Source of the DNA: an uncultured Eubacteriales bacterium | GTDB lineage: Bacteria; Bacillota; Clostridia; Oscillospirales; Acutalibacteraceae | Assembly (NCBI GenBank): GCA_964627535.1 | Contig: CAZVJW010000007.1 | Coordinates: 3,144 to 67,143, forward strand | Direction: 5' to 3' | Length of the DNA: 64,000 nucleotides | Part shown: piece by piece, positions 1-64,000 of the stretch | How the letters are laid out: each line of letters starts with the position of its first letter | Position numbering within the stretch: position 1 is the first letter of the stretch | Made by a program: the position numbers and the translations under genes | Notes under the pieces: model-generated | Database searches by the model: none | What the model was told of the DNA's origin: nothing | What the model saw: only the letters and a program-made list of their open reading frames with translations

Positions 1-747
1 TCCGATATCACCGACAGCATCCGGCAAACTGCATTCTGCCCTTGAAATCCCGGTTACTGCTGTCGGCTTAAAAGCGGGAACTTCCCCCAGATGAGGAACT
101 GCTTTTACAGAAGATTTCGGTGTAGCGCCCTTAAACGCTATATAATCCATTGATCGAGGAATAGCCGGAACCTTGAATCCACTTTTAATCGGTTTCTTGT
201 CAACCATAGGCGAGTAGTCAACGGCGGAAAGCGTAACCGGTACATTCACTGAAGCGCCGGAGATGGTTACATTAAAAGGTTTATATTTTGCTTGTTTGCT
301 GACAGCAGGCACGGTAAATTTGCCGCTTTCAACCTCAACGATTGGTAACGGCGCAAACTCAGGCTGTGGGTTGACAGCAGGCACGGTGAATTTGCCGCTT
401 TTAACCTCAACGATTGGTAACGGCGCAAACTCAGGCTGTGGGCTGACAGCAGGCACGGTGAATTTGCCGCTTTTAACCTCAACGATTGGTAATGGCGCAA
501 ACTCAGGCTGTGGGTTGACAACAGGTACGGTGAATTTTCCGCTTTCAACCTCAACGATTGGCAACGGAACAAACTCAGGCTTACAGATGAAATCGGAATT
601 AGTCAAGCCGGAGTCTCTCAAAGGAGATTGTTCCCTGTCGAATTTTGCAAACTTACCCTTAAGCTTCAGGATAACTTCGGTCATTTCATATTCGAAGAGC
701 TCTTTACGCCTTTCGATTTCTTCCCGAGTCGATAAGGTGTTTTCCAT
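1..747 (-). CDS. Repeat-containing protein, 3'-partial (continues past window start). N-terminus MENTLSTREEIERRKELFEYEM...; carries ~4.5 tandem copies of the 24-aa unit PQPEFAPLPIVEVKSGKFTVPAVS.
   Basis: Absent from the supplied ORF track because there is no stop in the window. The minus-strand phase is open from the ATG at 745-747 (RBS GGAGGA ~8 nt upstream, rev-comp of 755-760) down to nt 1, with no TTA/CTA/TCA triplets in that phase. The track ORFs 263..895(+) and 267..572(-) are off-frame readings of the same 72-bp repeat. Confidence 0.6.
   Translation of the reverse strand, partial: MENTLSTREEIERRKELFEYEMTEVILKLKGKFAKFDREQSPLRDSGLTNSDFICKPEFVPLPIVEVESGKFTVPVVNPQPEFAPLPIVEVKSGKFTVPAVSPQPEFAPLPIVEVKSGKFTVPAVNPQPEFAPLPIVEVESGKFTVPAVSKQAKYKPFNVTISGASVNVPVTLSAVDYSPMVDKKPIKSGFKVPAIPRSMDYIAFKGATPKSSVKAVPHLGEVPAFKPTAVTGISRAECSLPDAVGDIG
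299..586. repeat. 72-bp tandem repeat x4 (fourth copy diverged), in-frame within the 1..747 gene
   Basis: gacagcaggcacggtRaatttgccgcttt(c/t)aacctcaacgattggtaacggcgcaaactcaggctgtgggtt recurs with 72-nt period (299, 371, 443, 515). Confidence 0.9.
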
Positions 748-818
748 AATTATCCTCCAACAAGAATTTCAACTGCAGTATCGACAGCACCTTCCGTCGA
801 TACTACAGTCTGTTCGAT

Positions 819-1127
819 TCAGGCTCCAAGGGTCTGCGGTATATTTGCAGCGAGCTGACCATCTGTTTTACTCATGTTTTCCGCACTTGCTCTGATTTCC
901 GCAGCAATAACGCCGACGATTTGTGGAATGTTCATATGGAGATGTTCAAAAATCGCGCCCTCAAGGAAAGTTACAAACTTGTCTCTTGACTCGCCTTCCC
1001 AACTTGCGATAGCGGTCTTCACGGAATCAACCAGTGTTTCAGCCGCTTTTTTGTATTGATCTGCATAACCGTCAACTTCGACTGCAGCAGATTCCATTTC
1101 GGGATACTTGTAAACGATGTCTGCCAT
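819..1127 (-). CDS. WXG100-family protein (EsxA/ESAT-6-like), 102 aa
   Basis: ~100-aa helical protein with a central W-E-G motif (..AIASWEGESRDKF..), compare S. aureus EsxA ..AANWEGQAFSRF... Strong RBS AAGGAGTGA 5 nt upstream. Confidence 0.75.
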   Translation of the reverse strand: MADIVYKYPEMESAAVEVDGYADQYKKAAETLVDSVKTAIASWEGESRDKFVTFLEGAIFEHLHMNIPQIVGVIAAEIRASAENMSKTDGQLAANIPQTLGA

Positions 1128-1148
1128 TGTAATTCACTCCTTTTTAAA

Positions 1149-1463
1149 TTATTGGGCTCCGCCCGGATTTGTGTTGCCGTCGCCAAGCTGCGGGTCAAGA
1201 TTGTCAAGCAGTGTGTCTTGGATGTTTGCAAGGATGTCTTTGAGTGCTTTGGCGACGGAAGTGATGCCATCCGTCAGCGCCGGTGTAACGGTACTGTTAA
1301 AGAACGCCTTACAACCATCAGAACCGTCACCGTTCCAATTGGAAGCAGTCAGAGAATTCAAGGTGCCTTGAAAGCTCTGATAGATGCCGTTTGCGGTTGA
1401 CTCATACGTTTCGACTGCACTTGTCGCGTCCGCAATGTTCGCGTGGGTGAGAATACTTGCCAT
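1149..1463 (-). CDS. WXG100-like small helical protein, 104 aa (motif SNWNGDG)
   Basis: Size, central W-x-G, tandem position beside the WXG100 gene; RBS AGGAGGA. Confidence 0.55.
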   Translation of the reverse strand: MASILTHANIADATSAVETYESTANGIYQSFQGTLNSLTASNWNGDGSDGCKAFFNSTVTPALTDGITSVAKALKDILANIQDTLLDNLDPQLGDGNTNPGGAQ

Positions 1464-1503
1464 TGTTCTTTTCCTCCTAATAAAAATTTATTTTACTCAC
1501 CAT

Positions 1504-1827
1504 TTACCCGTGATAGCTCGCAATCGAGCTGTTCAGGTTCCTGTACTCATCAAAAACAGACTGATACTTGCTTTTTGACGTGTTCAGAACTTGGGAAATG
1601 TGGTTAAGTACGAGTTTTTGGTCGTTCAACGGCCGAAGAAGGTTCGCTTCGCAAGAATTATAAAATTTTGCTCCGCACGGTGTCTCAAACCCTTTGCTGA
1701 GCGTTTCGAGCAGGTTATTAATCTTATTGCTCAGGTTTTTAATGTCTCCGCTCAGCTTGACCAAGTCAGCCGAAGCCTTTGAAAAAGCCTCTTCGTCAAT
1801 GGTGATGTCCTTATCGAAAAGTCCCAT
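1504..1827 (-). CDS. Small helical protein (~107 aa); possible WXG100-like/Lap-type T7SS accessory protein
   Basis: ORF-track ORF 1504..1836. The ATG at 1825-1827 (MGLFDKD..) has RBS AAGGGTGA and overlaps the TPR gene stop. No recognisable motif beyond size and context. Confidence 0.4.
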   Translation of the reverse strand: MGLFDKDITIDEEAFSKASADLVKLSGDIKNLSNKINNLLETLSKGFETPCGAKFYNSCEANLLRPLNDQKLVLNHISQVLNTSKSKYQSVFDEYRNLNSSIASYHG

Positions 1828-1832
1828 ATAAA

Positions 1833-3143
1833 TCACCCTTCCGCAAGTTCTTTACGACAGTCTGAAATATATTTATTCAGCTCGGTCTTCAACGCTTCCG
1901 GCATAAGTTTAATCAATTCCTCAGCCTTGACAAACTTGCCGTTTTCCGCATAAAGGCGAACCCTGAAAATGATGGAAAAGATATCCTGCGGTTTTTCAAA
2001 CGCCTTGTTTCTAAAGAAAGCAATCGCGTTATTATACTTTGATTCCGCAAGATTTGCATCCAGCACACTTTTGCCTGCGAGTTTCCTTGAGGCATAAGCG
2101 TCTGCATAAGTGGCAAAATACACATAGTATTCGTTTTCGCTCAGCTTCAGCTGTTCGGCAAGCTCGGCAGCTTCTTCGTACTGCTCTTTGCCGAAATAGC
2201 AGGACAGCTTAATGAATGTTGCTTTTTCTTTTGTCTGTTCATTTTGTTCAATGGTATCGACACTTGCCAAAGCATCGTCAAAACGTCCCAGTTTCAAATT
2301 GATCTCCGACTTGGAGAACGCAATGTTGACGAGGGTCTCAATCGGCAAATCCGGCGTAACCTCAAAGCCGGCAAGCAGACCCAAGGCTTCCTCGTAATAT
2401 TTTGCTGTATTCTCTTTATCTTTGTCCGCTCTCACAGCGGCAAGCATAACCTTGTCAAAAACCACATCGGCTACATTGGATATATCCGCGGCAATGTCTG
2501 CATAACTCTCTGCTTCGGCAATTACAGCTTCCGCTTTATCGTACTTGCCCATCGCGGCAAGAATCTGAAAGTAAATCTGGTAGCTTCGGAATTCTGCCGG
2601 GGCAAGCATCTTCAGCTGAATAGCATAGTTTTCGGCATGGGCGTAATCCTGTGACTCAATATAGAGTTGCAGACGCTTAAGCAATATTTCTTTGGTATCG
2701 TTATTAACCGGTCCGAAACTATCGCATTTATCGAAGTTCAGAAGAGCCGACTTTATATCGCCCATCATGTAGTTGATCATGCCGATTTGATAATACAGCT
2801 TTTGCATGGTTATGTCCGCACAACCGTATTGCTCGGCCTTCGCGTAATTCGCCAATGACTCACTAAACTTTTCAACTCCAAACTTGATGTTACCTAAATC
2901 AAAATACTTCACGCCGTTCGTTTCGTCATTCTCCACAGCTTTCTCCAAGAATCCTTCCGCATCCTGCAACCTGTCGAGAACAAGACACGCCTTGCCGGCA
3001 CCTGTGTATGCGTCCGTGTTTGACGGGTCCTTTGCGATAGCCTGCTCGCACAAATCCAAGGCAACATCATATTGCCCGTTTGTGAACGCCACCTCCGCAT
3101 TGGTCAGCAGCTCCTTAACCGCTTCGATATTGTTTTCGCTCAT
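1833..3143 (-). CDS. TPR-repeat protein, 436 aa
   Basis: Repeated 34-aa TPR-like units (..YDVALDLCEQAIAKDPSNTDAY.., ..ESLANYAKAEQYG..); RBS AAAGGAGAGG. Confidence 0.7.
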   Translation of the reverse strand: MSENNIEAVKELLTNAEVAFTNGQYDVALDLCEQAIAKDPSNTDAYTGAGKACLVLDRLQDAEGFLEKAVENDETNGVKYFDLGNIKFGVEKFSESLANYAKAEQYGCADITMQKLYYQIGMINYMMGDIKSALLNFDKCDSFGPVNNDTKEILLKRLQLYIESQDYAHAENYAIQLKMLAPAEFRSYQIYFQILAAMGKYDKAEAVIAEAESYADIAADISNVADVVFDKVMLAAVRADKDKENTAKYYEEALGLLAGFEVTPDLPIETLVNIAFSKSEINLKLGRFDDALASVDTIEQNEQTKEKATFIKLSCYFGKEQYEEAAELAEQLKLSENEYYVYFATYADAYASRKLAGKSVLDANLAESKYNNAIAFFRNKAFEKPQDIFSIIFRVRLYAENGKFVKAEELIKLMPEALKTELNKYISDCRKELAEG

Positions 3144-3209
3144 TGCTTACCTCTCCTTTTTCGTTACTTGATAATTATTCGCTTTTTACCATCAGTGGAT
3201 GATTTTCTG

Positions 3210-4406
3210 TTAATGAGCAGGTGTTGGTGTGTATATGCTCTTTGCGCCTGCTTTCAGTACATTCTTTGGGAGGTCGTCAAATAATTTTGCTACTGTGCCT
3301 TTAAAGAAAACTTTCCACGACATTTCGTCTGTATAGCCTTTTGTAATCATTGTCAAGCCCCTCTTGTATACTGCAGAGAATGAATTTCGACCACTATTAA
3401 TCCCGGTTACCTTTAAAAACTGGGGTGCCGCATTCTTGCCAGTACCTAACTTTGATACTAATCCCCCCACTGCTCCCACGGCTAATCCAATCGCTCCTGC
3501 AATCGCCATATCAGAAAAAATTTCGTCTGTGGTTTTACCTTCGAGTGTTCCTCCGATAAATTTAGACATATAGCCTCCCACGGCACCACCAAGAGCAGGA
3601 TGGCCGCAAGCAGTCATGAGACCAGTGATTGCACCGCCTGCAACAGCACCGACATAGGTTTGCCAGCTTGAAAGACCTTCTTGCTTACCGGTAACCATCA
3701 TAATAACGTCGCTAATCAACTGACCTCCCGCACCGCACAATGCGCCGATACTGGCACCGATTACCGCCGCAAACAGAGCACCCGCCACCCCGAATGTCGC
3801 TACTGTTAACACAGCCACAGCGACAACAGCGACGGCAACAGCGACGGCAATTAAGATTTCTTTCCAATGGGTTATAGCCCATTCCTTGATACCATTTAAA
3901 ACATTAAGATAAGCTTCACCAACTGACAGAAAGAACTTTCCTATTTTTGCTACAACACCGCCGATGCTGTTGATAACATCGCCGACAACACCGCAGAAAC
4001 CGCTGATTGCGCCGCCGACGCCGCTGCAGAATCTGTCCCAGTCACTAGGCGGAGCGGGTGGCCTGAGCCATGGGTTTGTCCGGTAAAACGCTTCCGTGGA
4101 ATTTTTGACAATACCCGCGACGGATTTGTCAACCCGGAGGGATGTCTGAATGAAGTTGTCTGTTTTGCCTCTGACATTCTGAACAGCAATTTTCCGTGTT
4201 TCCTCGGCCGTTTTGCGTGTATTAATGTAGCCAAGCGCGGTACTCAGCGTACCGACGCCACCGCTTATTCCGCAGGTTTTGTTCGTCACGTTCTGAAAAC
4301 TGTTTATTAAACTGTCGCTGGTTGCGTTATTAATGCCTACTGTTATTAAGGAGCACACTCCGTTAAAAAACGAATCCAAGCCCCCGGCGTTAATCTCCAA
4401 TCTCAT
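3210..4406 (-). CDS. Glycine-zipper membrane protein, 398 aa; candidate membrane-permeabilising toxin domain (TelE/TspA-like architecture)
   Basis: Three Gly/Ala-rich hydrophobic segments with GxxxG/AxxxG zippers (..FGVAGALFAAVIGASIGALCGAGG.., ..YVGAVAGGAITGLMTACGHPALGGAVGG.., ..MAIAGAIGLAVGAVGGLV..). The internal AVAVAVAVVAVAV stretch is encoded by a 12-nt microsatellite. It lies in frame with the upstream ORF across a single TAA. Confidence 0.55.
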   Translation of the reverse strand: MRLEINAGGLDSFFNGVCSLITVGINNATSDSLINSFQNVTNKTCGISGGVGTLSTALGYINTRKTAEETRKIAVQNVRGKTDNFIQTSLRVDKSVAGIVKNSTEAFYRTNPWLRPPAPPSDWDRFCSGVGGAISGFCGVVGDVINSIGGVVAKIGKFFLSVGEAYLNVLNGIKEWAITHWKEILIAVAVAVAVVAVAVLTVATFGVAGALFAAVIGASIGALCGAGGQLISDVIMMVTGKQEGLSSWQTYVGAVAGGAITGLMTACGHPALGGAVGGYMSKFIGGTLEGKTTDEIFSDMAIAGAIGLAVGAVGGLVSKLGTGKNAAPQFLKVTGINSGRNSFSAVYKRGLTMITKGYTDEMSWKVFFKGTVAKLFDDLPKNVLKAGAKSIYTPTPAH

Positions 4407-4433
4407 GTCATCACCCGCTTCTTTAAAAACTTT

Positions 4434-5000
4434 TTAGAATAAGTTTATTATTTCGGTTACCTGCGCCAATCGTTTCTCCATGTTATGTTTCTGAGAATTG
4501 AAGCCATTCAGTGCATTTTCGGCAGAACTTTTTTGATTTGCGTATTCGGCGCGGTTCCGGCTATTGGCTCGTTGGTTTCCTTCAGCGTTCTCTTTTGTCC
4601 GCTGTGCCTGACGGTATTGTGCTTGAGCCTCTTCCTTAGCCCGCGCATCAGACGTTTTATTCATCTCACGCTTATAATAATCCATGTTGTTGCTTGCATT
4701 ACGGATTGCCGACGAATAGTTTGTGCTGTCGCAAGCGCCGATTTTGGCATTCAGGTTATTAATAGTATTTTCGGCACTTGCAATACTCCTTTTCAGCTTA
4801 GCAATTTCCTGTTCCACACGGGATTTTTCTTTGCGGTACTCGCTGAGGGCTCCTTGTGTATTGGAGTCCTGCTTAACTGCAAAGATGCTGGAAAAATCAG
4901 CGCCGGCCATTCCACTGCACTTGATTGCACTCAGGAAAGTTGCTCCGACTGATTTTATGGAGTTGTTGGATGCGTTGATGCATTCCGATATAGTGGGCAT
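4434..5000 (-). CDS. Coiled-coil protein, 188 aa, Q/N/A-rich C-terminal half; possible N-terminal (LXG-like) carrier domain of a split polymorphic toxin
   Basis: RBS GGAGGT 7 nt upstream. The predicted helical coiled coil (EEAQAQYRQAQRTKENAEGNQRANSRNRAEYANQK) is in frame with 3210..4406, separated only by TAA + 9 codons. Confidence 0.45.
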   Translation of the reverse strand: MPTISECINASNNSIKSVGATFLSAIKCSGMAGADFSSIFAVKQDSNTQGALSEYRKEKSRVEQEIAKLKRSIASAENTINNLNAKIGACDSTNYSSAIRNASNNMDYYKREMNKTSDARAKEEAQAQYRQAQRTKENAEGNQRANSRNRAEYANQKSSAENALNGFNSQKHNMEKRLAQVTEIINLF

Positions 5001-5108
5001 TCGCTTTACCTCCGTTCAAGAATTTATTTGGTACGATGTGAACTTCCAAATGGAAATCTAAAAACTAAACTAAAGCACATTTTCAGGTAAATCGCTATCG
5101 AATCTGCT

Positions 5109-5747
5109 TTAAAGTCCCGCTCTGGCGCCCCATACTGCCAATTCCTTGCAGTTACGGAGCCCAAGCAATTCCCGGATACTGACGAGTTGATTCCTTAAAT
5201 GACCTTCGCTGACAAAAAGCTCTTTGGCAATCTCGGCGTCTTTTTTACCCGCTGTTATCCAGCGTATAATCTCCCTCTGCTTTTCCGACAATTTTTCGAT
5301 ATCTGCATTTGTTGTGCGAATTTCTCTTTTATCTGACAGTTGATCATGTATTGTTTCTCTAACCCCATTTTCGTAAGTCGAAAAACCCATCGATGTGCTT
5401 TTGATGATGGATATCAGTTCATTGCTTGTATGTCCTTTGTAAAGGTATCCGTCGCAGCCGCTCTTGATGGCAGCAATTTCGTTATCCTTGATCTGATAGA
5501 ATGTTAAAATTAATATTTTAATATTCGGATCCGTCCGCTTGATGAGTCCGCATACTTCAATGCCGTCCATCCCAGGCATCTTAATATCCAGCAGTACGAT
5601 GTCCGGCTTTATTTTCAGACAGCTGTCAACCGCTTCCATACCACTGTTAAACAACCCCGTGACAACGATACCCTCTTTGCCGTCAATATTCCTTTTTAAC
5701 GCCCTGGCAGCTTCGATATCATCGTCGACGATAATGACCAGAATCAT
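5109..5747 (-). CDS. Response regulator, NarL/LuxR family (REC + LuxR-type HTH)
   Basis: N-terminal VIIVDDD..LLDIKMPGMDG receiver motifs; C-terminal LSEKQREIIRWITAGKKDAEIAKELFVSEGHLRNQL HTH. Confidence 0.9.
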   Translation of the reverse strand: MILVIIVDDDIEAARALKRNIDGKEGIVVTGLFNSGMEAVDSCLKIKPDIVLLDIKMPGMDGIEVCGLIKRTDPNIKILILTFYQIKDNEIAAIKSGCDGYLYKGHTSNELISIIKSTSMGFSTYENGVRETIHDQLSDKREIRTTNADIEKLSEKQREIIRWITAGKKDAEIAKELFVSEGHLRNQLVSIRELLGLRNCKELAVWGARAGL

Positions 5748-5775
5748 TAATTTACCCCCCCAAACAGATTACCGT

Positions 5776-7473
5776 TTAGCATGCGTCTGAAATAACCAAA
5801 AACGGCAGTGTTGCCTTAATATTGAAACCTCCGCCGTTTGGTGAGCCGAAACTGAGCTTGCCGCCGAGCGAGTCGACTCTTTCTTTCATACTGTTGAGAC
5901 CATTCTTTGGTATAATATACTCGCAGCCTGCGCCGTCATCGGTGACGAAAAGCTTCAGCACGCCGTCTTCACTATGAAGTGTCACTGTAACATTGTTCGC
6001 ACGTCCATGCGCAAAGGAATTACTGATGGTCTCCTGGCAAATAAAATAGATTGTATCGCCAAGCTTTGTTTTGCTGATCTGACTGTCGTTTGCTATATTA
6101 TGAGAAAAATCAACATGCATCCCTTTGATCCGCAGTCTGTAAAACATGGTATCCAAAGCCGCTAACAAGCCTTTTTGCTCTATATCAATCGGCTTGAGCT
6201 CATCTACAATTCTTCTCAGTTGCACAAATGCCCCAATCGATTTATCATAGGAAATCCGCAGGCAGTCTTGAACCTCTTGAGTATCGGAAAAGTTGTTAAG
6301 CACATATTCCAGGTTGGAACTGATGACATTGATGCTGTTGCCCAGGCTATCGTGCAAATCATTCGAAACACGGTTCCTCTCGCTTAGCAAGGTTTGAATC
6401 CTGTACTCTGTCATATCCTTAAAAACAGCTAACTTTCCAATGGGTTTTTTACTTCCGGAATATAATGGTGAAATATTGACAGTATATTGTCTGCAGCCCT
6501 TTTTCGGCCAATACATAACCAGCGTGTCCTCATAAGCTTTATCTTGGTTCCCAGCCAACAGATTTACAATCTCGTCAATTTTGTTTTTATCTTCACAATA
6601 TTGATCCAGCGATTCAATTATTTTTCTGAAATCCACATATGGCTTACATACAGTTATTCCTTCGAAATAAAGATCGGCTGCCTCGTTGGATTCGATAATT
6701 TGCCAATTTGAATCGATAATAAACGCTGCTTCGTTCAATGTGGAAAAAATCTTTTGTGATGCCACCGGTATGATTTCTATCAAACGGTGTTTTAGGATAT
6801 ATACCGTGAGAACCACAAAAAAAACAGCTAAACTCGGCAGAGTCAGGTATATGCCGAGCTCCGTTAACGGTTTGACCATCACTTGTAAAATTTGAAGCAG
6901 GAGCGGCACACACACTGCAAGCGCCAACGGCCGAATACTTTTTTCCCCTCTACCTCGAAGCGTTCTGCCTATTAAAACAACAGCGGCAATGATGTAAAGA
7001 AATGAAAACACTTCACTGACAATCATCAGAATGCCCCAGACATCCTCATAACCGCCAAATTTTTTTGACTGTAGAACAAGATGAAAATACTTGAATGTAA
7101 ACAGAGGCCAGACACACAGCAGTTGCGGCAGCAGTACAAGAGAGATGATTTTGAGCTTGTTTCCTGAACTAATGATTCCGGAATAATAAAATGAAAAAAT
7201 TAGAAACAGCGCGCCTATGAACATAGTCGGCACCAAGGTAAGCCGAACATTAAAGTACATTTGCGCCTCACTGGAGGACATAAGCTCATTCATGTATAAA
7301 ATTATCCAAAAAATCAGGCAAAAATAAAATATTGTAAGACTGTAGAATTCCTGTGTCTTTTTTGCCCGGATAAAAATAATCGTGGCAGTCACGACGCACA
7401 AAATCAGCAAAGTCGCGTATGTCAACAAATTTAATTTCAAAACAAAGGTCAACAGCCTCACCCGATCCAACAA
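5776..7473 (-). CDS. Sensor histidine kinase, multi-pass membrane (about 7 TM), HisKA_3 + HATPase_c (ComP/DegS-like class)
   Basis: N-terminal ~230 aa of TM helices; H-box ..RNRVSNDLHDSLGNSI..; ATPase motifs ..VTDDGAGCEY.., ..LGGKLSFGSPNGGGFNI... Confidence 0.85.
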   Translation of the reverse strand: MLDRVRLLTFVLKLNLLTYATLLILCVVTATIIFIRAKKTQEFYSLTIFYFCLIFWIILYMNELMSSSEAQMYFNVRLTLVPTMFIGALFLIFSFYYSGIISSGNKLKIISLVLLPQLLCVWPLFTFKYFHLVLQSKKFGGYEDVWGILMIVSEVFSFLYIIAAVVLIGRTLRGRGEKSIRPLALAVCVPLLLQILQVMVKPLTELGIYLTLPSLAVFFVVLTVYILKHRLIEIIPVASQKIFSTLNEAAFIIDSNWQIIESNEAADLYFEGITVCKPYVDFRKIIESLDQYCEDKNKIDEIVNLLAGNQDKAYEDTLVMYWPKKGCRQYTVNISPLYSGSKKPIGKLAVFKDMTEYRIQTLLSERNRVSNDLHDSLGNSINVISSNLEYVLNNFSDTQEVQDCLRISYDKSIGAFVQLRRIVDELKPIDIEQKGLLAALDTMFYRLRIKGMHVDFSHNIANDSQISKTKLGDTIYFICQETISNSFAHGRANNVTVTLHSEDGVLKLFVTDDGAGCEYIIPKNGLNSMKERVDSLGGKLSFGSPNGGGFNIKATLPFLVISDAC

Positions 7474-7818
7474 TCATTATCTTTATTAATATAATAACAG
7501 ATAATTTTAATTAAGCAAGATGATAAATGTAATATTTTTCCGATTAAGGTTTTTCACATCAACATCATGATAGTATAAATGATAAGGACAAAATAAACAT
7601 TAATGGGAAATAATAAACAATGTTTTTGATGGAAATTTTTTAACCCAATATAAAGACGGAGCAGTAAATACGTTTTATTATGGCGTAAGGAGATGCTTTT
7701 TTGCTATCTCTCAGCTACTTCGTGCCAGCTCCCCTACATATGGGAGCCAAGACCGAGTGGATTTCGTGCTTGCCTCGCCTTCGCTAAGGAGAGGTGGCTG
7801 CGCAGCAGACGGAGAGGT

Positions 7819-7848
7819 AAAAAAAGCAGCTTCAATTGAAGCCGCTTC
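7819..7848 (-). terminator. Rho-independent terminator for the 7904..8580 gene (hairpin gcttcaattgaagc followed by T7 on the minus strand)
   Basis: Perfect palindrome plus a run of 7 A on the plus strand (= T-run on the minus strand). Coordinates +/-2. Confidence 0.5.
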
Positions 7849-7903
7849 CGGTACACCACAGGGGGTGTACCCTTCATATTTAGGATGAATATTGAATTTG
7901 CTC

Positions 7904-8580
7904 TTACCCTTTAATGAACTTCATTATCTTTTTTACATCCGCCAACGGGTTGAGCTTATAAACCTGCCCCGTAATTTTTTCGATGGCTTCCGGTTCTGTA
8001 ATACTTGCTGCTTCGTCAAACACATCGCTGCCGAAGAAGCTTTCCGTTGTGCAGAACACCGTTGACGACCAGCCGTATTCCTCCCCTATATGCGAGGCTT
8101 TTCTTTGCCTGCCGCACATGGTGATGTACATCTTCATCTGTAGCTCGACGATAGCTCTTTCAAAATGGGAACTGTCTTCTTTTGAAAAATTTCCAAATTG
8201 TTTGATTATATGAAACGGCATGCTTTCGTTGTCGCTCACCAAACCGTAAATCCTTTTGGCAAAGACGTTCATTGTACCGTCTGAATAAGCTTCTTCAAAG
8301 CTTTTGCCGCCCCGGCGAACAGCTAAAAAATACGGGTACCATTCTTTGTGATGAAGCCGCTTTTATTGATGAATAGTTTTGCGTATGCGATATCATCGCG
8401 CTCTTCCAAAACACGCATGCGCCATTCCCACGGGTCCGTTTCGGGGTCATCGGTGTGCCATGCTATTTGGCTGCCGAACAGGGAACAAAGCGAAAAAATG
8501 CCCTCGCTGTTCTCGCCGCCGGTTGAAAATCCGGCGTCAAGCAAAGCGGCTGTGAAGTCATTAAAATTTTGTATTTCCAC
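7904..8580 (-). pseudogene. Hypothetical protein split by a 1-nt frameshift in an A-run (ORFs 8323..8580 + 7904..8272 would fuse to ~215 aa)
   Basis: The frame of 7904..8272 stays open upstream to beyond 8345. Adding one A to acaaag (around 8335) gives a continuous ..FINKSGFITKEWYPYFLAVRRGGKSFEEAYSDGTMNVFAK.. protein. Confidence 0.45.
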
Positions 8581-8644
8581 TTAATTCACCTCAACTTATT
8601 CCTCTGTTCATTTATCCTAAGTTTTTAAGGTAAGGGTAAGAAAA

Positions 8645-9526
8645 TTATTTCTTTTCAACAGGTATCCAAAGCTCATAATACCGTTTCTGCCGTTCTTCTT
8701 TTGGGAACAAATGATAAACCTCGATTTCATAATCGCGTGTTTGCTTGTATCCCGAACTGTCAAGCCAAGAGTCAAATATCTGTTCACGGAGTTTTGGAAG
8801 CTCGTCACCGGCGTAACCGCCATATCCTGTTGTGAACACAGCATAGGTGCCGGCGTTGATAAAAACCTCGTCAAGTCCTTCGCCTGTGACTTCAGCCTTG
8901 TCTTTGGCTATGGAGTATTTACCGTTATCCCAAATTCCATACCAAACGCCGGGGACATTTGTGCTAACCTTATTTTGAACATCATCATGGTGGTCAGCCC
9001 ACATGATATGTTCTTGCTCAAAGCGGTCTGCGGCAACGCCAGTAAACTGTTTGCTCAGCCCTTTTAAAACTACGTTTTCAGTTTCAATAATCTTGAAATT
9101 CATCGCCTTTGCTCCTTTAATCATAACGTGAAAGGAAATCGGGGGATAGATTTTCAAGGGTGCACCTTGTGTTCGGGCCATCCCGGGTGTTAAACCGTGC
9201 TGTTTTAAGAAAGCTCTGCTGAATGCATCCGCACTGTTATAGCCATATTTTACAGAAACATCAATCACTTTAATATCCGAATTTTGAAGCTCAAACGCTG
9301 CAAGAGTCAATCGCCTGTGTCTGATGTATTCAGATAAAGTAACGCCGGCTAAGTAACTAAACAATCGCTGAAAACCATCAGGAGAATTTAATGTAATTTT
9401 CGCGACCTCATTGATATCAATTTCGTCACATAGACTGCTCTCAATATACTCAATCGCAGAGTTTAGACTTTCTAATATATCCACCTTTTTCACCTCCGGA
9501 TATAATTGTAGCAAATATTGAAGCAA
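8645..9526 (-). CDS. AraC-family transcriptional regulator with GyrI-like effector-binding domain
   Basis: N-terminal HTH_AraC (..RLFSYLAGVTLSEYIRHRRLTLAAFEL.., ..YGYNSADAFSRAFLKQHGLTP..) and C-terminal GyrI-like beta-barrel region. Confidence 0.8.
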   Translation of the reverse strand: MLQYLLQLYPEVKKVDILESLNSAIEYIESSLCDEIDINEVAKITLNSPDGFQRLFSYLAGVTLSEYIRHRRLTLAAFELQNSDIKVIDVSVKYGYNSADAFSRAFLKQHGLTPGMARTQGAPLKIYPPISFHVMIKGAKAMNFKIIETENVVLKGLSKQFTGVAADRFEQEHIMWADHHDDVQNKVSTNVPGVWYGIWDNGKYSIAKDKAEVTGEGLDEVFINAGTYAVFTTGYGGYAGDELPKLREQIFDSWLDSSGYKQTRDYEIEVYHLFPKEERQKRYYELWIPVEKK

Positions 9527-9597
9527 TATAACCGACTTTATCCGGCCGGGATTTACAGATTATCGAGCCTATATTATATTCTTCCTCATCTGTGCCA

Positions 9598-9697
9598 TAC
9601 TAATTCACGATTAAAAACCTCTAAAAAATTAAGCAAAAGCTTTAATCTATAAGGTTTTGTGCGGATTTTTTAGTTAGGTTTTTATGAGTAATTAGTA
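9598..9697 (-). repeat. MITE-like ~100-bp element with terminal inverted repeats, copy 1 (inverted orientation)
   Basis: Rev-comp aligns end-to-end with copies at 13455 and 41056: tactaattactcataaaaacctaactaaaaaatccgcacaaaacc...aaagcttttgcttRattttttagaggtttttaatcgtgaattagta. Confidence 0.85.
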
Positions 9698-9702
9698 TCA
9701 CA

Positions 9703-10149
9703 TCACAAAAGTTTTTTAATTTCTGCTTTTAAAATCATTTTCATTTCGCCAAGTTCCGCTTCTGACGGTCTTTTGCTGTCATTCCACATTTCTTCTCTCG
9801 GCAGCCACCATACGGGGCCCTTTTCCGGCATGTCGCCTTCATTCCTGGGAAATATATGCCAATGCAAATGAGTTTCGCCGTTGCCCAACAGTTCATAATT
9901 CAGTTTTTGAGGGTTAAACGCATTATAGACAGCCTCCGCGACCAAAGCCATTTCCTCAAGGTATTTCAGTTTGAATTCAGGTTCAAGAAAGTGCAGCTCG
10001 GCTGCATGCTCTTTGCATAAGAACAAGGTATATCCCTTAAAATGCTGATGATCCCCAAGCACAACATAGCCTGTTTCAAGCTCATAAACGAAGTATGGGT
10101 TTGTACCGTCTTTTGTTTGTTGTATTCTATCGCATACCGGACATTTCAT
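9703..10149 (-). CDS. HIT-family (histidine triad) nucleotide hydrolase
   Basis: HxHxHxx motif (..GETHLHWHIFPR..), ~150 aa. Confidence 0.8.
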   Translation of the reverse strand: MKCPVCDRIQQTKDGTNPYFVYELETGYVVLGDHQHFKGYTLFLCKEHAAELHFLEPEFKLKYLEEMALVAEAVYNAFNPQKLNYELLGNGETHLHWHIFPRNEGDMPEKGPVWWLPREEMWNDSKRPSEAELGEMKMILKAEIKKLL

Positions 10150-10721
10150 CCTTTACCCTCCGATTTCTTGTTTAGATTCACTTGCTCCTTAATATACTCC
10201 ATCGTAAAGGCAGGCTTCAGTGTTAGATTTTCTTTAGCCAGAATTTCGGTTGCGTTTTCGTTTCTTTGAATGACACAAAGCACAGTGTCAATAATAGCAC
10301 CCCTGTTGCGAAGCTCTTTTACACTCTCGATTATTTGACCGCCGGTGGTAACAACATCTTCAACAACGCAAACTCTCTTACCGTTAACATCAGCGCCCTC
10401 TGCCAATTTGCATGTACCGTATTACTTAGCTTTTTTTCTGACAAATGCGCAATGAATATTCGCTTCAATAGAAAGCGCGGTTGCAACCGGTATGCCGCCC
10501 ATCTCTAAACCTGCTAACACTTCTGTATCCGCCGGAATCAAGTCTCTCATAATTTTTGCTATTTGAACGAGCAATTGCGGCTGCGCTTCAAACAGATACT
10601 TGTCAAAGTATTCATTGGATATTTGTCCTGAACGCAAAGTGAATTCTCCTGTTATGTGCGCTGTCTCATAAATACTTTTTGCGATATCAGTTTTTAACAT
10701 TTTATTCTCCTTGTATTTCAA
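10146..10721 (-). pseudogene. Orotate-phosphoribosyltransferase-like type I PRTase interrupted by an in-frame TAA (10422-10424)
   Basis: ORFs 10422..10721 (..GGIPVATALSIEANIHCAFVRKKAK*) and 10146..10406 (..GKRVCVVEDVVTTGGQIIESV..) are in the same phase and together align with PyrE (FVRKEAKDHGTG..GxRVLVVEDVITTG). Only a TAA separates them. Confidence 0.75.
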
Positions 10722-11586
10722 AATTCTGACTCATTGATTTTACCATACGCAAATACTCCGTTATATTTTTATCTTCGTCTTGGTTATAAGAAAATCCTAA
10801 ATGCCCGGCGACAGTGGGTGCTATTGTTCTGAACAACTCGCAGGCAGTAAGTATTGCCGGCCAAAGGTTATCATAACTGCTGTCGGAATAGGTCTTGGCG
10901 TACATTTCATACAAGTCTGACAGCAGATATTTTTTATAATACTTACCGCTCATACCCACCGAAACAGAGAAGTCCGTCTTGATACCGATATACCAATCAA
11001 TCATCTTAACGAGCATATCGCGCACAATGACATTGTACATCCACATGGCATATGGCAATTGATCTCTCGCAATTCCTTTGGCCACATTATTCAGGCACCA
11101 CCAAAACTCGTTGCAGCAGCTTGAATATTTAATTTCGGTTGGTTTTTGAACCCAATAATTCTCATCGGACGGTGGTGGAATTTCGGGCAGGCAGTTGTCT
11201 TTATCAAGCAGGGGAACTGTCAACTTGTCGTTTTTATATTCGTCAAGCATGGCTTCTTTTGTTTGGATATGCAAATCAATGCGGTTTCCGTCTTTAAACA
11301 GCATCAGCCAGGTGTAAGAACGGTCAAATTCCATTTTCATTTCAAAGCCGATGTCGTTTATATCCGGTTCTTGCAGAATAGCCAGCTCTCCGAAAACCGA
11401 AATCCAATTTTTATCTTTCAGAAAAGACTTGGTTTCTTTTACAACATAGACAATATCGTAATCCTGATAGATATCTTTGGTAACATTGGGGTTGGCGCGC
11501 GAACCGTTCAAATAAACAGCACGAATACGCTCATCAGCTTTCGCAACGCCCAAAATCAGGTCGAACATTTTTCTTTCTGTACGCAT
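10702..11586 (-). CDS. ant(6): Aminoglycoside 6-nucleotidyltransferase ANT(6) (AadE/AadK family, streptomycin adenylyltransferase)
   Basis: MRTERKMFDLILGVAKADERIRAVYLNGSRANPNV.. closely parallels AadE MRSEKEMMDLVLSLAEQDERIRIVTLEGSRANINI..; conserved ..CCNEFWW.. block; ~294 aa. Confidence 0.85.
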   Translation of the reverse strand: MRTERKMFDLILGVAKADERIRAVYLNGSRANPNVTKDIYQDYDIVYVVKETKSFLKDKNWISVFGELAILQEPDINDIGFEMKMEFDRSYTWLMLFKDGNRIDLHIQTKEAMLDEYKNDKLTVPLLDKDNCLPEIPPPSDENYWVQKPTEIKYSSCCNEFWWCLNNVAKGIARDQLPYAMWMYNVIVRDMLVKMIDWYIGIKTDFSVSVGMSGKYYKKYLLSDLYEMYAKTYSDSSYDNLWPAILTACELFRTIAPTVAGHLGFSYNQDEDKNITEYLRMVKSMSQNFEIQGE

Positions 11587-12524
11587 TTCGAGCCTCTTTT
11601 CTGTTTGTCATCCGGAGTAACAATATTAGATTTCAAGTTCCTGTCAACAATTTTCTCGCCGTTTTGCAACTTGCCAATCAGCATCTCACCATCTTGCTTA
11701 TGCTTTTCACAATTACGTTTAACCGATGACTCGCTGTAATTGGCATAACAGTATATGCAGCTATTTTTGCATGTGTTGTAAGCTCCAATATCGATACTTT
11801 GATAGCATCCACAGCCCTTACGCTGATTATAATCGGGTGAAATATTTAGCTTCGCTCCACATATTCGTTCAATTAAGGCTTTATCAACACAGCTTGCTTT
11901 TTCTATTCCAAATATTGTTAAATCGTTGGATTCCGAGCAAGCCTTTGCAATGAGACCATACTCTTTTGCCGTTTTTCCAATAAATTCACTAAGGTTCGCA
12001 ATTTCATCAGTTGTAATTTGACGAACTGAATCTGTCTTTAATTTTGCATAGGTATCGACAAAACTGATTGTTACACTTTCGGTATACGGATAAAGTTTGT
12101 CGCAAAGCCTTGAAAACTGCTCTTTATGGTAATCCACCGATAAACTGCTATTTAACACGATAGGGTCATATCGCCACAAAACGCGCTCTTTTCCGATTGC
12201 ATTGCTGAGTTCAATAAAAGAGTTTTCAATATCGGCTTTATCACGTAAATTTCTTTCAATTGTTCTGTCATACGGTGTTAGCGTGTGTTGAAAATAGAAT
12301 TTATAGCCCATATCGTCAATTGCTTTAAGATGCGGAATAAAATTTTTTGCATCTTTCGTCCAAAACACAATACAGTCAACTACATCGGGTGAAAGCAGGA
12401 TTTTACTTATTTGTGCATGATTCATCGGATTGCGTGAAAGAAAATACCCCGCTTTCAAGCGGTTCATAAACCACTCGACGTAATAGCAGGGGATGTCTGT
12501 ACGGCGGGAAACGGAGAGTATCAT
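11556..12524 (-). CDS. DUF1848-family protein (Cys-rich, putative Fe-S)
   Basis: Family-typical N-terminus MILSVSRRTDIPCYY; C-terminal Cys cluster CGCYQSIDIGAYNTCKNSCIYCYAN. The start is set at the internal ATG (12522-24, RBS GAGGTGA) because the track start at 12575 lies inside repeat copy 2. Confidence 0.6.
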   Translation of the reverse strand: MILSVSRRTDIPCYYVEWFMNRLKAGYFLSRNPMNHAQISKILLSPDVVDCIVFWTKDAKNFIPHLKAIDDMGYKFYFQHTLTPYDRTIERNLRDKADIENSFIELSNAIGKERVLWRYDPIVLNSSLSVDYHKEQFSRLCDKLYPYTESVTISFVDTYAKLKTDSVRQITTDEIANLSEFIGKTAKEYGLIAKACSESNDLTIFGIEKASCVDKALIERICGAKLNISPDYNQRKGCGCYQSIDIGAYNTCKNSCIYCYANYSESSVKRNCEKHKQDGEMLIGKLQNGEKIVDRNLKSNIVTPDDKQKRGSKCVQKEKCST

Positions 12525-12574
12525 AAAATCACCTCGCAATCCTGTGGATTTATATTGATTATCCTGTGCAATCA

Positions 12575-12707
12575 TACTAATTATTCATAAAAACCTAACT
12601 AAAAAATCCGCACAAAACCTAATAATACTATTCTGCATTAAAATGAAGAATCGTATGAATCAAAGCTTTTGCTTGATTTTTTGGAGATTTTTAATCGTGA
12701 ATTTGTA
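12575..12707 (+). repeat. MITE-like element copy 2 (133 bp; carries a 33-bp internal insertion)
   Basis: Same TIRs (tactaattattcataaaaacctaactaaaaaat ... atttttaatcgtgaatttgta). Confidence 0.85.
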
Positions 12708-12738
12708 TCAGTTGTTCAAGTACGATATTTGTATATTG

Positions 12739-13353
12739 CTATATGGGAATCCCTAAATTTCTCAACTTTTCATACAATCCATCATAATCTCTTTTCACAT
12801 GGTTAAAGTAGATAACCCTCATGCCCATTTTCATGGGGACGACCAAGTTCTTTTCCTGATTATCAATAAATACACACTCGTCAGTATTGAGATTTAAAGC
12901 ATTGGTTGAATGTTTAAATATTTTTTCACTATCCTTACCTGAACCGACATTCGCTGAAACAGTAACAACATCGAATAGCTTATCCCATCCGTATTGCTCG
13001 ACAATACTGTCGATACGGTCCTTTTTATTGTCTGTTATCATGCCGATTCTATAATTTTGTTCTTTAAGTTTTATAGCGAGCGTCATCATTTTACTGTCAA
13101 TCGGTGTGTTGATAAAAGAGTCATAAAGCACATCTATGCTTGTGTCGGTTTTTATATTGCGGCATAGTTGCCCCCACATATCGGTATGGGCGATTTTTCC
13201 GTACAGAAGGTCATTGTTATATTTGTAATATTCATTTTTGAACAAATCCAAGTCAATGCCTGTCTTTTTTGCTATGTAATTACAAATAGAGGTTGAGCCC
13301 GTGGCGTCGGTGGTTAAAACACCGTCGAAGTCGAACAATATTGCTTTTAACAT
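12739..13353 (-). CDS. HAD-superfamily hydrolase
   Basis: Motif I LFDFDGVLT at the N-terminus; ~200 aa. Confidence 0.8.
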   Translation of the reverse strand: MLKAILFDFDGVLTTDATGSTSICNYIAKKTGIDLDLFKNEYYKYNNDLLYGKIAHTDMWGQLCRNIKTDTSIDVLYDSFINTPIDSKMMTLAIKLKEQNYRIGMITDNKKDRIDSIVEQYGWDKLFDVVTVSANVGSGKDSEKIFKHSTNALNLNTDECVFIDNQEKNLVVPMKMGMRVIYFNHVKRDYDGLYEKLRNLGIPI

Positions 13354-13454
13354 TAAGCAACCCCGCTTTCAATTATGGGAAAGTTTTTTATCACAATCAA
13401 TCTCAGCGAAAGCACAGTAAGCAATGCAAAATACAAATAGTTGAGGCACGATTA

Positions 13455-13555
13455 TACTAATTACTCATAAAAACCTAACTAAAAAATTCGCACAAAACCT
13501 AATGAATCAAAGCTTTTGCTTGATTTTTTTAGAGGTTTTTAATCGTTAATTAGTA
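13455..13555 (+). repeat. MITE-like element copy 3 (101 bp)
   Basis: tactaattactcataaaaacctaactaaaaaattcgcacaaaacctaatgaatcaaagcttttgcttgatttttttagaggtttttaatcgttaattagta. Confidence 0.9.
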
Positions 13556-13570
13556 TTAGGTCCCTTTGAT

Positions 13571-14365
13571 TCAATCCTTTAATATCGGCAAAAGCCAAAC
13601 AAAGACATTTTCAATAGCTGTGTCAGCCATGTTATCGAGCTCATGCGTACCGCCTTCAATTTCAATAAGCGTTGCCGGGAGATTTTTACATCTCATTAAA
13701 TCATAAGCCGTTTTCGCATCGGCACAACGGAAAGTATTGTCGGCAGTGCCTTGCAGAAACAGCACTGGGCATTTGATTTTATCCATTGTATGTATGGGCG
13801 CTTTACTTATGGTGTCGGTGTAAAAGTTTATTCCGAAATCCACACCGAAAATGTTTGCGGTTCCGCAGGACAATAAAACTTCTAAATTGTCGGAAAGGAG
13901 CTTTGCGGGGCCGCCTTTGTTCATCCCGATATGTGCGCTGATACAGGTTCCGACTGAAATGATAAAATTGATTCTATCGTCCTCTGCCGCTAAACGAAGT
14001 GCCGCAGTTGAGCCGGAGCTGAACGCATAAGAGCCGATTTTACTTTCTTGTGCAAAAGGCTGTTCCTTAACCCAAGTAATAACATCGGCAAGGTTGTTCT
14101 TCCAGCGGGTGTAGGTCATCTGACTATATTTGCCTCCGGTTTCACCGCAACCAAAAAAGTCAAAGGTAACGAGAGCAATGTTTTCTTTCATCGCTCTTTC
14201 ACACAGTTTTTCGGTAGGATTCCAAAGTTGTCGTCTGCCGCCCCAACCGTGACAGTAAATTATCACAGGTATATTTTCAGCGCCCTCAATTGGCAGATAA
14301 ACCGTTCCGAAATTTTGGTCACCTGTGTTCAATTTGAAATCGTATGTGTACATAGCAAACCTCAC
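13571..14365 (-). CDS. Alpha/beta-fold hydrolase (dienelactone hydrolase/S9-like)
   Basis: ..IIYCHGWGGRRQ.. and nucleophile elbow ..GSYAFSSGS..; 264 aa. Confidence 0.65.
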   Translation of the reverse strand: MRFAMYTYDFKLNTGDQNFGTVYLPIEGAENIPVIIYCHGWGGRRQLWNPTEKLCERAMKENIALVTFDFFGCGETGGKYSQMTYTRWKNNLADVITWVKEQPFAQESKIGSYAFSSGSTAALRLAAEDDRINFIISVGTCISAHIGMNKGGPAKLLSDNLEVLLSCGTANIFGVDFGINFYTDTISKAPIHTMDKIKCPVLFLQGTADNTFRCADAKTAYDLMRCKNLPATLIEIEGGTHELDNMADTAIENVFVWLLPILKD

Positions 14366-14376
14366 ATAAACTGATC

Positions 14377-15255
14377 TTACTTTCTGCCGCTATAGATCAG
14401 CACGGTGCTTGTTGCAATATCCCATAGCTTTTCTCCGTGCATATATTGATCTATGCGAATATCATATCGCTTGTTAATCAGTGCAATTAATTCTTCGTAT
14501 TCTTTTGTTGTTAAAGCAGAGGGGGCTAACCGCTGTGCTTTTTCTATACTGCTCAATTCATGTAAACGGTTAACATTGATTTGTTCTATTGCCGTTTCTT
14601 CGGAAATAGTTGAACTGTCGGGTGCATATGAAACAACAGATATAATATTGACGCTGACATCATTAAAACCATTTTTAAACAAATAGGCAAGATGCTCACT
14701 TTCCGTCAGTTCGTGCCGACTAACAACACTCAAATCATTTTTATCAGCTTCGTTCCATAACTTTTCAAACAAGGCTTTTTCTGCTGAATTGGTAGGCTTC
14801 CATATTTCTGAATTAACGCGTCTTGAAGCAACAAGTATATGTATTTTCCCATTTGACTTTAGAACTCTATATTGTTCCTTGATAAAAGCGTTAGGCTCGC
14901 AGAAGTTCATGACCGTGTGAGAAAAGCACAAGTCAAAGGTATCGTCGGCGAAGGGGAGGGCGACAGCATCGCCGTTAACAAAAGCGCAGTCGATATCAAG
15001 CTCTTTTGATTTTGTCTTTGCATACTGAATATGTCCTATGTCAAAATCGAGTCCCGTCACATTGGTTGTGGGAAGATAAGACTTTATCCTGTGGCAAAAT
15101 ATTCCGCCTCCGCAGCCGACTTCGAGAATATTCATACCGTTTTCAATTTGTAAGGCTTTAAGCCATAAATCCTTATTGCCGTCATGGAAGCGCATAGCCC
15201 TTGAACGGTATAATTCTTCGGAAGTCTGCACATATTGTGACCATTTGTTATCCAT
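14377..15255 (-). CDS. Class I SAM-dependent methyltransferase
   Basis: SAM-binding motif I ..ILEVGCGGGIF.. Confidence 0.75.
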   Translation of the reverse strand: MDNKWSQYVQTSEELYRSRAMRFHDGNKDLWLKALQIENGMNILEVGCGGGIFCHRIKSYLPTTNVTGLDFDIGHIQYAKTKSKELDIDCAFVNGDAVALPFADDTFDLCFSHTVMNFCEPNAFIKEQYRVLKSNGKIHILVASRRVNSEIWKPTNSAEKALFEKLWNEADKNDLSVVSRHELTESEHLAYLFKNGFNDVSVNIISVVSYAPDSSTISEETAIEQINVNRLHELSSIEKAQRLAPSALTTKEYEELIALINKRYDIRIDQYMHGEKLWDIATSTVLIYSGRK

Positions 15256-15400
15256 CAGTTTTTACCTCAGCAATTATAATTATTTCCGACTGAACATGCG
15301 AGGAAAAAGCCTGTTCGCATAAAGGTATACGGTCAGGCTTTTTGCCGGCGAAAACATCGTCGATTCTTTGTTTGTGAGCACTTATTTTTTTATCGGTCAT
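15248..15400 (-). CDS. Small ORF (50 aa, MTDKKISAHKQRIDDVFAGKKPDRIPLCEQAF...), stop overlapping the methyltransferase start (ATGGATAA); possible URO-D/MtaA-family N-terminal remnant or coupled leader ORF
   Basis: Found by hand, not in the track (<60 aa). GGAGA 6 nt upstream of the ATG. Its ..GKKPDRIPLC.. resembles the conserved N-terminal ..DRVPVC.. of URO-D-family proteins. Confidence 0.25.
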   Translation of the reverse strand: MTDKKISAHKQRIDDVFAGKKPDRIPLCEQAFSSHVQSEIIIIAEVKTDG

Positions 15401-15445
15401 AAACATTCTCCGAAAGGTCAAATGACTGTCGTTTTTGAAATATGG

Positions 15446-16000
15446 TTACAGCTTTATCCCCATCGCGACATCGCCAATGCCTTTTGCAAGTTCCGAAAAG
15501 CCGTACTTCTTATAAAAATTGATGCCCAGTTCGTTGGTTCTGCCGACGGTCAGCATAAGCCCGCCGATTCCTTTTGCCTTCAGGTGCTCACTCAAAGCGT
15601 TTACTAACTTGCTGCCGAGGCCTTTGCGCTGGTATTCGTCCAGAATATCGATATGAAGGTGGGCGGGATACTGCGAGGCGTACTTGGCGTGCAGGCGGTA
15701 GGAACCGAGGGAGGCCCTCCATTTGATATAGCCGAGCTCTTTAACCTTCGGCAAATATTTTTCGTTGAAGCGCGCCTGGTACTTTGCGTAGTTTTCCGCG
15801 CAATAGATGTAGCCGATTGCCTCATCCTTTTCGTTTGCTGCCACAAAGCAGTTTTCCGGTTCGCACTCAATATAGTAATCGCAGTAGGTGTCCAATATAA
15901 ATTCCTGATCCCTTTTTATTTTCGGGTTGCCGGCGTTAATCAAACAGATTTTGCGGATATTGTCACGGTCTTTGGGTTGATAAGGTCTGATGGTTTCCAT
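15446..16000 (-). CDS. GNAT-family N-acetyltransferase
   Basis: Acetyl-CoA motif A ..QRKGLGSKLVNAL.. and C-terminal ..FYKKYGF.. Confidence 0.8.
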   Translation of the reverse strand: METIRPYQPKDRDNIRKICLINAGNPKIKRDQEFILDTYCDYYIECEPENCFVAANEKDEAIGYIYCAENYAKYQARFNEKYLPKVKELGYIKWRASLGSYRLHAKYASQYPAHLHIDILDEYQRKGLGSKLVNALSEHLKAKGIGGLMLTVGRTNELGINFYKKYGFSELAKGIGDVAMGIKL

Positions 16001-16026
16001 AGGTATTCTCCTGTTCTAAATATTTT

Positions 16027-16101
16027 GTAGGGGACGGGTTCTCCGTCCCGTTTATTTTTGATTGGTTTTATTCGATTCGGGACGGAAAACCCGTCCCCTA
16101 C
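16027..16101. repeat. Inverted pair of 24-nt hairpin-forming units (gtaggggacgggttctccgtcccg ... cgggacggaaaacccgtcccctac)
   Basis: The arms at 16027-16050 and 16078-16101 are reverse complements (23/24). Each arm is itself a gggacgg/ccgtccc hairpin. Confidence 0.8.
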
Positions 16102-16106
16102 TGATC

Positions 16107-16646
16107 TTATTCAAATAAATAGCAGCTCGTGAATGTTATCGTCTGCGGGCCGTTGTTGTAGGCGACGCCGGAAAGGGTGCATACCTTGCTGACGAATAAA
16201 CCGTAGGCCTCCATGGAAGGAACAGCGAGCTCCGGGAAACGGCAGGGCGCGTCGGGGTAGGTGCATTCGGGGCATACGGAGCAAGCGCCCGCGCCCATCG
16301 GCATCATTTTTGGGAAACGAAGTCGCAAATCGGCAGTGAAGTTTTTAAAGTTTTGCCTGTGCTTTGAGGAGGTTGCTTCAATTGTTTCCCAGTCGAAATC
16401 GTCCTCCATCTGCCCGATAGTCTGCACAAGCAAACCTTTGGAATATTCAGCTGCTCTCAGCGATGCCTCCTCGATGGTTCCGCAGCCGGGGGGGCATGTC
16501 CAGCTTTTGCCGTAACTGTGGCAGCGGTCTGCCGCGCACATGTCCCTGACCTCGGGCATAAACTCAATGGCTTTGCGGTTGAGTTCGCCTGCCTGTGAAA
16601 ATCCCGCGGTTAATGCTTCGTCAATTAATGTTTTCATATCAATCAT
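16107..16646 (-). CDS. DUF2284 predicted metal-binding protein
   Basis: Cys motifs ..CPPGCG.., ..CSVCPEC.. Start set at the internal ATG 16644-46 (RBS AGGAGGT); the track start 16721 is a TTG. Confidence 0.6.
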   Translation of the reverse strand: MIDMKTLIDEALTAGFSQAGELNRKAIEFMPEVRDMCAADRCHSYGKSWTCPPGCGTIEEASLRAAEYSKGLLVQTIGQMEDDFDWETIEATSSKHRQNFKNFTADLRLRFPKMMPMGAGACSVCPECTYPDAPCRFPELAVPSMEAYGLFVSKVCTLSGVAYNNGPQTITFTSCYLFE

Positions 16647-16729
16647 AAAATAAATACCTCCTGTTGCGTTGCTGACTGAAATAGTATATATTAATTTTAT
16701 TAGTGATACAAGTCGAATCAATCAACTCA

Positions 16730-16828
16730 TACTGATTCACGATTAAAACCTCTAAAAAATCAAGTAAAAGCTTTTATTTATGCGGTTTTGCGTGGATTTT
16801 TTCTTAGGGTTTTTATGAGTGATTAATA
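16730..16828 (-). repeat. MITE-like element copy 4 (inverted orientation, more diverged)
   Basis: tactgattcacgattaaaacctctaaaaaat ... ttcttagggtttttatgagtgattaata; rev-comp aligns with the family consensus. Confidence 0.8.
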
Positions 16829-16899
16829 TTGTCTGCAAAACATATAAAAGATATTATCTTTCGGACAAATAATTTGGCTGAAACAAGGGGTGTGCCGCA

Positions 16900-18027
16900 A
16901 TGGTAGAAAGAGAAAAAATGAGCTTGGGTGCTCAAAAAATGCGAGACTTCTACGAGATGAAAAAGGGCGCTCATATCTATCAGGAAGAGTTCGGATTTTT
17001 CACCTTTGACCGCTGGACAGCGGCGGGTTTTTTGAGTGATGATGTTGATTTAAACAAGCTGTTCGGTTATGACGAGCCGGGTAAGTATTCCTTAGGTAAG
17101 TTAGGCTGGTGCGAAAGTGAACTAAACCCCATCTTTAAAGAAGAAGTTTTGGAAGACAGGGGAGAGCATGAACTTGTGCGGGATTTCGCGGGCAGGCATG
17201 TTCTTTATTTCAAGGGGCGAAGGAACGGCTTTATGCCGGAGTATGTTGACCATCCGGTGAAGGATATGCTGACCTGGGAGCGGGATGTCAAATGGCGGCT
17301 TGACCCGTCAACACCAAAACGCTTTGCAGACATCGAAAAGAGAATGGAAAATGCAAAGAACCGGGAAAAGCAGGGGATGGTGATCTGCCAGAACCTGATC
17401 GGCGGCTATATGTATCTTCGCTCGCTCATGGGACCGGAAGGCGTTTTATATATGGTGTACGACGCGCCGGAGCTGATACATGACTGCATGAAAACATGGT
17501 TCGAACTGGCGGATACCGTCATCGCGCAGCATCAGAAGTATGTCACGCTGGATGAAATCTTTTTAGCAGAGGACATCTGTTACAAGGGCGGACCGTTGAT
17601 TTCACCTGCCATGATGCGTGAGTTTTTATTTCCATACTATCAGCAGCTGACATTAAACGCCAAAAACAGGCAGATTGATAAAACGCGGCTGCTTCACATC
17701 CAGATTGATACGGACGGCGACTGCAGGCCGGTGATCCCCGTTTACAAAGAAATCGGCATGGACTATATGTCTCCGTTTGAAGTTGCCTCCGGCTGCGATG
17801 TGGTGGAGCAGAGAAAACAATATCCGGAACTTTTGATGCGCGGCGGGATTGACAAACGGATATTAGCCGAAAGCAAGGATGCCATTGACCGGGAGCTCGA
17901 AAGAATCATGCCTTTTATGCGCGAACAAGGCGGTTATATTCCAACCTGCGACCATGGGGTGCCGGAAGAGGTGCCGTTTGAAAACTACCTGCATTACAGA
18001 AAAAGAATGATTGAATACAGCAGCTGA
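16900..18027 (+). CDS. Uroporphyrinogen-decarboxylase (URO-D/MtaA-like) family protein
   Basis: 375 aa with a URO-D-like C-terminal region (..MPFMREQGGYIPTCDHGVPEEVPFENY..). Confidence 0.6.
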   Translation: MVEREKMSLGAQKMRDFYEMKKGAHIYQEEFGFFTFDRWTAAGFLSDDVDLNKLFGYDEPGKYSLGKLGWCESELNPIFKEEVLEDRGEHELVRDFAGRHVLYFKGRRNGFMPEYVDHPVKDMLTWERDVKWRLDPSTPKRFADIEKRMENAKNREKQGMVICQNLIGGYMYLRSLMGPEGVLYMVYDAPELIHDCMKTWFELADTVIAQHQKYVTLDEIFLAEDICYKGGPLISPAMMREFLFPYYQQLTLNAKNRQIDKTRLLHIQIDTDGDCRPVIPVYKEIGMDYMSPFEVASGCDVVEQRKQYPELLMRGGIDKRILAESKDAIDRELERIMPFMREQGGYIPTCDHGVPEEVPFENYLHYRKRMIEYSS

Positions 18028-18102
18028 GTTTTTAGAATATCGGAACCGCCCTTTTGAAGAAGGTGGCTTCTAAGATTTATATTGAAAACATGACGTAAAA
18101 TT

Positions 18103-18138
18103 GTTACAATGGACACAGTCAAATGTGTCCATTGTAAC
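18103..18138. promoter_or_regulatory. Perfect 15-bp-arm palindrome (gttacaatggacaca-gtcaaa-tgtgtccattgtaac) immediately upstream of the DUF3592 gene; putative operator
   Basis: No T-run follows, so it is not a terminator. It overlaps the likely promoter/RBS region (GGAGG at ~18149-53). Confidence 0.45.
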
Positions 18139-18146
18139 TAATTTAT

Positions 18147-18611
18147 ATGGAGGCAAATAAATTGAAAAACTACAGGTCAGGCAGAGTTATCTCATTTATT
18201 TTTGCCGCGTTCTTTCTTTTCTTCGCGGTTTACGCAACCTATGACAGAGCCGGCTTTAAAAGCAATTCGATTGTAACACAAGGCAAGGTGGTGGACATCG
18301 TAACGGAATCCACCAGCAAAACGGACAGGGTTTTCATCTTTATTACGAGAAACATTGAAAAATCGATTATTGAGTACACGGATAAAAACGGGGACACTTA
18401 TACAAAATCGGAAGCGCCCTTTTTCAAAAAAGCACCATATGCGCTGAATGATACAGTAGATATCCGATACAATCCCGAATTCCCCGAATCCGGCATTGTG
18501 GACACTTTCACAAATCTTTTCGGATTTACGCTTCTGTTTTATTTCATCAGTTTTGTATTCTTTTTCGTGTTCTTCTATTTGAAAGTGATGCAAAAGGGGA
18601 AGAAGAAGTAG
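18147..18611 (+). CDS. DUF3592-family membrane protein (two TM helices flanking a beta-rich core)
   Basis: TM helices at both termini. The likely true start is TTG at ~18162, 8 nt after GGAGG. Confidence 0.6.
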   Translation: MEANKLKNYRSGRVISFIFAAFFLFFAVYATYDRAGFKSNSIVTQGKVVDIVTESTSKTDRVFIFITRNIEKSIIEYTDKNGDTYTKSEAPFFKKAPYALNDTVDIRYNPEFPESGIVDTFTNLFGFTLLFYFISFVFFFVFFYLKVMQKGKKK

Positions 18612-18628
18612 TAGTGGTCAGTGGTCAG
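18612..18628 (+). repeat. TAG + 2x TGGTCAG heptamer tandem directly after a stop codon
   Basis: tag|tag tggtcag tggtcag. Related arrays lie at 22201 and 24953. Confidence 0.8.
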
Positions 18629-18672
18629 ACGCTACCTGAAAGACACTTGAGCCTGAAAGGAAGGATATAATC

Positions 18673-19131
18673 ATGGCGAAAAAGACCTTTGAGGAAAAGC
18701 TGAATGACAACAGGGATATGCCGAAACTCATTGAGCTTGACGACCCGAAACAAATCAAACAGTACGGCGGTAAAATTATGCTGATAGCTCCACCTCTTGC
18801 TTATGACGCGATTATGAAACAAGTACCGAACGGTAAACTGATAACCGCCGACATCATCAGAAATTATTTGGCAAAAAAGCATGGCGCTGATTTCACCTGC
18901 CCGCTGACAGCCGGAATTTTTATGAACATTGTTGCCGGCGCGGCCGCAGAGCGGAAAACAGACGAAACGCCTTATTGGCGCACACTCAGAAAAGACGGTG
19001 AGCTCAACGAAAAATATCCGGGCGGAGTTGACGCGCAAAAACTGCATCTCGAAATAGAGGGGCATACCGTTATTCAAAAAGGCAAACGCTGGTTTGTGAA
19101 GGATTATAAAGAGAAATTGTTTGATCTGTGA
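18673..19131 (+). CDS. Hypothetical protein, 152 aa (possibly MGMT/Atl-like DNA-binding fold; unsure)
   Basis: Clean ORF with RBS GGAAGGA. No confident motif. Confidence 0.4.
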   Translation: MAKKTFEEKLNDNRDMPKLIELDDPKQIKQYGGKIMLIAPPLAYDAIMKQVPNGKLITADIIRNYLAKKHGADFTCPLTAGIFMNIVAGAAAERKTDETPYWRTLRKDGELNEKYPGGVDAQKLHLEIEGHTVIQKGKRWFVKDYKEKLFDL

Positions 19132-19155
19132 AGTTAAGAAGAAAAGAGAAAGTCT

Positions 19156-19559
19156 GTGAATATCGTTTACAAAGATACAAATGATTTTAACCCCGATGAT
19201 TTGCAGGAGCTGTTTTTGTCGGTTGAGTGGTCCTCCGGCCACTTTCCGGAAAAACTGGCAGTTGCGATGCAAAACAGCGGCACCGTTTTCTCGGCATGGG
19301 CCGGCGAAAACTTGTTGGTCTGATCAACGTTTTGGACGACGGTATAATGACCGCTTATGTTCATTACTTGCTGGTGAACCCGGAATATCAGGGCAAGGGC
19401 ATCGGCAAAGAATTGGTGCTTCTTGTAAAAGAGAAATACAAAGATTATCTCAGAACTGTTTTAATAGCGTATGATAAGGAAGCTGAATTTTACCGCCGCC
19501 TCGGGTTTGAGGCGGGAACCGGGAAAAGTCCGATGTTTATCACTTCGCTCTGGACTTGA
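19156..19559 (+). pseudogene. GNAT N-acetyltransferase disrupted by a -1 frameshift in an A-run (~19306-19311)
   Basis: A GTG-initiated frame (VNIVYKDTNDFNPDDLQELFLSVEWSSGHFPEKLAVAMQNSGTVFSAWAGE) runs into a stop at 19321. ORF 19227..19559 continues the same protein in the -1 phase (..KLVGLINVLDDGIMTAYVHYLLVNPEYQGKGIGKELV..). One extra A in gaaaac restores a ~134-aa GNAT. Confidence 0.7.
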
Positions 19560-19619
19560 GAATGGTTCGTCTGCGAAGCGGCATATGGTGCAATTTATTT
19601 CCTCAACAAAGGAGCAGTT

Positions 19620-19979
19620 ATGAAATACGGGTGGCTTGATGAATATTGCCTTTCGAAAAAAGGCGCCGAAAAAGATTTTAAGCCGGAATGGAACGCGACC
19701 CGCTACATGATAAGGGGTAAAATGTTCGCCATGCTTGGGGGCGATAAAAACGGGACGCCGATTATTACGGTAAAGCTGGAACCGTTGTTCGGCGAGCTTT
19801 TAAGAAAACAATATAAAGATATCATCCCCGGCTATTATATGAACAAGGAGCATTGGAACTCACTTTATTTGGACGGCGATGTTCCGGACGCTGTGTTGAA
19901 AGATATGCTGGATAAGTCATACAATATTTTGCTTGCGTCTTTCAGCAAAAAGGCGCAAAATGAGATAATCGCTGAGTAA
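19620..19979 (+). CDS. MmcQ/YjbR-family DNA-binding protein
   Basis: 119 aa; family-typical ..KMFAMLGGD.. and ..HWNSLYLDG.. Confidence 0.65.
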   Translation: MKYGWLDEYCLSKKGAEKDFKPEWNATRYMIRGKMFAMLGGDKNGTPIITVKLEPLFGELLRKQYKDIIPGYYMNKEHWNSLYLDGDVPDAVLKDMLDKSYNILLASFSKKAQNEIIAE

Positions 19980-20011
19980 CATATAACAGCCAACATCAAA
20001 CAAAGTAAGGA

Positions 20012-20440
20012 ATGGATATGATTATGGGCAAAGTTTTAAGGTCAAACAATATGAATAAATGCATCGGCTGCTTTACCTGCCAAAGGGTTTGCGCCGGCAT
20101 CAACCACAAGTCGTTTACCGACGATAAAAGCGCAATAAAAATACGTACACTTGGCGGATTATCCGGTAAGTTTTTTGCCACGCACTGCCTTGCCTGCACC
20201 GGGGACATCGCCTGCATGAATGCCTGCCCGACCGGCGCGCTGACGGAAAGACCCGGCGGCGGCGTGATACTCAATGAAAAGAAATGTATTCATTGCAAAA
20301 AATGCGCCGAAAGCTGTATTGTGAAAGCAATTTATTTTACCGATGACAACTCTCCGCCCATCATCTGCAAACACTGCGGAATCTGTGTAAAATATTGCCC
20401 CCACAATTGCCTGACCATGGAGGATAAGGACGATGCTTAA
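20012..20440 (+). CDS. 4Fe-4S dicluster ferredoxin-domain protein (AOR partner)
   Basis: Three CxxCxxCxxxC-type clusters (CIGCFTCQRVC, CIHCKKCAESC, CKHCGICVKYCP); overlaps the AOR start by 8 nt. Confidence 0.8.
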   Translation: MDMIMGKVLRSNNMNKCIGCFTCQRVCAGINHKSFTDDKSAIKIRTLGGLSGKFFATHCLACTGDIACMNACPTGALTERPGGGVILNEKKCIHCKKCAESCIVKAIYFTDDNSPPIICKHCGICVKYCPHNCLTMEDKDDA

Positions 20441-22196
20441 CGAAAACTATATTAAAGTCTTACATATAGACCTAACTTCCGGGAAAGTCAGTGTTGACCT
20501 GCGGGAAGACCTAAGAAAGTTTCTCGGTGGAGTCGGCGTTGCTTCGCAGCTGCTGTATGAAAACATGGTGTCATGGGAGGACCCGTTGTCCCCTGTGCAG
20601 CCGATCGTTTTTGCTATCGGCGCGCTGAGCTCAATCTTCCCGGTTGTTACCAAAACCGTTGCGATGTTTATCTCGCCTGTTACCGGAGAATTGGGGGAGT
20701 CTTACGCCGGCGGAAGATTTGCTTACACCATGTTCAACGCTGGTATAGACGCGCTGGTCATCAAGGGCAAGGCGAAAAATCCCTGTTATATAACCATTAA
20801 CAATAACCGCATTGATATTAAGGACGCCCGTGCTTTTTGGGGGCTTCATGCCAATCAGGTGGGGCAATACATCAGGACGGTCGAGGGCGGGCAGGGCAAA
20901 CGCTCAATCATCCGAATTGGGCCTGCCGGAGAAAACCTGTGTAAAATCGCGAATGTCAATGTGGATACCTACCGGCATTTCGGCCGCATGGGGCTTGGCG
21001 CCTTATTCGGCAGCAAAAATTTAAAGGCAATTCAGGTGACGGGGGATGTCACAAAGGAGATAAAAGACCAAAAGAAATACCTCAAGGTATATAATGAGAT
21101 TTTTAACAAGGTGACGGACACCAAGCTGATGACAAAATACCATGATCTCGGCACACCGATCAATGTCAATGTTTTAAATATCATCGGTGCGCTGCCTGTC
21201 AAAAATCTTCAGGAAGCGCATGTCGATGATGCCGAAGGTATCAGCGGTGAGCATTTTGCCGAGAGAAATCTTATTAGAAAAATAGCCTGTGTCGGCTGTC
21301 CGGTAGGCTGCGTACACATTGGGCAAGTCAGGCGTGAATTTGATACAGGGCATGAATATGAAACCTTGAATGTCGCTTACGACTATGAACTGATTGCAAC
21401 ATTGGGATCAAACTTAGGGATAACCGACAGCGACTCGATTTTGGAACTGATAGACGCGGTGGAAGAATACGGGCTGGACGCGGTCGCGGGCGGAATCTGT
21501 CTGGCATATGCAACAGAGTGCTTCGAAAAGAAGATTGTTACGGAAGAAGAAACGATTGTTCCGCTGGAATTCGGCAATAAAGAAAACTATCTGAAGGCTA
21601 TAAAATTTATGGCGGCCAAGGAAAACGATTTTTATGCCGCATTGTCAGACGGCGTCGCGGTGGCATCGAAGAAATACGGAGGCGAGGAATTTGCCGTATC
21701 CATCGCTAAAAACGAAATGCCGGCGTACCATACCGGCTACGGAGCAATAGTTGGATATAGCTGCGGTGCAAGGCACAGCCATTTATGCAACGGCGGTTAT
21801 TCTTATGACCAGACAAACAAAGAATTTAACAAGCAGAATATTGTTGACAGCATATTTGAAGAAGAAGTCAAGCGCTGCGTTTTGAATTCGCTTATCATCT
21901 GTCTTTTCGCCAGGAATGTGTATGACAATGCGACAATACTCTCCGCGCTGGACGCAATCAGCGCAATCGGACCCGAGAACCTGAATGACGAATATTTGGA
22001 GCAGTTAGGCCTGCGGATCTATAAAACCAAATTAAAGATTAAAGAAGCGCTGGGGTTTGACCTTTCGAAAATCCAGATATCAAAACGAGTTTTCAGCACA
22101 CCGGCAATGGGGAATGTGTTGGATGAAGACACTGCACGGGAAATGATTGAGATGTTCAAGCAAAAGGACGAGGAATTGCTTGCTTCGGAAATCTAA
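20433..22196 (+). CDS. Aldehyde:ferredoxin oxidoreductase (tungsten-type AOR family)
   Basis: 587 aa; AOR_N and AOR_C signatures (..LGGVGVASQLLYE.., ..CVGCPVGC..). Confidence 0.8.
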   Translation: MLNENYIKVLHIDLTSGKVSVDLREDLRKFLGGVGVASQLLYENMVSWEDPLSPVQPIVFAIGALSSIFPVVTKTVAMFISPVTGELGESYAGGRFAYTMFNAGIDALVIKGKAKNPCYITINNNRIDIKDARAFWGLHANQVGQYIRTVEGGQGKRSIIRIGPAGENLCKIANVNVDTYRHFGRMGLGALFGSKNLKAIQVTGDVTKEIKDQKKYLKVYNEIFNKVTDTKLMTKYHDLGTPINVNVLNIIGALPVKNLQEAHVDDAEGISGEHFAERNLIRKIACVGCPVGCVHIGQVRREFDTGHEYETLNVAYDYELIATLGSNLGITDSDSILELIDAVEEYGLDAVAGGICLAYATECFEKKIVTEEETIVPLEFGNKENYLKAIKFMAAKENDFYAALSDGVAVASKKYGGEEFAVSIAKNEMPAYHTGYGAIVGYSCGARHSHLCNGGYSYDQTNKEFNKQNIVDSIFEEEVKRCVLNSLIICLFARNVYDNATILSALDAISAIGPENLNDEYLEQLGLRIYKTKLKIKEALGFDLSKIQISKRVFSTPAMGNVLDEDTAREMIEMFKQKDEELLASEI

Positions 22197-22200
22197 AAAG

Positions 22201-22228
22201 TGGTCAGTGGTTAGTGGATAGTGGTCAG
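22201..22228 (+). repeat. 4x heptamer tandem TGGTCAG TGGTTAG TGGATAG TGGTCAG, 4 nt after the AOR stop
   Basis: Direct reading of the sequence. Confidence 0.85.
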
Positions 22229-22294
22229 CACATTCAAGATAATAGAATCCCTATGAAAAAGTGGGTTTACGATGAATAGTAAAAGGAACAAAGC

Positions 22295-22753
22295 ATGAAC
22301 AGTCAAAAACCAAAGGTTGCTTTCATCTGTGTGCATAATTCCTGCCGGTCACAAATTGCGGAAGCGTTAGGCAAACACTTTGCCGGCGATGTTTTTGAAA
22401 GTTTTTCCGCGGGAACCGAAATGAAACCGCAAATCAATCAGGATGCCGTGCGGCTGATGAAAGAGCTTTATAATCTTGATATGGAGAAGACTCAATACTC
22501 AAAACTTACTTCGGCTTTGCCGCCGGTAGAGGTGGTTGTTACCATGGGCTGTAATGTGGAGTGCCCGTATTTACCGGCAAAAATGCGGGAGGACTGGGGG
22601 CTTGACGACCCCACCGGCAAGAACGATGAGGAGTTCAAAAAAACAATAATAATCATAGAGAAAAAGATAAAAGAATTAGCCGAAAAGTTAAATAAATTGA
22701 ATCGCCGATTATTTGCAATCATTGCTGTAACCGGCGATATCTTTATGCTATAA
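22295..22753 (+). CDS. arsC: Arsenate reductase, LMW-PTP/thioredoxin-coupled type
   Basis: Catalytic loop ..VAFICVHNSCRSQIAEA..; ~150 aa. Confidence 0.8.
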   Translation: MNSQKPKVAFICVHNSCRSQIAEALGKHFAGDVFESFSAGTEMKPQINQDAVRLMKELYNLDMEKTQYSKLTSALPPVEVVVTMGCNVECPYLPAKMREDWGLDDPTGKNDEEFKKTIIIIEKKIKELAEKLNKLNRRLFAIIAVTGDIFML

Positions 22754-22768
22754 TGCTCTCAAGTACTT

Positions 22769-23863
22769 TTGGAGGCGAAAACAGTATTGTCTCATAACAA
22801 CAATAAACAAAATATCAGCAAAGCAACCGCAGCTATATTAATGGCTGTTTTGGCTGCTGCTTTGTACGGTATCAGCGCACCGGTATCAAAGCTGCTTCTT
22901 GTGAAAATCCCGCCGGCTTTAATGGCGGCGCTTTTATATCTGGGCGCCGGGCTCGGCATGCTGGCAGTCAACCTGCTGAGAGTTTGGAACAAAAAAGAGC
23001 GGATAGAAGCAAGGATGACAAAAAAGGAAATGCCGTATGTTGCCGCGATGATTATCCTTGATATCGCCGCACCGATACTGCTGATGGCTGGCCTGAAAAC
23101 AGCAACGGCGGCGAATGTCTCGCTTCTCAATAATTTTGAAATTGTCGCGACCTCGCTGATTGCGCTGTTCATCTTCAAAGAGGCAATCGGCAAACGGATG
23201 TGGCTGGCTATTACCCTGATAACGGTTGCGAGCATCATTTTATCCGTGGAGGATTTCAGCAGCTTTTCTTTTTCAGCAGGCTCTGTTCTTGTGCTTGCTG
23301 CCTGCGTTTGCTGGGGGTTCGAAAACAACTGCACAAGAAAGCTTTCCATAAGAGACCCGCTGCAGATAGTTGTGGTCAAGGGCTTTGGCTCCGGGATCGG
23401 TTCGCTGATTATTGCCCTCGCGGCTAAAGAATTCAGCAGTAATATACGGTATATCCTGCTTACCCTGCTGCTGGGTTTTGTCGCTTACGGGCTGAGCATA
23501 TTCTTTTACATTTCTGCGCAGAGAGAACTCGGCGCTGCAAGGACAAGCGCGTTTTACGCCGCTGCACCGTTCATCGGCGTTCTTATTTCGTGGCTGGTTT
23601 TCAGCGATAAAATCTCGCTGTTATTTATCATCGCGCTTGTGATTATGCTCACCGGCACCTATTTCGCGGTGTTTGAAAACCACAAGCATTCGCATGTTCA
23701 TATGCAGGAAGTTCATGAGCATAAACACAGCCACCTTGACGGGCACCATAATCATGCGCATGATACAGAAATAATCGGAGCGCATACTCATAAGCATACC
23801 CATGAAAATATTGAGCACAAGCACGCGCATACGCCGGACATTCATCACAGGCACAAGCATTAA
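22769..23863 (+). CDS. EamA/DMT-family permease with a ~60-aa histidine-rich C-terminal tail
   Basis: Ten predicted TM helices; the tail is HEHKHSHLDGHHNHAHDTEIIGAHTHKHTHENIEHKHAHTPDIHHRHKH. The start is uncertain (track TTG at 22769, alternative TTG at ~22787). Confidence 0.65.
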   Translation: MEAKTVLSHNNNKQNISKATAAILMAVLAAALYGISAPVSKLLLVKIPPALMAALLYLGAGLGMLAVNLLRVWNKKERIEARMTKKEMPYVAAMIILDIAAPILLMAGLKTATAANVSLLNNFEIVATSLIALFIFKEAIGKRMWLAITLITVASIILSVEDFSSFSFSAGSVLVLAACVCWGFENNCTRKLSIRDPLQIVVVKGFGSGIGSLIIALAAKEFSSNIRYILLTLLLGFVAYGLSIFFYISAQRELGAARTSAFYAAAPFIGVLISWLVFSDKISLLFIIALVIMLTGTYFAVFENHKHSHVHMQEVHEHKHSHLDGHHNHAHDTEIIGAHTHKHTHENIEHKHAHTPDIHHRHKH

Positions 23864-23883
23864 CATTTTGAGGAGAATGACGG

Positions 23884-24951
23884 ATGATTTTTGATGATTT
23901 GGCAAACCGCAAACTGCCCCCGGTTCTGGCGGAAAAAACCACAGCGGAAAACTGGCCGCAACGGCGCAAAGAGCTGTTGGAACTCCTCGCAAGGGAAGAA
24001 TACGGTTTTTCACCGGAACCGCCGCCAAGCGTTGAAGCGGTTATAAACCGCGTTGAAGACTGGGCATGGGCAGGCAAAGCCGAACACAGGCAAGTGAACC
24101 TGAAATTTCAAACCCCTAAGGGTGAATTTTCCTTTCCGGTGGATTTTGTATTACCGAAAAGCGAAAAGGATCTGCCGCTGTTTATTTATATATCCTTCAC
24201 CAAGTATCCTGTCGGCAAATACGGCCCGATTGAGGAAATTATAGACGGCGGGTATGCCATGGCTATATTCAGCTATGAAGATGTGACGCTGGACGAAGAT
24301 GACAGTTTTACCTCCGGTTTGGCGGCCATGTATGACAGAACCGGCGACGGCGCGGATTGGGGTAAAATAGCCATGTGGGCGTGGGCAGCGAGCCGCGTAA
24401 TGGATTACGCACTCACGCTGCAACAAATCGACAAAAACCGCATCTTCTGCGCCGGCCATTCGCGCCTTGGAAAAACTTCACTTTGGTGCGGCGCGCAGGA
24501 CGAACGCTTCGCGGCTGCCGTTTCCAACGATTCGGGCTGCAGCGGGGCTGCGATTACAAGGGATAAAGAGGGCGAAAGGGTTAAGGCAATCACCACCAAT
24601 TTTCCGCACTGGTTTTGCCAAAACTATCAAAAATACAGAGAAAAAGAGCATGAGATGCCCTTTGACCAGCATCAGCTGCTCGCGTTGATAGCGCCGCGTC
24701 CGGTATATGTAGCGAGCGCATCGGAGGATATTTGGGCGGACCCGCAAAGCGAGTTTTTGGCATGCTTAGCGGCGAGTGATGCTTACAAACTGCTGGGAAA
24801 AAAGGGATTTATGCATGAAGACCGAACTGTTGAACCGGGCGAGTTTTTGCATGAAGGCAATATCGGTTACCATCTGCGCCCGGGTCCGCACTTTTTAAGC
24901 CGTTACGACTGGCAAATGTTCATGCGGTTTATGGATAAGCACTTGCGCTGA
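23884..24951 (+). CDS. Alpha/beta hydrolase, CE15 glucuronoyl-esterase-like
   Basis: Nucleophile motif ..CAGHSRLGK.. (compare CE15 G-C-S-R-x-G); 355 aa. Confidence 0.5.
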   Translation: MIFDDLANRKLPPVLAEKTTAENWPQRRKELLELLAREEYGFSPEPPPSVEAVINRVEDWAWAGKAEHRQVNLKFQTPKGEFSFPVDFVLPKSEKDLPLFIYISFTKYPVGKYGPIEEIIDGGYAMAIFSYEDVTLDEDDSFTSGLAAMYDRTGDGADWGKIAMWAWAASRVMDYALTLQQIDKNRIFCAGHSRLGKTSLWCGAQDERFAAAVSNDSGCSGAAITRDKEGERVKAITTNFPHWFCQNYQKYREKEHEMPFDQHQLLALIAPRPVYVASASEDIWADPQSEFLACLAASDAYKLLGKKGFMHEDRTVEPGEFLHEGNIGYHLRPGPHFLSRYDWQMFMRFMDKHLR

Positions 24952-24952
24952 G

Positions 24953-24976
24953 TGGTTAGTGGCTAGTGGTCAGTGG
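24953..24976 (+). repeat. 3x heptamer tandem TGGTTAG TGGCTAG TGGTCAG (+TGG), 1 nt after the stop codon
   Basis: Direct reading of the sequence. Confidence 0.85.
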
Positions 24977-25016
24977 AACGTAGGGGCGACCTTTGTGTCG
25001 TCCGTAATCCCCGGGC

Positions 25017-26705
25017 GTGACACAAACACATGATTTTGAAGGGATAGATAAAAATATGATAAATTCATTCTTACCCCAATCAACATGCCAATCCGCCGAA
25101 CGCGCGGTTTCAATATTTACAGCGCGGATACTGGAGCGAAATATCAAGATCTCGCCGGATGGATATTCTGTTCTTTTTGATATAAAAGAGGGGTTGGACT
25201 CGGATGAATTTACTATTACGGACATAGCCAACGGTGCAGAAATTGTTTCCGGCGGTTTGCTCGGGCTGATTCACGGCGCGGGATTCTTCTTGCGCATGAC
25301 GGAATTCAATGGAAACTCGGCTGAACCCTGCAAATGGCATGGGTCGCAAAAACCGAAATGTGCCATCCGGGGAGCTTATTTTGCCTCCCATTTTCATAAT
25401 TTTTACCATGTCGCTGGTATTGAGGAAATCAGCCGTTACATCGAAGACCTCGCTTTATGGGGATATAATTATATCAAAGCTATCTTCCCGATGATTGACA
25501 TAAAAAATGAGAATGACCCGGAATGCGGCGTGCAAATGAACCATCTAAACCAAATATTCGGCATTGTCCACTCCCTCGGCATGAAAGCGGCCACTTCCAT
25601 GAATGTTAACGGCGGGTTCGGCGAATTTCCGCAGAAATACCTGTTTACGCCGCACAAGGACCCTACCGGCCGCAGAGGCAACAGCGGCAATATGATGTGC
25701 CCTTCCATCCCCGGTGCCAACGAACTGATTATGCGCTATAACAAAGATTTTCTTGCCGGCCTTGCAGAAAACCCGCCGGACATGGTGATCACCTGGCCTT
25801 ATGACGAGGGCGGCTGCGCCTGCGAAAAGTGCTACCCCTGGGGCGGGAACGGCTTTATCAAATATTCAAAGCAAACCTTTGAAATCGCGCGCGCTCTTAA
25901 CCCTGCAGTTGTCAGATGTGTTTCCACCTGGTGCTTTGACACCCCGTATGAGGGCGAATGGGAAGCGCTCAGCCGTTCGCTCAAAGAGGAAAAATGGTGT
26001 GATTGCATTTTGGCCGATGCACATGAAGATTTCCCGAGCTATCCGCTTGAAAACGAAAGTCCCGGCGGGCTGCCAATCATCAACTTCCCGGAAATCAGCA
26101 TGTGGGGGCTTTATCCCTGGGGCGGCTGGGGAGCAACGGCGCTGCCCGAACGGTTCACAAGGCTGTGGAGCCAGGCATCGCGCATTTTGTGCGGCGGCTT
26201 TGTGTATTCCGAGGGTATTTATGAGGATATCAACAAAGCCGTCGTATCGCAGCTTTATTGGCACGGCGAAGCGGACTGGCAGGAGACGCTGCGGCAATAC
26301 GCACGGTATGAACTCGGCATGAAGGACGCGGCGGATTTTATCGAAATAATTTCATTGTTTGATAAAACACAAAGTGTTGTTGTTGAAAAAGGTTTTTGTG
26401 ATACGGCGCTTTCCGACAGGGCTTTTGAATTAACGGAGTTGCTTGACGAAAAACTGCCCATATGGGCAAAAAAAGCATGGCGCTGGCGAATTACCTATCT
26501 GCGCGCCTTGATTGACGAAGCCCGTTACAAAATAGCAAAGGAACTGAACACACAAGCAAGTTGGAATGAACTAGAATGGAAAGAGCTTCTCGCAGATAAC
26601 GCTCCGGTTCAGGCCGCGTTCAGGGAAATTATCGAGATTTTCCACTGTATGAAAAAAGATGAGGGCGATCTGTATCACGGCAGGGTCCGGCCGCGGTGTG
26701 AGTAA
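25017..26705 (+). CDS. Hypothetical protein, ~550 aa (possible glycoside-hydrolase-like TIM-barrel)
   Basis: Long clean ORF (GTG at 25017 or ATG at 25056). Trp/Gly-rich blocks (..PWGGNGF.., ..YPWGGWG..) but no confident family call. Confidence 0.5.
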   Translation: MTQTHDFEGIDKNMINSFLPQSTCQSAERAVSIFTARILERNIKISPDGYSVLFDIKEGLDSDEFTITDIANGAEIVSGGLLGLIHGAGFFLRMTEFNGNSAEPCKWHGSQKPKCAIRGAYFASHFHNFYHVAGIEEISRYIEDLALWGYNYIKAIFPMIDIKNENDPECGVQMNHLNQIFGIVHSLGMKAATSMNVNGGFGEFPQKYLFTPHKDPTGRRGNSGNMMCPSIPGANELIMRYNKDFLAGLAENPPDMVITWPYDEGGCACEKCYPWGGNGFIKYSKQTFEIARALNPAVVRCVSTWCFDTPYEGEWEALSRSLKEEKWCDCILADAHEDFPSYPLENESPGGLPIINFPEISMWGLYPWGGWGATALPERFTRLWSQASRILCGGFVYSEGIYEDINKAVVSQLYWHGEADWQETLRQYARYELGMKDAADFIEIISLFDKTQSVVVEKGFCDTALSDRAFELTELLDEKLPIWAKKAWRWRITYLRALIDEARYKIAKELNTQASWNELEWKELLADNAPVQAAFREIIEIFHCMKKDEGDLYHGRVRPRCE

Positions 26706-26784
26706 ATTAGATATTAAATTATTTATATTTCTATTATGGAGTAAAATATTTTGTGCCATAAAGAATAAGTAATTGGATATAAAA

Positions 26785-26815
26785 AAGAAACAATCATCAT
26801 GTAAAGTAGTATTGT
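26785..26815 (+). promoter_or_regulatory. Conserved motif aaaGAAACAAtcatcATGTAAAGTAGTattg upstream of the SGNH gene (shared with 28071-28107)
   Basis: About 22 of 28 identities, including a perfect 12-mer ATGTAAAGTAGT, with the site upstream of the OmpR regulator gene. Confidence 0.45.
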
Positions 26816-26848
26816 TTAAAGGCTTGCTATTGATAAGGGGGTATTCGT

Positions 26849-28015
26849 ATTAAAAAGTTATTTAAAATTATTGCATTGGTTCTGACCGTCTCAGTACTTT
26901 TCTCATCATTTTCTCCACAGACATTTGCTGCAGATAAAAATACAGATAAGATAACCATCTGTATTTATGGCAACAGCTGGGTTTTTACTGGTGATTATGT
27001 TCTCCACCTTGAGGGAGTTTTTAAAAGCAAAGGTATTAGCTGTGAAATTATTCCATTTTACATTGGCGGGTTTGACGGCCTGATACCCAACCAACTAAAA
27101 TTGCTTCAAGAAGACCCCGAACGTCTTGCGCTCCTGAAAAGTGCTGATATTGTTATTGTGGAAGCTATGTATGACCAATACACAAAAGAATTTAACACCT
27201 TCGCTTCTTTGTGTGATGAGGATGCAAAGATCTATGCTATAAATCCGCTGTCCTCTAACGACTCATGCCTTTCATGGGAGTACATGGAATATTATTGGAA
27301 TGATTGGACTGAAAATGATTTAATTTGCAGGTTGTTTAAACAGGTATTTCGTTTACTTTGTTTTATTGATGAACTGGATGCTAAAACAGAAAACAGCTTT
27401 TTTAAGACCATACTCGACGGACTTCGAAATTTAATTGACACAACAATATTCGGAAGATATCTGTACGAAAATAAATACAATTACTATTATTCTTTCTATT
27501 ATTATGAAAAATATTATGGCGTTTCTGATTGGAATTCATTGACAGACTGCCTTGAAAAACTATATGACGAAACAGGTGAATCACATTCAGAGGAGCTTTC
27601 AATGGCTGCAGTTAACAGCATCACCGGATATATCCCGTCCGGGTACATCAATGATGACCTGCTTATAAATGAGGGCTTCGACTCCTATGACTTGCGTGGA
27701 CCAGACAGCGGTCGCCATCCAAACACGCTATCGGGGTATATTGCCGCAATCAGCACTTACAGCATTATCTTCGGCGAATCCGCTTCAAACATCAGTTATA
27801 GACTTAATGATGAAGATCTATGTGCTTTACCGAAAAAAGGTATAAAAAGCAAACTGTCCTCGGATGAAATAATGAATACCGTCCAAAATGTTACGGACGA
27901 AACAATTAAATGGTATGTACAGAAAATGCAAGACTTAAAGAACTCTCTTATATGGGATGAAACCAAGGGGTATTATGTAAAAAGCGAAAACAGCGTTCTG
28001 CCATATATATATTGA
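26849..28015 (+). CDS. Secreted SGNH/GDSL-like hydrolase; probable non-canonical ATT start
   Basis: In-frame extension of track ORF 26876..28015 gives a textbook signal peptide (I/M)KKLFKIIALVLTVSVLFSSFSPQTFA|ADK. RBS AAGGGGG lies 8 nt before the ATT at 26849. Block-I-like ..ICIYGNSW.. and block-V-like ..DSGRHPN.. Confidence 0.5.
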   Translation: MKKLFKIIALVLTVSVLFSSFSPQTFAADKNTDKITICIYGNSWVFTGDYVLHLEGVFKSKGISCEIIPFYIGGFDGLIPNQLKLLQEDPERLALLKSADIVIVEAMYDQYTKEFNTFASLCDEDAKIYAINPLSSNDSCLSWEYMEYYWNDWTENDLICRLFKQVFRLLCFIDELDAKTENSFFKTILDGLRNLIDTTIFGRYLYENKYNYYYSFYYYEKYYGVSDWNSLTDCLEKLYDETGESHSEELSMAAVNSITGYIPSGYINDDLLINEGFDSYDLRGPDSGRHPNTLSGYIAAISTYSIIFGESASNISYRLNDEDLCALPKKGIKSKLSSDEIMNTVQNVTDETIKWYVQKMQDLKNSLIWDETKGYYVKSENSVLPYIY

Positions 28016-28070
28016 TCTATGATATGACGGTTATTATGATTGTGTCAAAAAGAAAAAGGTTTTGGACACA

Positions 28071-28107
28071 AAAAGGAAACAACTTCGATGTAAAGTAGTG
28101 CTATTCG
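28071..28107 (+). promoter_or_regulatory. Second copy of the GAAACAA...ATGTAAAGTAGT motif, ~115 nt upstream of the response-regulator gene
   Basis: aaaagGAAACAActtcgATGTAAAGTAGTgctattcg. Confidence 0.45.
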
Positions 28108-28219
28108 AATTATTCATTTCTATTTTACATGAGGTTTTTTGCATCTTCGATTCTTATTTGACCACAGTTGATACATCAGTGTGGATTCATGTTTAATAAA
28201 TACATCGGGGGAAGCTGTT

Positions 28220-28891
28220 ATGAGTTACAGAATATTGATGGTTGAAGATGACTCGCGGTACATGAAGCTCGTTTCGGACTATTTCAGAAAAAACGGTTTC
28301 TTTGTTACCTGCGCCGAAAACGGCGACAAGGCATTGCAGATATTTGCAAACGAGGATTTCGACGCTGTTCTGCTCGATGTGATGATGCCGGGAGTAGATG
28401 GATATTATGTATGCAAAAGGCTGCGTGAAACCAGCAATGTTCCGATTCTGTTTGTTACGGCCAGGGGTGATCTGAGCGACACCGAGTACGGCTTTCGCCT
28501 GGGCGCGGATGACTATATTGTTAAACCGTATTCCGAAAGAGTTCTGCTGCTGAAGGTGCAGGCACTGATTGACCGGGCGCAGGGCGCGCTGGTCTCGGGC
28601 AATGTGATAGAGCTCTGTGGTATATACCTTGACAAGGAAACGCACAGAGCAACGGTTGATGGCGAGGAAATTCAGCTCACGCCGAAACTCTTTTCCATGC
28701 TGCTGTTGCTGATGGAACACAAGGGGAAGGTGCTTTCCCGGGAGCAGTTGCTCGACCGGGTGTGGGGTTACGACTTTTTCGGCGACGCAAGAGTGGTGGA
28801 CACACATATCGCAAAGTTGAGGAAAGCACTCGGAAAAAGTGAAGACCATATAGAAACCATCCCGAAATTAGGCTACAAGTTCGAAGAATAA
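28220..28891 (+). CDS. OmpR-family response regulator
   Basis: MSYRILMVEDD.. receiver domain; C-terminal winged helix (..ETIPKLGYKFEE). Start set at the ATG with RBS GGGGGAAG. Confidence 0.9.
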   Translation: MSYRILMVEDDSRYMKLVSDYFRKNGFFVTCAENGDKALQIFANEDFDAVLLDVMMPGVDGYYVCKRLRETSNVPILFVTARGDLSDTEYGFRLGADDYIVKPYSERVLLLKVQALIDRAQGALVSGNVIELCGIYLDKETHRATVDGEEIQLTPKLFSMLLLLMEHKGKVLSREQLLDRVWGYDFFGDARVVDTHIAKLRKALGKSEDHIETIPKLGYKFEE

Positions 28892-28941
28892 ATGCTGCCC
28901 GGTTCCGATCATCAAGCTTTTCAAGAGAGGAATGCTGTGTT

Positions 28942-30834
28942 ATGAAAATGAAGCGTAAACAAAAATTCGCGATGAAAACCGCAAATGAGAGTCAAGCTCA
29001 AAGGTATTACTATAAGCGTATCAAAATCGGATCCTTGCTGCTTTGTGTATTGTATCTTATAACCTGCGGTACGGCTGTCGTGTTGGGAATTGACAGTTCA
29101 AAACAAGACATGTATAAACTGTATAATAATGCCACATATTACACGAATATATTTAATTTAACGACGGGGTATGGTTTGGATGTTTCTTCGGAATCCGCCT
29201 TTCCGAAATATGATTTGCCAAGCTTCGTTACTCAATATGCTTATGACCAAACACTGTCAAATACAATTAAGGGCAGAGGCAAGCGTTTGCGCGTGAGTCC
29301 TTGCGCGGCAATCTTTGACAGTGATATGAACTTCGTATCATCAAGTCTCTGTTCTATGTTGTTTTTCAAGGAAGTCTTGAAAAATGACGGAACAGTGGGC
29401 CGATTGGAACCGTATGGTATGGTATCAGCTCCTATTCCCTTTCAGACCGCAGAGGAATGTGCGCAATTTACAGAAGAGATTAGCACAGCCCTCGATGCCG
29501 GCAGTCAAGTAACAGCTGAGGGTTATGCATACGAGCATGTTATATTTCCTGATTCGGTAACAAGCAAATGGAATTCTCCTCCACGTTACGGTTCTATACC
29601 ATCTCTTTATCCCGAATCTGTAACAATCGAGGGGAAAGACGGCAGCAAGAAAACAATTAAACTGCCGACGGATTATGATTTGCCCTTCGGAATGCCAAAT
29701 ACCTCTTTCTCCTGCTGTGGTGCAGTTAAAAGCTTTCCGTTTAATACTGAAGCATCCGCGCTTTCCTCGAAATATCTAAATAAAAGCACGATCGAAAATT
29801 ATGAGAGCATATCAAAAGAATTTGAAGCAAAGTCAAATGTGTTCAAGTCCTATTATCTTTGTGTTGAAAAAATCTCACTTACTCCGCTTGGGCATTCCGG
29901 AAAATACAACATGAGTGAACTTTACGGCTTAACATCAAATCATCCTCAAAACACTAATCCATATTATAATAGTGAAAGTTTTAAAACGCTCCCGAGTGAA
30001 GATTATTATGTTGTTTCCTTAGGCAGCTATTCGCCGTTTTGGTTGGGGATTAAACAGGTCGAAACCTATTCATCCGTTAACTTTATGAATATGACCTTAA
30101 TCCTTTTTGCGGGGATACTTCTCCTAACTGTCTCCATGCTTGCGCTGCTGAAAAAGAGACTCAGGCAAATTGAACAAAACCGGAAAGATTTGATTATGTC
30201 CATTGCCCACGAGATGAAAACGCCGTTCGGAATTGTGCGGCTTTACGGGGAAAAAATCCTCATTACCCCGGACCCCGAGGCTAAAGAGGACTTCGCCAAC
30301 GACATGATGGAAGAAATTGATGAAATGAACTCCCTGCTGCAAAATATACTCGACGCTTCCCGGCTTGACAGCGGCAGTTTAAAGCTCAACAAAACCTCTT
30401 TCTTGATGAATGATGCCGTTGAGGATGTTATGGAGGGTTATGCGCCGCTGGCCGAAGATAAAAACATCAAACTGTCGCTCAGCGCAGCCGGACAATTTCC
30501 GGTTGATGCGGACAATTACCGGATGAAGCAGGTAATTTCCAACCTTCTTTCAAATGCGGTAAAGAACACTCCCGAAAACGGCAAGATCGATATCACAATC
30601 AAGAAGGATGGCAAGAATACCGCTGTAACGGTGAAAAACACCGGCAAGCCGATTCCAAAGGAAAAAATCCATCATATTTGGGATGCATTCTATAAGCATG
30701 ATGAGAATGCGGACAATTCTAAAAGCGGAGCGGGCCTCGGGCTGTCGATTGTCAAAAGCATTATTTTGCTCCATGGCGGCTATTGCGGTGTTGAAAATAA
30801 AGCTGACGGGGTTGAATTTTGGATTCGTATTTGA
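28942..30834 (+). CDS. Sensor histidine kinase with a ~330-aa extracytoplasmic domain between two TM helices
   Basis: HisKA H-box ..SIAHEMKTPF..; HATPase_c ..GAGLGLSIVKSII.. Confidence 0.85.
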   Translation: MKMKRKQKFAMKTANESQAQRYYYKRIKIGSLLLCVLYLITCGTAVVLGIDSSKQDMYKLYNNATYYTNIFNLTTGYGLDVSSESAFPKYDLPSFVTQYAYDQTLSNTIKGRGKRLRVSPCAAIFDSDMNFVSSSLCSMLFFKEVLKNDGTVGRLEPYGMVSAPIPFQTAEECAQFTEEISTALDAGSQVTAEGYAYEHVIFPDSVTSKWNSPPRYGSIPSLYPESVTIEGKDGSKKTIKLPTDYDLPFGMPNTSFSCCGAVKSFPFNTEASALSSKYLNKSTIENYESISKEFEAKSNVFKSYYLCVEKISLTPLGHSGKYNMSELYGLTSNHPQNTNPYYNSESFKTLPSEDYYVVSLGSYSPFWLGIKQVETYSSVNFMNMTLILFAGILLLTVSMLALLKKRLRQIEQNRKDLIMSIAHEMKTPFGIVRLYGEKILITPDPEAKEDFANDMMEEIDEMNSLLQNILDASRLDSGSLKLNKTSFLMNDAVEDVMEGYAPLAEDKNIKLSLSAAGQFPVDADNYRMKQVISNLLSNAVKNTPENGKIDITIKKDGKNTAVTVKNTGKPIPKEKIHHIWDAFYKHDENADNSKSGAGLGLSIVKSIILLHGGYCGVENKADGVEFWIRI

Positions 30835-30983
30835 TAACAAGTAAATCAAAAAAATTATTCGCAAACTTCTCCATAAACAAATATATTTTTTTAAAATATT
30901 GTTTTTGCTGCTCAACAAGAGTAAAATAATTAGCATAGTATTTAAATTAATAGTAAATATTTTAAACAAAAGGAGCGATATTC

Positions 30984-33017
30984 GTGTCTGATTTTTTAAC
31001 AATCATCTTCTATGTTGTCGGCGCTCTGGTATTCCTGTATCTGTTCATCTTCAAGGTTTTAGGGCTGAGGGTCATCGCCTCAAACGAGGTTGCGGTTATT
31101 GAAAAATGGTGGAGTATGAAAGGCTCGCTGAAGGACGCGATTATCGCGCTCAACGGTGAAGCGGGCTTTTCACCCGACCTGCTTCGCGGCGGCATCCATT
31201 TTAAGTCAGTCTTCATGTACAAAATTCACAAATATCCGCTGATAACAATCCCGCAAGGTCAAATAGCTTATGTTTTTGCGAAAGACGGCACCCCCTTGAA
31301 CCCCAGCCAAACACTGGGCAAGGTGGTTCCTGAAGCCAACAATTTTCAAAGTGTACGCGGCTTTCTTCAAAACGGAGGGCAAAGGGGCCCCCAAAGAGGA
31401 ATCATCAGAGAAGGTACCTATGCAATCAATTTAGCGCAGTTTATTGTCATTACACCAACTGCCATCAAATCCGTCAATACAGGCGACAGGCAGGAGCAGA
31501 GCCAAATTATCACTATGCAGCAAACGCTTGCTATGAGAGAAGCATTCAGCCCGGTTGTTATTATGGGCAACAAAGAAAACTCTTCGAGCGACATCATGGG
31601 CATCGTAACCGTGCACGACGGTCCTTCACTCCCGCAGGGTGAGATTATCGCGCCGAGTGTCGGGCAGGAACACGCGAGTTTCCAGGATCCCGAAAAATTT
31701 TTAGCGCTTAACGGTAAACGAGGCAAGCAAATTGAGGTCTTGACAGACGGTACTTACTATATCAACAGGCTTTTCGCCACTATTGAGTACAGACCAAAAA
31801 CCGTTGTGCCCATCGGGTTTGTCGGCGTTGTGGTTTCCTTCTTCGGTAAAGAAGGCGTTGATACAACCGGCGAAGAGTACAAACACGGCGAGCTTGTGGG
31901 CGAAGGCTGCAAGGGCGTGCTTGAAAAACCGCTGATGCCCGGTAAATACGCCTTCAATACGGACGCCGGCAAAGTGGTTCTTGTCCCAACTACCAACATC
32001 ATCCTGAAATGGAACAAGAGCGAAACCGGCGACCATAAATACGACGAAAACCTGACGGAAGTCGACATCATCACCAAGGACGCTTTCGAGCCTTCTCTGC
32101 CACTGTCGGTTGTTATGCATATCGACTATAAGCAGGCCCCATGGGTGATTCAACGCTTCGGCGACATCAATATGCTCGTCAACCAATCCCTTGACCCGCT
32201 GGTCGGCGCTTATTTCAAGGATGTCGCGCAGACAAAGACTTTAATCGAATTGATTCAGGAGCGCAGCGCTATCCGCGAAAGAGCGGTTTCCGAGATGAGG
32301 GAAAAATTCGCCAAATATAACCTTCAGCTTGAAGAAGTCCTCATCGGTACACCAAAATCTCCGGTAACGGATATTATGATTGAAAACATCTTAACCCAGC
32401 TTCGCGAGAGGCAGATAGCGGAAGAAAAGAAAGTTACCTACCAAAAGCAGCAGTCCGCAGCCGAGAGCGAGAAGTCCCTGCGCGAAGCGGAAGCCGTAGC
32501 GGCTCAGCAGGGTCTGCTGACAGAATCAAAGATTAAGATTGATGTTGAGAGAAACAGCGGTGCCGCGCTTGCCAGCAAGGCGGAGCAGGAAGCCAACCAG
32601 ATTATCGCGCTTGCGCGTGCTAACGCGACTAAGGTAAGACTTGAAGGCGAGGCGGATGCTTCGAAAGAATCCAACGTCGGTTTGGCAAGAGCGCAGGCTA
32701 TCGACGCACAGGTAAAAGCTTACGGCGGCGCGCAATACAGAGTTATCCAGGAAGTTGTTGACAAACTTTCCGATGCCATTAAGAATTCGAGCGTTGATAT
32801 CGTGCCGAAAACTGTTGTCAATATGGGCGGCAATTCGGACAGTGACGGCAACGGCAGCAGCACGGTATTAGATACACTGCTGAAGTTCATTACCATCGAA
32901 AAACTCGGCGTTTCGCTTCAGAATCCTCCCGAGCCGACAGCGCCTTACGAAGCACAGGAACCGATTGCAATACCTTCCAAAGAAGAACCGACGGCTTCCG
33001 AAGAAATGAAAAAGTAA
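30984..33017 (+). CDS. Flotillin-family (SPFH/band-7) membrane protein, 677 aa
   Basis: N-terminal TM helix; SPFH-like region; long Ala/Glu/Gln-rich coiled coil (..EAEAVAAQQGLLTESKIKIDVERNSGAALASKAEQEANQIIALARANA..). GTG start with RBS AAGGAG. Confidence 0.6.
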   Translation: MSDFLTIIFYVVGALVFLYLFIFKVLGLRVIASNEVAVIEKWWSMKGSLKDAIIALNGEAGFSPDLLRGGIHFKSVFMYKIHKYPLITIPQGQIAYVFAKDGTPLNPSQTLGKVVPEANNFQSVRGFLQNGGQRGPQRGIIREGTYAINLAQFIVITPTAIKSVNTGDRQEQSQIITMQQTLAMREAFSPVVIMGNKENSSSDIMGIVTVHDGPSLPQGEIIAPSVGQEHASFQDPEKFLALNGKRGKQIEVLTDGTYYINRLFATIEYRPKTVVPIGFVGVVVSFFGKEGVDTTGEEYKHGELVGEGCKGVLEKPLMPGKYAFNTDAGKVVLVPTTNIILKWNKSETGDHKYDENLTEVDIITKDAFEPSLPLSVVMHIDYKQAPWVIQRFGDINMLVNQSLDPLVGAYFKDVAQTKTLIELIQERSAIRERAVSEMREKFAKYNLQLEEVLIGTPKSPVTDIMIENILTQLRERQIAEEKKVTYQKQQSAAESEKSLREAEAVAAQQGLLTESKIKIDVERNSGAALASKAEQEANQIIALARANATKVRLEGEADASKESNVGLARAQAIDAQVKAYGGAQYRVIQEVVDKLSDAIKNSSVDIVPKTVVNMGGNSDSDGNGSSTVLDTLLKFITIEKLGVSLQNPPEPTAPYEAQEPIAIPSKEEPTASEEMKK

Positions 33018-33041
33018 ATCAAGTCAACCAGAAAAGCATAG

Positions 33042-33077
33042 CCCCCAAGCGAAAAGGAAAACGCTTGGGGGTTATTT
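33042..33077 (+). terminator. Rho-independent terminator (cccccaagcg...cgcttggggg + T-rich tail)
   Basis: 10-bp GC stem followed by TTATTT. Confidence 0.7.
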
Positions 33078-33252
33078 GATAGATCGTCCGCTTTTTAATA
33101 TACTTATTTCGTAAGATAGAGAGTGACAAACAGGATTTTATTAATGCTACGAATCGTTGCTTGCTACAAAGCGATTCTTGATTGCCACAATGCAAAGAGA
33201 TAAGCTGTAATTGCGGCAGAGAAGCTGTAATACATATAAGGAGTTAAATATT

Positions 33253-33882
33253 ATGACTTTAGGTGAAAAAATCAAAGATGCAAGATAACAAAATGGCTTG
33301 ACTCAGGATGAGTTTGCAAACAAGCAGATGGTATCCAGACAAGCTGTTACCAAATGGGAAGCAGACAAAGGAATTCCTGATGTTGAAAATCTGATGTTGC
33401 TGTCTTCGGTTCTTGGTATCAGCATAGACTATCTGCTTTCCGATGAAGAAGTAACCGAAAAATTAGTCATACATGAAAAAATCGACCTTGCGGCTTACGG
33501 TAAAGGCAGCAAGAAGAAAAAGAAAGATTACATTGTGAAAGAAAAATATCCAAATGCAGTAATTCACACATTAATGATTATTCAAAAAAACTCCCAAACG
33601 GAGAAAGTTATCGACAATGTGCTTGGATTTGTATTTCTTGCCCCGTTTGGTATTCCAGGCTTTATTAATTCGACTAAACATATAGGCAAGGAGTTTTATC
33701 TTGTGAACTATGGTGAAAAGCAGTTACTTGTAATGGTCACTGATGAATTTATCGAAAGTCGGGAAATGACACGGAAACGGTTGAATCAGAAAGGTGAGAA
33801 GTTTGAAATCGGACTATATCGCTTTACAAACTACGGACCAATCGCTGGAAACACAATGGGACGGACGGTTCTACCGCGTTGA
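33253..33882 (+). pseudogene. XRE-family HTH regulator with C-terminal domain, interrupted by an in-frame TAA at codon 12 (33286-33288)
   Basis: The ATG at 33253 gives MTLGEKIKDAR*QNGLTQDEFANKQMVSRQAVTKWE.., a canonical HTH_XRE N-terminus. The track ORF 33298..33882 is the in-phase remainder. Confidence 0.75.
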
Positions 33883-34060
33883 TTAAAACCTTTGAAGTTA
33901 CCATGCGATAGAATTTACAAAATATTTGATCGGGGGACGGAGTTCTTGACACGCATGTCGACAGCCCTGTTCCCCTTTAAAAGTTTCTGAATCAGTCACG
34001 AAAACGTAAGACGAAGGCGGTAAAATATAGACATAAGAGAAAGGAAAGGAACAGAATTAG

Positions 34061-34729
34061 ATGGGTATATTGTCATCAAAGAACTTAATTAAAATTTACG
34101 GTAAAGAAACCAACGAGGTTCATGCTCTTGACGGTGTGACCGTTGATATTGAGGAGGGTGAATTTGTGGCCATTATCGGAACGTCCGGCAGCGGCAAGTC
34201 CACGCTTCTGAATATGCTCGGGGGACTTGACCGACCAACATCGGGTGATGTTACAGTAAGAGGAAAAAACATATTTGCCATGAAAGACGATGAGCTTACA
34301 ATCTTTCGCCGCCGAAATATTGGCTTCGTATTTCAAAACTATAATCTTGTGCCGGTTTTGAATGTTTATGAAAATATCGTGCTGCCTATTGAATTGGACG
34401 GAGTGAGAGTCGATAAAGAATATATTGGCGAAATTATCAAAACTCTGAATCTGGAGAGCAAGCTGAACAATATGCCGAACAATTTATCCGGCGGTCAGCA
34501 ACAGCGGGTGGCTATTGCCCGGGCGCTTTCCACAAAGCCGGCGCTTGTTTTAGCCGATGAACCGACGGGCAACCTTGACAGCAAAACAGGGCTGGAAGTT
34601 ATCCTGCTGATGCAAGCAACGAGTAAGCGGTTCCATCAGACAATTGTCATGATTACGCACAACGAGGAACTGGCGCAAATGGCGGACCGGATTATCCGCA
34701 TTGAGGATGGCAGGGTGGTGTATCAATGA
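34061..34729 (+). CDS. ABC transporter ATP-binding protein (MacB/BceA-like)
   Basis: Walker [10 protein letters not shown], signature [15 protein letters not shown], Walker [13 protein letters not shown]. Confidence 0.9.
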
Positions 34730-37251
34730 TTTCCAATAATAATCAACCGGCAGTAAAACGGCTATCGAAACGCGCAATGAAAGCAAACCGGAACCGCAAT
34801 ATCTTTGCGCTGCTGGCGATTATCTTAACCACCTTTATGATATCGTCCGTGTTTAGTATTGGTATTAGTTTCGCAAAAAATATGACGGTTATGAATACAC
34901 GGTTAGCCGGAACCTCCGCCACGATTTTTTTGAATAACCCATCAGAAGAACAGCTTTCGGCAGTCCGGAAAATTGAAGGCGTTAAGAGCGCCGGTACGCA
35001 GATTAACATTGGCTCCGTAAGCGGAAAAACAGCAGAGAGCAAGGCTGTTTCAATTGCCATGCTTTGCTATGATATAACAGAATGGCTTGAGCATATTAAG
35101 CCGGCTGTCGGTGAAATAACAGGAACTTATGCCCAAAAGACGGATGAAATTATGCTTTCCCAGCGGGCGCTCACACAGCTTGGTTTCACAAAACCGGAAA
35201 TCGGCATGAAAATACCTTTGACTTATGAAGTAAACGGAATAACCAAATCGGCGACATTCACATTAAGCGGCTGGTTCACCGAATATGAATCAACACAAAC
35301 GCAGGGGATAGCGCTGCTCTTCGAAGCGTTCTGCGCGGACAATGCGATAACATATGAAAATAACGGCAGACTGTGTATTTCCACGGAAAATTCAAGGCCC
35401 GGTGAAGTTTTTGAAAGACTTGAAAAAGAGATTGCAACAAAAGGCTCACAGGAATTTTCCTCTGGGTATGATTTTTCCGAGACCAATAGTAAAGATTTGC
35501 TGGCTGTGGCGGCAACAATCACGATGCTGGCTTTATTCATCGTATTCAGCGGATATTTGCTGATCTATAACATCATGTACATTTCCGTTACGAAGGATAT
35601 TCATTTCTTCGGATTGCTTAAGACGATTGGCACATCCTCCGTGCAGATCAAAAAAATCATTTACAGGCAAGCTTTGCTTTTATCCTTAAGCGGCATTCCG
35701 GCTGGGCTTATTTTAGGAGCCCTGACCTCGTTTGTGATAGTGCCGCAAGCAATGACTATGTTCGCGACGGGAGCCTTAAATTCGGCAATGCCCGGTGATA
35801 TATCGTTCAATCCGTTGATTTTTATTGGTACGGCTTTGTTTTCATTGTTAACAGTCATAGTAAGCTGCCGGAAACCAGCAAAGGCGGCAAGCCGTGTATC
35901 TCCGGTAGAGGCCGTGAAATATACCGGAATTGCAGGCATAATTAAAAAGAAACATAAAAAATCCACAAGCGGCGGCAAGATTTATAAAATGGCGTACCAT
36001 AATGTCTTTCGTGAGAAAAAAAGAGCACTTTTGGTTTTTGCTTCTCTTTTTATGGGAACTGTGACTTTCCTGAGTGTAAACAGCTTTTTTTCAAGCCTGG
36101 ATGTGAATAATTTCATTGACCGCTATTATCCTGACGACTTCGTTTATCAAAGCAAACCGCCGTTAAGTGAGCAAAAATTTGATACGGAGTTTATGACCTC
36201 TCTCAATAAAATCAACGGAATAAAAAGCAAAGAAATTGTCTATATGGAGTATTGTTCAATACCTTTCGACGAGAAAGTATTTGAGCCGGTGGTTCGCTCG
36301 GAATTTAACACCTACCTGTCCTCAACCGAAACTTATGAGGATTTGGTGCATTCGCTTAAAATACAGTCAAGTAAAAATCAGTTTGGCACCTATGTGTTTG
36401 CTATAAGTGACAAATACATTGAAGACTATAACAAGACCCATGACAACAAGATTGATGTTGATGCGTTCCGGCGTGGCGAGGTATGTATAGCCGGTTATGG
36501 GCCATATTCAAATATGATTAATAAAACGTTGACTCTTACCGGTGAAACACACAAAAAAGTGAAGGATGTCAAAATTGGCGGCGTATTTGAAAATTCAAAA
36601 GACTGTCCCTTTGCACAATATACCCATGTAGTCGGTGCCCTTAACGGTCTATTCGTCAGTGAAAGGTTTATCAATGAATTAAACAGCAGTCCGCTCATTT
36701 CCAATATTATTTTGAATGTTGAAAAGGATAAAGAACCAGCGGTAAAAGCGCAGCTAAATAAGCTCAACGCCACGCTGACTAATCCGACATTTACTTTTGT
36801 CAGCCGGTCCGAAACGGCGGAGAAGTTTACGTCAACTATGATGACAATGAATGTATTGACGAGCGGTATTTCTGTTATGCTTATACTGATTGGCATTATT
36901 AATTTTATCAATGTTATGCTTACGGGCATTTATTCACGGAGGCGGGAACTCGCTGTACTCGAAAGCGTCGGAATGACAAAACGGCAGATTTATAAAATGC
37001 TGACTTTTGAGGGTGGATTCTACGCCTTGATAACAACAGTATTGGTAATGAGTATCGGCAATGCAATCATGTTCCTGGTCGGGAAAGTCATGCCCACTAT
37101 AGCGGATTATGCGGTTTTTCGTTACCCGTACCTGATAGTCACAGTGCTTATTGCAGCAATATTTATGATATGTCTTTTTGTACCGCCGGTAGTCTATAAG
37201 GTAACGGCAAAGGAAAGCGTGACAGAAAGGCTTCATGCGGCGGACAATTAA
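34726..37251 (+). CDS. ABC transporter permease, FtsX-family, two FtsX domains (BceB/MacB-like), 841 aa
   Basis: Translationally coupled to the ATPase (ATGA overlap); multiple TM blocks at ~260-400 and ~720-840. Confidence 0.8.
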   Translation: MISNNNQPAVKRLSKRAMKANRNRNIFALLAIILTTFMISSVFSIGISFAKNMTVMNTRLAGTSATIFLNNPSEEQLSAVRKIEGVKSAGTQINIGSVSGKTAESKAVSIAMLCYDITEWLEHIKPAVGEITGTYAQKTDEIMLSQRALTQLGFTKPEIGMKIPLTYEVNGITKSATFTLSGWFTEYESTQTQGIALLFEAFCADNAITYENNGRLCISTENSRPGEVFERLEKEIATKGSQEFSSGYDFSETNSKDLLAVAATITMLALFIVFSGYLLIYNIMYISVTKDIHFFGLLKTIGTSSVQIKKIIYRQALLLSLSGIPAGLILGALTSFVIVPQAMTMFATGALNSAMPGDISFNPLIFIGTALFSLLTVIVSCRKPAKAASRVSPVEAVKYTGIAGIIKKKHKKSTSGGKIYKMAYHNVFREKKRALLVFASLFMGTVTFLSVNSFFSSLDVNNFIDRYYPDDFVYQSKPPLSEQKFDTEFMTSLNKINGIKSKEIVYMEYCSIPFDEKVFEPVVRSEFNTYLSSTETYEDLVHSLKIQSSKNQFGTYVFAISDKYIEDYNKTHDNKIDVDAFRRGEVCIAGYGPYSNMINKTLTLTGETHKKVKDVKIGGVFENSKDCPFAQYTHVVGALNGLFVSERFINELNSSPLISNIILNVEKDKEPAVKAQLNKLNATLTNPTFTFVSRSETAEKFTSTMMTMNVLTSGISVMLILIGIINFINVMLTGIYSRRRELAVLESVGMTKRQIYKMLTFEGGFYALITTVLVMSIGNAIMFLVGKVMPTIADYAVFRYPYLIVTVLIAAIFMICLFVPPVVYKVTAKESVTERLHAADN

Positions 37252-37261
37252 TTTTAAATTA

Positions 37262-37292
37262 CAAGAGGATGTGTTCAAGCACATCCTCTTGT
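37262..37292 (+). terminator. Hairpin caagaggatgtg-ttcaag-cacatcctcttg after the permease gene; overlaps the promoter of the downstream TCS
   Basis: 12-bp perfect stem. It is immediately followed by an extended -10 TGaTATAAT (37292-37300). Confidence 0.5.
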
Positions 37293-37349
37293 GATATAAT
37301 CGTATAAACGCCGAAAACATCGAACTAAGAAAGATATGGTGTAAAAAAA

Positions 37350-38030
37350 ATGGCGAGAATTCTGCTTGTGGAGGATGACAGGGATTTATCCAAAGGGATT
37401 TCGATTGCTCTTCAAAAGGACGGTCATGAAATAACACCGGCTTATAGCTATAATGAAGCCGTGAAATGCCTTGACGACGGGAACTGTGATTTGTATTTGC
37501 TTGACATCAATCTTCCCGGCGGTGACGGACTTGCGTTTTGCGAACGGGTACGTAGAAAAAGCGAAAAGCCCATTATTTTTTTAACGGCAAGAGATACGGA
37601 AGACGATATGCTTGCCGGGTTTACAGCAGGCTGTGATGATTATATTGCCAAGCCGTTTTCGGTTTCTGTTTTACGGCAGAAAATATTGGCTATACTCAAA
37701 AGAAACGGTATTTCGAATGATGACGGAAATGGTTTGACATACCGCGATCTAAAAATAAATTATGACAAAATGACTGTCACCAAAAACGGTAAAGACTGCC
37801 GTCTCACAGCAACCGAATACAAGCTGCTCGAATATATGGCAAAAAACAAAGGCAAAGTTTTGACGCGCACTATGCTTTTAGAACAAATCTGGGATGTTGA
37901 CGGTAACTTTATTGATGAAAATACGCTCAGCGTTCACATAAAACGGCTTCGTGGAAAGCTTGAGGATAATAGTAAAAATCCCGAATATATTCTCACGATA
38001 TTTGGAATAGGCTATACCTTTGGCGATTAG
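37350..38030 (+). CDS. OmpR-family response regulator (BceR-like)
   Basis: MARILLVEDD.. receiver domain + winged helix. Confidence 0.9.
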   Translation: MARILLVEDDRDLSKGISIALQKDGHEITPAYSYNEAVKCLDDGNCDLYLLDINLPGGDGLAFCERVRRKSEKPIIFLTARDTEDDMLAGFTAGCDDYIAKPFSVSVLRQKILAILKRNGISNDDGNGLTYRDLKINYDKMTVTKNGKDCRLTATEYKLLEYMAKNKGKVLTRTMLLEQIWDVDGNFIDENTLSVHIKRLRGKLEDNSKNPEYILTIFGIGYTFGD

Positions 38031-38051
38031 TTTAAAAACAATGGAGGAAAC

Positions 38052-39095
38052 ATGAGAAAACACGCTATAAAATCCTATATAATACTTATCTTTGCAGCAG
38101 TAAGCTGTATAGCCTTGCCTGTTTTATGTTATATTTTTACCGTCGATAAATATTTGGCACTGGGCAGCACCGCTTTTTCGGCCGTAATAGGTTTACTTAC
38201 TTTTTTATTGTACAGAAGTAATGAGAAATATATGAATCAGTTGCTTTGCGACCTTTCCGATTTGATTGAATCAATTATGCAAATGAAAAGCAAGCCGGTC
38301 TTTCCGGAATTTGACGACAGCTTGCTGTCAAAACTGCAAAGTCAAGTGATTCGGCTGACCGATATGCTTTTACAACAAAACAGAACCATAGAAACAGAGA
38401 AAAATGAAATCAAGTCACTCATTTCCGATATATCCCATCAGCTTAAAACACCGGTTGCCACGCTGAAAATGTACGGGGAGCTGCTTCTTGAAAACGATAC
38501 CACGGAATCCGAGCGAGCCGAATACTTGGCGGTTCTCAAATCGTCACTAGAAAAGCTTGTATTTTTAACGGACAGCCTGATAAAGATGTCGCGGCTAGAA
38601 AGCGGAATCATCGTTTTAAATCGGGATAAAACAAACCTGAATTCTACTGTTTTGGATGCTATCATGCAGGTGTATCACAAAGCGAAAGAAAAAAATATTG
38701 AAGTGAAATTAAAGAATGAAAAATCACACATTGAAACGGTACACGATAAACGTTGGGTTGCCGAGGCGCTTTTTAACATATTGGATAACGCGGTAAAATA
38801 TACGGAAAACGGCGGCAAAATTGATATTGAGCTTGACCGGTATGAACTGTTTGCCAGAATTGATATTACGGACAATGGCATGGGTATACCCGAAGCGGAA
38901 TTAAGCAAAATATTTGGGCGCTTTTACCGGGGAAAAAACGCGTCATCTAAAGACGGAATCGGGATAGGGCTTACGTTATCCCGCAAAATTATAATCGACC
39001 ATGGCGGGTATATCAAGGTAAAATCAGATGCCGGGGGCTCTGTATTTTCTGTATTCTTGCCTTTTGAACACAGTCTGACGGTTCTGCCGTGTTGA
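38052..39095 (+). CDS. Intramembrane-sensing histidine kinase (BceS-like; two TM helices, short loop)
   Basis: HisKA ..ISHQLKTPV..; HATPase_c ..DNGMGIPE.., ..GIGIGLTLSRKII.. Confidence 0.85.
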   Translation: MRKHAIKSYIILIFAAVSCIALPVLCYIFTVDKYLALGSTAFSAVIGLLTFLLYRSNEKYMNQLLCDLSDLIESIMQMKSKPVFPEFDDSLLSKLQSQVIRLTDMLLQQNRTIETEKNEIKSLISDISHQLKTPVATLKMYGELLLENDTTESERAEYLAVLKSSLEKLVFLTDSLIKMSRLESGIIVLNRDKTNLNSTVLDAIMQVYHKAKEKNIEVKLKNEKSHIETVHDKRWVAEALFNILDNAVKYTENGGKIDIELDRYELFARIDITDNGMGIPEAELSKIFGRFYRGKNASSKDGIGIGLTLSRKIIIDHGGYIKVKSDAGGSVFSVFLPFEHSLTVLPC

Positions 39096-39276
39096 TTTCA
39101 CCGGAACCGGTTGCGGAAGAACCCATAGCTGAAGTAACGCCTGCGGAAGAAAGTAAATGAGTAAAATAAAAGCAGATAAAAATGACCTCCGGGCGGATGA
39201 AAATCTTCGCTTGGGGGTCATCTAATAACGGTTATTAGCATTGTAAACTGCAGGTATGGTTGATTGCATTCATTCC

Positions 39277-39305
39277 TTGACACCGAAAAAATATGTGAGT
39301 ATACT
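39277..39305 (+). promoter_or_regulatory. Sigma-A-type promoter TTGACA-17-TATACT upstream of the esterase gene
   Basis: ccTTGACAccgaaaaaatatgtgagTATACTcat, ~30 nt before the RBS. Confidence 0.5.
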
Positions 39306-39336
39306 CATTACAGATAACGAAAGGAATGGTTATAAT

Positions 39337-40932
39337 ATGAGTGATTTGAAAACATTATTCCCCGCTGAAGCCGCAGCCCCTAAAAGCATAAACGACGGAA
39401 AGAATGAATTCGAGAAGATACTCATCCCCGCGGTAACGGAGCTCACGCTGCCGGATATCTTTTGCGACAATATGCTGTTTGAAGCCGACAAACCCATCAT
39501 TATTTGGGGACTTTCGCCTTATCAAGAGAAAACTACAATCAGCCTTTTTGATAAAAACGGCAAAGCTGTCAGAGAGAAAATAACAGTTGCCGCGGACGAC
39601 ACATCTTTTATAACCGAGTTTCCGGGGGTAGCCCCTTCCTTTGATGAATACACACTTGAGGTAAAAGCCGGCAAAGACAAAATAGATGTTAAAAATATCC
39701 TGTTCGGGCGGCTGTATTTGGCGGGCGGCCAATCCAACATGGATATGATTGTTAGGGACATCTGCAGGAAAGAAGAAATATTGACAGCCGCACCAAACAA
39801 ATACATCAGAATTTACAACCCGGCGCCAACCCCTTGTGAGGAAAACGAATGTGCACTGTCACCCGTATTCGCACCCCGAATAGGCGGACCGTGGGTAGTT
39901 GGAGATAATCCGGAAGATATAAAAAATGTTACTTCTGTTGGCTTTGTTTTCGCAAAGGGTATGTTTGAAAAACTGAACAGGGAAGGCAAACAGGTTCCGG
40001 TCGGAATATTAAGCACTTCCAGAGGCGGCACGGTGATTGAAACATGGATGAGCAGGAGCGCAATCGAAGCGGACCCGGAACTGAAAGCGGATATGCTTAA
40101 GAGCAAGGTTTACGCGGCTGAAGATGATTCGGCAGTAATGGAAGAATTGAATAAGCAAGGCGTTAACAATACGACCGTGCTTTACAACATGAAAATATCC
40201 CCGCTGTCGAACATGAACATTTCCGGCCTTATTTGGTACCAGGGCGAAAGCCAGGTCGGCAAAAGCATGACACTGTTCGCGAAAGAGCTTGACGCGTTTA
40301 TCAAGGAACTTTCAAAGCGTTTCCGCTGGGGTGAAAGTTTGCTGCCGACGGTTTTAATCAATATTACACCCTTCCCTTATGACGAACTGTACGAAAAACC
40401 GGAGCTTGCGGACGCAGGCGCCCAAGTAAACGAAACATTCAACGAATTCGCGAAGCTTCACAGCGTAAACATTGCCAGCATGCCGACCTACGATTTTTCG
40501 CTGCGGTGTGACGGAACCGAGACATGGGACCCGCACCCCATTCATCCGAGCGATAAAATCCCGCTGGCCGAAAGAGCGGTGGAAGTGTTTTGGGGGCTGA
40601 CGCACGATAATATTGTGCCGTTTTGCGCATCCTTCAAAATTGACGGAGCAAAAGTTGTCGCCGAATTTGCCAACATCTATGACGGACTTTCGGCGAAAGA
40701 CAATGAGCCGGTGAAAGGCTTTAGAATTTGCGGAGCAGACAGAAAATTTTACAATGCCGATGCCGCTGTTTTTGATAAGAATAAAGTAGTATTATCCTCA
40801 AGCAATGTTCCAAAGCCCATTGCCGTTTCCTATGCGTTTTGCAACATGAACAATGAAGCGAATCTTTTTAACAGCAGGGGAATCCCCGTGCAGATTTTCA
40901 GAACGGATAAAGAGAAGTGCTTAAAACCGTGA
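39337..40932 (+). CDS. Sialate O-acetylesterase (SASA/carbohydrate-esterase) family protein
   Basis: ..RLYLAGGQSNMD.. catalytic motif. The start is moved to ATG 39337 (RBS AAAGGAA); the track start is 39256. Confidence 0.7.
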   Translation: MSDLKTLFPAEAAAPKSINDGKNEFEKILIPAVTELTLPDIFCDNMLFEADKPIIIWGLSPYQEKTTISLFDKNGKAVREKITVAADDTSFITEFPGVAPSFDEYTLEVKAGKDKIDVKNILFGRLYLAGGQSNMDMIVRDICRKEEILTAAPNKYIRIYNPAPTPCEENECALSPVFAPRIGGPWVVGDNPEDIKNVTSVGFVFAKGMFEKLNREGKQVPVGILSTSRGGTVIETWMSRSAIEADPELKADMLKSKVYAAEDDSAVMEELNKQGVNNTTVLYNMKISPLSNMNISGLIWYQGESQVGKSMTLFAKELDAFIKELSKRFRWGESLLPTVLINITPFPYDELYEKPELADAGAQVNETFNEFAKLHSVNIASMPTYDFSLRCDGTETWDPHPIHPSDKIPLAERAVEVFWGLTHDNIVPFCASFKIDGAKVVAEFANIYDGLSAKDNEPVKGFRICGADRKFYNADAAVFDKNKVVLSSSNVPKPIAVSYAFCNMNNEANLFNSRGIPVQIFRTDKEKCLKP

Positions 40933-40986
40933 CCGCTTTGAGCAGCACCAACGTATAAAGCCGGAACAAAAAATCTAGATGTACAG

Positions 40987-41020
40987 AAAACTCCTGGGCA
41001 GTTTTTGCGCAGGAGTTTTT
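40987..41020 (+). terminator. Rho-independent terminator aaaactcctgggcag-ttttt-gcgcaggagttttt
   Basis: GC stem with flanking A/T runs (bidirectional shape). Confidence 0.6.
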
Positions 41021-41055
41021 GCATGCATGCTTACTTACTCGAATCTGTTAAATCA

Positions 41056-41155
41056 TACTAATTACTCATAAAAACCTAACTAAAAATTCCGCATAAAACC
41101 CCATAAATCAAAGCTTTTGCTTGATTTTTTAGAGGCTTTTTATCGTGAATTAGTA
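41056..41155 (+). repeat. MITE-like element copy 5 (100 bp), abutting the stop codon of the regulator gene
   Basis: tactaattactcataaaaacctaactaaaaattccgcataaaaccccataaatcaaagcttttgcttgattttttagaggctttttatcgtgaattagta. Confidence 0.9.
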
Positions 41156-42277
41156 TCAGTTATGTTGTTTTTCTTTCTTTGCATAGGGCTTATATTTTTC
41201 AAAAATCGTCTTAAATCCGTCCGTTTTCCCAATATCACCGTTACCAAAATGCAAATCTAAAATTTCAAGCTCTCGTGCTATTTCATTTTGACTTTCTCCG
41301 CAACATATTTTCATCATATCATCTGTAATGGTATCAACTAAAAACGAAGTGTGCTTTGATATCGTTGGTAACTCATCGTATGCTTTACCATAAGCTAACC
41401 CTTTATCAAGATAGTCAAAAGCCGTATTATATTCCTTCAAATCTAAATACCTATATGCAATCCAAATATTGAGTTCACACAGATTGTAGAAATCAAAGCC
41501 GTAATCGCCATCATCATATATTAAGTTCAATAAATCTACAGCTTTCTGAAGAATACGAATTCTAGTTTTTGCATCGGCTTTTGAATGCAATGCACAGTTC
41601 CTGATTTTTACCATCAGACATTCGGTAAGATTTTTGATGTTCTTTTGAACACATGGAAACCACTCTTCTGTGCCCCGAACATAAATGTTTTCCATTTCTT
41701 CGTCTGCCGTAAAATAATAATGTTCAGGGAAACGCTTGGCGGTTTCTATTGCTTTTTCTATGTTGCCATCAAGGCAATATAGGCTGCTCAAAATCGAAAG
41801 TGCGCTGTATCTAGGCTTGTCGAGCCGACACTCATCAAACACTCTATCGCACAGTTTGTATAGTTCCTCCTTATGAACCTCGTTTCCGTAAGGTGCTTCT
41901 TTACAATTTGGGTCATAAGTAAGCTGCCACATATATTCATCGACTATTCTGAAATCGTTGGGGAATTCTTTATATGCGGTACACATTAAATTGTATTTTT
42001 CCATGCTTTTTCCGAGTGCGGAAAGTTTGCGGAATTCACTTAAATAGTTTTCTATCTTTTCTTCATTTTTCGCCGCGTCAAGCCCGAGCAACTTGTCGGT
42101 TGTTACACAAAAATAGCTTGCAAGCGGAAGAATCATTGTGATATCGGGATAGGTTTCATTTCTTTCCCATTTTGACACGGCTTGCGTGCTGACATTAAGA
42201 TGCTCCGCCAGCTTTTCCTGCGTGATATTTTTATCGCGGCGCAGACGCTTGATGTTTTCTCCAATACAGATATTCAT
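41156..42277 (-). CDS. HTH-XRE + TPR-like regulator, RRNPP (Rgg/PlcR/NprR-like) architecture
   Basis: N-terminal ..IKRLRRDKNITQEKLAEHLNVSTQAVSKWERNETYPDITMILPLASYF..; ~300-aa helical-repeat C-terminal domain. Confidence 0.6.
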   Translation of the reverse strand: MNICIGENIKRLRRDKNITQEKLAEHLNVSTQAVSKWERNETYPDITMILPLASYFCVTTDKLLGLDAAKNEEKIENYLSEFRKLSALGKSMEKYNLMCTAYKEFPNDFRIVDEYMWQLTYDPNCKEAPYGNEVHKEELYKLCDRVFDECRLDKPRYSALSILSSLYCLDGNIEKAIETAKRFPEHYYFTADEEMENIYVRGTEEWFPCVQKNIKNLTECLMVKIRNCALHSKADAKTRIRILQKAVDLLNLIYDDGDYGFDFYNLCELNIWIAYRYLDLKEYNTAFDYLDKGLAYGKAYDELPTISKHTSFLVDTITDDMMKICCGESQNEIARELEILDLHFGNGDIGKTDGFKTIFEKYKPYAKKEKQHN

Positions 42278-42513
42278 TGTTTTCGCTCCTTACATAAAGT
42301 AAACAGGCCTGTTGCTGTTAGTATTATAGCATCCCAGAGATGAAAATCCAGAACCTGTTAAGTTACGGAATTAAACTCTGGGTTGATTTAATCTATTATA
42401 GCGTTATTCATCATTCGTATCAAGTGGCATCGGCAAGCAGTTAAATATGCCCTTTCAGGCATTCGATAAAGCCCTGCTTTTGTCTTTAACAAATCGTATA
42501 ACGAATAAGATGT

Positions 42514-42550
42514 AAAAACTCCTGCGCAGCAATCTGCAGCAGGAGTTTTT
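42514..42550 (-). terminator. Terminator of the pst-pho operon (aaaaactcctgcgcagcaatctgcagcaggagttttt)
   Basis: GC-rich stem with A-run/T-run flanks, 17 nt after the phoR stop. Confidence 0.6.
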
Positions 42551-42566
42551 AGCTTGGTAAAACTAA

Positions 42567-44315
42567 TTAAATTGACAGCATAGGGAAACTGACGATAATT
42601 TCTGTGCCTTCACCAACCTTGCTTTTTACCCGGATATCGCCCGAATAAAGGACGACGATGTGTTTAACAATCGATAGACCGAGACCTGTTCCGCCGATGT
42701 TTCTGCTGCGCCCCTTGTCAATCCTGTAGAACCGCTCGAAGATTCTGGGGATATCTTTTTCGGGGATACCGATTCCGGTGTCTGCAACCGAAACGTGTGC
42801 GGTTTCTCCCTCTGCCGCAACATTTACTTTGACGCTTCCGCCTTCATTGTTGTATTTAATCGCGTTTTCTATCAGGTTTGATATCAAATGCCTTATATCC
42901 GACGGGTCGGCGGTTATAACTGTTTTTTCTCCGCTGACTTCTACGGAAATTTTCCCGGTATCGGCCTGCGGCATCAAAGCTTTCACCGCCTGCTGCGCGC
43001 AGGCAAACAGGTCTACCGGCTCTCTTTTCAGCAGCGCGACCGTGTTTTCAAGGGAAGCAAGCTTTAAAATGTCTTCCAAAAGCGCTGTGATGCGGGCGGA
43101 TTCATCCACAATCCTCTGCAAATAGTCATTGAACTGTGCTTTGTCGGTAATCATTCCCGAAGAAAGCAGCTCTGCAAACCCGCTGATAGAAGTAATCGGC
43201 GTCTTCAGCTCATGCGAGGCGTTTGCGACAAACTCGCTTCGCATCTGCTCCATTTTGCTGTTTTGGGTAACATCGGTCAGGATGATAATGGAGCCGTTTT
43301 TAAGCCAGCTGGCCGAAACATGATGCACCGAAACGGAATATACCGTGTCGAAATAATCGATGGGGATGTTGAAGATAGCGGAAACGCCGGATTTAATGGA
43401 GTTTTCAACAGCCGCGACAATCTTCGGGTTATGGGTTAAGTGCAAAAACGGCTTGCCTGTAAAGTAGCCTGTGTTATTAAACAGCGCTTTTGCGGTGTTG
43501 TTGCACAGCAATATTTTTAATTCGCCGTCAATCACCACAAGTCCCTGTTTCATATTGTCCAGCACGAAGCCAAGCTTGTCTTTTTCGCCTTCCAGGTTTT
43601 CAAGTGTCGAAACAATTCCTCTGACCAATGAATTAATGCTGGAGGTCAGCGGAGAGAGTTCCTCGTACTCGGGGTCTTTGAGTTTTACGGTATAATCGCC
43701 GTCTTGAATACTCATAATTTCAGAAGACATTTTTTCTATCGGTTTGATAACAGACGCGGCTGTTCTGGAGGCAACAATAAAGGAAAACAGAATAGCAAGA
43801 ACAAGCCCTGTCAATGTGGCAGGCATCAGCTGTTCCAGACGGGGACCCAAACCCTCAACAGGCCGTGCGGCACGGTATATTGTGCTTTCCGGACTTTTAA
43901 GGGTAACATACAAATAGCTCCCGCTCAAAATTGCTGAATCCCGTTGGGAATATCCTTTGCCCGTGGCTCTTGCCTGAATAACCTCCGGCCTATTATAGTG
44001 ATTTTCAACAGGAAGTTCGACCGCCGTATCGGCTGAAACTGTGCCGTCGGGTAAAATAATTGTTATGCGAATCCCGCCGCAGGCGGCGGAAAGTCTTTCG
44101 GCTAAAACTCTTGGTTCCGATGTTCTGTCGGCGGATAAAACGGCGGCGGTAAGCGTTGCAAGAATATTCTGCCGGAGGTCTTTTTCATACCTGCCCTGCA
44201 GCATAAATGACAAAACGACCGAAAAAATTAAAACGGTCAGGGTGGAAACTGCTATTAACCTTAAAAAGATTGCCTTCTTCAAACGTTTTACCCTTCCCTC
44301 AAACCAGCACAACAT
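42567..44315 (-). CDS. phoR: Phosphate-regulon sensor histidine kinase PhoR
   Basis: TM + PAS + HisKA (..ANASHELKTPITSI..) + HATPase_c; position after phoP/phoU/pst. Confidence 0.85.
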   Translation of the reverse strand: MLCWFEGRVKRLKKAIFLRLIAVSTLTVLIFSVVLSFMLQGRYEKDLRQNILATLTAAVLSADRTSEPRVLAERLSAACGGIRITIILPDGTVSADTAVELPVENHYNRPEVIQARATGKGYSQRDSAILSGSYLYVTLKSPESTIYRAARPVEGLGPRLEQLMPATLTGLVLAILFSFIVASRTAASVIKPIEKMSSEIMSIQDGDYTVKLKDPEYEELSPLTSSINSLVRGIVSTLENLEGEKDKLGFVLDNMKQGLVVIDGELKILLCNNTAKALFNNTGYFTGKPFLHLTHNPKIVAAVENSIKSGVSAIFNIPIDYFDTVYSVSVHHVSASWLKNGSIIILTDVTQNSKMEQMRSEFVANASHELKTPITSISGFAELLSSGMITDKAQFNDYLQRIVDESARITALLEDILKLASLENTVALLKREPVDLFACAQQAVKALMPQADTGKISVEVSGEKTVITADPSDIRHLISNLIENAIKYNNEGGSVKVNVAAEGETAHVSVADTGIGIPEKDIPRIFERFYRIDKGRSRNIGGTGLGLSIVKHIVVLYSGDIRVKSKVGEGTEIIVSFPMLSI

Positions 44316-44333
44316 ATTTCAGCAAGCTTAAAA

Positions 44334-45023
44334 TCAGACCAGTGAATAGCCGACGCCCCGGACCGTTCTGATGTATTTCGGATGTTCGGCGTTGTCGCAA
44401 AGCTTTTGCCTTAAAGTTTTGATATGCATATCCAGCGTTCGGCTCTCGCCTTCAAAATCAAACCCCCAGACGCTGTTGAGCAGGTCCTCCCGCGGGAGCA
44501 CTCTGCCGGGGCTGCTCATCAGCAGGCAAAGCAGCTCATATTCTTTTAAAGTCAGTTCCGCCGCACACCCGGCAACCGTAACCGTGCGTTTGCCGGTATC
44601 AATGGAGATATCTTTATATTGAAGCGCTTCTGTGCGGCCTTCCGGCTTTTTCTGGCGGCGGACAGCCGCGCGAACCCTTGCCGAAAGCTCTAAAATTCCA
44701 AACGGTTTTGTAATGTAGTCGTCCGCCCCCGCATCCAGGCAAGTTACTTTTTCGGTTTCCGCCGATTTCGCGGTCAGCATGATGACGGGTATGCCGGCGT
44801 TTGATAGTTTGGCTTTCAGCTGTTTCAAGGCTTCAATCCCGTCAATACCGGGCAGCATAATGTCAAGCAATATTAAATCGGGTTTTTCCGCTATAACAGC
44901 CTTCAGCATGGCCTCGGCATCACCGAAGCTTTCAACGCGGTATGAAAAGGACTTCAGTGCGCAGCACAAAAGCTCTCTGATATTATCCTCATCTTCAACA
45001 ACAAAAATCAGGCTTTCCATCAT
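44334..45023 (-). CDS. phoP: OmpR-family response regulator PhoP/PhoB
   Basis: Receiver + winged helix; paired with phoR. Confidence 0.85.
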   Translation of the reverse strand: MMESLIFVVEDEDNIRELLCCALKSFSYRVESFGDAEAMLKAVIAEKPDLILLDIMLPGIDGIEALKQLKAKLSNAGIPVIMLTAKSAETEKVTCLDAGADDYITKPFGILELSARVRAAVRRQKKPEGRTEALQYKDISIDTGKRTVTVAGCAAELTLKEYELLCLLMSSPGRVLPREDLLNSVWGFDFEGESRTLDMHIKTLRQKLCDNAEHPKYIRTVRGVGYSLV

Positions 45024-45032
45024 CGTCTCCGT

Positions 45033-45692
45033 TTACAGTATTTGCGTTTTCTTGTGTACGCCCGTTTCGAAAAACTCCACCCATTCGCAAATATTTTCTG
45101 CATGGTCTCCGATGCGCTCCAGGTATTTCGCGATCATCATGCTGTCAATCGCAATATCTGCCATGTCTGGGTTGCTTTTCAGGGTTGAGATTAAATCATC
45201 TTTCACAACATCGAAAAGGTCATCCACTTCATCGTCACGCTCAATTGTGCGCAAAGCCAGCTCAAGGTCGTCGTTAATAAAAGCAGTGATACTGTCATTA
45301 AGCATGCTGATGGCAATCTGTGCCATTTTCGGTATATGCGGGCAGTACTTATAAATATTGTTGTTGCCCAGACGAAGCGCAATATCCGCGATGTCGGCAG
45401 CCTGGTCCCCGACACGCTCCATATCCGTAATCATTTTCATCGCGGTTGAAATCGCGCGCAAATCCTTTGCAACCGGCTGCTGAAGCAAAAGCAGACGCAT
45501 GCAGCGCGCCTCAATCTGAGTTTCCAGCGCATCAACCGCTTTGTCGCCGGCGATAACGTCATTGGCGAGCGCTTGGTTTTCGGGTTCAAGCGCCTTGACC
45601 GATTTAGCAATTGCTTCCTCAATCATCGCCCCCATTTTTATAAGATCGGTATGCAGTTCCTCAAGCTCTCTGTCAAAATATACTCTGCTCAT
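45033..45692 (-). CDS. phoU: Phosphate signalling complex protein PhoU
   Basis: Two PhoU repeats. Start at internal ATG (MSRVYFDRELEELH..) with RBS AAAGGATG; the track start is 45734. Confidence 0.8.
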   Translation of the reverse strand: MSRVYFDRELEELHTDLIKMGAMIEEAIAKSVKALEPENQALANDVIAGDKAVDALETQIEARCMRLLLLQQPVAKDLRAISTAMKMITDMERVGDQAADIADIALRLGNNNIYKYCPHIPKMAQIAISMLNDSITAFINDDLELALRTIERDDEVDDLFDVVKDDLISTLKSNPDMADIAIDSMMIAKYLERIGDHAENICEWVEFFETGVHKKTQIL

Positions 45693-45785
45693 AAAAACAT
45701 CCTTTCGCTTTAAAAAGAATCTTTGTCTGTTCAACCATTGCCTTTATTATACATTTAATGGTATCAGCTGTAAATGTATCCGGTG

Positions 45786-46541
45786 TTAACCGAAACGGCC
45801 GGTAATATAATCTTCTGTCCTCTTATCTTTCGGGTTTGAAAAAATTCTTTTTGTCTCCTCAAACTCAACAACCTCTCCGACAAGAAAGAAAGCAGTGTAG
45901 TCGGATATTCTGGTTGCCTGCTGCATGTTATGCGTTACGATGACAACGGTGTAAAGTTTTGAAAGGTCCTCCATCAGTTCTTCTATTTTCATGGTTGAAA
46001 TGGGGTCGAGCGCGGAGGTGGGTTCGTCCATCAGCAGCACAACGGGTTCTACCGCCAAGGCTCTCGCAATGCACAGCCGCTGCTGCTGGCCGCCGGACAG
46101 GCTAAGCGCGGGCTTTTTTAATCTGTCCTTTACCTCGTCCCATAGCGCCGCGCCCTGTATGCTTTTTTCAACCAACTCATCAAGCACAAGCTTTGACTTT
46201 AAACCGTGTATCCTCGGGCCGTATGCCACATTGTCGTAAATGCTCATCGGAAACGGGTTCGGTTTTTGAAAAACCATACCGACTTTTTTGCGAAGCAGCG
46301 TTACATCAACTTTTTCTCCGTAAATATCTTCTCCGTCTAAAAAGACCTCACCGGTGATATTAACATCATCAACAAAATCCTGCATACGGTTAAGCACCTT
46401 GATAAAAGATGACTTCCCGCAGCCGGAAGGGCCGATTAACGCGGTTATTTTGTTTCTTTCAATCTCCATGGTGATATCTTTTAAAGCATGATTTTCGCCA
46501 TAGTAAAGATTTAGATTTTTTGTTGAAATAATACTATCCAT
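45786..46541 (-). CDS. pstB: Phosphate ABC transporter ATP-binding protein PstB
   Basis: Walker [25 protein letters not shown], 251 aa. Confidence 0.9.
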
Positions 46542-46546
46542 TTCGG

Positions 46547-47419
46547 TCAGCCTCTTTTCATTTTGGAACTGATAAGTTTTGTAAGGGTGTTAATGCCTAA
46601 AACGATAACCATTAATACAACCGCAATTGCATAAACCTGCCCGTAATTAACACCGCGTGAAGCGTATTCATACATCTGTACAGTAAGGGTCGCGCCCGAG
46701 TGCATTGCATGCGTTATAATGTTTTTTGGAAGCTTTGCGCCAACGCCTGCCGTAAAAATAAGCGCTGCGGATTCGCCGACCATTCTGCCGATACTTAGTA
46801 TAATCGAAGTGATGATACCGGGCAAGGCACTCGGCAGAATAATGGTTCTGATCATGTACCATTTTGTCGCCCCCATCCCCAAGGCGCCTTCACGGTATAT
46901 TTGAGGCACGGTTTTAAGCGCTTCCTGTGTGGTGCGGATGATGATGGGCAGCACAATGATTGTTAACGTCAGCGCTCCGGTTAAAAGCGAATAACCGAGA
47001 TGAAGAATAGTTCCGAAGAAAATCGCGCCGAACAAACCGTAAACAATGGAAGGGATGCCGGAAAGGGTTTCGGTGGTAAATTCAATGAGCCTCACCAGTT
47101 TGCCCTTTTTAGCGTATTCGTTTAAAAAGATGGCCGAGCCGATTCCAATGGGGACAGCAATTATAAGAGTCAATACCACCACATAAAGCGTGTTAACAAT
47201 TGCGGGCAAAATACCGACGGTTTGTTTTAAACTGCTCGGCTCGGTGGAAAGAAACTTCCAGGTTATGCTCGGGACACCTTTGACTAAAATATATATGAAA
47301 ATTGAGGAAAGCAAGGCAACAGTAACTGCAGCGCTGAAGTATATCAAAAACTTTAAGACAGCATCTTTAGGGCGGAATTTCCTGCTGCTGTTCATGATGC
47401 TGTTATCCATCCCGCTCAC
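46547..47419 (-). CDS. pstA: Phosphate ABC transporter permease PstA
   Basis: Six TM helices, EAA-type loop; operon position. Confidence 0.85.
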
Positions 47420-48380
47420 CTCCTTTTTTAAGAATCAGGTTCAGGATAATGTTAATAACCATAACAAACACAAACAGAACAAGCCCCATCCCGAACAGTG
47501 CATCCCGGTGTATACCGGAGGCATAGTTCATGTCGGAGACGATACCGGTTGTTAAAAATTTTACACTGTTAAACGGCAATGGGAAGTTCGCGACATTGCC
47601 GGCAACAAGAATAATTGCCATTGCTTCCCCGACTGCTCTGCCGATTCCAAGAACAATTGAGGTAATAATACCCGATTTTGCGGTGGGGATAAGCACTTTA
47701 AAAATGGTTTGTATATGAGTAGCGCCGACGCCGAACGAAGCATCGCGATAATCTAAGGGGACTGCTCTGATTGAAGATTCGCTGACATTGATCACCGTTG
47801 GCAGAATCATTATCGCCAGAACAAGTACAGCTGCAATAAGGCTCGCACCGCCGGTAAATTGATGTGTTGCGGAGTTTTTAAAAACAGCAAGCTCAATTTC
47901 CGCAATAACCGGAACTAAAACGATAAGCCCGAGAAAACCGTAGATCACCGAGGGAATTCCCGCAAGGAGTTCAATCGCAGGCCTGACAATTTTATATAAA
48001 GGTTTAGGAGCGAGCTCCGCGAGAAAAACAGCTGTCAACACACCGATAGGCACACCTATAAGCACTGCAAGGAATGTACCGGTTAAAGAAGTTAAAATAA
48101 TCTTAAGTATCCCAAATTTCCCCGCGTTGGGGTCCCATATCGGGGAAAAAAGAAACTCCCGGACACCGACTTTTGAAAAGACAGGTGCCCCGGAAATGAT
48201 CATATAAACGGAAATTGTGGCAACAGCCAGCACCGCCACACTGCCGCACACAAAAAATATTAATTCCATTGTTTTTTCAACAAGCGATTTTGTTTTACTG
48301 GTTCCGATTATCGAAGATACGTGTTTTTCATCTTCTGCCTGCATATTAGACCTCCCGGAAGTGACTGAGGATAATTTCAC
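47403..48380 (-). CDS. pstC: Phosphate ABC transporter permease PstC
   Basis: TM permease; overlaps pstA by 17 nt; operon position. Confidence 0.85.
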   Translation of the reverse strand: MKLSSVTSGRSNMQAEDEKHVSSIIGTSKTKSLVEKTMELIFFVCGSVAVLAVATISVYMIISGAPVFSKVGVREFLFSPIWDPNAGKFGILKIILTSLTGTFLAVLIGVPIGVLTAVFLAELAPKPLYKIVRPAIELLAGIPSVIYGFLGLIVLVPVIAEIELAVFKNSATHQFTGGASLIAAVLVLAIMILPTVINVSESSIRAVPLDYRDASFGVGATHIQTIFKVLIPTAKSGIITSIVLGIGRAVGEAMAIILVAGNVANFPLPFNSVKFLTTGIVSDMNYASGIHRDALFGMGLVLFVFVMVINIILNLILKKGGERDG

Positions 48381-48467
48381 AAAAATCCAAGCTTGCCCTC
48401 AAGTTTTTACTCTCGAGGGCTTGCCATTATGGCTTTTTTCTGATAGCTACTGAGCGCGAAGTCTAAT

Positions 48468-49307
48468 CTAGTTAACTGATACGAACTTCTGGTCCGTTAC
48501 AATCTTTTGACCGTCTTCGCTGAGGATGAAACTGATGAACGCGGCAGCCGCAGCGCTTAAAGCGGTATCTTTTCTGTTGACGAGAAGGAATGGTCTGACC
48601 AGTGGATATGAACTGTCTTTCACGGATTCGACAGTAATCGCAATATTGTCAAGTGCAACTGTTTTAACGGTAGCATCTACTGCTTCGAACGAAACATATC
48701 CGATTGAATTCTTGGTGCTCTGAACAGTCGCTTTTACCGCACCGGTGCTGTCCTTTTCCTGAGCGTAAACCGCTTTCGGATTAGGGCTTTTTCCGTCAAT
48801 TTTCAGCAACTCTTCAAAAGCGCCTCTGGTTCCGGATGCCGCATCACGCCCGACAACAACGATTGCCCCGGCAGCTCCGCCGACTTCGGACCAGTCTTTA
48901 ACCGTTCCGGTGTAAATATCCTTTAACTGCTGTGTTGTAAGATTGTTGACCATGATATCATTATTAACAATGACAGCAATACCGTCATAAGCAATAATGG
49001 TTTCAGTTAGTCCGGTTTCTTCAGACTTCAGTTCTCTTGAGGACATGCCAAGATCAATCTTTTTTGCTATTGCGTCTGAAATACCGACGGAGGAGCCGCC
49101 TTCCTGAATATCAATCTGTACGCCGTCATTGATTTCCATATAGGCTTCGGCAAGGGCATCAGCTACAGGCTTTACTGAGGTTGAGCCGGAAAGTGTAATT
49201 GTGCCTGCAATTGAAGTGCCGTCAGTTGCTTTGCTGCAGCCGTAGAAAAGAGTGGTTGTGCCGATTGCTAGAACGAAAACGATTACCGATATAATGATTC
49301 TCTTCAT
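48468..49307 (-). CDS. pstS: Phosphate-binding lipoprotein PstS
   Basis: Start set at MKRIIISVIVFVLAIGTTTLFYGC (lipobox LFYGC, RBS AAGGAG); PBP domain ..TLSGSTSVKP... Confidence 0.85.
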   Translation of the reverse strand: MKRIIISVIVFVLAIGTTTLFYGCSKATDGTSIAGTITLSGSTSVKPVADALAEAYMEINDGVQIDIQEGGSSVGISDAIAKKIDLGMSSRELKSEETGLTETIIAYDGIAVIVNNDIMVNNLTTQQLKDIYTGTVKDWSEVGGAAGAIVVVGRDAASGTRGAFEELLKIDGKSPNPKAVYAQEKDSTGAVKATVQSTKNSIGYVSFEAVDATVKTVALDNIAITVESVKDSSYPLVRPFLLVNRKDTALSAAAAAFISFILSEDGQKIVTDQKFVSVN

Positions 49308-49374
49308 TTTCCCATCTCCTTTATTATTGTGTTTCAAGCGTACCACAATGACCGGATTGCCGAAATCAAAAAAA

Positions 49375-49403
49375 GGTAAAGCTTGTGTAAAGTTAAGGTA
49401 AAG
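49375..49403 (-). promoter_or_regulatory. Pho box: three CTTTAC(C/A) direct repeats at 11-bp spacing upstream of pstS
   Basis: Minus-strand CTTTACC-ttaa-CTTTACA-caag-CTTTACC, ~70 nt upstream of the pstS ATG. Confidence 0.6.
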
Positions 49404-49461
49404 CGGCGCAGCCATATGCCGGGCAGCAATTCTTTTATTATCCATATTATAAACCAAAATA

Positions 49462-49500
49462 CAAAAAATAGCCACCAAACTTGATTAAAAGCAGGTGGCT
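49462..49500 (-). terminator. Terminator of the lipase-like gene (agccacc...ggtggct + T-run on the minus strand)
   Basis: 7-bp stem with an A8 run on the plus strand. Confidence 0.45.
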
Positions 49501-49610
49501 GAAGATTGGCATTGTATTATCAATAAAAATTGGCAGCGATTTAGGAAAAACGGTATTTTGAATCATAAATGGTTATTGATTTCGGTTCGAAGCAGACTCC
49601 CAAATGACTT

Positions 49611-51191
49611 CTAAGCAACACTCTTTAGCATATTTACAATTTCGCTGATCTTCACAAAAACACTCCTGGCTTTTGTATAAAAAACGAATAAATTTGTCGA
49701 ATTATCTGAAATTTGGGGATTGTCTTTGAGGGCGGTAAGCGTTTTGCCTTTGTCATCGCTGGACATGAACTGTGGATATTTCGCAATTTCCCATATGTCG
49801 GGTTGGGTATCCTGTTCAAGCAGCCAAAAGATAAATTCGCTGTATTCCGAACCGTATGATGCCCCGACATGGGGTATGCTTTTGAAAAACCAGGTGTATT
49901 CCGGAAACATTGAGGTGGAAGCATCAATGATATGATCGGCCGACAGATGATTATGCCCTCCGCAATAGTTTTGCTGAACATAATCTTGTGGTAAAGTTGA
50001 GCCAACCGGTGCGCAGTGTGCGCCGCCGCTCGCGCAGGTTGTTTCAACCAAACCGTCATTTTGCGCTGTTGCCGAAGCGTACACCGGTATGGAATAAATG
50101 TTGTAATGCGCGGTAAAAGCAACCTTTGTGCCGTCGGTAATAATATCATCTATTATTTCCTTGGCTCTTTGGTGGATATTGTATTGAAAATCGTCAATCT
50201 TTGCTATGAGTTTGGCATTCTTAGTTTCATCCAGCATGATGCTTTTAGCGTATTCATATTGGTTGGTCTGAACAAATGACCACAATCCCGGCATTGTCAC
50301 CGCGATTTCTGTGAGAACATCGTCATAAAGCCTGTTCAACACAAAGTCAAGCGTGACTCCGGCAAACGACAATAATTTATCCAATTTACCAAGTTCAAAA
50401 AGCAAATCCAATACCGGTGCCAGGAAGGCGCGTTTGCCTCCTTCAAGCATATATTTTGCCATCGTTATAAGACTTTCAGTGTTAAGCATATACTCTCTTG
50501 CGAGAAGGTCACTGTCAAGAAGATTTCCGGTAAAAGCCGAACAGATAAACGCGCAGCTGTTAACATCTTCCCCGCCGTATTTGTTAAAATAGGCCATAAC
50601 CTGGGCACCCCCGAGGCTGCAGGCTGCCAGGTTGACTTTATCGTGTCCGGTTATTTGTTTAACGTTTTTTATAAACACATCCAGATCGTCAGCGTTGTCA
50701 AGCGGAGAAAAGCGCCAATCGTAGTTGAAGAAAAACACATGATCCCCACCGTAGCGGTCACTCGCGCTATCTAAAAGAGTGCGCCCGCCGTATTCCAAAT
50801 CTTTGAAGGTCATATCTGGATAATGATCAATTGAAAGGGGGAATTTTGGTGTCGTTGTTCCGTTTATCGGTGTGCCGTCCGGTTTAAACGCAATAGGAAA
50901 AAAGATGTTATAAGTGGTTTGTATGAGCAAATCGCTGAGAGCATCCCAATCTTTTTTAACGAGCGCGGCAGCGGCGGGCATCATTAAAGGCGTTAACATG
51001 TTCTTGTCCAGCGTAGGGGGGAAAACTTTGATTTCATTCCCGTTTTCATCTAAATAAAGCGGAAAGTTAGCCATACCGCTGATGACAATAAACGGGTAAT
51101 TGCCGCAATCACAGTACTCTGCCGCAAAGGCTGGCGTCTCGTATAAGATAATCATAATTAAAGCAAGGAAAACAGAGATTGTTTTTTTCAT
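49611..51191 (-). CDS. Secreted alpha/beta-hydrolase, LCAT/PGAP1-like lipase
   Basis: Signal peptide MKKTISVFLALIMIILYETPAFA; ..FFNYDWRFS.. (LCAT-type DWR motif) and elbow ..AACSLGGAQ.. Confidence 0.5.
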   Translation of the reverse strand: MKKTISVFLALIMIILYETPAFAAEYCDCGNYPFIVISGMANFPLYLDENGNEIKVFPPTLDKNMLTPLMMPAAAALVKKDWDALSDLLIQTTYNIFFPIAFKPDGTPINGTTTPKFPLSIDHYPDMTFKDLEYGGRTLLDSASDRYGGDHVFFFNYDWRFSPLDNADDLDVFIKNVKQITGHDKVNLAACSLGGAQVMAYFNKYGGEDVNSCAFICSAFTGNLLDSDLLAREYMLNTESLITMAKYMLEGGKRAFLAPVLDLLFELGKLDKLLSFAGVTLDFVLNRLYDDVLTEIAVTMPGLWSFVQTNQYEYAKSIMLDETKNAKLIAKIDDFQYNIHQRAKEIIDDIITDGTKVAFTAHYNIYSIPVYASATAQNDGLVETTCASGGAHCAPVGSTLPQDYVQQNYCGGHNHLSADHIIDASTSMFPEYTWFFKSIPHVGASYGSEYSEFIFWLLEQDTQPDIWEIAKYPQFMSSDDKGKTLTALKDNPQISDNSTNLFVFYTKARSVFVKISEIVNMLKSVA

Positions 51192-51229
51192 AGTATGTGT
51201 CCTTTCTGAGGTAAAAAAGCCTGTCCTTT

Positions 51230-52666
51230 TTAGCGGCGCTGACTATCCGCAATTTGAACTTTTAAAATATTTGTTGTGCCGCTGACACCAAGCGGGACAC
51301 CGCCGGTAATGACGACAAGGTCTCCGTTTTTAATAAGCTTGGCATCCAAAGCCCGTTCAACCACATGGTCGAAAAGATCATCTGTTGAACATTTTATATC
51401 GGCCATTATCGGGTATACCCCCCATGAAAGCGCGAGCTGGCGCCATACCGTTTGGTTAACCGCCGCTGCTATGATGGGGCAGTCGGGTCTGAATTTTGAA
51501 ACCATCCGCGCCGTATGCCCGGACTCTGTTACTGTAATAATGGCAGCTGCGTTCAGGTCGTGCGCCGTGGTGCAGGTTGCATGGCTGATAGCGTCTGTGG
51601 TGTTATGCATGGAAAAATTGTTTTCGTCAAATCTTTTCCGGTAATGAATATCACTCTCTGTTTTTTTGGCTATCTTAACCATTGTCTTAAGACTCTCAAC
51701 AGGATACTTGCCCGCTGCGGTTTCGCCGGAAAGCATGATAGCACTGGTACCGTCATAAATCGCGTTCGCCACATCCGTGGTTTCTGCCCTTGTCGGCCTC
51801 GGATTCCTCATCATTGAATCAAGCATCTGCGTCGCGACAATAACTCTTTTGCCGGCGGAATAGCATTTTTTGACAAGTGATTTTTGAATGCTTGGAAGGT
51901 TTTCAAAGGGTATTTCAACCCCCATGTCTCCTCTGGCCACCATGATACCGTCGCTGGCTGTAATGATTGCGTCTATATTGTCAACACCAAGCTGGCTTTC
52001 TATTTTTGCGATAACATTAATATGCGAGCCGTTGTGCTTGGCGAGGAAATCTTTCAGCTCCAAAACATTATCAGGTGAGCTGACGAATGATGCGGAAACA
52101 AAATCGATATCATGTTCGATCCCGAAAAGCAAATCGTCTCTGTCCTGCTGCCGCATATACGGGATATGAAGCATAACACCGGGAGCGTAGATGCTTTTTT
52201 GGTCCGAAATAGGGCCGCCGTTTACAACCGTGCAGATAATATTTTCGCTTTCTATGCGGTCGACAACCATTTCAAGCAGACCGTCATCTATTAAAATGGA
52301 ATTGCCCTTGCGCAAGTCATTGGGCAAACCCGCGTAACTGACGGATACCATCTCATTTGTTCCCTCAACCGCTTGCGTCGTTAAAGTAAACGTTTGACCC
52401 GTGACGATTTCTGTTTCTCCGTTTATAAAGGTTCCAATCCTGACTTCCGGCCCTTTTGTGTCAAGCATCAGTGCCACGGGGAAACTGTATTCGCTTCGTA
52501 TCCTTTTAAAGGTTTTTATTCTTTGTATGTGCTCGGGATAATCACCGTGAGAAAAATTCATTCTCGCGACATTCATCCCGGTTTTTATCAATGCTCGCAG
52601 CACGTCTTCATCGTCGGTCGCGGGGCCCAGGGTGCAAATAATTTTTGTTCTAAGCATAATCGTCAC
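51230..52666 (-). CDS. pyk: Pyruvate kinase
   Basis: ..KIICTLGPATDDEDVLRALIKTGMNVARMNFSHGDYPEH.., ..MVARGDMGVEIP.. Confidence 0.95.
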   Translation of the reverse strand: MTIMLRTKIICTLGPATDDEDVLRALIKTGMNVARMNFSHGDYPEHIQRIKTFKRIRSEYSFPVALMLDTKGPEVRIGTFINGETEIVTGQTFTLTTQAVEGTNEMVSVSYAGLPNDLRKGNSILIDDGLLEMVVDRIESENIICTVVNGGPISDQKSIYAPGVMLHIPYMRQQDRDDLLFGIEHDIDFVSASFVSSPDNVLELKDFLAKHNGSHINVIAKIESQLGVDNIDAIITASDGIMVARGDMGVEIPFENLPSIQKSLVKKCYSAGKRVIVATQMLDSMMRNPRPTRAETTDVANAIYDGTSAIMLSGETAAGKYPVESLKTMVKIAKKTESDIHYRKRFDENNFSMHNTTDAISHATCTTAHDLNAAAIITVTESGHTARMVSKFRPDCPIIAAAVNQTVWRQLALSWGVYPIMADIKCSTDDLFDHVVERALDAKLIKNGDLVVITGGVPLGVSGTTNILKVQIADSQRR

Positions 52667-52805
52667 TCCTTGTAAGTTGCATTGCTATTATAGTATAAAG
52701 AGGAGAAATTAGCAATTAATCAATTCAATTTTGTGCCACAAATAATCAATATAGAAAACGGAAGATTGATTTCGCGGCCAGACGAATTTTCACGGCCGTA
52801 TTTCC

Positions 52806-52834
52806 TTGACATTGTTTTATATGAAGGCTAAAAT
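52806..52834 (+). promoter_or_regulatory. Promoter TTGACA-17-TAAAAT upstream of the 52910 gene
   Basis: ccTTGACAttgttttatatgaaggcTAAAATatt. Confidence 0.45.
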
Positions 52835-52909
52835 ATTAAATCATAAAGCTATGCAAACGGTTTCAAGTTATCCCGCGTATTTCATGAAGTGATTGAATAA
52901 ATTTGGCAC

Positions 52910-54607
52910 ATGATTGCCGGAGGTGTTTATTTGGAATTATTCAATACAGTTCTTCGTTTAACGGATACCGCGGTACCGTATATTATTTCAATGCAGCAGA
53001 AAGACCCCGAAAACAGGGATTATAACGGACAAATCATTACGGGCAAAGGCTTTGCGGAACCCGGCGCTTCAAGCTCCGCAGCCGCTGCCTTGATAGCCGC
53101 GTATTTTTGCCCCGAATCAACGTACTTTCACCATGATGTTCTATTAACAAACGCAATAGATGCGCTTGTGTTTTTGCTTTCACGTTGCCATGATGACGGG
53201 TCATTGGATTTAATGGAGACAAACTTCCATGACTGCACCTGCAATGCTTTTGCGGTGCAGAGTATCGCTTACACATATCGTTTACTGGAAAAAGAAGCCA
53301 GAACCGCGCTTGAGCTGAAAGCCAAAGAACTTGTTTGGTCATTTTTGCAAACCTCCGCAAAAGCAATGCTGAACGGCGGCTTTCACACCCCGAACCACCG
53401 TTGGGTGATGGCCTCCGCGCTTTCGCTGTGCGCCAATATCCTGGGGGATGAACGCTGCTCGGTGATGGCAAAAACATATCTTTCCGAGGATGTGGACCAA
53501 AACAAAGAAGGGGACTACACCGAGCGCTCCGCGGGCGGATATGACGCCATATGTAATGAATCGCTTTGCATCCTTGCGGAGGAACTGCAGCTGCCGGAGC
53601 TTTACGGGTATGTAGAGCACAATTTGGAAAAAAGTCTGTACTACCTGGAACCGGATTTTACCGTTCTTACCTTGGCAAGCCGGCGCCAGGATTATGGCAA
53701 AGACATCGTTCCGGTCCGCAATTTTTTGCCCGCGCTTTTACTGTACCGCCGAAACGCAGATAAAAACGCCCTTGTTTTGGCAAATGCGTTGTTAAGACAG
53801 ATGGACGCGCTCGAGGTGAAGGCGGGACCGCCGGCAAAGAGGTTCGCATCGCTCAACCATCAGAATCTGTTAACCCGCTTATTATTAGATCCTGCGCTTG
53901 CCGACCTTTTGCCGCAAACCGGCACTATCCCCGTCCGATATGATAAACTGTTTGAGCTGGCGGGTATTGCACGGTACAGGCACGATGATTTTACGGTGAC
54001 TATCATCAGGGACAACCCGGCTTTGATTAAAATTCAAAACGGCTGCCTGAAAGCTGTTGTCCGCCTTGCGGCCAGCTTTTTCGGAAGAGGACAGATGAAA
54101 GCGCAGACAATCAAAAAAATCGACGGCGGTTACCGCTGCACATACGATGCCAAGCAGGGCTATGTCCGCCCGGTGGAAGACCTGCATGAAAAGGACTGGC
54201 AAGCAATTGACCACAGCAAGCGCGAAAAGGTAAATATACAGCATCTGTGTTATCAGGTTGATGTGTTCCCGGCGGGCAATTCGATCACAATGCAGGTGAA
54301 GGCAGCCGGCACACCGAATGTTCCGCTCAAACTTGAATTTGTTTTTGAAGAAGGCGGAATGCTTTATACCGAGCATACAACCCAGCCGGGGATGCCCGGG
54401 GGGTATGCGATTGTCGGCGAGGGTTTTTCATACGAACGCTGCGGCGAAAAGCTTTTGGTTGAAGGGGGCTTTAACTGTCACGAATACGCACCATTTATGC
54501 GTGGGTCTGAACCAATGCCGCAGAATTCTTTCTGTGTGTTTTGCACGGATTTTACCCCGGTGGATACCGAAATAAAAATAACCGCTCCACCGTTTGCCGA
54601 GATATAA
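52910..54607 (+). CDS. Hypothetical protein, 565 aa; possible heparinase II/III-like (alpha/alpha-toroid polysaccharide lyase) fold
   Basis: Weak resemblance only (..GGFHTPNHRWVMASAL..). First gene of a co-oriented block with URO-D-like, GRE and activase. Confidence 0.4.
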   Translation: MIAGGVYLELFNTVLRLTDTAVPYIISMQQKDPENRDYNGQIITGKGFAEPGASSSAAAALIAAYFCPESTYFHHDVLLTNAIDALVFLLSRCHDDGSLDLMETNFHDCTCNAFAVQSIAYTYRLLEKEARTALELKAKELVWSFLQTSAKAMLNGGFHTPNHRWVMASALSLCANILGDERCSVMAKTYLSEDVDQNKEGDYTERSAGGYDAICNESLCILAEELQLPELYGYVEHNLEKSLYYLEPDFTVLTLASRRQDYGKDIVPVRNFLPALLLYRRNADKNALVLANALLRQMDALEVKAGPPAKRFASLNHQNLLTRLLLDPALADLLPQTGTIPVRYDKLFELAGIARYRHDDFTVTIIRDNPALIKIQNGCLKAVVRLAASFFGRGQMKAQTIKKIDGGYRCTYDAKQGYVRPVEDLHEKDWQAIDHSKREKVNIQHLCYQVDVFPAGNSITMQVKAAGTPNVPLKLEFVFEEGGMLYTEHTTQPGMPGGYAIVGEGFSYERCGEKLLVEGGFNCHEYAPFMRGSEPMPQNSFCVFCTDFTPVDTEIKITAPPFAEI

Positions 54608-54682
54608 CATTCAGCTCAACATTTTATTTACAGATACTATTCACCATTTAGAAGACAGTATGATACGAAAGGAAAGAGTGAC

Positions 54683-55924
54683 ATGGATATCCCTAAACAA
54701 GACAAAGAAATCCTGCGAAAACTTGCCTCAAGGTATATGGAAATCGCATCCCTGCCCGTTCAGCGGGAGAAAATGGCGCTTTGGAAAGCGCTTAACCGCG
54801 GCAAAATGCAGCGTCCCATGGTGGTGCTCGACCAGCTTCCCTGGCATGAGCTGAACAATGAGGGGGAACTGACATGCCACGCGCAAAATTCTTTTTGCAA
54901 AGGGCTGGAATGGGATTTGCGCTCGACTATTTACAAATGGGAACATTTTCCCGTTGATATGGTCATTGAGCCGTTTATCACCATCCCGAAATCCATCATC
55001 AACAGCGGTTACGGCATCGGCGCCGATGAAGAAATTCTGCGTACCGATTTAACAGGTGGGATTGTTTCCCACCACTACAACAATCAGATTAAAACCGAAG
55101 AGGACATCGACAAAATTAAAGAAATGGTCATCATCCATAATGAAGATACCAGCAAGTATTATATGGAACAGGCACAGGATATTTTCAGCGGTATTGCGCC
55201 GGTGAGGCAAAGCGGCGGTTTGCAGTTGCATCTGGGTGTTTGGGACACGCTGTCGATGCTCATGGGTGTGGAGAACATCTATTTTGATTTGGTTGACCGG
55301 GCGGCGTTTATCCACAAAGCAATGGAGCGGATCACATCCTCCGTCATCGCGGGCATTGAGCAAATAAACAAACTAAAGATTTATGACGACAACGCCAACA
55401 CCTGCCATTGTTCCTATATTTATACCGACGAACTGCTGCCGGACTTCGGCGCGGGCAAGGGAATGACAACGCAAAACGGCTGGGCGTTCGGGCTCGCGCA
55501 ACTGTTCACTTCCGTCAGCCCCGCCTTTACCGAGGAGTTCGAGCTCCCGTACATCACACGCATGGCGGAGCATTTCGGCATGATTTACTACGGCTGCTGT
55601 GACCGGCTGGACGACCGCCTGGATCTGGTGAAAAAAATCCCGCATGTCAAAAAGGTATCCTGCAGCCCGTGGAGCAACCGCGATGTTTTTGCGGAAAAAA
55701 TCGGACCGGAACTTGTGATGTCCAACAAACCGACCCCCGCGTTTGCAGCCGAAGATACTTTTGAGCCGGAAGCGGTCCGCAAAGATTTGGAACTGACGAT
55801 AGCCGCCGCGAAACGAAATGGGGCCAATCTGGAGTTTATCCTCAAGGATATTTCCACCGTAAAGTACCATCCGGAGCGCCTGACCGAATGGGCGAACATC
55901 GCGATGGATGTAGTTATGAGCTAA
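54683..55924 (+). CDS. Uroporphyrinogen-decarboxylase (URO-D/MtaA-like) family protein
   Basis: 413 aa; second URO-D-family paralogue in the window; 88 nt upstream of the GRE gene. Confidence 0.6.
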   Translation: MDIPKQDKEILRKLASRYMEIASLPVQREKMALWKALNRGKMQRPMVVLDQLPWHELNNEGELTCHAQNSFCKGLEWDLRSTIYKWEHFPVDMVIEPFITIPKSIINSGYGIGADEEILRTDLTGGIVSHHYNNQIKTEEDIDKIKEMVIIHNEDTSKYYMEQAQDIFSGIAPVRQSGGLQLHLGVWDTLSMLMGVENIYFDLVDRAAFIHKAMERITSSVIAGIEQINKLKIYDDNANTCHCSYIYTDELLPDFGAGKGMTTQNGWAFGLAQLFTSVSPAFTEEFELPYITRMAEHFGMIYYGCCDRLDDRLDLVKKIPHVKKVSCSPWSNRDVFAEKIGPELVMSNKPTPAFAAEDTFEPEAVRKDLELTIAAAKRNGANLEFILKDISTVKYHPERLTEWANIAMDVVMS

Positions 55925-56011
55925 AACAACAAATGCATGTGCGGATTTCTCGAATACTTGCATGAATAATAACTGTTAAAATCTGTTCCAATTTAAAAAA
56001 GGAAATATAAA

Positions 56012-58381
56012 ATGGATAGAAAAACAGATAATAATATTCTGAATGGAAACAACACCGAGTCGGTAAAATTCGGTTTAACGCCGCGCGTAAAATTCCTGCG
56101 CGAAAACGCATTGAACTGGAAAGAAACCCAGAAAGAATATATCGGGCAGAGATTATATTACGCCCTGCAGGGGCTGGTATCCTCGGATTTGGATCTGCCC
56201 TGGACGGCGCGGCGAAGCCGTATGCTTTCAAGTATTATCGGCAATTCGGCTGCCGTGATTCATGAGGAGGAATTGATTGCCGGTTATAATTATTACGGCA
56301 GCGACGATGCGATGTACAACGAGCTTTCCATTTATCCGCGAATGGAAAAGGGTAAGAAAAAGTTAACCGATTATTTAAGCGTCGGATGCCTTTCCGGCGA
56401 ACAAATCGACTTTATCATTGACGCGCTCGATAAAAGCGTAAAATATACATCGCATATGCCCTATTTTACCCCGGTGACCGAACAATATGCCGACGCGAGC
56501 AGCGAAGGCGCCGTATGGTCCCCGGGCGTAGCCGAAAACCATACGGTTCTCGGCTATGAAAAGGTTTTAAGGCTCGGGTTCTCCGGAATTTTATCCGAAG
56601 CACAAAACAGCCTTGCAAACCTCGATTTGAACGACGCCGCGTCGGTGAAGAAAAAGCTGCTTTTGGAGTGCGCCTGCGATGTTTTGGAGAACGCCTGCAA
56701 TATCGGCAAACGCAACAAAAAAAAGGCAGAGGAGCTGTTGCGCGGCTGCCTGAGTTACGAGCGTGCGCAGGACCTGAATAAAATGATTGAAGTTTTGGAC
56801 AGGGTTCCTTACGGCCCCGCACGGACTTTTCACGAGGCTGTCCAAAGCCTTTGGTTTGCCCATATCATCAACACTTGGGAGGACGGAATAAACGCCAACT
56901 CAGTCGGCAGAATTGACCAAATCCTTTACCCTTACTATAAAAAAGACATCGAAGAGGGCAGGATAACAAGAGAAGAAGCTTTTGAACTGCTTTGCTGCCT
57001 GTGGATAAAATGTTACAGGGACTATGATGTCCAGCAGGCGATGATAGGCGGTGTTGACCAAAACGGAGAGGATGCTTCCAACGAGCTTTCCTATATGATG
57101 CTTGATGTGACGGACGCACTGGATTTTGTCAGATGCCTTTCGGTCAGGCTCCACAGCGGCAGCCCTCAGGATCTGATCAAACGGGCGCTGGAAGTTGTCG
57201 GCAAGGGCAACGGCATTCCGTTCTTTTTCAACGATGATATTTTAATCCCCGCACTTGTCAGCAACGGCATCGAACTGCGGGACGCGAGAAGCTACGCGGC
57301 AATCGGCTGCGTTGAAATAACAATTCCCGGCAAAGCAAATCCCCACGCCGTTAGCAACAGGATTAATCTGCTGAAATGCCTTGAACTCGCCTTGAATGAC
57401 GGCGTAAGTTTAACCACCGGTGAACAAGCCGGCCCGAAAACCGGCAGCGTTTCAGCGATGACTGGCATGCAAGATGTTTTAACCGCTTACAAAAAGCAAG
57501 CGGAATATTTTACCGGTATCGCCTGTTTCGAATCCAACCGGCTTGAACTGCAAAACAGCCTCACTTTGCCAATGGTTTATAAATCCATATTAACCGAAGG
57601 CTGCCTGGAAACCGGCCGGGATTTTAATGACGGCGGCGCCAAATATAATTACCACGAGAGCATGCCCATGGGCATCCCGAATGTTGCCGATTCGCTGGCG
57701 GCTTTGGAAAAGCTGGTGTTCGAGAATAACAAATATACGCTGGGCGAGGTTGCGGATATTTTAAAAGGAAATTTCGAGGATGAGTCTGTCAGGCAGGAAT
57801 TTTTAAACAAAGCGCCGAAGTTCGGCAATGACGACGACCTGGTTGACAGTTACGCGGCAAGGATTACGGAACATTTCTGCAAAACGCTTCAAAATATCAA
57901 AGGTATCAGCGGGCTCGGGTTTTTCGCTCAGCCGTTCACCTTCCTTTGGCTGATTGAAGCGGGCGGGATGACCGCTGCGACGCCGGATGGCCGGAGGGAC
58001 GGCGAAAATATTGCTTACAGCATTTCGCCCATGCAGGGCAGGGACAGCAGCGGGCTGACGGCGGTGCTCAACTCCATAGCAAAGCTGCCGGCAAAAATGG
58101 CGGCGGGCAGCACCTCCGCTATTATTGAGGTCGACCCGATGCTTTTCGAAAAAGATAAAATCGACCAAATGGTTATCATGCTCAAGACGGCTTTTCAAAA
58201 AGGCGTCGGTCAGATCCAGTTCAATGTTACAAACGCCGAAACACTCAAAAAAGCGCAGGCCGATCCGGAGAAATATCAAAACCTTGCCGTGCGGGTGTCG
58301 GGCTTCAGCCAGCGGTTTTGCCTGCTGGATAAAAAACTGCAGGACCATATCATCGCGCGGACCAAACATGAAAGTTTTTAG
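56012..58381 (+). CDS. Glycyl radical enzyme, eliminase/dehydratase class (not PFL), 789 aa
   Basis: C-terminal glycyl-radical motif ..AVRVSGFSQRF..; single-Cys thiyl loop ..AAIGCVEITIPG.. (PFL has CC). Confidence 0.85.
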   Translation: MDRKTDNNILNGNNTESVKFGLTPRVKFLRENALNWKETQKEYIGQRLYYALQGLVSSDLDLPWTARRSRMLSSIIGNSAAVIHEEELIAGYNYYGSDDAMYNELSIYPRMEKGKKKLTDYLSVGCLSGEQIDFIIDALDKSVKYTSHMPYFTPVTEQYADASSEGAVWSPGVAENHTVLGYEKVLRLGFSGILSEAQNSLANLDLNDAASVKKKLLLECACDVLENACNIGKRNKKKAEELLRGCLSYERAQDLNKMIEVLDRVPYGPARTFHEAVQSLWFAHIINTWEDGINANSVGRIDQILYPYYKKDIEEGRITREEAFELLCCLWIKCYRDYDVQQAMIGGVDQNGEDASNELSYMMLDVTDALDFVRCLSVRLHSGSPQDLIKRALEVVGKGNGIPFFFNDDILIPALVSNGIELRDARSYAAIGCVEITIPGKANPHAVSNRINLLKCLELALNDGVSLTTGEQAGPKTGSVSAMTGMQDVLTAYKKQAEYFTGIACFESNRLELQNSLTLPMVYKSILTEGCLETGRDFNDGGAKYNYHESMPMGIPNVADSLAALEKLVFENNKYTLGEVADILKGNFEDESVRQEFLNKAPKFGNDDDLVDSYAARITEHFCKTLQNIKGISGLGFFAQPFTFLWLIEAGGMTAATPDGRRDGENIAYSISPMQGRDSSGLTAVLNSIAKLPAKMAAGSTSAIIEVDPMLFEKDKIDQMVIMLKTAFQKGVGQIQFNVTNAETLKKAQADPEKYQNLAVRVSGFSQRFCLLDKKLQDHIIARTKHESF

Positions 58382-58404
58382 CAATCAACTATCGGAGGGC
58401 GTTC

Positions 58405-59232
58405 ATGAACGGTATTGTTTTTGATATTCAGCGATTTTCGATTGATGACGGACCGGGCATCAGAACAACCGTGTTTTTAAAGGGATGCGGGTTAAGGTGC
58501 CTGTGGTGCCACAATCCGGAAGGGCTGCAGGAATGCCCCGAGATTATGTTTTTTCCGCAAAAGTGCATCGGCTGTGGGAAATGCTTCCAAGTCTGTTTGC
58601 AAAAATGCCACAAGACTGAGAACGGTACCAGAGAATTTTTAAGAGAATACTGCCTTCGCTGCGGCAAATGCGCTGAAGTGTGTTATTCGGGAGCCTTGAG
58701 CGTATCCGGAAAGAGCATGTCCGCGGCTGAAGTTGTTGCTGAAATCGAAAAGGACGGCATGTTTTACGAAAACTCCGGGGGGGGAGTAACCTTTTCGGGC
58801 GGAGAGCCTTTGCTTCAGGCGGATTTTATGCGGGAAATGATGATCATGTGCAAAAAACTCGGATACAGCTGCGCGGTGGAAACCGCAGGAAATACCGCAT
58901 GGAGTGAATTTGAAAAAATCTTGCCTTATACCGACCTGTTCCTTTATGATATTAAAGCGATTGACGAAAAACTCCACAAAAAGGTGACGGGAGCGGGTAA
59001 CAAACGGATTATCGGCAACCTCAGAAAGCTGGCGGGTGAAAAACCGGAGATATGGATAAGAACGCCGGAGATTCCCGGCATCAACGATACCCCGGAGGAA
59101 AAGCAGAAGCTTTCCGAACTGCTGCTGGAGCTTAAGGCGGTCAAAACCCATGTTTATATGCCTTATCACCGGCTTGGCGAAAGCAAGTATACAAGTTTAG
59201 GACTTCTGCCGCCATTCCTTCCAACCCTTTAA
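58405..59232 (+). CDS. Glycyl-radical-enzyme activating enzyme (radical SAM) with two auxiliary ferredoxin-like clusters
   Basis: CGLRCLWCHNPE (CxxxCxxC) plus CIGCGKCFQVC and CLRCGKCAEVC; 275 aa. Confidence 0.85.
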   Translation: MNGIVFDIQRFSIDDGPGIRTTVFLKGCGLRCLWCHNPEGLQECPEIMFFPQKCIGCGKCFQVCLQKCHKTENGTREFLREYCLRCGKCAEVCYSGALSVSGKSMSAAEVVAEIEKDGMFYENSGGGVTFSGGEPLLQADFMREMMIMCKKLGYSCAVETAGNTAWSEFEKILPYTDLFLYDIKAIDEKLHKKVTGAGNKRIIGNLRKLAGEKPEIWIRTPEIPGINDTPEEKQKLSELLLELKAVKTHVYMPYHRLGESKYTSLGLLPPFLPTL

Positions 59233-59253
59233 TTATTTTGACAATATATAATC

Positions 59254-59282
59254 AAGCCACGGCTAAAAAAGCCGTGGCTTGA
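59254..59282 (+). terminator. Hairpin agccacggc-taaaaaa-gccgtggct after the activase gene (weak T-tail)
   Basis: 9-bp stem. The downstream T-run is poor. Confidence 0.35.
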
Positions 59283-59383
59283 TACTAATCCATCTTAAAA
59301 ACATAGCTAAAAATCTGCATAAAACCCCATAAATCAAAGCTTTTGCTTGGTTTTTTTAGAGGTTTTTTAATCGTGAATTAGTA
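59283..59383 (+). repeat. MITE-like element copy 6 (left TIR degenerate)
   Basis: tactaatccatcttaaaaacatagctaaaaatctgcataaaaccccataaatcaaagcttttgcttggtttttttagaggttttttaatcgtgaattagta. Confidence 0.8.
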
Positions 59384-59389
59384 TGACTG

Positions 59390-61588
59390 CTAAAAGGATA
59401 TAATTTTTCCTGAGGCAAACCTTAAAATCATAAGCGCGTCAAGCGAATCGGTCTCGCTGTCTTTGTTTATATCGGCAACGAGTTTTTGAGCATCTGTCAG
59501 TGTAATCTTCCCGGAGGCTGAACGTAATAACATCAAGGCATCAAGAGAATCAATGTTTACATCAGTATTCAAATCGCCGATCATACTCCAAAGCGCAGTA
59601 TATGTTGCGTTATCAGCTCCAACCGTTGCGGAAACTGCCTGATCCCAACCGGTAAAAATATAACCTGCTCTTGATACTGTCGGTGGGGTAATGGTTTCAC
59701 CATAGTGCATTAAACTGTTTGTGCTTCCTGTTCCGCCGTTTGCATCAAAGGTGATTATATAACTGTTGATCTGCCACTCCGCCGTATAGGTCGCGCTATT
59801 TCCGGGAACTGTCGTGGGAACCGAAGGCGCCCAACCGATGAAATAATAGCCTTCTCTTGAAACATCCGGTGCGGTAAGCGGACCTCCCGGGGTCATTTCC
59901 GTACGTGTATCGCCTTCACCGCCGTTGGCATCAAAAATTATCATTACCGTTGCCGGCGAAGTCGGAGACCAAATAGCCGACACCGTAACATCATGAGCCG
60001 GCATTATAAACGACCCCATGGACCATCCTAAAAATGTATAACCCGGCCTTGTAGGGAGTTCAAGCATAACATCCGGAACATAAATCGGGTCGTTAAGCGG
60101 GTCCGGAGATTGAAGGCTTACCTTGAATTGAGGGAAAGTAGTTATCGTTACCATTGTTCCGGCAGGTATCAAATAGTCTAATACCATACCGCCGCTTCCC
60201 CCGTTTTCGTCGAAGTCAAGGTGATATCTCGGGTTGCTCCACTTAGCGTAAAGGGTTTGATCCGATGTTATTGTCACCATAGTGGTGCTGTAAATGCATG
60301 TTCCGCTGCCGTCTGTACCTGTATACCATCCGCTGAAAACCTTACCTGATTTTGTTGGTTCCGGTAAAGTCCCGTAAGTGAGACCGGTCGTTACCGTTAT
60401 GGTTGCCGGCGAGACCGTGCCGCCCTGCGGGTCAAAAGTGACAGTGAAAACGGTGACAGGTATCCATTTGGCATAAAGGGTTTGCGCCGATGTAATTGAT
60501 ACATAATTAGTTGCGTAAACTCTGGTTCCCGCGCCGCCCGGACTAGTATACCAGCCCGAAAAAACATAATCTGTCCTTGACGGTGTCGGTAAGGTACCGT
60601 AGCTGTTTAAATATATGACGGTTATGGATGACGGCGTTACCGTGCCGCCCTGTGCGTCAAAAGTGACTGTAAAAGTGCTTGCCGCCCATTGCGCCTTATA
60701 GGTTGTGCTTTTTTGTGGAACGGTCGCAGGTACCAAAGGTGACCAGCCTGTAAAAGTATAGCCGGCTTTTGTAATAACGGGCGCAGTAAGTGCCAAGCCA
60801 GGCAGCATCGGGTTGCTTGTGCCTCCTATGCCGCCGTTGGCATTGAAGACAATGGTTGAATAACCGGGTATTTCGGTTAGATAGCCGTACCAAGGGCTGA
60901 TAAAACCCGTTTTACCGCTTAAATAAAATACGGTAAAACCCGAAGCACAGCCCAAAAAAACCGTGTTTCCTAAAGTTGGCGCATTGCCTAAAAAGTATGC
61001 TGAGGCTAAACTTGTACAATTTTTGAAAGCATTGTTGCCGATACTGCTCACATGGTCGCCGATGGTCACTGTAGTCAGACCGTCGCTATAAACAAATGCG
61101 CCGCCGTTAATAGTGGTTACACTGTTTGGTATCACTACCTCGGTCAGACCGTCACAACCCTGAAAAGCAGTTGAGCCGATGACTGTTAAACTGTCAGGCA
61201 GGTTTAGGGAAGTCAGGTGTGTGCAATTCAAGAAAGCGCCGCTGCCAATTGCTGTGACATTTGTCCCAAATACCAAATCGGTCATTCCGCTGCAACCCCA
61301 GAAGGCAGAACTGCCGATAGTCGTCACACTGTTTGGTATAACAACACTTGTTATCGCCGTATTGTTCAGAAAGACCTGCGAACCGATATCGGTCACCGAA
61401 TAACCGCCCAATTCGGCAGGGATGTTTATGACGCCGCCTGTACCGCTATAAGCAGTAATCGTCGCCTTTGAGTCTGTAACCGTATAGGTGTAAACTCCGC
61501 TTGTTAAAGCGGAGGACATGATTGATCCTGCAGGGAAAACGAACAAAACCATCACGAAGACCATAATAGCTGACAACACTTTTTTCAT
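59390..61588 (-). CDS. Cell-surface protein: signal peptide, BspA-type leucine-rich repeats, Listeria/Bacteroides-type (GYTFTGW) repeats, C-terminal type-I dockerin
   Basis: LRR units ..SVVIPNSVTTIGSSAFWGCSGMT..; repeated ..AGYTFTGWS../..VFSGWYT..; C-terminal GDLNTDVNIDSLDALMLLRSASG...ADINKDSETDSLDALMILRFASG (duplicated Ca-binding dockerin segment). Confidence 0.75.
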   Translation of the reverse strand: MKKVLSAIMVFVMVLFVFPAGSIMSSALTSGVYTYTVTDSKATITAYSGTGGVINIPAELGGYSVTDIGSQVFLNNTAITSVVIPNSVTTIGSSAFWGCSGMTDLVFGTNVTAIGSGAFLNCTHLTSLNLPDSLTVIGSTAFQGCDGLTEVVIPNSVTTINGGAFVYSDGLTTVTIGDHVSSIGNNAFKNCTSLASAYFLGNAPTLGNTVFLGCASGFTVFYLSGKTGFISPWYGYLTEIPGYSTIVFNANGGIGGTSNPMLPGLALTAPVITKAGYTFTGWSPLVPATVPQKSTTYKAQWAASTFTVTFDAQGGTVTPSSITVIYLNSYGTLPTPSRTDYVFSGWYTSPGGAGTRVYATNYVSITSAQTLYAKWIPVTVFTVTFDPQGGTVSPATITVTTGLTYGTLPEPTKSGKVFSGWYTGTDGSGTCIYSTTMVTITSDQTLYAKWSNPRYHLDFDENGGSGGMVLDYLIPAGTMVTITTFPQFKVSLQSPDPLNDPIYVPDVMLELPTRPGYTFLGWSMGSFIMPAHDVTVSAIWSPTSPATVMIIFDANGGEGDTRTEMTPGGPLTAPDVSREGYYFIGWAPSVPTTVPGNSATYTAEWQINSYIITFDANGGTGSTNSLMHYGETITPPTVSRAGYIFTGWDQAVSATVGADNATYTALWSMIGDLNTDVNIDSLDALMLLRSASGKITLTDAQKLVADINKDSETDSLDALMILRFASGKIISF

Positions 61589-61930
61589 AATAATTCTCCC
61601 CCCAAAATTGACATGTTAAGCGGATGTGATTTTTTTTGCTTTTATAGCCGCCAAAACCGGAACAGAGAAACCAAAACCGGAAACTATGCCTGACTATATA
61701 TTGCGGAAAAAACACGCCCTATTAAATTTTATACTGTCTATTGTATTTCTAAACAAAACAGTTTTTACAGAAACTTATATTAACAATATATTACACTTTA
61801 ATTATATAATAAAATTCCATATTGTCAACAGAATGGTATGTTTTGCATGTAGAATTTCAGCCTGCAGATTTGTGTATTATTACTAAATACAAAAAATAAG
61901 CGGGCAGCAATACGATTTAAAATCATATAA

Positions 61931-62020
61931 TACTAATTACTCATAAAAACCTAACTAAAAAATCAGCATAAAACCCTATAAATCAAAGATTTAACTTAGC
62001 TTTTTAATCGTGAATTAGTA
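61931..62020 (+). repeat. MITE-like element copy 7 (90 bp, central deletion)
   Basis: tactaattactcataaaaacctaactaaaaaatcagcataaaaccctataaatcaaagatttaacttagctttttaatcgtgaattagta. Confidence 0.85.
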
Positions 62021-62052
62021 TAAACTGCCCGCTGAGTGTATGAGTTATTTTC

Positions 62053-63990
62053 TTATTCCGTAACCGCCAGCGCCATGCTCCAAACCGGAAGAGCGGGCAG
62101 GCGGAATACTCTGTAATCACCGTCTTCTCCGCTGCAGCTCACGACGGTTTCGGTCATATTCTTATCCGTTACGCGCAGTTTGCTGTAATTTGTCAGCACC
62201 TTCAAGGCTGCATTCTCGGCCGTATCCATGCTTTGGTTGAGCAGAGTGATTATTTTTTGCCCGCCGGCATTTTCCCTTGCCCAAAGGCCAACCTTGTGCA
62301 GTGAGGAAATATAAGCCGGTACAGTGTCTTTGGTCAGCCAGCGAATAACATTTTTACATTGCTCCGATTTTGAGTGGCTGAGCACAAAACTCCACGGGTA
62401 ATACCCTGCGACGCAAATTCGCCCGCCGAGCTTGTTTTCGAACACGCCCATGCTGCAGGCGGCTTTGATTTTATTGCCGTAATCCACTGCTTTGGCAAGG
62501 CTCTGCGCGCCTTGCGCCGGGGGTTCCAAAACAGCGCAAGGGCATTGCCAGAAGGACTGCCTGCAGTCCCGCATACGGCCCTCCTGGCCCACGTTCAGCG
62601 GATGGTCATTCAGCACTTCAATGCAGTCGATTTCATCATATCCGGTCACCTTGAACCCCGTCAGTTCGCCGTAGCCCATTTCATTGAGTGTTTCCAGTGC
62701 CGGTCCGTCCAGGTAAACCCCCTTGGCAAGCCAGCCGAGCAGCTCTTTTTCGCTAAACGAATAAGGCGTAAAACTGCGGAACATGGCCATCTGCGCCTGT
62801 TCGGGGCTGTAAGCCATGGGGATGCCGATTTCAAACCATTCGTCTGCAAAATGGGGGTCAATACTTTCCGGCGGGCCGAACCATTTACCGCGCAGATTGC
62901 GGGGGGCTTCACTGTCCTTGTTCCAGCCGGTGAAGACACCATGCGTCAAAAGCCTGCCCTGCGCCGCTGCAAGCGCATCGTAAAACGGGCGCTGCCTTTT
63001 GATTTCTTTCAGAAGCGGACCCTTTTCAAGCACGATATCCTCGTAAAGGTTCATAATATTCAGCGCGGCGCCCGTGCAGCCGGCCGCAATATAGGCGGAA
63101 ACCTCGGCGGCATTGATGTGGATGCTCTTGCCGAGCGCCTCGTAATTGAAGTTTTCGATTTCGGATTGGATAGACCGCACTTCCTGCGGCAATAGTGCTA
63201 TCTGCCTGCCGATGTCATGCGCTTTGCCCGCCATTTCCTTCAGGCTGGTGTCGCGGTAAAAGCCGGCGCCCGGCCGCCACATAACTTCCTGCTTCGCGGG
63301 GCCTGCGAGCAACCCTGCCTGTGTATCAAAATCATAGCCGTCGGAATAGCGCTCACCGGTCATGAATCCGATTTTGACAGCGGGGTTTATGCTGTGAACG
63401 GTTTTTTCAATGGTCACAAACAGGCGGTTAATGGTGTTGCGTTTGCCCTGCAGCCACAGCTTGCGGAAAGCCAGTTTTTCTTTGATCTCCCCGCTGTTCA
63501 GCTTGTCCGCAATGGTTTCCCTGGTGTAAAGAGTGCCGGAAAGCTTGGCGAATTCGGCGAGGCATTTATCGCAGAAACAGTCGGAGCCGATATCGCCGTG
63601 CCCGGAGCGGACATCGTCATCAATCCAGATAAAATCGGGTTCGGTTTGCGTTATTACCGTGTAAAGCGGGATGACATATTCCCGCACGAAATTTTCATCA
63701 TTCGGGCAGAAGGAACCGAGGCAGATTTTGCCTTCCGGCCCAGTCCTTCGGGTATAATCGCCTTTCAGCGAATTCTCCAGATTTTCGTTGTGATGCCCCA
63801 TGGTCGAGAGGATGTTGACGCCGCAGGAGTATCCGCGCGCTTTCGCGGCGAGGATGCTTGCTTTCATGATCGGCGCGTAATTGTATACGGTCTGCAGCGG
63901 CAGGGGCGGATGGGTGAACCCGGAAAAAAGCGCCAGTTCATCAACTGCGCCTTTATTGGCGTCCAGCAAATCCAGAAGCTCCGTGAACAT
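62053..63990 (-). CDS. Hypothetical protein, >645 aa, possibly 5'-partial (frame open to window end)
   Basis: Long clean ORF with Cys cluster ..GSDCFCDKC..; no confident family assignment. Confidence 0.45.
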   Translation of the reverse strand: MFTELLDLLDANKGAVDELALFSGFTHPPLPLQTVYNYAPIMKASILAAKARGYSCGVNILSTMGHHNENLENSLKGDYTRRTGPEGKICLGSFCPNDENFVREYVIPLYTVITQTEPDFIWIDDDVRSGHGDIGSDCFCDKCLAEFAKLSGTLYTRETIADKLNSGEIKEKLAFRKLWLQGKRNTINRLFVTIEKTVHSINPAVKIGFMTGERYSDGYDFDTQAGLLAGPAKQEVMWRPGAGFYRDTSLKEMAGKAHDIGRQIALLPQEVRSIQSEIENFNYEALGKSIHINAAEVSAYIAAGCTGAALNIMNLYEDIVLEKGPLLKEIKRQRPFYDALAAAQGRLLTHGVFTGWNKDSEAPRNLRGKWFGPPESIDPHFADEWFEIGIPMAYSPEQAQMAMFRSFTPYSFSEKELLGWLAKGVYLDGPALETLNEMGYGELTGFKVTGYDEIDCIEVLNDHPLNVGQEGRMRDCRQSFWQCPCAVLEPPAQGAQSLAKAVDYGNKIKAACSMGVFENKLGGRICVAGYYPWSFVLSHSKSEQCKNVIRWLTKDTVPAYISSLHKVGLWARENAGGQKIITLLNQSMDTAENAALKVLTNYSKLRVTDKNMTETVVSCSGEDGDYRVFRLPALPVWSMALAVTE

Positions 63991-64000
63991 TCCATTGTCC

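Follow-up and report, generated by a model that had tools for sequence, protein, structure and literature searches.

The toxins of T7SSb LXG/Lap systems are modular, with a helical N-terminal secretion domain followed by a variable C-terminal toxin (PMC10801868, PMC12744356, PMC10434224). Their genes lie beside those for small WXG100-like helical proteins and the EssC ATPase, and DUF4176 chaperones are part of the same setting. Characterized glycine-zipper T7SS toxins come with an adjacent immunity gene (PMC12744356). Further systems of Bacillota, T7SSc to T7SSj, were described by Garrett, Higginson and Palmer in 2024 (PMC11217815); in T7SSc, the TscA-G set comprises a WXG100 protein, a YukD-like protein, an ATPase without FHA, a membrane Ser/Thr kinase, a vWA protein, a PPM phosphatase and an EspG-like protein (PMC11217815). 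In the T7SS literature searched, we found no description of the type of cluster reported below.

The window, that is, the full 64,000-nt stretch of DNA analyzed (position 1 being its left edge), carries on its minus strand the genes for a histidine kinase and a response regulator, then those for a coiled-coil and a 398-aa membrane protein, and finally the genes for a TPR protein, three small helical proteins and a repeat protein (Table 1). This bears out the set and order of genes given in the initial annotation, every one of which was found on that strand. Intergenic distances range from -4 to 71 bp between the coiled-coil gene and the repeat gene. The latter, the seventh gene of the island, starts at 747, outside the interval originally delimited (819-7473), and is incomplete at position 1. 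No EssC/FtsK homologue was found within the 64-kb window, in agreement with the earlier remark that no essC core gene is visible there.

Table 1. Features of the minus-strand locus, in window coordinates.
Feature	Positions	Strand	Basis
Sensor histidine kinase (7TM + PAS-like + HisKA_3 + HATPase)	5776..7473	-	Pfam matches
NarL/LuxR-type response regulator	5109..5747	-	Response_reg 2e-24, GerE 9e-8
Spacer, 108 bp, 5' of coiled-coil gene	5001..5108	-	blastn of L033 vs window
CC188, coiled-coil protein, 188 aa	4434..5000	-	Family in relatives; generic coiled-coil Pfam matches
TOX398, polymorphic toxin candidate, 398 aa	3210..4406	-	Family architecture
TOX398 N-domain, residues 1-118	4053..4406	-	Alignment A1, AF2, HMM
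TOX398 residues ~165-230, conserved amphipathic helix (HWKEI) + transmembrane hairpin	3717..3914	-	Alignments A2, A3; hydropathy scan
TOX398 C-terminal toxin domain (candidate), residues 225-398	3213..3734	-	Library matches, RHS C-termini
TPR436, TPR protein	1833..3143	-	TPR_19 2.9e-17
W110, small helical protein, weakly WXG100-like	1504..1836	-	Pfam, TIGR03930, CFP-10 signals
W104, probable WXG100-family protein (WNG motif)	1149..1463	-	Pfam, PDB, hhalign
W102, WXG100 protein (WEG motif)	819..1127	-	Pfam 34.6 bits; EsxB/EsxA structure matches
REP, proline-rich repeat protein, incomplete at window edge	1..747	-	Translation, tandem repeat, synteny

Synteny was examined in 32 loci of reference genomes and 45 of metagenomes from Ruminococcus/Oscillospiraceae. 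The cluster type proved common among rumen and gut Ruminococcus relatives. Its first part consists of the coiled-coil gene, one to four toxin genes, the TPR gene, three genes for small WXG100-like proteins and the repeat gene; the second comprises, sometimes after a vWA gene, a split EssC, a core WXG100 protein, PP2C phosphatases, an FHA protein and a Ser/Thr kinase. Besides these kinase, PP2C, FHA and vWA genes, the related loci contain members of the DUF4176 family known from LXG/Lap systems. EssC is made in the relatives as two polypeptides of ~1040 and ~520 aa, encoded 3' of the repeat gene in 36 of the 37 related loci with enough sequence. Among these are the close relative L034 (81% nucleotide identity over the TPR to REP segment) and L036, both of which carry the full cluster; the exception, L010, has no EssC within 10 kb. 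Because the left edge of the window interrupts the repeat gene, and EssC follows that gene in nearly all relatives, the EssC ATPase and the remainder of the cluster are most likely to be found immediately past position 1. Positions 1-5000 would then represent the upstream, cargo-and-helper half of a Ruminococcus/Oscillospiraceae T7SS gene cluster.

The larger ATPase polypeptide of one related locus (FtsK1 of L011) matches Bacillus subtilis YukB/EssC at 1.3e-74 and EccC5 at 6e-27; the smaller one (FtsK2) matches EssC D2-D3 at 1.8e-12 and aligns to the EssC/EccC D2-D3 constructs 5fv0, 4lya and 4n1a. A comparable division exists in mycobacterial ESX-1, where the EccCa1/EccCb1 ATPase has its N-terminal part in the membrane and its last two ATPase domains on a separate, soluble part. 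However, the membrane half in the related loci best matches Bacillota YukB/EssC rather than EccC, and no EccB, EccD, EccE or MycP genes were seen. With T7SSc-T7SSj, and T7SSc especially, the related loci share an EssC-type ATPase, WXG100 proteins, a membrane Ser/Thr kinase, PPM/PP2C phosphatases, vWA and FHA proteins (PMC11217815). They differ from T7SSc-T7SSj in the splitting of the ATPase and in the conserved stand-alone TPR protein, trio of small helical proteins and proline-rich repeat protein of the present cluster; compared with T7SSc specifically, the split ATPase and the TPR and FHA proteins are extras, and neither YukD-like nor EspG-like proteins were recognized in the related loci. 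Garrett et al. 2024, with its supplements as far as accessible, mentions neither Ruminococcus nor a split ATPase (PMC11217815).

All three small proteins had been put down as WXG100-type, a designation that is clear for W102, probable for W104 and weak for W110. W102 scores 34.6 bits against the WXG100 profile (PF06013; cutoff 27.3), which places it in the family, and its own profile matches EsxA/EsxB structures. As previously noted, it carries an EsxA-like WEG motif (residues 43-45), of which W43 and G45 do not vary among 20 orthologues. W104, with a WNG motif, falls just below the same cutoff (26.0 bits; LXG 7e-4) and aligns to the W102 profile with 85% hhalign probability (E 6e-6) and to PDB 4lws at E 5.5e-3. 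W110 yields weak signals (Pfam 14.1 bits, E 0.06; TIGR03930, E 0.0045; CFP-10, E 0.02), has a turn, GFETPCG (GFxTPxG), devoid of W, and shows no detectable relation to W102 by hhalign (3.8% probability). It falls outside the WXG100 family as defined, and the term WXG100-like helical protein suits it best. The last gene does encode a tandem-repeat protein, as stated initially: a 72-bp unit is present in 3.9 copies at 300-581. The protein has a conserved N-terminal stretch of ~45 residues and no TM segment.

The 398-aa protein, TOX398, had been labelled a glycine-zipper membrane protein. The label is apt as to composition, Gly, Ala and Val accounting for 47% of residues 126-330, with hydrophobic stretches at 177-228 and 296-314. 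It does not extend to the motif itself: the nine occurrences of [GAS]xxxGxxx[GAST] are close to the number in shuffled sequences (6.5 +/- 2.4), so the "zipper" is compositional, without motif excess. TOX398 resembles TelE, EsxX and TspA in having a hydrophobic, Gly-rich C-terminal domain, a likeness in composition. Searches of Pfam and NCBIfam gave no match at E <= 1, LXG included, and classification as an LXG toxin (PF04740) was rejected on this ground, the N-terminal LXG domain being undetected by HMM. The N-domain is a helical hairpin that defines a family of its own, with a GGVG turn and a terminal NPWLRPP (alignment A1, 31 sequences); the AF2 model places helices at 23-44 and 51-110 (pLDDT 73.7). 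An HMM built from this alignment recovers 85 ORFs in the related loci. LXG is matched by none of 90 TOX398-family members at E <= 0.001; sequence comparison linked the N-domain to neither LXG nor WXG100, and fold comparison gave no specific match to either. Family members share the N-domain and vary at the C-terminus; in contrast to LXG proteins, most add a transmembrane hairpin between the two. The C-termini include ADP-ribosyltransferase (six of the 90), GH-E (two) and LHH (one) domains. L033 has a GH-E toxin paired with Imm33; in L034, the toxin gene is followed by three paralogous genes for 128-aa proteins.

The C-terminal ~170 residues of TOX398 also occur in RHS proteins, where they form the C-terminal end immediately behind the RHS end motif. 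The domain is marked by the motifs GQLISDV, SSWQTYVGA and GRNSFSAVYKRG...MSWKVFFKG and was found in 110 library representatives at E <= 1e-3. Delivery differs between the two settings, relying on the RHS cage in one and presumably on the 118-aa hairpin plus transmembrane hairpin in the other. In two other contexts the domain is followed by a ~160-aa protein with two TM segments, typical of immunity proteins; the window contains no homologue of the candidate immunity proteins from L039 and L089. No immunity gene lies next to TOX398, whose stop codon is 66 bp from the TPR start, nor next to its orthologues in L033 and L036 (gaps to the TPR gene of 104 and 53 bp, respectively). In particular, and at variance with TelE, EsxX and TspA, neither DUF5085 nor a polytopic membrane immunity gene was found beside TOX398 or these orthologues. 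A constant N-domain, interchangeable C-termini and the sharing of a C-terminal domain with RHS proteins are all hallmarks of polymorphic toxins, and the GH-E/Imm33 pair adds cognate immunity at the level of the family; TOX398 itself has no adjacent immunity gene. The original suggestion of a T7SS toxin holds up in that C-termini are swapped within the family and that the C-terminal domain of TOX398 also caps RHS toxins, and we propose TOX398 as a candidate T7SS-linked polymorphic toxin.

Two further proteins accompany the toxin genes. The reference-genome loci contain 24 members of the CC188 family, spread over 23 of the 32 loci; like the one in the window, they always precede the first toxin gene. 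Six of the 24 give a sub-threshold YwqH-like signal, the Pfam matches being otherwise of the generic coiled-coil kind. CC188 is a candidate toxin partner or targeting factor. TPR436 has family members in 28 of the 32 reference-genome loci. The TPR protein had been put forward as a candidate immunity factor for TOX398; this idea is not supported, as the gene is kept whatever the toxin C-terminus, which marks it as a component of the system. Its function as a chaperone or neutralizer of hydrophobic cargo is possible. Type III secretion systems have class II TPR chaperones for their hydrophobic translocators. There, too, the TPR gene adjoins the gene for a TM-hairpin protein, an analogy only, as the secretion system is a different one and homology is not significant.

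The analogy brings up an alternative in which TOX398 would be a conserved, membrane-inserted component of the T7SS rather than an antibacterial toxin, a "translocator" that the TPR protein would keep in solution until it is exported. Of the 41 toxin-family genes that immediately precede the TPR gene, with no gene in between, 40 encode a TM segment; at other positions, 26 of 44 do. TPR436 weakly matches the T3SS chaperone families YscG and SctY, and the TOX398 orthologues in L033 and L036 likewise have no immunity gene next to them. However, the C-termini of TPR-adjacent members are highly variable, unlike those expected of a conserved structural part, and some loci pair the TPR gene with TM-less toxins only. 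With the C-terminal domain also occupying the toxin position of RHS proteins and preceding immunity-type two-TM proteins in the two contexts described above, we consider the translocator role unlikely.

The kinase matches HisKA_7TM (E 1.4e-17), HisKA_3 (5.5e-7) and HATPase_c (1.1e-5). Its product as called by NCBI is 505 aa long, so the real start is probably ~60 codons inside the 5776-7473 ORF. The initial annotation suggested that the island may be under dedicated control of this two-component system, a proposal that the related loci contradict. An HK/RR-like match occurs upstream of the cluster in only one of 28 loci, the pair being missing from the other 27 and absent from the close relatives L033, L034 and L036. 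In L033, similarity to the window stops at the regulator stop codon (about 5122 by blastn). Downstream of orthologous kinase-regulator pairs (L040-L042; 71% and 67% identity) lie a glycoside hydrolase gene and other unrelated genes. A conserved adjacency of two-component system and island was thus rejected; as judged from synteny, the pair adjoins the conserved cluster and is outside it. The 108-bp spacer, conserved in L033, probably harbors a promoter or leader belonging to the cluster itself. A consensus scan of this segment, 5' of the coiled-coil gene, revealed no convincing terminator or promoter; given the short gap without terminator, read-through from the two-component genes into the island, or its regulation by them, may occur in this particular genome. 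That the island is an orphan effector unit with no T7SS core nearby, governed by the adjacent 7TM kinase and LuxR-type regulator, is very improbable: the co-oriented regulator 108 bp upstream with no recognizable terminator in the gap, the lack of EssC in the window and the L010 locus would fit, but the window stops within the seventh gene, right after which split EssC occurs in 36 of the 37 related loci with enough sequence, and the two-component genes keep other company elsewhere.

Altogether, we regard it as probable that positions 1-5000 are half of a T7SS cluster, that TOX398 is an exported, membrane-damaging toxin and that the kinase/regulator pair is a neighbor in this genome only, with no role as a built-in controller. 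By analogy with LXG-Lap systems, TOX398 would be exported by the T7SS machine of the cluster, its N-terminal hairpin acting with the coiled-coil and small WXG100-like proteins as the secretion signal, in the manner of LXG toxins and their Lap partners; the same analogy underlies the targeting role proposed for the small proteins (PMC10801868, PMC12744356, PMC11217815). The hydrophobic C-terminal domain would, on the LXG-Lap model, insert into the membrane of the target cell and damage it, and the TPR protein would probably serve as a general adaptor or chaperone. Toxicity, secretion and protein contacts of TOX398 are all proposed from sequence comparison and analogy. Points that fit this explanation less well are the L010 locus lacking EssC, the missing immunity gene, the dissimilarity of the N-domain to LXG and WXG100, and the potential influence of the two-component genes across the short, terminator-less gap. 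More tentatively, and with somewhat less than even expectation, the Ruminococcus/Oscillospiraceae cluster may be a distinct T7SS subtype outside a-j, with a new, non-LXG carrier made of a hairpin and a TM hairpin that would be recognized by the TPR protein, the coiled-coil protein and the three WXG100-like proteins; the conserved TPR or helper proteins, in place of a dedicated adjacent immunity gene, may protect the producer from toxins of the TOX398 type.

All genes listed for this island in the initial annotation were confirmed, each of them encoded on the minus strand. Downstream of the regulator, the gaps from gene to gene range from -4 to 108 bp. The terminal gene, REP, carries a 72-bp repeat in 3.9 copies. 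The kinase product called by NCBI (P0139) is 505 aa long, that is 89% of the 565-aa TTG-started ORF (7290-7473 region), and the true start codon is probably located about 60 codons downstream of 7473. Further upstream, the 7904-8580 interval between the kinase gene and that of an AraC-type regulator (8645-9526) holds two same-strand ORFs of 122 and 85 aa, which look like one gene in two pieces and possibly reflect a frameshift or a pseudogene.

Genes of the island and of the adjacent two-component system
Gene	Position	Length	Strand	Features
Kinase	5776-7473		-	HisKA_7TM, HisKA_3 and HATPase_c domains
Regulator	5109-5747		-	Receiver and GerE/LuxR domains
CC188		188 aa	-	Coiled-coil protein; downstream of regulator
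TOX398		398 aa	-	Hydrophobic centre rich in Gly/Ala/Val
TPR protein		436 aa	-	
W110, W104, W102		110, 104, 102 aa	-	
REP	Starts at 747, leaves window at 1		-	Proline-rich repeat protein

The island belongs to a larger, conserved cluster. Scanning reference genomes with the REP fragment as query yielded 32 loci, mostly in rumen MAGs; the genomes are those of Ruminococcus flavefaciens, R. albus AR67, Ruminococcus sp. YE71 and other Oscillospiraceae. Metagenomes contributed another 45 loci, human-gut contigs among them. A plasmid search gave no match. Combined tblastn and clustering revealed a fixed gene order in these relatives: CC, one to four TOX genes, TPR, W110, W104, W102 and REP, followed by a vWA protein of about 500 aa (some loci) and two FtsK-family proteins of about 1040 and 520 aa, then another WXG100 gene, PP2C phosphatases, an FHA protein and a membrane Ser/Thr kinase. 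The larger FtsK protein has two TM helices and matches B. subtilis YukB/EssC (1.3e-74) and EccC5 (6e-27); the smaller one matches D2-D3 constructs of EssC/EccC. Judged by these matches, the two proteins jointly represent a split EssC. The ATPase was found in 36 of the 37 loci having at least 3.5 kb past REP, including L034, which is 81% identical in nucleotide sequence to the window from TPR to REP, and L036, whose toxin is of the same type as TOX398.

No EssC homologue was found within the window, and the genes had been tentatively taken for an orphan effector island. This interpretation did not hold, since REP is cut by the window edge and EssC comes next in nearly all relatives; a complete system can look like an orphan island when truncated in this way. 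From the relatives, we strongly infer that this genome encodes a T7SS core. The sole exception among the 37 loci, L010 (Ruminococcus sp. RGIG6044, NZ_JAFWTA010000015.1), shows no EssC within 10 kb downstream and is a genuine candidate for an orphan island of the kind envisaged. L010 otherwise has the full CC-TOX-TPR-W-W-W-REP-WXG set.

The three small proteins fit the WXG100 family to different degrees. W102 exceeds the Pfam WXG100 cutoff and its profile matches EsxA/EsxB structures; W104 falls marginally below the cutoff, yet is a W102 homologue in profile-profile comparison; W110 resembles WXG100 proteins only weakly. A conserved "LG..NRNP" tail ends both the W104 family (window 1149-1463; consensus DPQLGxxNRNPG) and the core WXG100 protein encoded after the split EssC (...LGDYNRNPESE in L001:17424-17753 and equivalents). 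This tail may be an export signal.

TOX398 is a polymorphic toxin candidate and has the architecture of such toxins. Members of its family share an N-domain of about 118 aa (MRIELNAGGL..., an invariant GGVGxL turn and ...FYxxNPWxRPP). A TM hairpin preceded by an amphipathic helix usually comes next, and the proteins end in unrelated C-termini. Among 90 members, the latter include ADP-ribosyltransferases (6), GH-E nucleases (2) and an LHH nuclease (1), the majority being without Pfam assignment. The N-domain showed no relationship to LXG or WXG100 domains by sequence; its profile gave nothing significant against PDB sequences, and comparison with the W102 profile (hhalign) was negative. A profile built from 31 N-domain sequences retrieved only 8 fragments from a set of 5.8 billion proteins. 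The AF2 model of the N-domain is a helical hairpin (pLDDT 73.7), for which Foldseek returned non-specific helical hairpins only, every match having E > 1; the model of full-length TOX398 (pLDDT 44) was too poor for use. As for the glycine zipper ascribed to TOX398, the hydrophobic centre rich in Gly, Ala and Val was confirmed, but not an excess of motifs over composition: there are 9 zipper motifs versus 6.5 +/- 2.4 in shuffled sequences. What was called a "glycine zipper" is a matter of composition.

Searching the last 174 residues of TOX398 (the C-terminal domain, residues 225-398) against 1.84 billion representatives produced 110 matches. Many of these lie at the extreme C-terminus of RHS proteins of 1500-2200 aa, straight after the RHS end motif, which is the canonical toxin position. 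TOX398 and the RHS C-termini have the motifs GQLxSD, SSWQTYVGA.GG and GRNSxSAVYKSG in common; the domain is reused on RHS proteins. In two other contexts of the domain, L039 and L089, it is followed by a gene for a two-TM protein of about 160 aa, which fits the expectation for immunity to a membrane toxin. In a more distant variant of the cluster (L037:6400-7455, L038:3286-4341, L089:1565-2776), toxins sharing this domain are encoded directly after the core WXG100 protein or the second half of EssC, rather than upstream of a TPR gene.

No gene separates TOX398, or its orthologues in L033 and L036, from the TPR gene, and the candidate immunity proteins of L034, L039 and L089 have no homologue in the window. 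The proposal that the TPR protein provides immunity to TOX398 was not borne out: it is conserved irrespective of toxin type and thus is not toxin-specific immunity. Toxin-family genes directly upstream of the TPR gene encode a TM segment in 40 of 41 cases, as compared to 26 of 44 elsewhere. This suggests either that the slot before TPR is occupied by a special, perhaps ancestral, hydrophobic cargo or that the TPR protein helps handle hydrophobic cargo. Some TM-less family members are followed by a DUF4176 gene (T7SS chaperone family); one such protein, C19, was rejected as an immunity candidate on account of this membership. When CC188 was examined for membership of the Lap or YwqH families, only generic coiled-coil matches came up. 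Two cassettes not present in the window, both resembling toxin-immunity arrangements, were noted in close relatives: a GH-E nuclease toxin followed by Imm33, between W102 and REP (L033:5422-7038), and, ahead of the TPR gene, another toxin with three 128-aa paralogues after it (L034:1070-4094). Cassettes are thus swapped at two sites of the cluster.

Control of the island by the adjacent two-component system, on which the claim of a novel arrangement also relied, found no support. In the closest relative, L033 (79-86% nucleotide identity), similarity to the window begins around 5122, at the regulator stop codon, and an unrelated gene on the opposite strand lies upstream. L034 and L036 have no such system, and of the 28 loci extending 2.5 kb or more upstream, only one shows any match, a weak one, to kinase/regulator-like sequences. 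Orthologues of the kinase (71% and 67% identity) are each accompanied by a 212-aa regulator and followed by unrelated genes: one pair precedes a gene for a 1295-aa protein with GH106, the other precedes GH32. By gene context, the two-component system is a neighbour of the cluster, not a component. A promoter and terminator scan of the 108-bp spacer at 5001-5108, between the regulator gene and CC188, detected no recognisable terminator or strong promoter, and some read-through into the cluster might conceivably occur in this one genome.

A mechanism can be proposed by analogy with LXG-Lap systems and with two glycine-zipper toxins, EsxX and TelE (PMC10801868, PMC12744356, PMC10434224): the signal for export by the split EssC would be a bundle of the TOX398 hairpin with CC188 and the small helical proteins, and the C-terminal domain would then insert into target membranes. 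Kinase, phosphatase, FHA and vWA proteins accompany the T7SSc-j variants described previously (PMC11217815). Ruminococcus, a split ATPase and a stand-alone TPR component are all unmentioned in that survey. No description of this cluster type was found in the literature searched.

Among the major degraders of fibre in the rumen and human gut are Ruminococcus and related Oscillospiraceae, whose ways of competing with neighbours are little known. The locus type points to a toxin system, contact-dependent or secreted, that is widespread in these bacteria, to a toxin-targeting domain not curated before and to an uncharacterised membrane-toxin domain that also occurs in RHS toxins. It also offers a natural test case for the safe keeping of hydrophobic T7SS cargo without an adjoining immunity gene.

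Follow-up and report, generated by a model that had tools for sequence, protein, structure and literature searches.

The window, the whole stretch of 64,000 nucleotides analysed here, comes from an uncultured Eubacteriales bacterium and holds 56 complete genes, four of which (7 %) are disrupted. The first-pass annotation had claimed five gene-disrupting lesions. Those in a phosphoribosyltransferase (PRTase), an XRE regulator, a GNAT acetyltransferase and an AlkZ-related gene are confirmed, and they are of the two simple kinds that it had described, namely an in-frame TAA and a -1 frameshift in an A-run. The fifth, placed at 4434 in a toxin gene pair, did not hold up. The disrupted genes and their lesions are as follows.

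7904..8580, minus strand: AlkZ-related (PF24741) pseudogene of 677 nt, a length that is 2 modulo 3
8345..8347, minus strand: A3 run on the coding strand, probably once A4, the -1 frameshift site of the AlkZ-related gene, placed by homologue alignments
10146..10700, minus strand: type I phosphoribosyltransferase pseudogene of 184 codons including the internal stop, with Pribosyltran matched on both fragments
10422..10424, minus strand: in-frame TAA at Glu93 (GAA to TAA, G to T on the coding strand), placed by homologue alignment
19156..19559, plus strand: GNAT acetyltransferase pseudogene, recognized by Pfam matches and a tblastn frame switch
19307..19310, plus strand: A4 run, probably once A5, the -1 frameshift site of the GNAT gene, placed by tblastn with homologues
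33253..33882, plus strand: XRE/HTH_3 regulator pseudogene of 209 codons, recognized by the HTH_3 profile and a family of intact proteins
33286..33288, plus strand: in-frame TAA at codon 12, probably replacing Lys (AAA to TAA), placed by homologue alignment

One homology search used three repaired proteins joined as one query. Such a joined search is poor practice; it returned 14 matches, mostly fused or miscalled, which were nevertheless enough to place the frameshifts. The XRE homologues were collected in a separate search of their own.

In the PRTase gene, the stop falls before the VCVVEDVVTTGG PRPP-binding loop, and the fragments on its two sides match positions 10-62 and 83-135 of the Pfam Pribosyltran profile. 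All nine intact 177-aa homologues (83-93 % identity) carry Glu in the stop column; one intact protein, P0004, is 93 % identical to the pseudogene. At the DNA level, the closest relative (locus L004) reads AAG GAA TAC, as against AAG TAA TAC in the window. The two loci are not syntenic. Relative to L004, pN/pS is 0.057 upstream of the stop and 0.058 downstream. As the value hardly differs before and after the stop, the damage is very recent.

In the XRE gene, the TAA removes the first part of the HTH domain. The remaining 194-aa ORF is without HTH_3 profile positions 1-9, and the profile enters at position 10 at residue 1 of this downstream ORF, while intact proteins of the family are about 196-200 aa long. 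Lys occupies the stop position in 106 of 115 homologues, several of which share the identical ARKQNGLTQ context; in four of the proteins (P0065-P0068) this stretch is ARKQNGLTQ, against AR*QNGLTQ in the window.

The two frameshifts are recognized by a switch of reading frame along the homologues. The GNAT gene has a start-to-stop length that is 2 modulo 3, and its homologues align by tblastn first in frame +1, to about 19317, and then in frame +3, with starts at about 19299-19308. The Acetyltransf_1/7/10 matches are confined to the C-terminal part, which lies in the 19227-19559 ORF, and the restored reading is AWAGEKLVGLINVLDDG. For the AlkZ-related gene, the PF24741 profile is matched at positions 1-76 by 8323-8580 and at 104-221 by 7904-8272. 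The alignments in frame -2 end at 8344-8350 and those in frame -1 begin at 8338-8347, with the switch at 8344-8347, within the minus-strand sequence ACAAAG. Restoring the frame gives SGFITKEWYPYFLAVRR, where a homologue has SGYITRAWYPYFLAARR. A -1 frameshift had already been proposed in this gene, and it is indeed present; it had been put at 8335, with a long A6 run implied. On the coding strand, the frame switch precedes the A6/T6 run at 8325-8330. Since the conserved WYPYF motif, upstream of that run, is already in the new frame, the earlier coordinate is about 10 nt off and a short run is involved instead.

The supposed lesion at 4434 belongs to a cluster of intact genes on the minus strand.

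819-1127 and 1149-1463, minus strand: two WXG100 genes, in the same cluster as the toxin-like gene
3210..4406, minus strand: intact polymorphic-toxin-like gene of 398 aa with an MRLEINAGG N-terminal domain, in a WXG100 (type VIIb-like) cluster
4434..5000, minus strand: intact gene of a 188-aa helical protein with weak YwqH-like/DUF4407 similarity, partner of the downstream toxin-like gene
4434..4436, minus strand: natural TAA stop of the 188-aa gene, which has an orthologue in locus L009

If one toxin gene had been split here, homologues spanning both ORFs would be expected. For the 398-aa protein, 24 homologues of 350-1017 aa were found, not one of which extends over the 188-aa part. The MRLEINAGG N-terminus is common to all eight that were aligned, seven of which start at that very Met, and some homologues carry GH-E, ADP-ribosyltransferase or RHS domains. 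Furthermore, the L009 locus keeps the two genes apart: a 188-aa gene with 81 % identity and the same ...IINLF-TAA end, and after it the toxin gene. Between the stop and the start of the next gene are some 27 nt of spacer, in which there is a Shine-Dalgarno sequence of the GGTGA type. The split-gene reading was rejected on these grounds, and the TAA at 4434 is the ordinary stop that separates two same-frame neighbours in a WXG100/type VII-like toxin cluster.

The arrangement resembles known type VIIb loci of the LXG/Lap-like kind in that a small helical gene lies immediately upstream of the toxin-like gene. The toxin-like gene itself is similar to type VIIb polymorphic toxins, its N-terminal domain being conserved and its C-terminus variable, and the cluster in the window includes WXG100 genes and a TPR gene, in a gene order also found in L009. 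The pair differs from LXG systems in lacking a Pfam LXG match: at E <= 0.01, no Pfam family, LXG (PF04740) included, was found for the 398-aa protein, and neither the MRLEINAGG domain nor the 188-aa partner belongs to an annotated family. A further pseudogene, suspected on the plus strand at 263-1400, was also rejected; the true genes there, on the minus strand, are the two WXG100 genes and one for a repeat protein that extends beyond the window.

The other 52 complete genes of the window have uninterrupted ORFs. Most have full-length Pfam matches, while 11 match no Pfam family. These genes end in TAA (29), TGA (16) or TAG (7), and in the TAA-terminated ones the Pfam domains end at the ORF ends. 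In free-living bacteria, the usual pseudogene rate is 1-3 %. At such baselines, the probability of four or more disrupted genes among 56 is 0.003-0.09 (0.03 at 2 %), and it is 0.31 at 5 %; the excess is thus mild. All four lesions lie in genes of at most 677 bp, which hold 16.5 % of the coding bases (p = 7e-4 if lesions fell uniformly per base). The two frameshifts sit in runs that are now 3 and 4 nt long, whereas 107 homopolymers of at least 6 nt in the intact genes (88 of 6 nt, 16 of 7 and 3 of 8) are unshifted. A repeated intergenic element occurs in about seven copies in the window; Rfam gave no match in the window or in the 7400-7950 spacer.

An independent de Bruijn assembly of raw reads was available for comparison. 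The Logan contigs of run SRR8925725 are 100 % identical to the window over 17,866 bp, without a mismatch or a gap. They span 4291-7384, 7789-9626, 9672-12614, 18569-20053 and 32570-41075, with all five sites inside. The contig ends that were tested (9626/9672, 12614 and 41075) fall at copies of the repeated intergenic element and not at lesion sites. In Logan, 31-mers seen at least twice are kept and singletons are dropped, and the contigs are made via Cuttlefish2 and Minia3 (PMC12424806). The deposited contig and the Logan contigs probably come from the same run, so that their agreement rules out an assembler error but not an error shared by two or more reads. At 1.5-8.5 kb, the Logan contigs of this genome are short, so that coverage may be modest, and contig numbers above 700,000 for the run suggest a complex metagenome. 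A literature search for SRR8925725 found no paper. An exact look-up of the repaired versions of all four genes in a collection of 15 billion proteins gave no intact allele, and a synteny scan of GTDB representatives with the neighbouring ANT(6)-like protein gave a best match of 75 % identity.

The reading that we favour, with a probability of about 0.72, is that a single recent mutation has inactivated each of four small dispensable accessory genes, and that these mutations were present in the DNA of the sampled population. Two of the lesions are single-base transversions creating TAA (PRTase and XRE), and TAA is the stop most easily reached by mutation in coding sequence that leans towards A+T, as here. 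As TAA accounts for 44 % of the single-base routes to a stop in these genes, it is unremarkable that both nonsense codons are TAA. The lesions in the GNAT and AlkZ-related genes are one-base deletions in short A-runs, a classic product of replication slippage. The lesions would persist because selection on the four genes is weak, and the genes would not yet have been degraded further or deleted because the events are young. A very young decay fits best, as each gene has a single lesion and the pN/pS of the PRTase does not change past the stop. We infer that the lesions are biological and not read-level errors, and that weak selection explains where they fall. Among the points against genuine mutation is that both nonsense substitutions lie 6-15 nt downstream of A6/A7 runs.

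Genes that are intact in the organism could also appear broken through read or consensus errors, arising from low coverage, after homopolymers or in the resolution of metagenome bubbles. Public assemblies do contain many such artefactual internal stops and frameshifts, which vary with coverage, platform and assembler (Cooley & Wright 2024, PMC11017572). The window shares with such spurious pseudogenes the internal stops and frameshifts in otherwise pristine genes of a draft or metagenome-derived assembly. One lesion per gene is what errors would give as well, as is the selection signature that continues past the PRTase stop; the possibly modest coverage and the position of all lesions in or near A-rich sequence point the same way. 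Such an origin is nonetheless unlikely. The lesions are reproduced by a second assembler, the two agreeing at all sites and over 17.9 kb, and each 31-mer across the lesions is present at least twice in the reads. Furthermore, the lesions are not spread by gene or homopolymer length: the longer genes, with 83.5 % of the coding bases, have none, and all 107 longer homopolymers are unshifted. Since a stop arises from just 4.2 % of substitutions, two random nonsense errors would imply about 50 substitution errors in 58 kb. So many errors are incompatible with zero differences between the assemblies, although errors shared via the same reads would escape this comparison. In simulated Illumina assemblies with a coverage of 10x or less, spurious pseudogenes are on the order of one per Mbp (PMC11017572); the density in the window, about 62 per Mbp, is some 60 times that expectation.

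It is rather improbable that the window is merely a sample of a genome-wide raised mutation load, due to a mutator, a bottleneck or an ecological shift. The proportion of 7 % does exceed the usual rate in free-living bacteria, all lesions are young, the AlkZ-related gene, itself broken, is akin to a family of DNA-repair glycosylases, and the intergenic element is repeated within the window. However, the analysis covered 64 kb, of which the second half (34-64 kb, 21 genes) is without a lesion; the count is unremarkable at the 5 % baseline, and four events are too few to define a mutational spectrum. An actively decaying accessory region had also been listed among the possible causes. The decay is confined to small dispensable genes and does not make up a decaying region.

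For the XRE gene, there is a slim chance that the early TAA is not random, and that it reflects either a mutational hot spot in the A-rich AGAAAACAAAA context or recurrent selection for an early knock-out or switch. An unrelated MAG, GCA_018064925.1, has an in-frame TAA at codon 13 of an XRE orthologue with 62 % identity, next to codon 12 in the window, and this TAA is reproduced by Logan from a different run. An early TAA as a feature of the whole family was ruled out, as none of 61 metagenome loci carries one. If the early TAA were selected, the C-terminal domain without the HTH might be expressed by re-initiation.

It is very improbable that the genes are still expressed by way of recoding, whether a suppressor tRNA reads through TAA or the frame is corrected at the A-runs through transcriptional or ribosomal slippage. 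Recoding would account for the equal purifying selection downstream of the PRTase stop and for the second MAG with its TAA one codon away, and in-frame stops inside conserved domains are indeed a mark of stop reassignment or suppression (codes 4 and 25 for TGA; amber and ochre suppressor tRNAs). However, TAA is the commonest true terminator of the window. The first-pass annotation had stated that TAA ends most intact genes and is therefore not reassigned, and both statements are borne out by the 29 of 52 intact genes that end in it and by the two internal TAAs, which replace different residues, Glu in the PRTase and Lys in the XRE protein. Within the 64-kb window, the part of the genome that was covered, no tRNA gene and no suppressor tRNA was seen. 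As for slippage, a frame change at an A-run is also known from programmed frameshifting in prfB, dnaX and the transposases of IS elements. The runs in the window differ in being only 3-4 nt long and without a conserved slippery heptamer, and the shifts are not conserved, each homologue being one unbroken ORF. Efficient transcriptional slippage needs roughly nine or more A's, far above the A3 and A4 runs seen here.

Among the causes that had been listed beforehand without a choice, genuine local decay fits best, in the sense of separate losses in small genes; long-read homopolymer or consensus error fits poorly, and suppression is without support in this window. The four small accessory genes are probably ordinary young pseudogenes. 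They share with those detected by Pseudofinder, for example (PMC9336565), a single disabling mutation in an otherwise conserved ORF with intact homologues, in the form of a point nonsense mutation or a 1-nt indel in a mononucleotide run, and in accessory genes only. There is no substantive difference, except that the density of 4 in 56 is somewhat high and that all four events are very recent. The four pseudogenes open no new biology, and nothing in the window points to a changed genetic code or to a sloppy assembly.

The value of the result lies in the annotation. The AlkZ-related, PRTase, GNAT and XRE genes are to be labelled pseudogenes, and the 188-aa and 398-aa pair is to be annotated as intact, two genes that belong to a WXG100-associated toxin cluster. 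Two concordant assemblies set the level at which the sequence of the window can be trusted, and the genetic code is standard. The case also illustrates how real pseudogenes may be separated from assembly errors without mapping reads, through concordance with an independent k-mer assembly, a bias to short dispensable genes and the lack of a preference for the longest homopolymers.

Four of the five gene-disrupting lesions claimed in the first-pass annotation, namely those in the PRTase, XRE regulator, GNAT and AlkZ-related genes, are real, while the fifth is a natural stop codon and one coordinate had to be corrected; the interpretation placed on them is supported in part. The claim comprised three in-frame TAA codons and two -1 A-run frameshifts, all within 3210-33882. 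The sites were examined against Pfam and homologues, all other genes of the window were screened, and independent copies of the sequence were sought. With a probability of about 0.7, the four lesions represent ordinary, very young pseudogenes.

The in-frame TAA at 10422 in the PRTase gene is a true nonsense mutation. Pribosyltran of Pfam matches both fragments (profile positions 10-62 and 83-135), and in the nine intact 177-aa proteins found in the 90 %-identity clusters of these fragments, the TAA column is always Glu (9/9). The DNA of the closest relative, L004, reads AAG GAA TAC, as against AAG TAA TAC in the window, which is a G>T change on the coding strand. In comparison with this relative, pN/pS is 0.057 upstream of the stop and 0.058 downstream; thus, selection is not relaxed past the stop, and the lesion is very recent. 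Going by the domain positions, the product would be truncated before the PRPP-binding loop.

Similarly, the TAA at 33286 in the XRE gene (MTLGEKIKDAR*QNGLTQDEF...) is a genuine nonsense mutation that cuts HTH_3, and the remaining ORF begins at position 10 of this Pfam profile. The homology search gave 921 matches for the family, mostly of 195-201 aa. Codon 12 is Lys in 106 of 115 homologues, four of which carry ARKQNGLTQ, identical around the stop site, and the lesion was presumably AAA>TAA. The protein would be cut at codon 12, and a re-initiated product, if any, would be missing the beginning of the HTH domain.

In the GNAT gene, the -1 frameshift proposed at 19306 holds and lies in the A-run 19307-19310. 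Here, homologue alignments in frame +1 extend as far as about 19317, and those in frame +3 begin at about 19299-19308; when one A is put back in GAAAAC (19307-19310), it gives AWAGEKLVGLINVLDDG, in agreement with these homologues. The AlkZ-related gene (7904-8580) also carries a real -1 frameshift, at 8345-8347 (A3) and not at 8335 as had been suggested. PF24741 is split over the fragments (profile 1-76 on 8323-8580, 104-221 on 7904-8272), and the tblastn frame changes from -2 to -1 at 8344-8347. Translation of the conserved WYPYF motif, upstream of the A6/T6 run 8325-8330, already requires the new frame, which places the deletion not in that long run but in ACAAAG on the minus strand (8345-8347), where the run was probably A4 earlier. 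Both proteins are predicted, from their domain positions, to be truncated mid-domain. A 431-bp spacer (7473-7904) separates this pseudogene from the histidine kinase gene; one half of it is very A+T-rich and the other G+C-rich and structured-looking, and no Rfam match was found in it, even at E <= 1.

The lesion claimed at 4434 for a ‘toxin pair’ belongs to the following cluster.

WXG100/type VIIb-like cluster and neighbouring features
1-5000, minus strand, whole cluster, order matching that of the relative locus L009
4434-4436, minus strand, TAA of the 188-aa gene
1149-1463, minus strand, WXG100 gene
819-1127, minus strand, WXG100 gene
300-581, minus strand, 72-bp repeat of a 24-aa tandem-repeat protein, which follows the WXG100 genes and runs off the window

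The cluster encodes, in the same order as L009, a 188-aa helical protein, a 398-aa toxin-like protein, a 436-aa TPR protein, a 110-aa protein and two WXG100 proteins. When the fused read-through of the 188-aa and 398-aa parts (...EIINLF*KVFKEAGDDMRLEINAGG...) was used as a query, all matching proteins (350-1017 aa) lay on the 398-aa part, and no homologue covered the 188-aa part. Seven of eight aligned toxin homologues start at the Met of MRLEINAGGLD; the other, P0026, is called four codons earlier. In L009, a separate 188-aa gene (81 % identical, with the same IINLF end and TAA) is followed by a short spacer and then the start of a 422-aa toxin homologue. Thus, this TAA is a natural stop; the 188-aa gene is intact, its frame matching that of the next gene by happenstance. 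The 398-aa protein has a conserved, unannotated N-terminal domain (MRLEINAGG...), and some of its homologues carry a GH-E, ADP-ribosyltransferase or RHS C-terminus.

Another XRE copy is interrupted one codon later than that of the window.

XRE orthologue with an in-frame TAA
L092, 2926-3528 of JAGHUH010000027.1, codon-13 TAA (CAA>TAA), 62 % identical to the XRE of the window, from an unrelated MAG

Its protein, P0082 (174 aa, short; GCA_018064925.1), comes from a locus reading MTLGEKLKETRK*NGLTQ, and the sequence was reproduced by Logan from a different run (L093, SRR10505694). Early stops are absent from all 61 further metagenome loci of the family; one of these, L140 (265-872), carries a frameshift near codon 56, and disrupted copies therefore recur at a low rate. 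Ascertainment favours early lesions, as only these leave a long retrievable fragment. The coincidence of codons 12 and 13 is probably due to chance.

The strongest rival explanation is that of an artefact. Exact-protein look-up placed the window on an NCBI contig of 107,828 bp and found its proteins in the Logan assembly of SRR8925725 too.

Logan contigs (SRR8925725) over all five sites
4291-7384
7789-9626
9672-12614
18569-20053
32570-41075

These are 100 % identical to the window across 17,866 bp, and Logan admits to its unitigs (Cuttlefish2) only 31-mers that occur two or more times, its contigs being made by Minia3 (PMC12424806). Assembler or polishing error is thus excluded, and such contigs should not be producible from a noisy long-read data set. 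The errors could instead lie in the reads themselves, as both assemblies probably rest on the same run, and Cooley & Wright (PMC11017572) show that assemblies of low coverage often contain spurious pseudogenes; nevertheless, this is unlikely. The rate in their simulations is about one per Mbp when coverage is 10x or below (PMC11017572); the window has about 62 per Mbp. Two tests within the window also speak against random error. All four lesions fall in genes of <=677 bp, which make up 16.5 % of the coding bases (p = 7e-4 if uniform per base). In the intact genes, 107 homopolymers of 6-8 nt are unshifted, whereas both shifts are in runs now of 3 and 4 nt. Only 4.2 % of random substitutions create a stop in the genes of the window, so two error-derived stops imply about 50 substitution errors in it.

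The Logan contigs break in or near the 7473-7904 spacer (7384 and 7789) and at copies of a repeated intergenic element; the ends tested (9626/9672, 12614, 41075) are such copies and not lesion sites.

Copies of the repeated intergenic element (about 110 nt)
9614-9698, minus strand
12571-12713, plus strand
13451-13561, plus strand
16745-16829, minus strand
41052-41161, plus strand
59278-59384, plus strand
61927-62017, plus strand

All of these, about 7 in 64 kb, lie between genes. The element has inverted termini (ATACTAATTA...TAATTAGTAT) and an internal hairpin-like core, AATCAAAGCTTTTGCTTGATTTTTT, with 5 matches observed against 0 expected. It has no match in Rfam and looks MITE- or REP-like.

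A mutation load raised genome-wide is less probable still; it is compatible with young pseudogenes, and 64 kb is too little to judge it. Recoding of the lesion-bearing genes is very improbable, and reassignment of TAA, as had been stated earlier, is excluded, since TAA plainly terminates genes (29 of 52 intact ones, with TGA 16 and TAG 7) and the residue replaced by an internal TAA differs between the two cases. The 64-kb window has no tRNA gene. No ORF is interrupted among the remaining 52 complete genes, most of which have full-length domain matches, and eleven of which match no Pfam family. Elsewhere, at 59390-61588 on the minus strand, a 732-aa protein with BspA-type LRR, Listeria-Bacteroides repeats and a type I dockerin domain suggests a cellulosome-bearing Clostridia lineage.

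The disrupted genes amount to 4 of 56 (7 %), a mild local excess amid small accessory enzymes and regulators; the probability of at least four is 0.003, 0.03, 0.09 and 0.31 at baselines of 1, 2, 3 and 5 %, respectively. As TAA accounts for 44 % of the mutational routes to a stop, both nonsense codons are expected to be TAA about one time in five. As young pseudogenes, the four would have arisen in dispensable genes, two by a transversion to TAA and two by a slippage deletion in a short A-run. Such mutations may be tolerated there, the genes being so far neither eroded nor deleted, a phenomenon that is already known and ordinary.

Follow-up and report, generated by a model that had tools for sequence, protein, structure and literature searches.

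What are the ~100-bp repeats dispersed through a stretch of 64,000 nucleotides (hereafter, the window) from an uncultured Eubacteriales bacterium, and by what means did they spread? A first inspection of this DNA (the sequence-only reading) had listed seven intergenic copies in both orientations, likened them to a MITE or a REPIN, and proposed, from the TA found at each end, that they were mobilized by an IS630/Tc1-like enzyme with duplication of a TA target. Prokaryotic MITEs are noncoding and measure about 50-800 bp. Bacterial MITEs similar in size to the present repeats and using TA are known from the pneumococcus (RUP) and from Neisseria (Correia); they are intergenic elements of ~100-150 bp with inverted repeats of 26-30 nt, number in the hundreds, with a copy about every 8-20 kb and in both orientations, and are often co-transcribed as long hairpins. 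We know of no active transposase for Correia. Here, we examine the copies, their flanks, and the corresponding sites in related genomes, and conclude that the repeats are very probably copies of a non-autonomous MITE of ~100 bp that targets TNA and generates a 3-bp duplication. Their host is an uncultured Oscillospiraceae bacterium of gut or rumen type, and the element belongs to a commonplace class of bacterial selfish DNA and does not constitute a new system.

Copies in the Window

When one copy was compared by BLAST with the 64-kb window, seven copies were returned and the rest was at the level of noise; an nhmmer profile built from 11 copies recovered the same seven (E 1e-16 to 4e-27; table 1). 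These are the seven that the sequence-only reading had located, and its consensus agrees with the one derived with these tools. The profile detected neither additional degenerate copies nor solo ends in the window, and a 33-mer of the left end matched it five times at <=3 mismatches as against 0 matches in 100 shuffles. All seven copies are intergenic, lying between open reading frames (ORFs), with five on the plus and two on the minus strand, and four of them are clustered within one 7-kb stretch. With lengths of 90-133 bp they could not accommodate a transposase gene; stop codons occur throughout, and they have no coding capacity. Both of the length variants noticed earlier were found, the insertion in c2 and the deletion in c7; the latter, of ~11 bp, has cost the right inverted repeat its inner portion. 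The DUF1848 gene near c2 probably starts at an ATG at 12524 that has GAGGTGA just before it. Copy c6 lies at a convergent gene pair, directly 3' of the terminator hairpin behind a glycyl-radical activase gene.

Table 1. Position, Flanking Duplication, and Surroundings of the Seven Copies in the Window
Copy	Coordinates	Strand	Length (bp)	Flanking duplication	Surroundings	Remarks
c1	9598-9697	-	100	TGA / TGG in element orientation, one mismatch (+ strand: CCA 9595-9597, TCA 9698-9700)	HIT-domain gene 9703-10149 (-) / AraC/GyrI-like gene 8645-9526 (-)	nhmmer E=1.8e-26
c2	12575-12707	+	133	Perfect, TCA (12572-12574) / TCA (12708-12710)	~48 bp upstream of the probable DUF1848 start codon; downstream of HAD hydrolase gene	33-bp internal insertion after ...AAAACCT
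c3	13455-13555	+	101	Perfect, TTA (13452-13454) / TTA (13556-13558)	alpha/beta-hydrolase gene 13571-14365 (-) / HAD hydrolase gene 12739-13353 (-)	
c4	16730-16828	-	99	Decayed, CAA / TGA in element orientation	Divergent genes: DUF2284 16107-16721 (-) / URO-D-like 16900-18027 (+)	Most diverged copy, 79-89% identity to the others
c5	41056-41155	+	100	Perfect, TCA (41053-41055) / TCA (41156-41158)	HTH regulator gene 41156-42277 (-)	
c6	59283-59383	+	101	Perfect, TGA (59280-59282) / TGA (59384-59386)		
c7	61931-62020	+	90	Perfect, TAA (61928-61930) / TAA (62021-62023)		

Architecture and Predicted Fold

The element is AT-rich, ~100 bp long, and consists of two imperfect terminal inverted repeats of ~33 nt around a core of ~34 nt with a small hairpin (AAAGC-TTTT-GCTT, then T6). 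The inverted repeats follow the pattern TACTAATT..ACTCAT.AAAAACCT..CTAAAAAAT, and the outer ends, TACTAATT...AATTAGTA, read TAC...GTA. When the left end is aligned with the reverse-complemented right end, 32 of the 40 columns match, and three mismatches and two short gaps fall within the first ~35; across the 11 copies, paired cells amount to 92.9%. The entire element is predicted to fold as a single long hairpin (z = -5.5 and -7.5 as RNA, z = -5.8 as DNA), and the imperfect terminal repeats and the central hairpin of the sequence-only reading are both present. Conservation is even, with values of 0.94, 0.91, and 0.92 over the inverted repeats and the core.

Target Site and Empty Sites

The flanks were compared in 11 complete copies, namely the seven of the window and others from four other contigs. 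Immediately outside TACTAATT...AATTAGTA the sequence is T-N-A on both sides; eight of the 11 copies have perfect TNA/TNA flanks and the remaining three are off by one or two bases, c4 being the worst. The middle base may be A, C, G, or T, and it is the same on both sides in 9 of the 11 (P = 1.4e-4).

Empty sites, whose search the sequence-only reading had advised, were found at two places. The clean one is the spacer between an aldolase gene and Obg, which in a related genome (L048/L004) is filled and reads GCC-TAA-[101-nt element]-TAA-CAACCGAAAAAAGC, and which in four related contigs (L062, L063, L064, and L065) is empty and reads GCT-TAA-CAACCGAAGRAAGC. On either side of the spacer, these four align collinearly with L048 over kilobases (83-91% identity). 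They are shorter there by exactly 104 nt, the length of the 101-nt element and one additional TAA, and the longest direct repeat at the junctions of the empty and filled sites is exactly 3 bp (TAA). The other, shorter empty site corresponds to c5, whose second TCA is, on the minus strand, the TGA with which the HTH regulator gene terminates. Four related contigs (L066-L069) match the window at 83-95% identity as far as this stop codon but do not carry the copy; they have one TGA followed by TTTGTCAGATT..., where the window has TTTAACAGATT..., and past the TGA they match the window's post-element flank at 16 of 24 positions (P about 2e-4). This site is at a synteny breakpoint: the downstream gene differs in the relatives, and similarity extends only ~24 nt past the target.

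Other comparisons are of the same kind. The activase spacer orthologous to the c6 site contains no element in three relatives (L041-L043), and L049 is without the aldolase-Obg copy but has a different one where its mini-RNase III gene ends, a site unoccupied in L048. In two related genomes, L050 and L060, about 37 kb of sequence was free of copies. The empty sites of L062-L065 and L066-L069 show that the element is mobile. It is a discrete insertion, present or absent at orthologous sites among relatives, and its integration at 5'-TNA-3' duplicates these three base pairs and no others.

The stop codons TAA and TGA fit TNA, as do their complements TTA and TCA, and an insertion into a stop codon can therefore restore it; in two or three of the 11 complete copies a stop codon was used as the target. 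Such landing and regeneration would let the element settle in very short spacers without damage to the gene.

Distribution and Divergence

Outside the window, copies were found at unrelated loci in no fewer than four further contigs or genomes; with both orientations seen in the window, the family is not the single-locus, single-orientation set that the sequence-only reading had said would favor a cassette recombination site. Its distribution is patchy and covers at least four or five Oscillospiraceae genomes, and in other Oscillospiraceae MAGs the copies adjoin unrelated housekeeping genes (Obg/aldolase, NUDIX/EF-P, and a pseudouridine synthase gene). In a collection with one genome per species that does not contain the source genome, a 21-mer scan gave four copies in two Oscillospiraceae MAGs. 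Metagenomes were scanned with a 19-mer of low complexity, and 34 of the 35 matches were due to chance, only L005 being a true copy. Pattern scans and BLAST searches of viral contigs, phages, and plasmids yielded no copies, only chance 17-19-mers; a match to a Bacteroides phage (59 nt at 80%) is regarded as noise. One further candidate, L023, gave only a weak match to the profile and was rejected as a member of the family. Several contigs assembled from short reads (L001, L040, and L049) stop within the element, as is expected of a multi-copy repeat.

No two copies are identical, the closest pair in the window reaching 93%, and nothing thus suggests very recent activity in the source genome. 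Identity is 86.8% among the window copies and 89.0% to the copies in other genomes, and this star-like divergence, like the even conservation, is compatible with the decay of copies derived from a common master. The element is 88-95% identical between genomes in which ordinary intergenic DNA is non-alignable. The abhydrolase and HAD proteins of the window have no exact protein match on record, and we found no description of this MITE family in the literature.

The Presumed Driver

Elements of the IS1031 group prefer 5'-TNA-3' and generate exclusively a 3-bp direct repeat (PMC12016507), and PIF/Harbinger and related superfamily members produce 3-bp duplications of TWA or TNA (PMC4482050). The element described here has this sequence-specific 3-bp 5'-TNA-3' duplication in common with the IS1031 subgroup and PIF/Harbinger, and it resembles the IS1031-subgroup MITEs and the eukaryotic Tourist/PIF-Harbinger MITEs in its small size, its noncoding nature, its terminal inverted repeats, and its AT-rich targets. 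Because a 3-bp TNA duplication is their signature, an enzyme of the IS1031 subgroup (IS5 family) or of PIF/Harbinger type would be the most likely driver, as judged from that signature alone. A DDE transposase supplied in trans would bind both inverted repeats, cleave TNA with a 3-nt stagger, and then join the element to the target. The likeness to the IS1031 group does not extend to the ends. ISLrh, a member of the group, has the inverted repeat GAACCTGTCTAGTATCT (GAACCTG..., 17 bp) (PMC12016507). The repeats of the present element, at ~33 nt, are about twice that length. Ends in the IS1031 group are usually GA or GAG, on inverted repeats of about 15-20 bp, and the TAC...GTA found here is unlike both these and the GAACCTG... 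of ISLrh. In comparison with Correia and RUP, which duplicate TA, our element duplicates the 3 bp of TNA; there is no sequence similarity to either, and the host clade is the Oscillospiraceae.

Pfam searches revealed no transposase gene of any kind among the 50 ORFs of the window and none beside the copies in other genomes (10 ORFs), nor do the gene lists of the other loci examined include one. An autonomous partner with matching inverted repeats was found neither in the window nor in ~0.5 Mb of other loci. A bolder scheme would combine an undescribed Oscillospiraceae transposase lineage (TNA/3-bp chemistry with long TAC...GTA repeats), the use of stop codons as a safe harbor, and the adoption of 3'-UTR hairpins by the host; we consider this combination unlikely. 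Co-transcribed copies would place a hairpin of ~100 nt in 3' or 5' untranslated regions, and a takeover of some copies by the host would help to explain an identity of ~90% across species with non-alignable intergenic DNA.

Alternative Explanations

The MITE reading is supported by the empty sites, the target duplication, the terminal inverted repeats, and the dispersal of copies in both orientations. The alternative that survives best takes the repeats to be structured noncoding RNA genes or cis-regulatory elements kept by selection, which could also be reconciled with a MITE origin through exaptation; we regard it as quite improbable. Its case is made by the strong predicted fold, the high identity between genomes that lack alignable ordinary intergenic DNA, a core conserved as much as the ends, the T6 after the central hairpin, and a double change at three base pairs. 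Covariation marking an RNA gene had been named by the sequence-only reading as evidence that would count against a mobile element, and nothing convincing of this sort was seen: the three compensatory changes are found in one sequence each, the 11-copy alignment exceeded shuffled controls only marginally, and paired changes between inverted repeats are also expected from transposase recognition. No Rfam family matches, whether at the gathering score over the whole window (Rfam 15) or at E <= 10 in overlap with the four copies in 9400-17000. The orientation of the copies relative to neighboring genes is inconsistent, and a 33-bp insertion and an 11-bp deletion have been tolerated. A scan for promoter and terminator consensus sequences, confined to 9400-17000, predicted no terminator within c1-c4, and the sole promoter-like match touching a copy there (TTGTCT-17-TATTAT, 16829-16857) is borderline and starts one base past c4. 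Presence and absence at orthologous sites, taken with the target duplication, show insertion rather than inheritance.

The IS630/Tc1 proposal of the sequence-only reading, in which a transposase of the IS630/Tc1-mariner type would move the MITE with a 2-bp TA duplication, fares worse, and we think it very improbable. The TA on which it was founded does stand at the start and end of every copy, but this TA is a component of the inverted repeat, not of the duplicated target. Such a model would need the arrangement T-N-A-[TA]...[TA]-T-N-A with a matched N and gives no reason for the match. What was duplicated is instead the 3-bp TNA, as the eight perfect flanks show; there is one TAA in the empty site as against two in the filled one, so that exactly a TAA was gained, and the repeat at the junction is exactly 3 bp.

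The other identity that had been suggested, a REPIN or REP-type element, would have been spread by a RAYT (Y1/HUH) transposase and is still less credible. REP/REPIN and IS200/IS605-type mobilization involves no target duplication, and REPINs have GC-rich REP palindromes and no long terminal inverted repeats. The present element is like them a short, abundant intergenic palindrome that folds as a hairpin and occurs densely and in both orientations; it differs in the 3-bp duplication demonstrated at the empty site and in being AT-rich with long terminal inverted repeats in place of paired short GC-rich REP palindromes, and no Y1 transposase or RAYT gene was detected by Pfam among the 50 ORFs of the window. 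A PATE of the IS200/IS605 type was likewise ruled out by the target duplication and the terminal inverted repeats.

Integron attC sites have a uniform orientation relative to their cassettes, R''/R' core sites at both ends, and an intI gene adjacent to them. Least probable of all, to the point of being negligible, are integron-like attC sites in the run of small same-strand accessory genes at 9.5-17 kb: four copies do lie among such genes, are imperfect palindromes of attC-like size, and carry on one arm a GTTAGGT that matches GTTRRRY, but the motif is on that arm only and is likely a chance match, the orientation within the run is mixed (-, +, +, -), Pfam found no integrase gene among the 50 window ORFs, copies also sit among housekeeping genes, both in other parts of the window and in other genomes, and the filled site has gained the element and 3 bp only, not a gene cassette.

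Significance

The practical value of the element is modest, and it reveals no new mechanism. It explains why short-read assemblies of uncultured fiber-degrading Oscillospiraceae break at particular places, and the presence or absence of its copies provides a strain-level marker. It also adds a case from the Firmicutes to the bacterial MITEs that target TNA, one that offers a starting point for a search for the partner transposase, and its insertions at stop codons illustrate how such elements fit very short spacers. Apart from this family, the window contains an unrelated, REPIN-like doublet of GC-rich hairpins at 16029-16099.

The repeat family

Seven copies of a non-coding element of about 100 bp are present in the window (table), all of them between ORFs. 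A BLAST search with one copy as query and a profile HMM of 11 copies (E values of 1e-16 to 4e-27) returned the same seven and no others; the profile detected no degenerate copies or solo ends elsewhere in the window. The left-end 33-mer alone has five window matches at ≤3 mismatches, versus none in 100 shuffles. The sequence-only reading had thus described the family and placed its copies accurately. The termini are imperfect inverted repeats of ~33 nt, and to the right of the center lies a small hairpin (AAAGC-TTTT-GCTT) with a T-run after it. The folding prediction which that reading had called for gives, for the full element, a single long hairpin whose stability greatly exceeds that of shuffled controls.

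Positions, strands and flanking triplets of the repeat copies, with associated features
Feature	Position	Strand	Triplets (left/right)	Remark
c1	window 9598-9697	-	TGA / TGG	element copy
c2	window 12575-12707	+	TCA / TCA	33-bp internal insertion
c3	window 13455-13555	+	TTA / TTA	element copy
c4	window 16730-16828	-	CAA / TGA	element copy
c5	window 41056-41155	+	TCA / TCA	element copy
c6	window 59283-59383	+	TGA / TGA	element copy
c7	window 61931-62020	+	TAA / TAA	~11-bp deletion
L002 copy			TCA / TTA	other genome
L004, L005, L003 copies			TAA / TAA	other genomes
Stop-codon target, c5	window 41156-41158
Stop-codon target, L004	L004 2753-2755 = L048 5791-5793
Stop-codon target, L003 (probable)	L003 about 5882-5884
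Small-gene run	within window 7900-16720	-		AlkZ-related, AraC/GyrI-like, HIT, ANT(6)-type streptomycin adenylyltransferase (10702-11586), DUF1848
Small-gene run, continued	within window 7900-16720	-		HAD hydrolase, alpha/beta hydrolase, methyltransferase, GNAT, DUF2284
Terminator hairpin	window 59233-59282			AGCCACGGC-TAAAAAA-GCCGTGGCT
Mini-RNase III ORF	L049 3340-3762
Palindrome	window 16029-16099			one 26-nt arm also at L002 902-927
Tandem repeat	window 293-580			inside ORF 263-895
60-nt direct repeats	window 26751-26810, 28040-28099			upstream of ORF 26876-28015 and response regulator 28181-28891

Target duplication and empty sites

When all copies (c1-c7 and those of L002, L003, L004 and L005) were aligned with their flanks, the triplets directly outside TACTAATT...AATTAGTA proved to be T-N-A on both sides. 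The middle base varies among copies and is the same within a copy in 9 of the 11 (P = 1.4e-4), which argues that the triplet is a target duplication and not part of the element. The worst duplication belongs to c4, also the most diverged copy.

Two empty sites, of the kind that the sequence-only reading had proposed to look for, prove that the element was inserted. In L004 and L048, which represent the same locus, a copy occupies the spacer between the KDPG-aldolase gene and obg. Four contigs of a related genome (L062-L065), collinear with L048 over kilobases at 83-91% identity, read ...GCAAGAGCT-TAA-CAACCGAAG... at this site, where L048 reads ...GCAAGGGCC-TAA-(101-nt element)-TAA-CAACCGAAA.... 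The difference in length amounts to exactly 104 nt; hence the element is an insertion with the ends TAC...GTA and exactly 3 bp duplicated, these being the aldolase stop codon. The second empty site corresponds to c5, which is absent from four contigs (L066-L069) matching the window at 83-95% identity as far as the stop codon of an HTH regulator gene. Past their single TGA they continue TTTGTCAGATTGGCG..., and the window, past c5 and the second TGA, continues TTTAACAGATTCGAG...; the two flanks match at 16 of 24 positions at a fixed offset (P about 2e-4), and this site is short because the downstream gene differs beyond the 24 nt.

Weaker presence/absence evidence comes from the orthologues of the activase spacer in L041-L043, which lack the element, from ~37 kb of two further related genomes, in which no copies were found, and from contig L049, which has no aldolase/obg copy but carries one at the end of its mini-RNase III gene, a position unoccupied in L048. 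The sequencing run that produced L049 also yielded a contig with 100% identity to the window. In L049 the called mini-RNase III ORF enters the element and ends at an internal TAA, with a C-terminus that differs from the L048 orthologue; this copy is preceded by AGA instead of TNA and is cut short by the end of the contig.

The repeats are therefore a genuine family of MITEs (small non-coding transposable elements) of uncultured Oscillospiraceae, as the sequence-only reading had in part proposed, with a 3-bp TNA duplication and two empty sites. No earlier description was found and, as far as we have searched the literature, the family was previously uncatalogued; it is a new example of a well-known kind of element. 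Individual copies may have been exapted; a family of structured-RNA genes is an unlikely reading: Rfam returned no match for the copies, at gathering score over the whole window or at E ≤ 10 over c1-c4, covarying positions amount to only three double changes, each in a single sequence, orientation relative to neighboring genes is inconsistent and indels are tolerated. The REPIN/RAYT alternative, also raised initially, is contradicted by the target duplication and the element's architecture, and an attC site by the mixed orientation, the lack of an integrase in the window and the insertion of the element alone. The TA duplication with IS630/Tc1-like mobilization originally suggested was wrong, given the TNA flanks and the empty site.

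Mobilization and stop-codon targets

What is established for the element is insertion at TNA with a 3-bp duplication, in either orientation, at intergenic sites and without coding capacity. Mobilization would occur in trans, through a DDE transposase making 3-nt staggered cuts at TNA. The duplication is of the type known in the IS1031 group of the IS5 family and in the related PIF/Harbinger superfamily (3-bp TWA or TNA; PMC4482050). The one IS1031-group repeat compared (GAACC...) is unlike the element's termini (TAC...). A full-length partner with the same ends, which the sequence-only reading had proposed to look for, was not found in the window or the fetched loci. Because the termini differ and no partner was found, we file the element by its target signature, as a MITE with an IS1031/Harbinger-like target and a putative, not a proven, descent from that group.

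At c5, L004 and probably L003 the target was the stop codon (TGA or TAA) of the neighboring gene, regenerated by the duplication. Such landing is a consequence of TNA targeting, and its frequency (3 of 11) is suggestive without clearly exceeding what intergenic TNA sites would contribute by chance.

Distribution and genomic surroundings

Among the genomes searched, true copies are limited to a handful of Oscillospiraceae, and the plasmid, phage and viral collections searched contained none. Both the related copies and the near-identical proteins belong to MAGs that carry the label Oscillospiraceae or Eubacteriales; the copies in these other genomes lie between unrelated housekeeping genes. Three short-read contigs terminate within the element, as expected of a multi-copy repeat. 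Mean identity is 86.8% among the window copies versus 89.0% to copies in other genomes, the L005 copy is nearly the consensus, and conservation is even, the inverted repeats being about as conserved as the core. Such star-like divergence fits copying from a shared, conserved master followed by decay. No two window copies are identical, and so there is no sign that the family was active very recently in this genome.

The window represents ordinary chromosomal DNA, with a pst/phoU operon, several two-component systems, a glycyl-radical enzyme and its activase, ABC transporters and dockerin/LRR surface proteins; among the 50 of its ORFs scanned against Pfam there are no transposase, integrase or Y1/HUH genes. 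Four of the seven copies lie at 9.5-17 kb, among small accessory genes that share one strand and have a lower GC content. This run (GC 37-42%) is a possible accessory island, in which neither an integrase nor a transposase was found. Its HAD gene is flanked by c2 and c3, both in the same orientation. Downstream of the glycyl-radical activase gene, c6 has landed right behind the stem of a terminator hairpin and thereby parts this stem from its original following sequence.

Other repeats

Between the GNAT and DUF2284 genes, two mutually inverted GC-rich hairpins, GGGGACGGGTTCTCCGTCCC and GGGACGGAAAACCCGTCCCC, jointly form a palindrome of ~70 nt (GTAGGGGACGGGTT...AACCCGTCCCCTAC), for which a REPIN-like doublet and a bidirectional terminator are both candidate readings. 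One arm is 100% identical to a stretch of L002, from a different MAG and with unrelated flanks; no further copies occur in the window or the fetched loci, and Rfam gave only generic hairpin matches, below threshold. A 72-bp tandem repeat (at least four units, 92-95% identical) lies inside an ORF without a Pfam match. Finally, a 60-nt direct repeat (77% identity) stands just upstream of two genes, one without a Pfam match and the other a response regulator, and may be a shared promoter or operator.

What the first reader, a model, noticed from the sequence alone, without database searches (positions are those of the whole stretch)
9598..16828. Repeat-punctuated, single-strand array of accessory genes including ant(6) aminoglycoside resistance
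Between repeat copies 1 and 4, all ten genes are on the minus strand. They form a functionally miscellaneous set: HIT hydrolase, interrupted PRTase, ANT(6), DUF1848, HAD, alpha/beta hydrolase, SAM methyltransferase, GNAT, DUF2284. Repeat copies separate the blocks (HIT..DUF1848 | HAD | hydrolase..DUF2284). This resembles a cassette array or a mosaic built by repeated MITE-mediated insertions. It places a streptomycin-type nucleotidyltransferase in a potentially mobile context in a gut/rumen anaerobe.
Basis: partly seen in the sequence, partly recalled or inferred. Interest (0 to 1): 0.6.

Follow-up and report, generated by a model that had tools for sequence, protein, structure and literature searches.

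The report
Small mobile repeats scattered among ordinary genes
The repeats are copies of a roughly 100-base non-coding jumping element (a MITE) that landed one by one between genes already in place, so the gene row, including a streptomycin-modifying-type enzyme gene, is an ordinary chromosomal cluster rather than a mobile resistance cassette array.

Summary

The repeat is a roughly 100-nt AT-rich element that starts TAC and ends GTA. It has terminal inverted repeats of about 33 nt and is flanked by a 3-bp TNA target-site duplication. The duplication is perfect in 7 of 10 copies, and its middle base is identical on both sides in 8 of 10. Three further copies sit elsewhere in the window beside unrelated genes. 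Three more lie in other organisms' contigs, one of them between obg and a KDPG aldolase gene. It is therefore a dispersed MITE family, not a cassette boundary.

The two copies flanking the HAD gene each carry their own perfect duplication (TCA/TCA and TTA/TTA). This argues for separate simple insertions and against a composite transposon or a recombined circle. Relatives carry the ANT(6)-PRTase pair, or long co-directional arrays of small enzyme genes, without any repeats. I found no integrase or transposase in the window's annotated ORFs.

The ANT(6) homologue scores below NCBI's resistance-family cut-off and belongs to a widespread chromosomal clostridial family. This is an ordinary array with MITE insertions added later, and the interest is low.

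The parts
9595..9700 (-). MITE copy c1. Element proper 9598-9697, flanked by CCA (9595-9597) and TCA (9698-9700). It lies 2 nt downstream of the HIT stop codon.
   Evidence: nhmmer E=1.5e-30; sequence; hairpin fold z about -5 to -7
12572..12710 (+). MITE copy c2. Element 12575-12707, flanked by a perfect TCA/TCA duplication. It carries a 33-nt internal insertion (about 12620-12652). It lies between the HAD stop and the DUF1848 start.
13452..13558 (+). MITE copy c3. Element 13455-13555, flanked by a perfect TTA/TTA duplication. It lies between the hydrolase stop and the HAD start.
16727..16831 (-). MITE copy c4, the most diverged copy (79-89% identity to the others). Element 16730-16828, flanks TCA and TTG (degenerate). 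It lies in the divergent spacer between DUF2284 and the URO-D-like gene.
41053..41158 (+). MITE copy c5, with a perfect TCA/TCA duplication. The right-hand duplicate (41156-41158) is itself the TGA stop codon of the minus-strand HTH gene 41156-42277.
59280..59386 (+). MITE copy c6, with a perfect TGA/TGA duplication. It lies between the terminator hairpin of the glycyl-radical activase gene and the stop codon of the dockerin/LRR gene.
61928..62023 (+). MITE copy c7, with a perfect TAA/TAA duplication and a 12-nt internal deletion.
9703..12575 (-). Tightly packed four-gene block DUF1848 - ANT(6) homologue - PRTase (pseudogene, TAA at 10422-10424) - HIT. Neighbouring start and stop codons overlap.
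12739..13353 (-). HAD-family hydrolase gene, lying between c2 and c3.
13571..16721 (-). Alpha/beta hydrolase, SAM methyltransferase, GNAT and DUF2284 genes. GC3 jumps from 0.39-0.45 to 0.57-0.63 between the methyltransferase and GNAT genes.

Best explanation
The repeats are copies of a non-autonomous transposable element (MITE) about 100 nt long. Its consensus is TACTAATTACTCATAAAAACCTAACTAAAAAAT ... ATTTTTTAGAGGTTTTTAATCGTGAATTAGTA. A transposase supplied in trans would recognise the terminal inverted repeats of about 33 nt, cut the target with a 3-nt stagger at TNA, and leave a TNA duplication on each side.

Copies c1-c4 entered four existing intergenic spacers of a chromosomal, co-directional cluster of small-molecule-modifying enzyme genes, each as a separate simple insertion. 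They did not bring the genes with them and they do not mark recombination sites. Removing each element and one duplicate leaves ordinary spacers of about 73-111 nt.

Shown here: inverted termini, flanking duplications, dispersal into unrelated contexts within this genome and in other organisms, and absence from related arrays. Inferred: the transposase family (IS5/PIF-Harbinger-like, from the 3-bp TNA duplication), mobilisation in trans, and any effect on transcription.
For: 1. The window holds seven copies, all intergenic. Three more copies lie in an uncultured Eubacteriales MAG and a JGI metagenome contig, with flanks unrelated to the window. One of these lies between obg and a KDPG aldolase gene.
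2. Flanking TNA triplets are identical in 7 of 10 copies. The middle base is identical, not complementary, in 8 of 10 (binomial P about 4e-4). That marks it as a duplication rather than an extension of the inverted repeat.
3. c2 (TCA/TCA) and c3 (TTA/TTA) flank the HAD gene with their own matched duplications, while the outer pair (TCA vs TTA) does not match.
4. The long hairpin is significant (z -4 to -7) but shows only 1 compensatory pair out of 33 and several broken pairs. This pattern fits conserved transposase-binding ends, not a selected RNA structure.
5. There is no Rfam match to the element.
6. Short-read contigs of the same organism (L001, L005, L015) end inside c1, c2, c3 and c6, as expected for a multi-copy repeat.
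7. Relatives lack the element. In L008-L011 the ANT(6) homologue (78% aa) is adjacent to an intact PRTase (87% aa). L013 carries a 26-gene co-directional array of GNAT, HAD, methyltransferase, CAT and similar genes.
8. Composition does not change at the repeats.
9. Three-base target duplications are typical of the IS5/PIF-Harbinger superfamily, and TNA occurs within it (PMC4482050; PMC2516522).
Against: I found no autonomous partner. None of the annotated window ORFs is a transposase, and the termini match nothing in the plasmid, phage or viral collections.

No empty orthologous site could be recovered, so insertion is inferred from the duplications alone. The T and A of TNA are invariant, so only one position per copy carries information.

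Copies differ by 5-21% from one another, so there is no sign of recent activity. c4 has a degenerate duplication.

For the HIT-to-DUF1848 block, c1 and c2 all carry TCA-type flanks, so the duplications cannot distinguish independent insertion from a composite.
Confidence: 0.77

Rival explanations
1. MITE-flanked composite transposons or translocatable units: pairs of repeat copies mobilised the blocks between them (HIT..DUF1848, HAD, hydrolase..DUF2284) and built the array as a mosaic.
For: Blocks are bracketed by copies. c2 and c3 are the most similar pair (94%) and lie in direct orientation around one gene. For the c1-c2 block the outer flanks CCA and TCA differ at only one base. The array is slightly GC-poorer than the rest of the window (0.42 vs 0.45, P about 0.05).
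Against: c2 and c3 each have their own perfect duplication, and their outer flanks differ (TCA vs TTA). This contradicts both composite transposition and recombination of a circle into a resident copy. The GC3 break lies inside a block, not at a repeat. The ANT(6)-PRTase pair occurs in relatives without repeats. No transposase was found in the window.
Confidence: 0.07
2. An integron-like cassette array in which the repeats act as attC-type recombination sites.
For: The genes are co-directional small genes of miscellaneous function. The repeats are imperfect palindromes about 100 nt long and lie close to gene 3' ends.
Against: Orientation is mixed. There are only 4 sites for 10 genes. The ends are TAC...GTA with a TNA duplication rather than RYYYAAC/GTTRRRY cores. 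No tyrosine recombinase appears among the window's annotated ORFs. The same element lies between convergent core genes (c5, c6) and next to obg in another organism.
Confidence: 0.01
3. The repeat is mainly a host-selected cis-element (a REP-like insulator, bidirectional terminator or mRNA stabiliser) that partitions transcription of the array, whatever its origin.
For: It forms a strong long hairpin. It contains an inner hairpin followed by a T-run (TCAAAGC-TTTT-GCTTGA-TTTTTT). Six of 7 window copies lie within 30 nt of a stop codon, and in c5 and L003 the duplication is the stop codon itself.
Against: There is no covariation. The orientation relative to the upstream gene is not consistent, and in c2, c3 and c7 the T-run is on the wrong strand for the gene that ends there. 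c4 sits in a divergent promoter region. Closeness to stop codons is also expected for a TNA-targeting element under purifying selection, because TAA and TGA are themselves TNA.
Confidence: 0.12
4. The repeat encodes a family of small RNAs.
For: Its sequence is conserved and it is highly structured.
Against: There is no Rfam match, no compensatory changes and no consistent promoter or terminator. The flanking duplications point to transposition.
Confidence: 0.02

Closest known systems
Bacterial MITEs (for example Correia/NEMIS elements of Neisseria, RUP of Streptococcus pneumoniae, bcr1 of the Bacillus cereus group); comparison from general knowledge
   Same: About 100 nt, non-coding and AT-rich. 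Terminal inverted repeats fold as a long hairpin. A short target-site duplication is present. There are many intergenic copies, often next to gene ends, and they break short-read assemblies.
   Different: The sequence matches nothing in the collections searched. The duplication is 3-bp TNA (Correia and RUP are reported with TA-type targets). The host is an uncultured anaerobic clostridial lineage. No partner IS has been identified.
IS5 / PIF-Harbinger (PHIS) superfamily and its Tourist-like MITEs
   Same: The 3-bp target duplication has a T-N-A pattern. PHIS elements typically make 3-bp duplications, TNA is described for one group (PMC4482050), and the IS1031 group of IS5 recognises three nucleotides (PMC2516522).
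   Different: No transposase is linked to this element. The termini start TAC rather than the G-rich ends I recall for IS5-family members (from memory, not tested). Other IS families also make 3-bp duplications.
MITE-flanked resistance units (integron mobilisation units; MITE pairs around class 1 integrons in Acinetobacter); from general knowledge
   Same: Two copies of a MITE bracket one or more genes, one of them from an aminoglycoside-modifying family.
   Different: In those units the pair shares one duplication on the outer sides. Here each copy has its own, and there is no sign that the bracketed genes moved.
Integron cassette arrays and attC sites
   Same: A co-directional row of small genes of mixed function, interspersed with imperfect palindromes.
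   Different: No intI, no conserved attC cores, mixed orientation, and sites absent from most gene junctions. The same repeat occurs between core genes.
Chromosomal ANT(6) enzymes (AadK of Bacillus subtilis, PDB 2PBE; ANT(6)-Ib, PDB 8VXB)
   Same: Full-length Pfam PF04439 match, alignment over the whole length, and a conserved N-terminal nucleotidyltransferase region.
   Different: About 50% identity or less by eye from the alignment. The score is below the NCBIfam ANT_6 equivalog cut-off (261.7 vs 420). The substrate is untested. The closest relatives (78-83%) carry an extra Cys-rich C-terminal domain of about 125 aa that is missing here.

Membership tests
MITE | Short (<300 bp) with no coding capacity | tested here: met
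   90-133 nt, with no ORF
MITE | Terminal inverted repeats | tested here: met
   Arms of about 33 nt pair end to end. The predicted long hairpin scores z -3.9 to -6.8 against shuffles.
MITE | Target-site duplication flanking each copy | tested here: met
   3-bp TNA, perfect in 7 of 10 copies. The middle base is the same on both sides in 8 of 10 and complementary in 0 of 10.
MITE | Multiple dispersed copies in unrelated genomic contexts | tested here: met
   7 copies in the window and 3 in other organisms' contigs, sharing only the element
MITE | Filled versus empty orthologous sites | tested here: inconclusive
   No relative close enough was found. Exact-protein look-ups found only one sample with this organism. 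The 91%-identical contig L018 ends before the c6 site.
MITE | A cognate autonomous IS with matching termini | tested here: inconclusive
   No transposase among the window's annotated ORFs. No match in plasmids, phages or viral contigs. The rest of the genome was not available.
IS5/PIF-Harbinger-derived element | 3-bp duplication at a T/A-rich palindromic target | tested here: met
   TNA; literature
IS5/PIF-Harbinger-derived element | Termini matching those of a DDE transposase-encoding member | not testable with these tools
   No IS reference library (such as ISfinder) is available here.
Integron cassette array | An intI tyrosine recombinase with attI next to the array | tested here: not met
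   No recombinase among the annotated window ORFs
Integron cassette array | An attC site with RYYYAAC/GTTRRRY cores after every cassette, all in one orientation | tested here: not met
   4 sites for 10 genes, mixed orientation, and ends TAC...GTA
Composite (MITE-flanked) transposon | One duplication shared by the outer ends of the pair, with the inner ends unrelated | tested here: not met
   For the HAD unit, c2 is TCA/TCA and c3 is TTA/TTA, while the outer pair TCA/TTA does not match. The test is inconclusive for c1-c2 because all flanks are TCA-like.
ANT(6) aminoglycoside resistance enzyme | Reaches the curated NCBIfam ANT_6 equivalog score | tested here: not met
   261.7 bits against a cut-off of 420. 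All allele-specific models are also below cut-off.
ANT(6) aminoglycoside resistance enzyme | Belongs to the Adenyl_transf (PF04439) fold family | tested here: met
   394 bits, full length. E = 3e-64 to PDB 8VXB.
ANT(6) aminoglycoside resistance enzyme | Confers streptomycin resistance | not testable with these tools
   Requires MIC or enzyme assays.
Intrinsic terminator | A GC-rich hairpin plus U-run on the strand of the gene that ends upstream | tested here: not met
   The inner hairpin is AT-rich. Its T-run is on the wrong strand at c2, c3 and c7. The terminator scan did not call any copy.

The most novel reading that the evidence does not exclude
ANT(6) orthologues of 75-83% identity sit in differently composed, co-directional rows of small enzyme genes in each relative examined (window, L008, L013, L012, L014, L016). 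These clostridial arrays might be assembled gene by gene by an unrecognised, integron-independent cassette-shuffling process that leaves no attC-like site. The MITEs would then be bystanders attracted to the same permissive, AT-rich spacers.
Probability: 0.05. Interest if true: 0.7.

Novelty: new member of a known kind. Interest (0 to 1): 0.22.

Why it matters
The main value is practical.

First, it removes a false alarm. The ANT(6)-type gene is a chromosomal family member with no demonstrated mobility or resistance role.

Second, it defines a previously unannotated MITE family (TAC...GTA ends, TNA duplication) in uncultured anaerobic Clostridia. This family fragments short-read assemblies and can be masked or used as a lineage marker.

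Third, it gives tidy examples of insertion exactly at TAA/TGA stop codons, where the duplication regenerates the stop.

None of this changes current understanding of MITEs or of resistance gene mobility.

Tried and rejected
- Rfam, at gathering thresholds on the whole window and at E<=1 on 9500-16900: no hit to the repeat. Only sub-threshold hairpin matches appeared at 16022-16105.
- tRNA scan: none, so there are no tRNA-linked island boundaries.
- Exact-pattern scans for the element: 2 loci in 185,579 species genomes, 1 in JGI metagenomes and 0 in viral contigs. blastn against plasmids and phages gave only chance-level hits.
- Exact-protein look-ups to find strain variants with empty sites: only one sample (SRR8925725) carries this organism, and the HAD and DUF2284 proteins are not on record.
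- L018 (91% nt identity over PFL and its activase) ends 29 nt after the activase stop, before the c6 site.
- A search for repeats or attC-like hairpins in the related arrays L008 and L013 found nothing beyond chance pairs. Their spacers are mostly 15-50 nt with ribosome-binding sites.
- Covariation test for an RNA structure: negative.
- Promoter and terminator scan: no call inside any copy.
- Bacillus plasmid hits to the ANT(6), PRTase and HIT genes are not clustered together, so they give no evidence for a conserved operon.
- Literature searches for the sample and assembly identifiers found nothing.


Full report
**1. The observation**

ORF listing and Pfam/NCBIfam scans confirm ten minus-strand ORFs between 9703 and 16721:
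- HIT (9703-10149)
- a PRTase in two pieces (10146-10406 and 10422-10721)
- an ANT(6)/Adenyl_transf homologue (10702-11586)
- DUF1848 (11556-12575)
- HAD (12739-13353)
- alpha/beta hydrolase (13571-14365)
- SAM methyltransferase (14377-15255)
- GNAT (15446-16000)
- DUF2284 (16107-16721)

The two PRTase pieces are in the same frame and are separated by a single TAA at 10422-10424. An intact 177-aa orthologue, 87% identical, has GAA (Glu) at that codon. The gene is therefore a one-base nonsense pseudogene.

The repeat finder, an alignment and an nhmmer profile find seven copies of one element in the window. Three lie elsewhere: c5 41053-41158, c6 59280-59386 and c7 61928-62023, all on the plus strand.

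The minus-strand run is not bounded by c1. It continues to about 1149.

**2. What the repeat is**

Each copy is about 100 nt and AT-rich. The ends are inverted: TACTAATTACTCATAAAAACCTAACTAAAAAAT on one side, and the complement of TACTAATTCACGATTAAAAACCTCTAAAAAAT on the other. Each copy folds as one long imperfect hairpin (z -3.9 to -6.8 against shuffles).

I read the flanks of the seven window copies and of three copies found in other contigs. The sequence just outside TAC...GTA is a direct repeat of T-N-A:
- Perfect: c2 TCA/TCA, c3 TTA/TTA, c5 TCA/TCA, c6 TGA/TGA, c7 TAA/TAA, L003 TAA/TAA, L004 TAA/TAA.
- One mismatch: c1 and L002.
- Two mismatches: c4, the most diverged copy.

The variable middle base is the same on both sides in 8 of 10 copies and is never the complement. 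Identity is what a target-site duplication predicts. A longer inverted repeat would predict the complement. The binomial probability is about 4e-4.

There is essentially no covariation in the hairpin: 1 compensatory pair of 33, several broken pairs, and a positive covariation term. There is no Rfam match. The orientation relative to neighbouring genes is not consistent.

Small size, inverted termini, target duplication and dispersal together define a MITE.

Three-base duplications are typical of the IS5/PIF-Harbinger superfamily. TNA is described within that superfamily (PMC4482050), and the IS1031 group of IS5 recognises three nucleotides (PMC2516522). That family assignment is an inference only, because no transposase was found.

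**3. Dispersal**

An exact 30-specified-base pattern taken from the element hits only three other places in the genome and metagenome collections. Two are contigs of an uncultured Eubacteriales MAG (L002, L003) and one is a JGI metagenome contig (L004). These share nothing with the window except the element.
- In L003 the copy lies between obg and a KDPG aldolase gene, and its duplication is the aldolase's TAA stop codon.
- In the window, the right-hand duplicate of c5 is the TGA stop of the HTH gene 41156-42277.
- c1 and c6 lie 2-3 nt from stop codons.

The L004 copy is 88-95% identical to the window copies, as close as they are to one another (79-94%). This suggests a star-like family without recent bursts.

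Short-read contigs of the same organism (L001, L005, L015, from SRR8925725) end inside c1, c2, c3 and c6. This is the usual signature of a multi-copy repeat.

**4. Did the repeats build the array?**

The duplications give a direct test. If the HAD gene had moved as a MITE-flanked composite, or if a circle had recombined into a resident copy, the outer flanks of c2 and c3 should match each other and the inner flanks should be unrelated. Instead each copy has its own perfect pair (TCA/TCA and TTA/TTA), and the outer flanks differ. So c2 and c3 are separate simple insertions on either side of a gene that was already there. They share subfamily-specific substitutions (94% identity), which could reflect a local hop.

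For the c1-c2 block the test carries no information, because all the flanks are TCA-like.

Removing each element plus one duplicate leaves spacers of about 73, 75, 111 and 73 nt.

Base composition does not follow the repeats. GC3 is 0.37-0.46 from HIT through the methyltransferase and 0.57-0.63 for GNAT and DUF2284. The break therefore lies inside the third block.

None of the annotated window ORFs is an integrase or transposase. The window otherwise carries ordinary chromosomal genes:
- a pst-phoU operon
- pyruvate kinase
- a glycyl-radical enzyme with its activase
- aldehyde:ferredoxin oxidoreductase
- several two-component systems
- a dockerin/LRR protein that points to an anaerobic, cellulosome-type clostridial host

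**5. Relatives**

The ANT(6) homologue has thousands of relatives. The best 120 are all at least 65% identical, and most come from Clostridia. Contexts of the closest ones were fetched:
- **L008-L011** (78% aa) keep the ANT(6)-PRTase adjacency with overlapping stop and start codons. The other neighbours are different, though of similar kinds (NUDIX, HAD, methyltransferases, GNAT, AP endonuclease, formyltransferase).
- **L013** (76%) carries a 26-gene co-directional row of GNATs, HADs, a CAT, glyoxalase and others.
- **L012, L014, L016 and L017** each have different neighbours again.

None of these loci contains the MITE or any other punctuating repeat.

Co-directional rows of small modifying enzymes around ANT(6) are therefore a recurring clostridial feature that does not depend on repeats. 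The repeats in the window were added later.

**6. The resistance claim**

The protein is a full-length PF04439 member. It aligns end to end with ANT(6)-Ib (PDB 8VXB, E = 3e-64) and AadK (PDB 2PBE). However, it scores 261.7 bits against the NCBIfam ANT_6 equivalog cut-off of 420, and it is below every allele-specific model.

It is best described as a chromosomal ANT(6)-family homologue of untested substrate. It sits in a tightly packed four-gene block with DUF1848, a dead PRTase and HIT. Nothing here places it on a mobile element.

**7. Verdict**

The repeats are MITEs, but the array is neither a cassette array nor a MITE-built mosaic, and a mobile context for a resistance gene is not supported. 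The MITE family appears to be undescribed, so it is a new member of a known kind. Interest is low.

Noticed in passing
window 10422-10424: The PRTase (OPRT-like) gene is inactivated by a single GAA-to-TAA nonsense change. An intact orthologue, 87% identical, sits next to the ANT(6) gene in L008-L011. The same stop is present in an independent short-read contig (L001).
   Followed up: yes
window 10702-11586 vs L008 10001-11248: The closest ANT(6) relatives (78-83% identity, 412-423 aa) carry a Cys-rich C-terminal extension of about 125 aa (CxxCxxC-type motifs). It is absent from the window protein. About 377 nt are missing between the ANT(6) domain and the PRTase gene.
   Followed up: partly
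window 41156-41158; L003 2753-2755: In two copies one half of the MITE's TNA duplication is itself the stop codon (TGA or TAA) of the neighbouring gene. The insertion therefore regenerated the stop. c1 and c6 lie 2-3 nt from stop codons.
   Followed up: yes
window 16027-16100: Two GGGACGG-N5-CCGTCCC hairpins (16031-16049 and 16079-16097) lie between the DUF2284 and GNAT genes and together form a long hairpin of about 74 nt. A 26-nt identical stretch occurs in the unrelated MAG contig L002 (902-927). This may be a second small palindromic repeat family or a shared terminator.
   Followed up: partly
window 12620-12652 (inside c2); L018 7785-7815: c2 carries a 33-nt insertion containing TAC TATTCTGCATTAAAATGAAGAATC GTA. 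Its first 20 nt recur, with 2 differences, directly after the TAA stop of the activase gene at the end of contig L018. This could be a nested mini-element of a related family.
   Followed up: partly
window 15255-15446: GC3 jumps from 0.39 (methyltransferase) to 0.63 (GNAT) and 0.57 (DUF2284) across a 190-nt spacer that contains no repeat. This is a possible older acquisition boundary.
   Followed up: partly
window 8645-9526: The gene just downstream of c1 encodes an AraC-type regulator with a GyrI-like/Cass2 small-molecule-binding domain (Rob-like). It might sense xenobiotics and regulate the neighbouring enzyme genes.
   Followed up: no
window 7904-8644: The AlkZ-related ORF covers only profile positions 104-221. 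The upstream 370 nt are full of stops in that frame, so this is probably another pseudogene in the same region.
   Followed up: partly
window 300-581: A 72-nt tandem repeat (3.9 copies, 93% matches) lies inside ORF 263-895, which has no Pfam match. It would encode a 24-aa protein repeat.
   Followed up: no
L013 1-16006; L008 1-16000: Relatives carry very long co-directional rows (up to 26 genes) of small GNAT, HAD, methyltransferase, NUDIX, CAT and glyoxalase genes around their ANT(6) orthologues. Gene content differs in each genome and no repeats are detectable. In the homologue list some ANT(6) domains are fused to HAD, GNAT or nitroreductase domains (P0072, P0091, P0060).
   Followed up: partly
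window 26751-26810 and 28040-28099: A 60-nt direct repeat (77% identity) lies upstream of two plus-strand genes (26876-28015, no Pfam match, and the response regulator 28181-28891). It may be a shared regulatory region.
   Followed up: no
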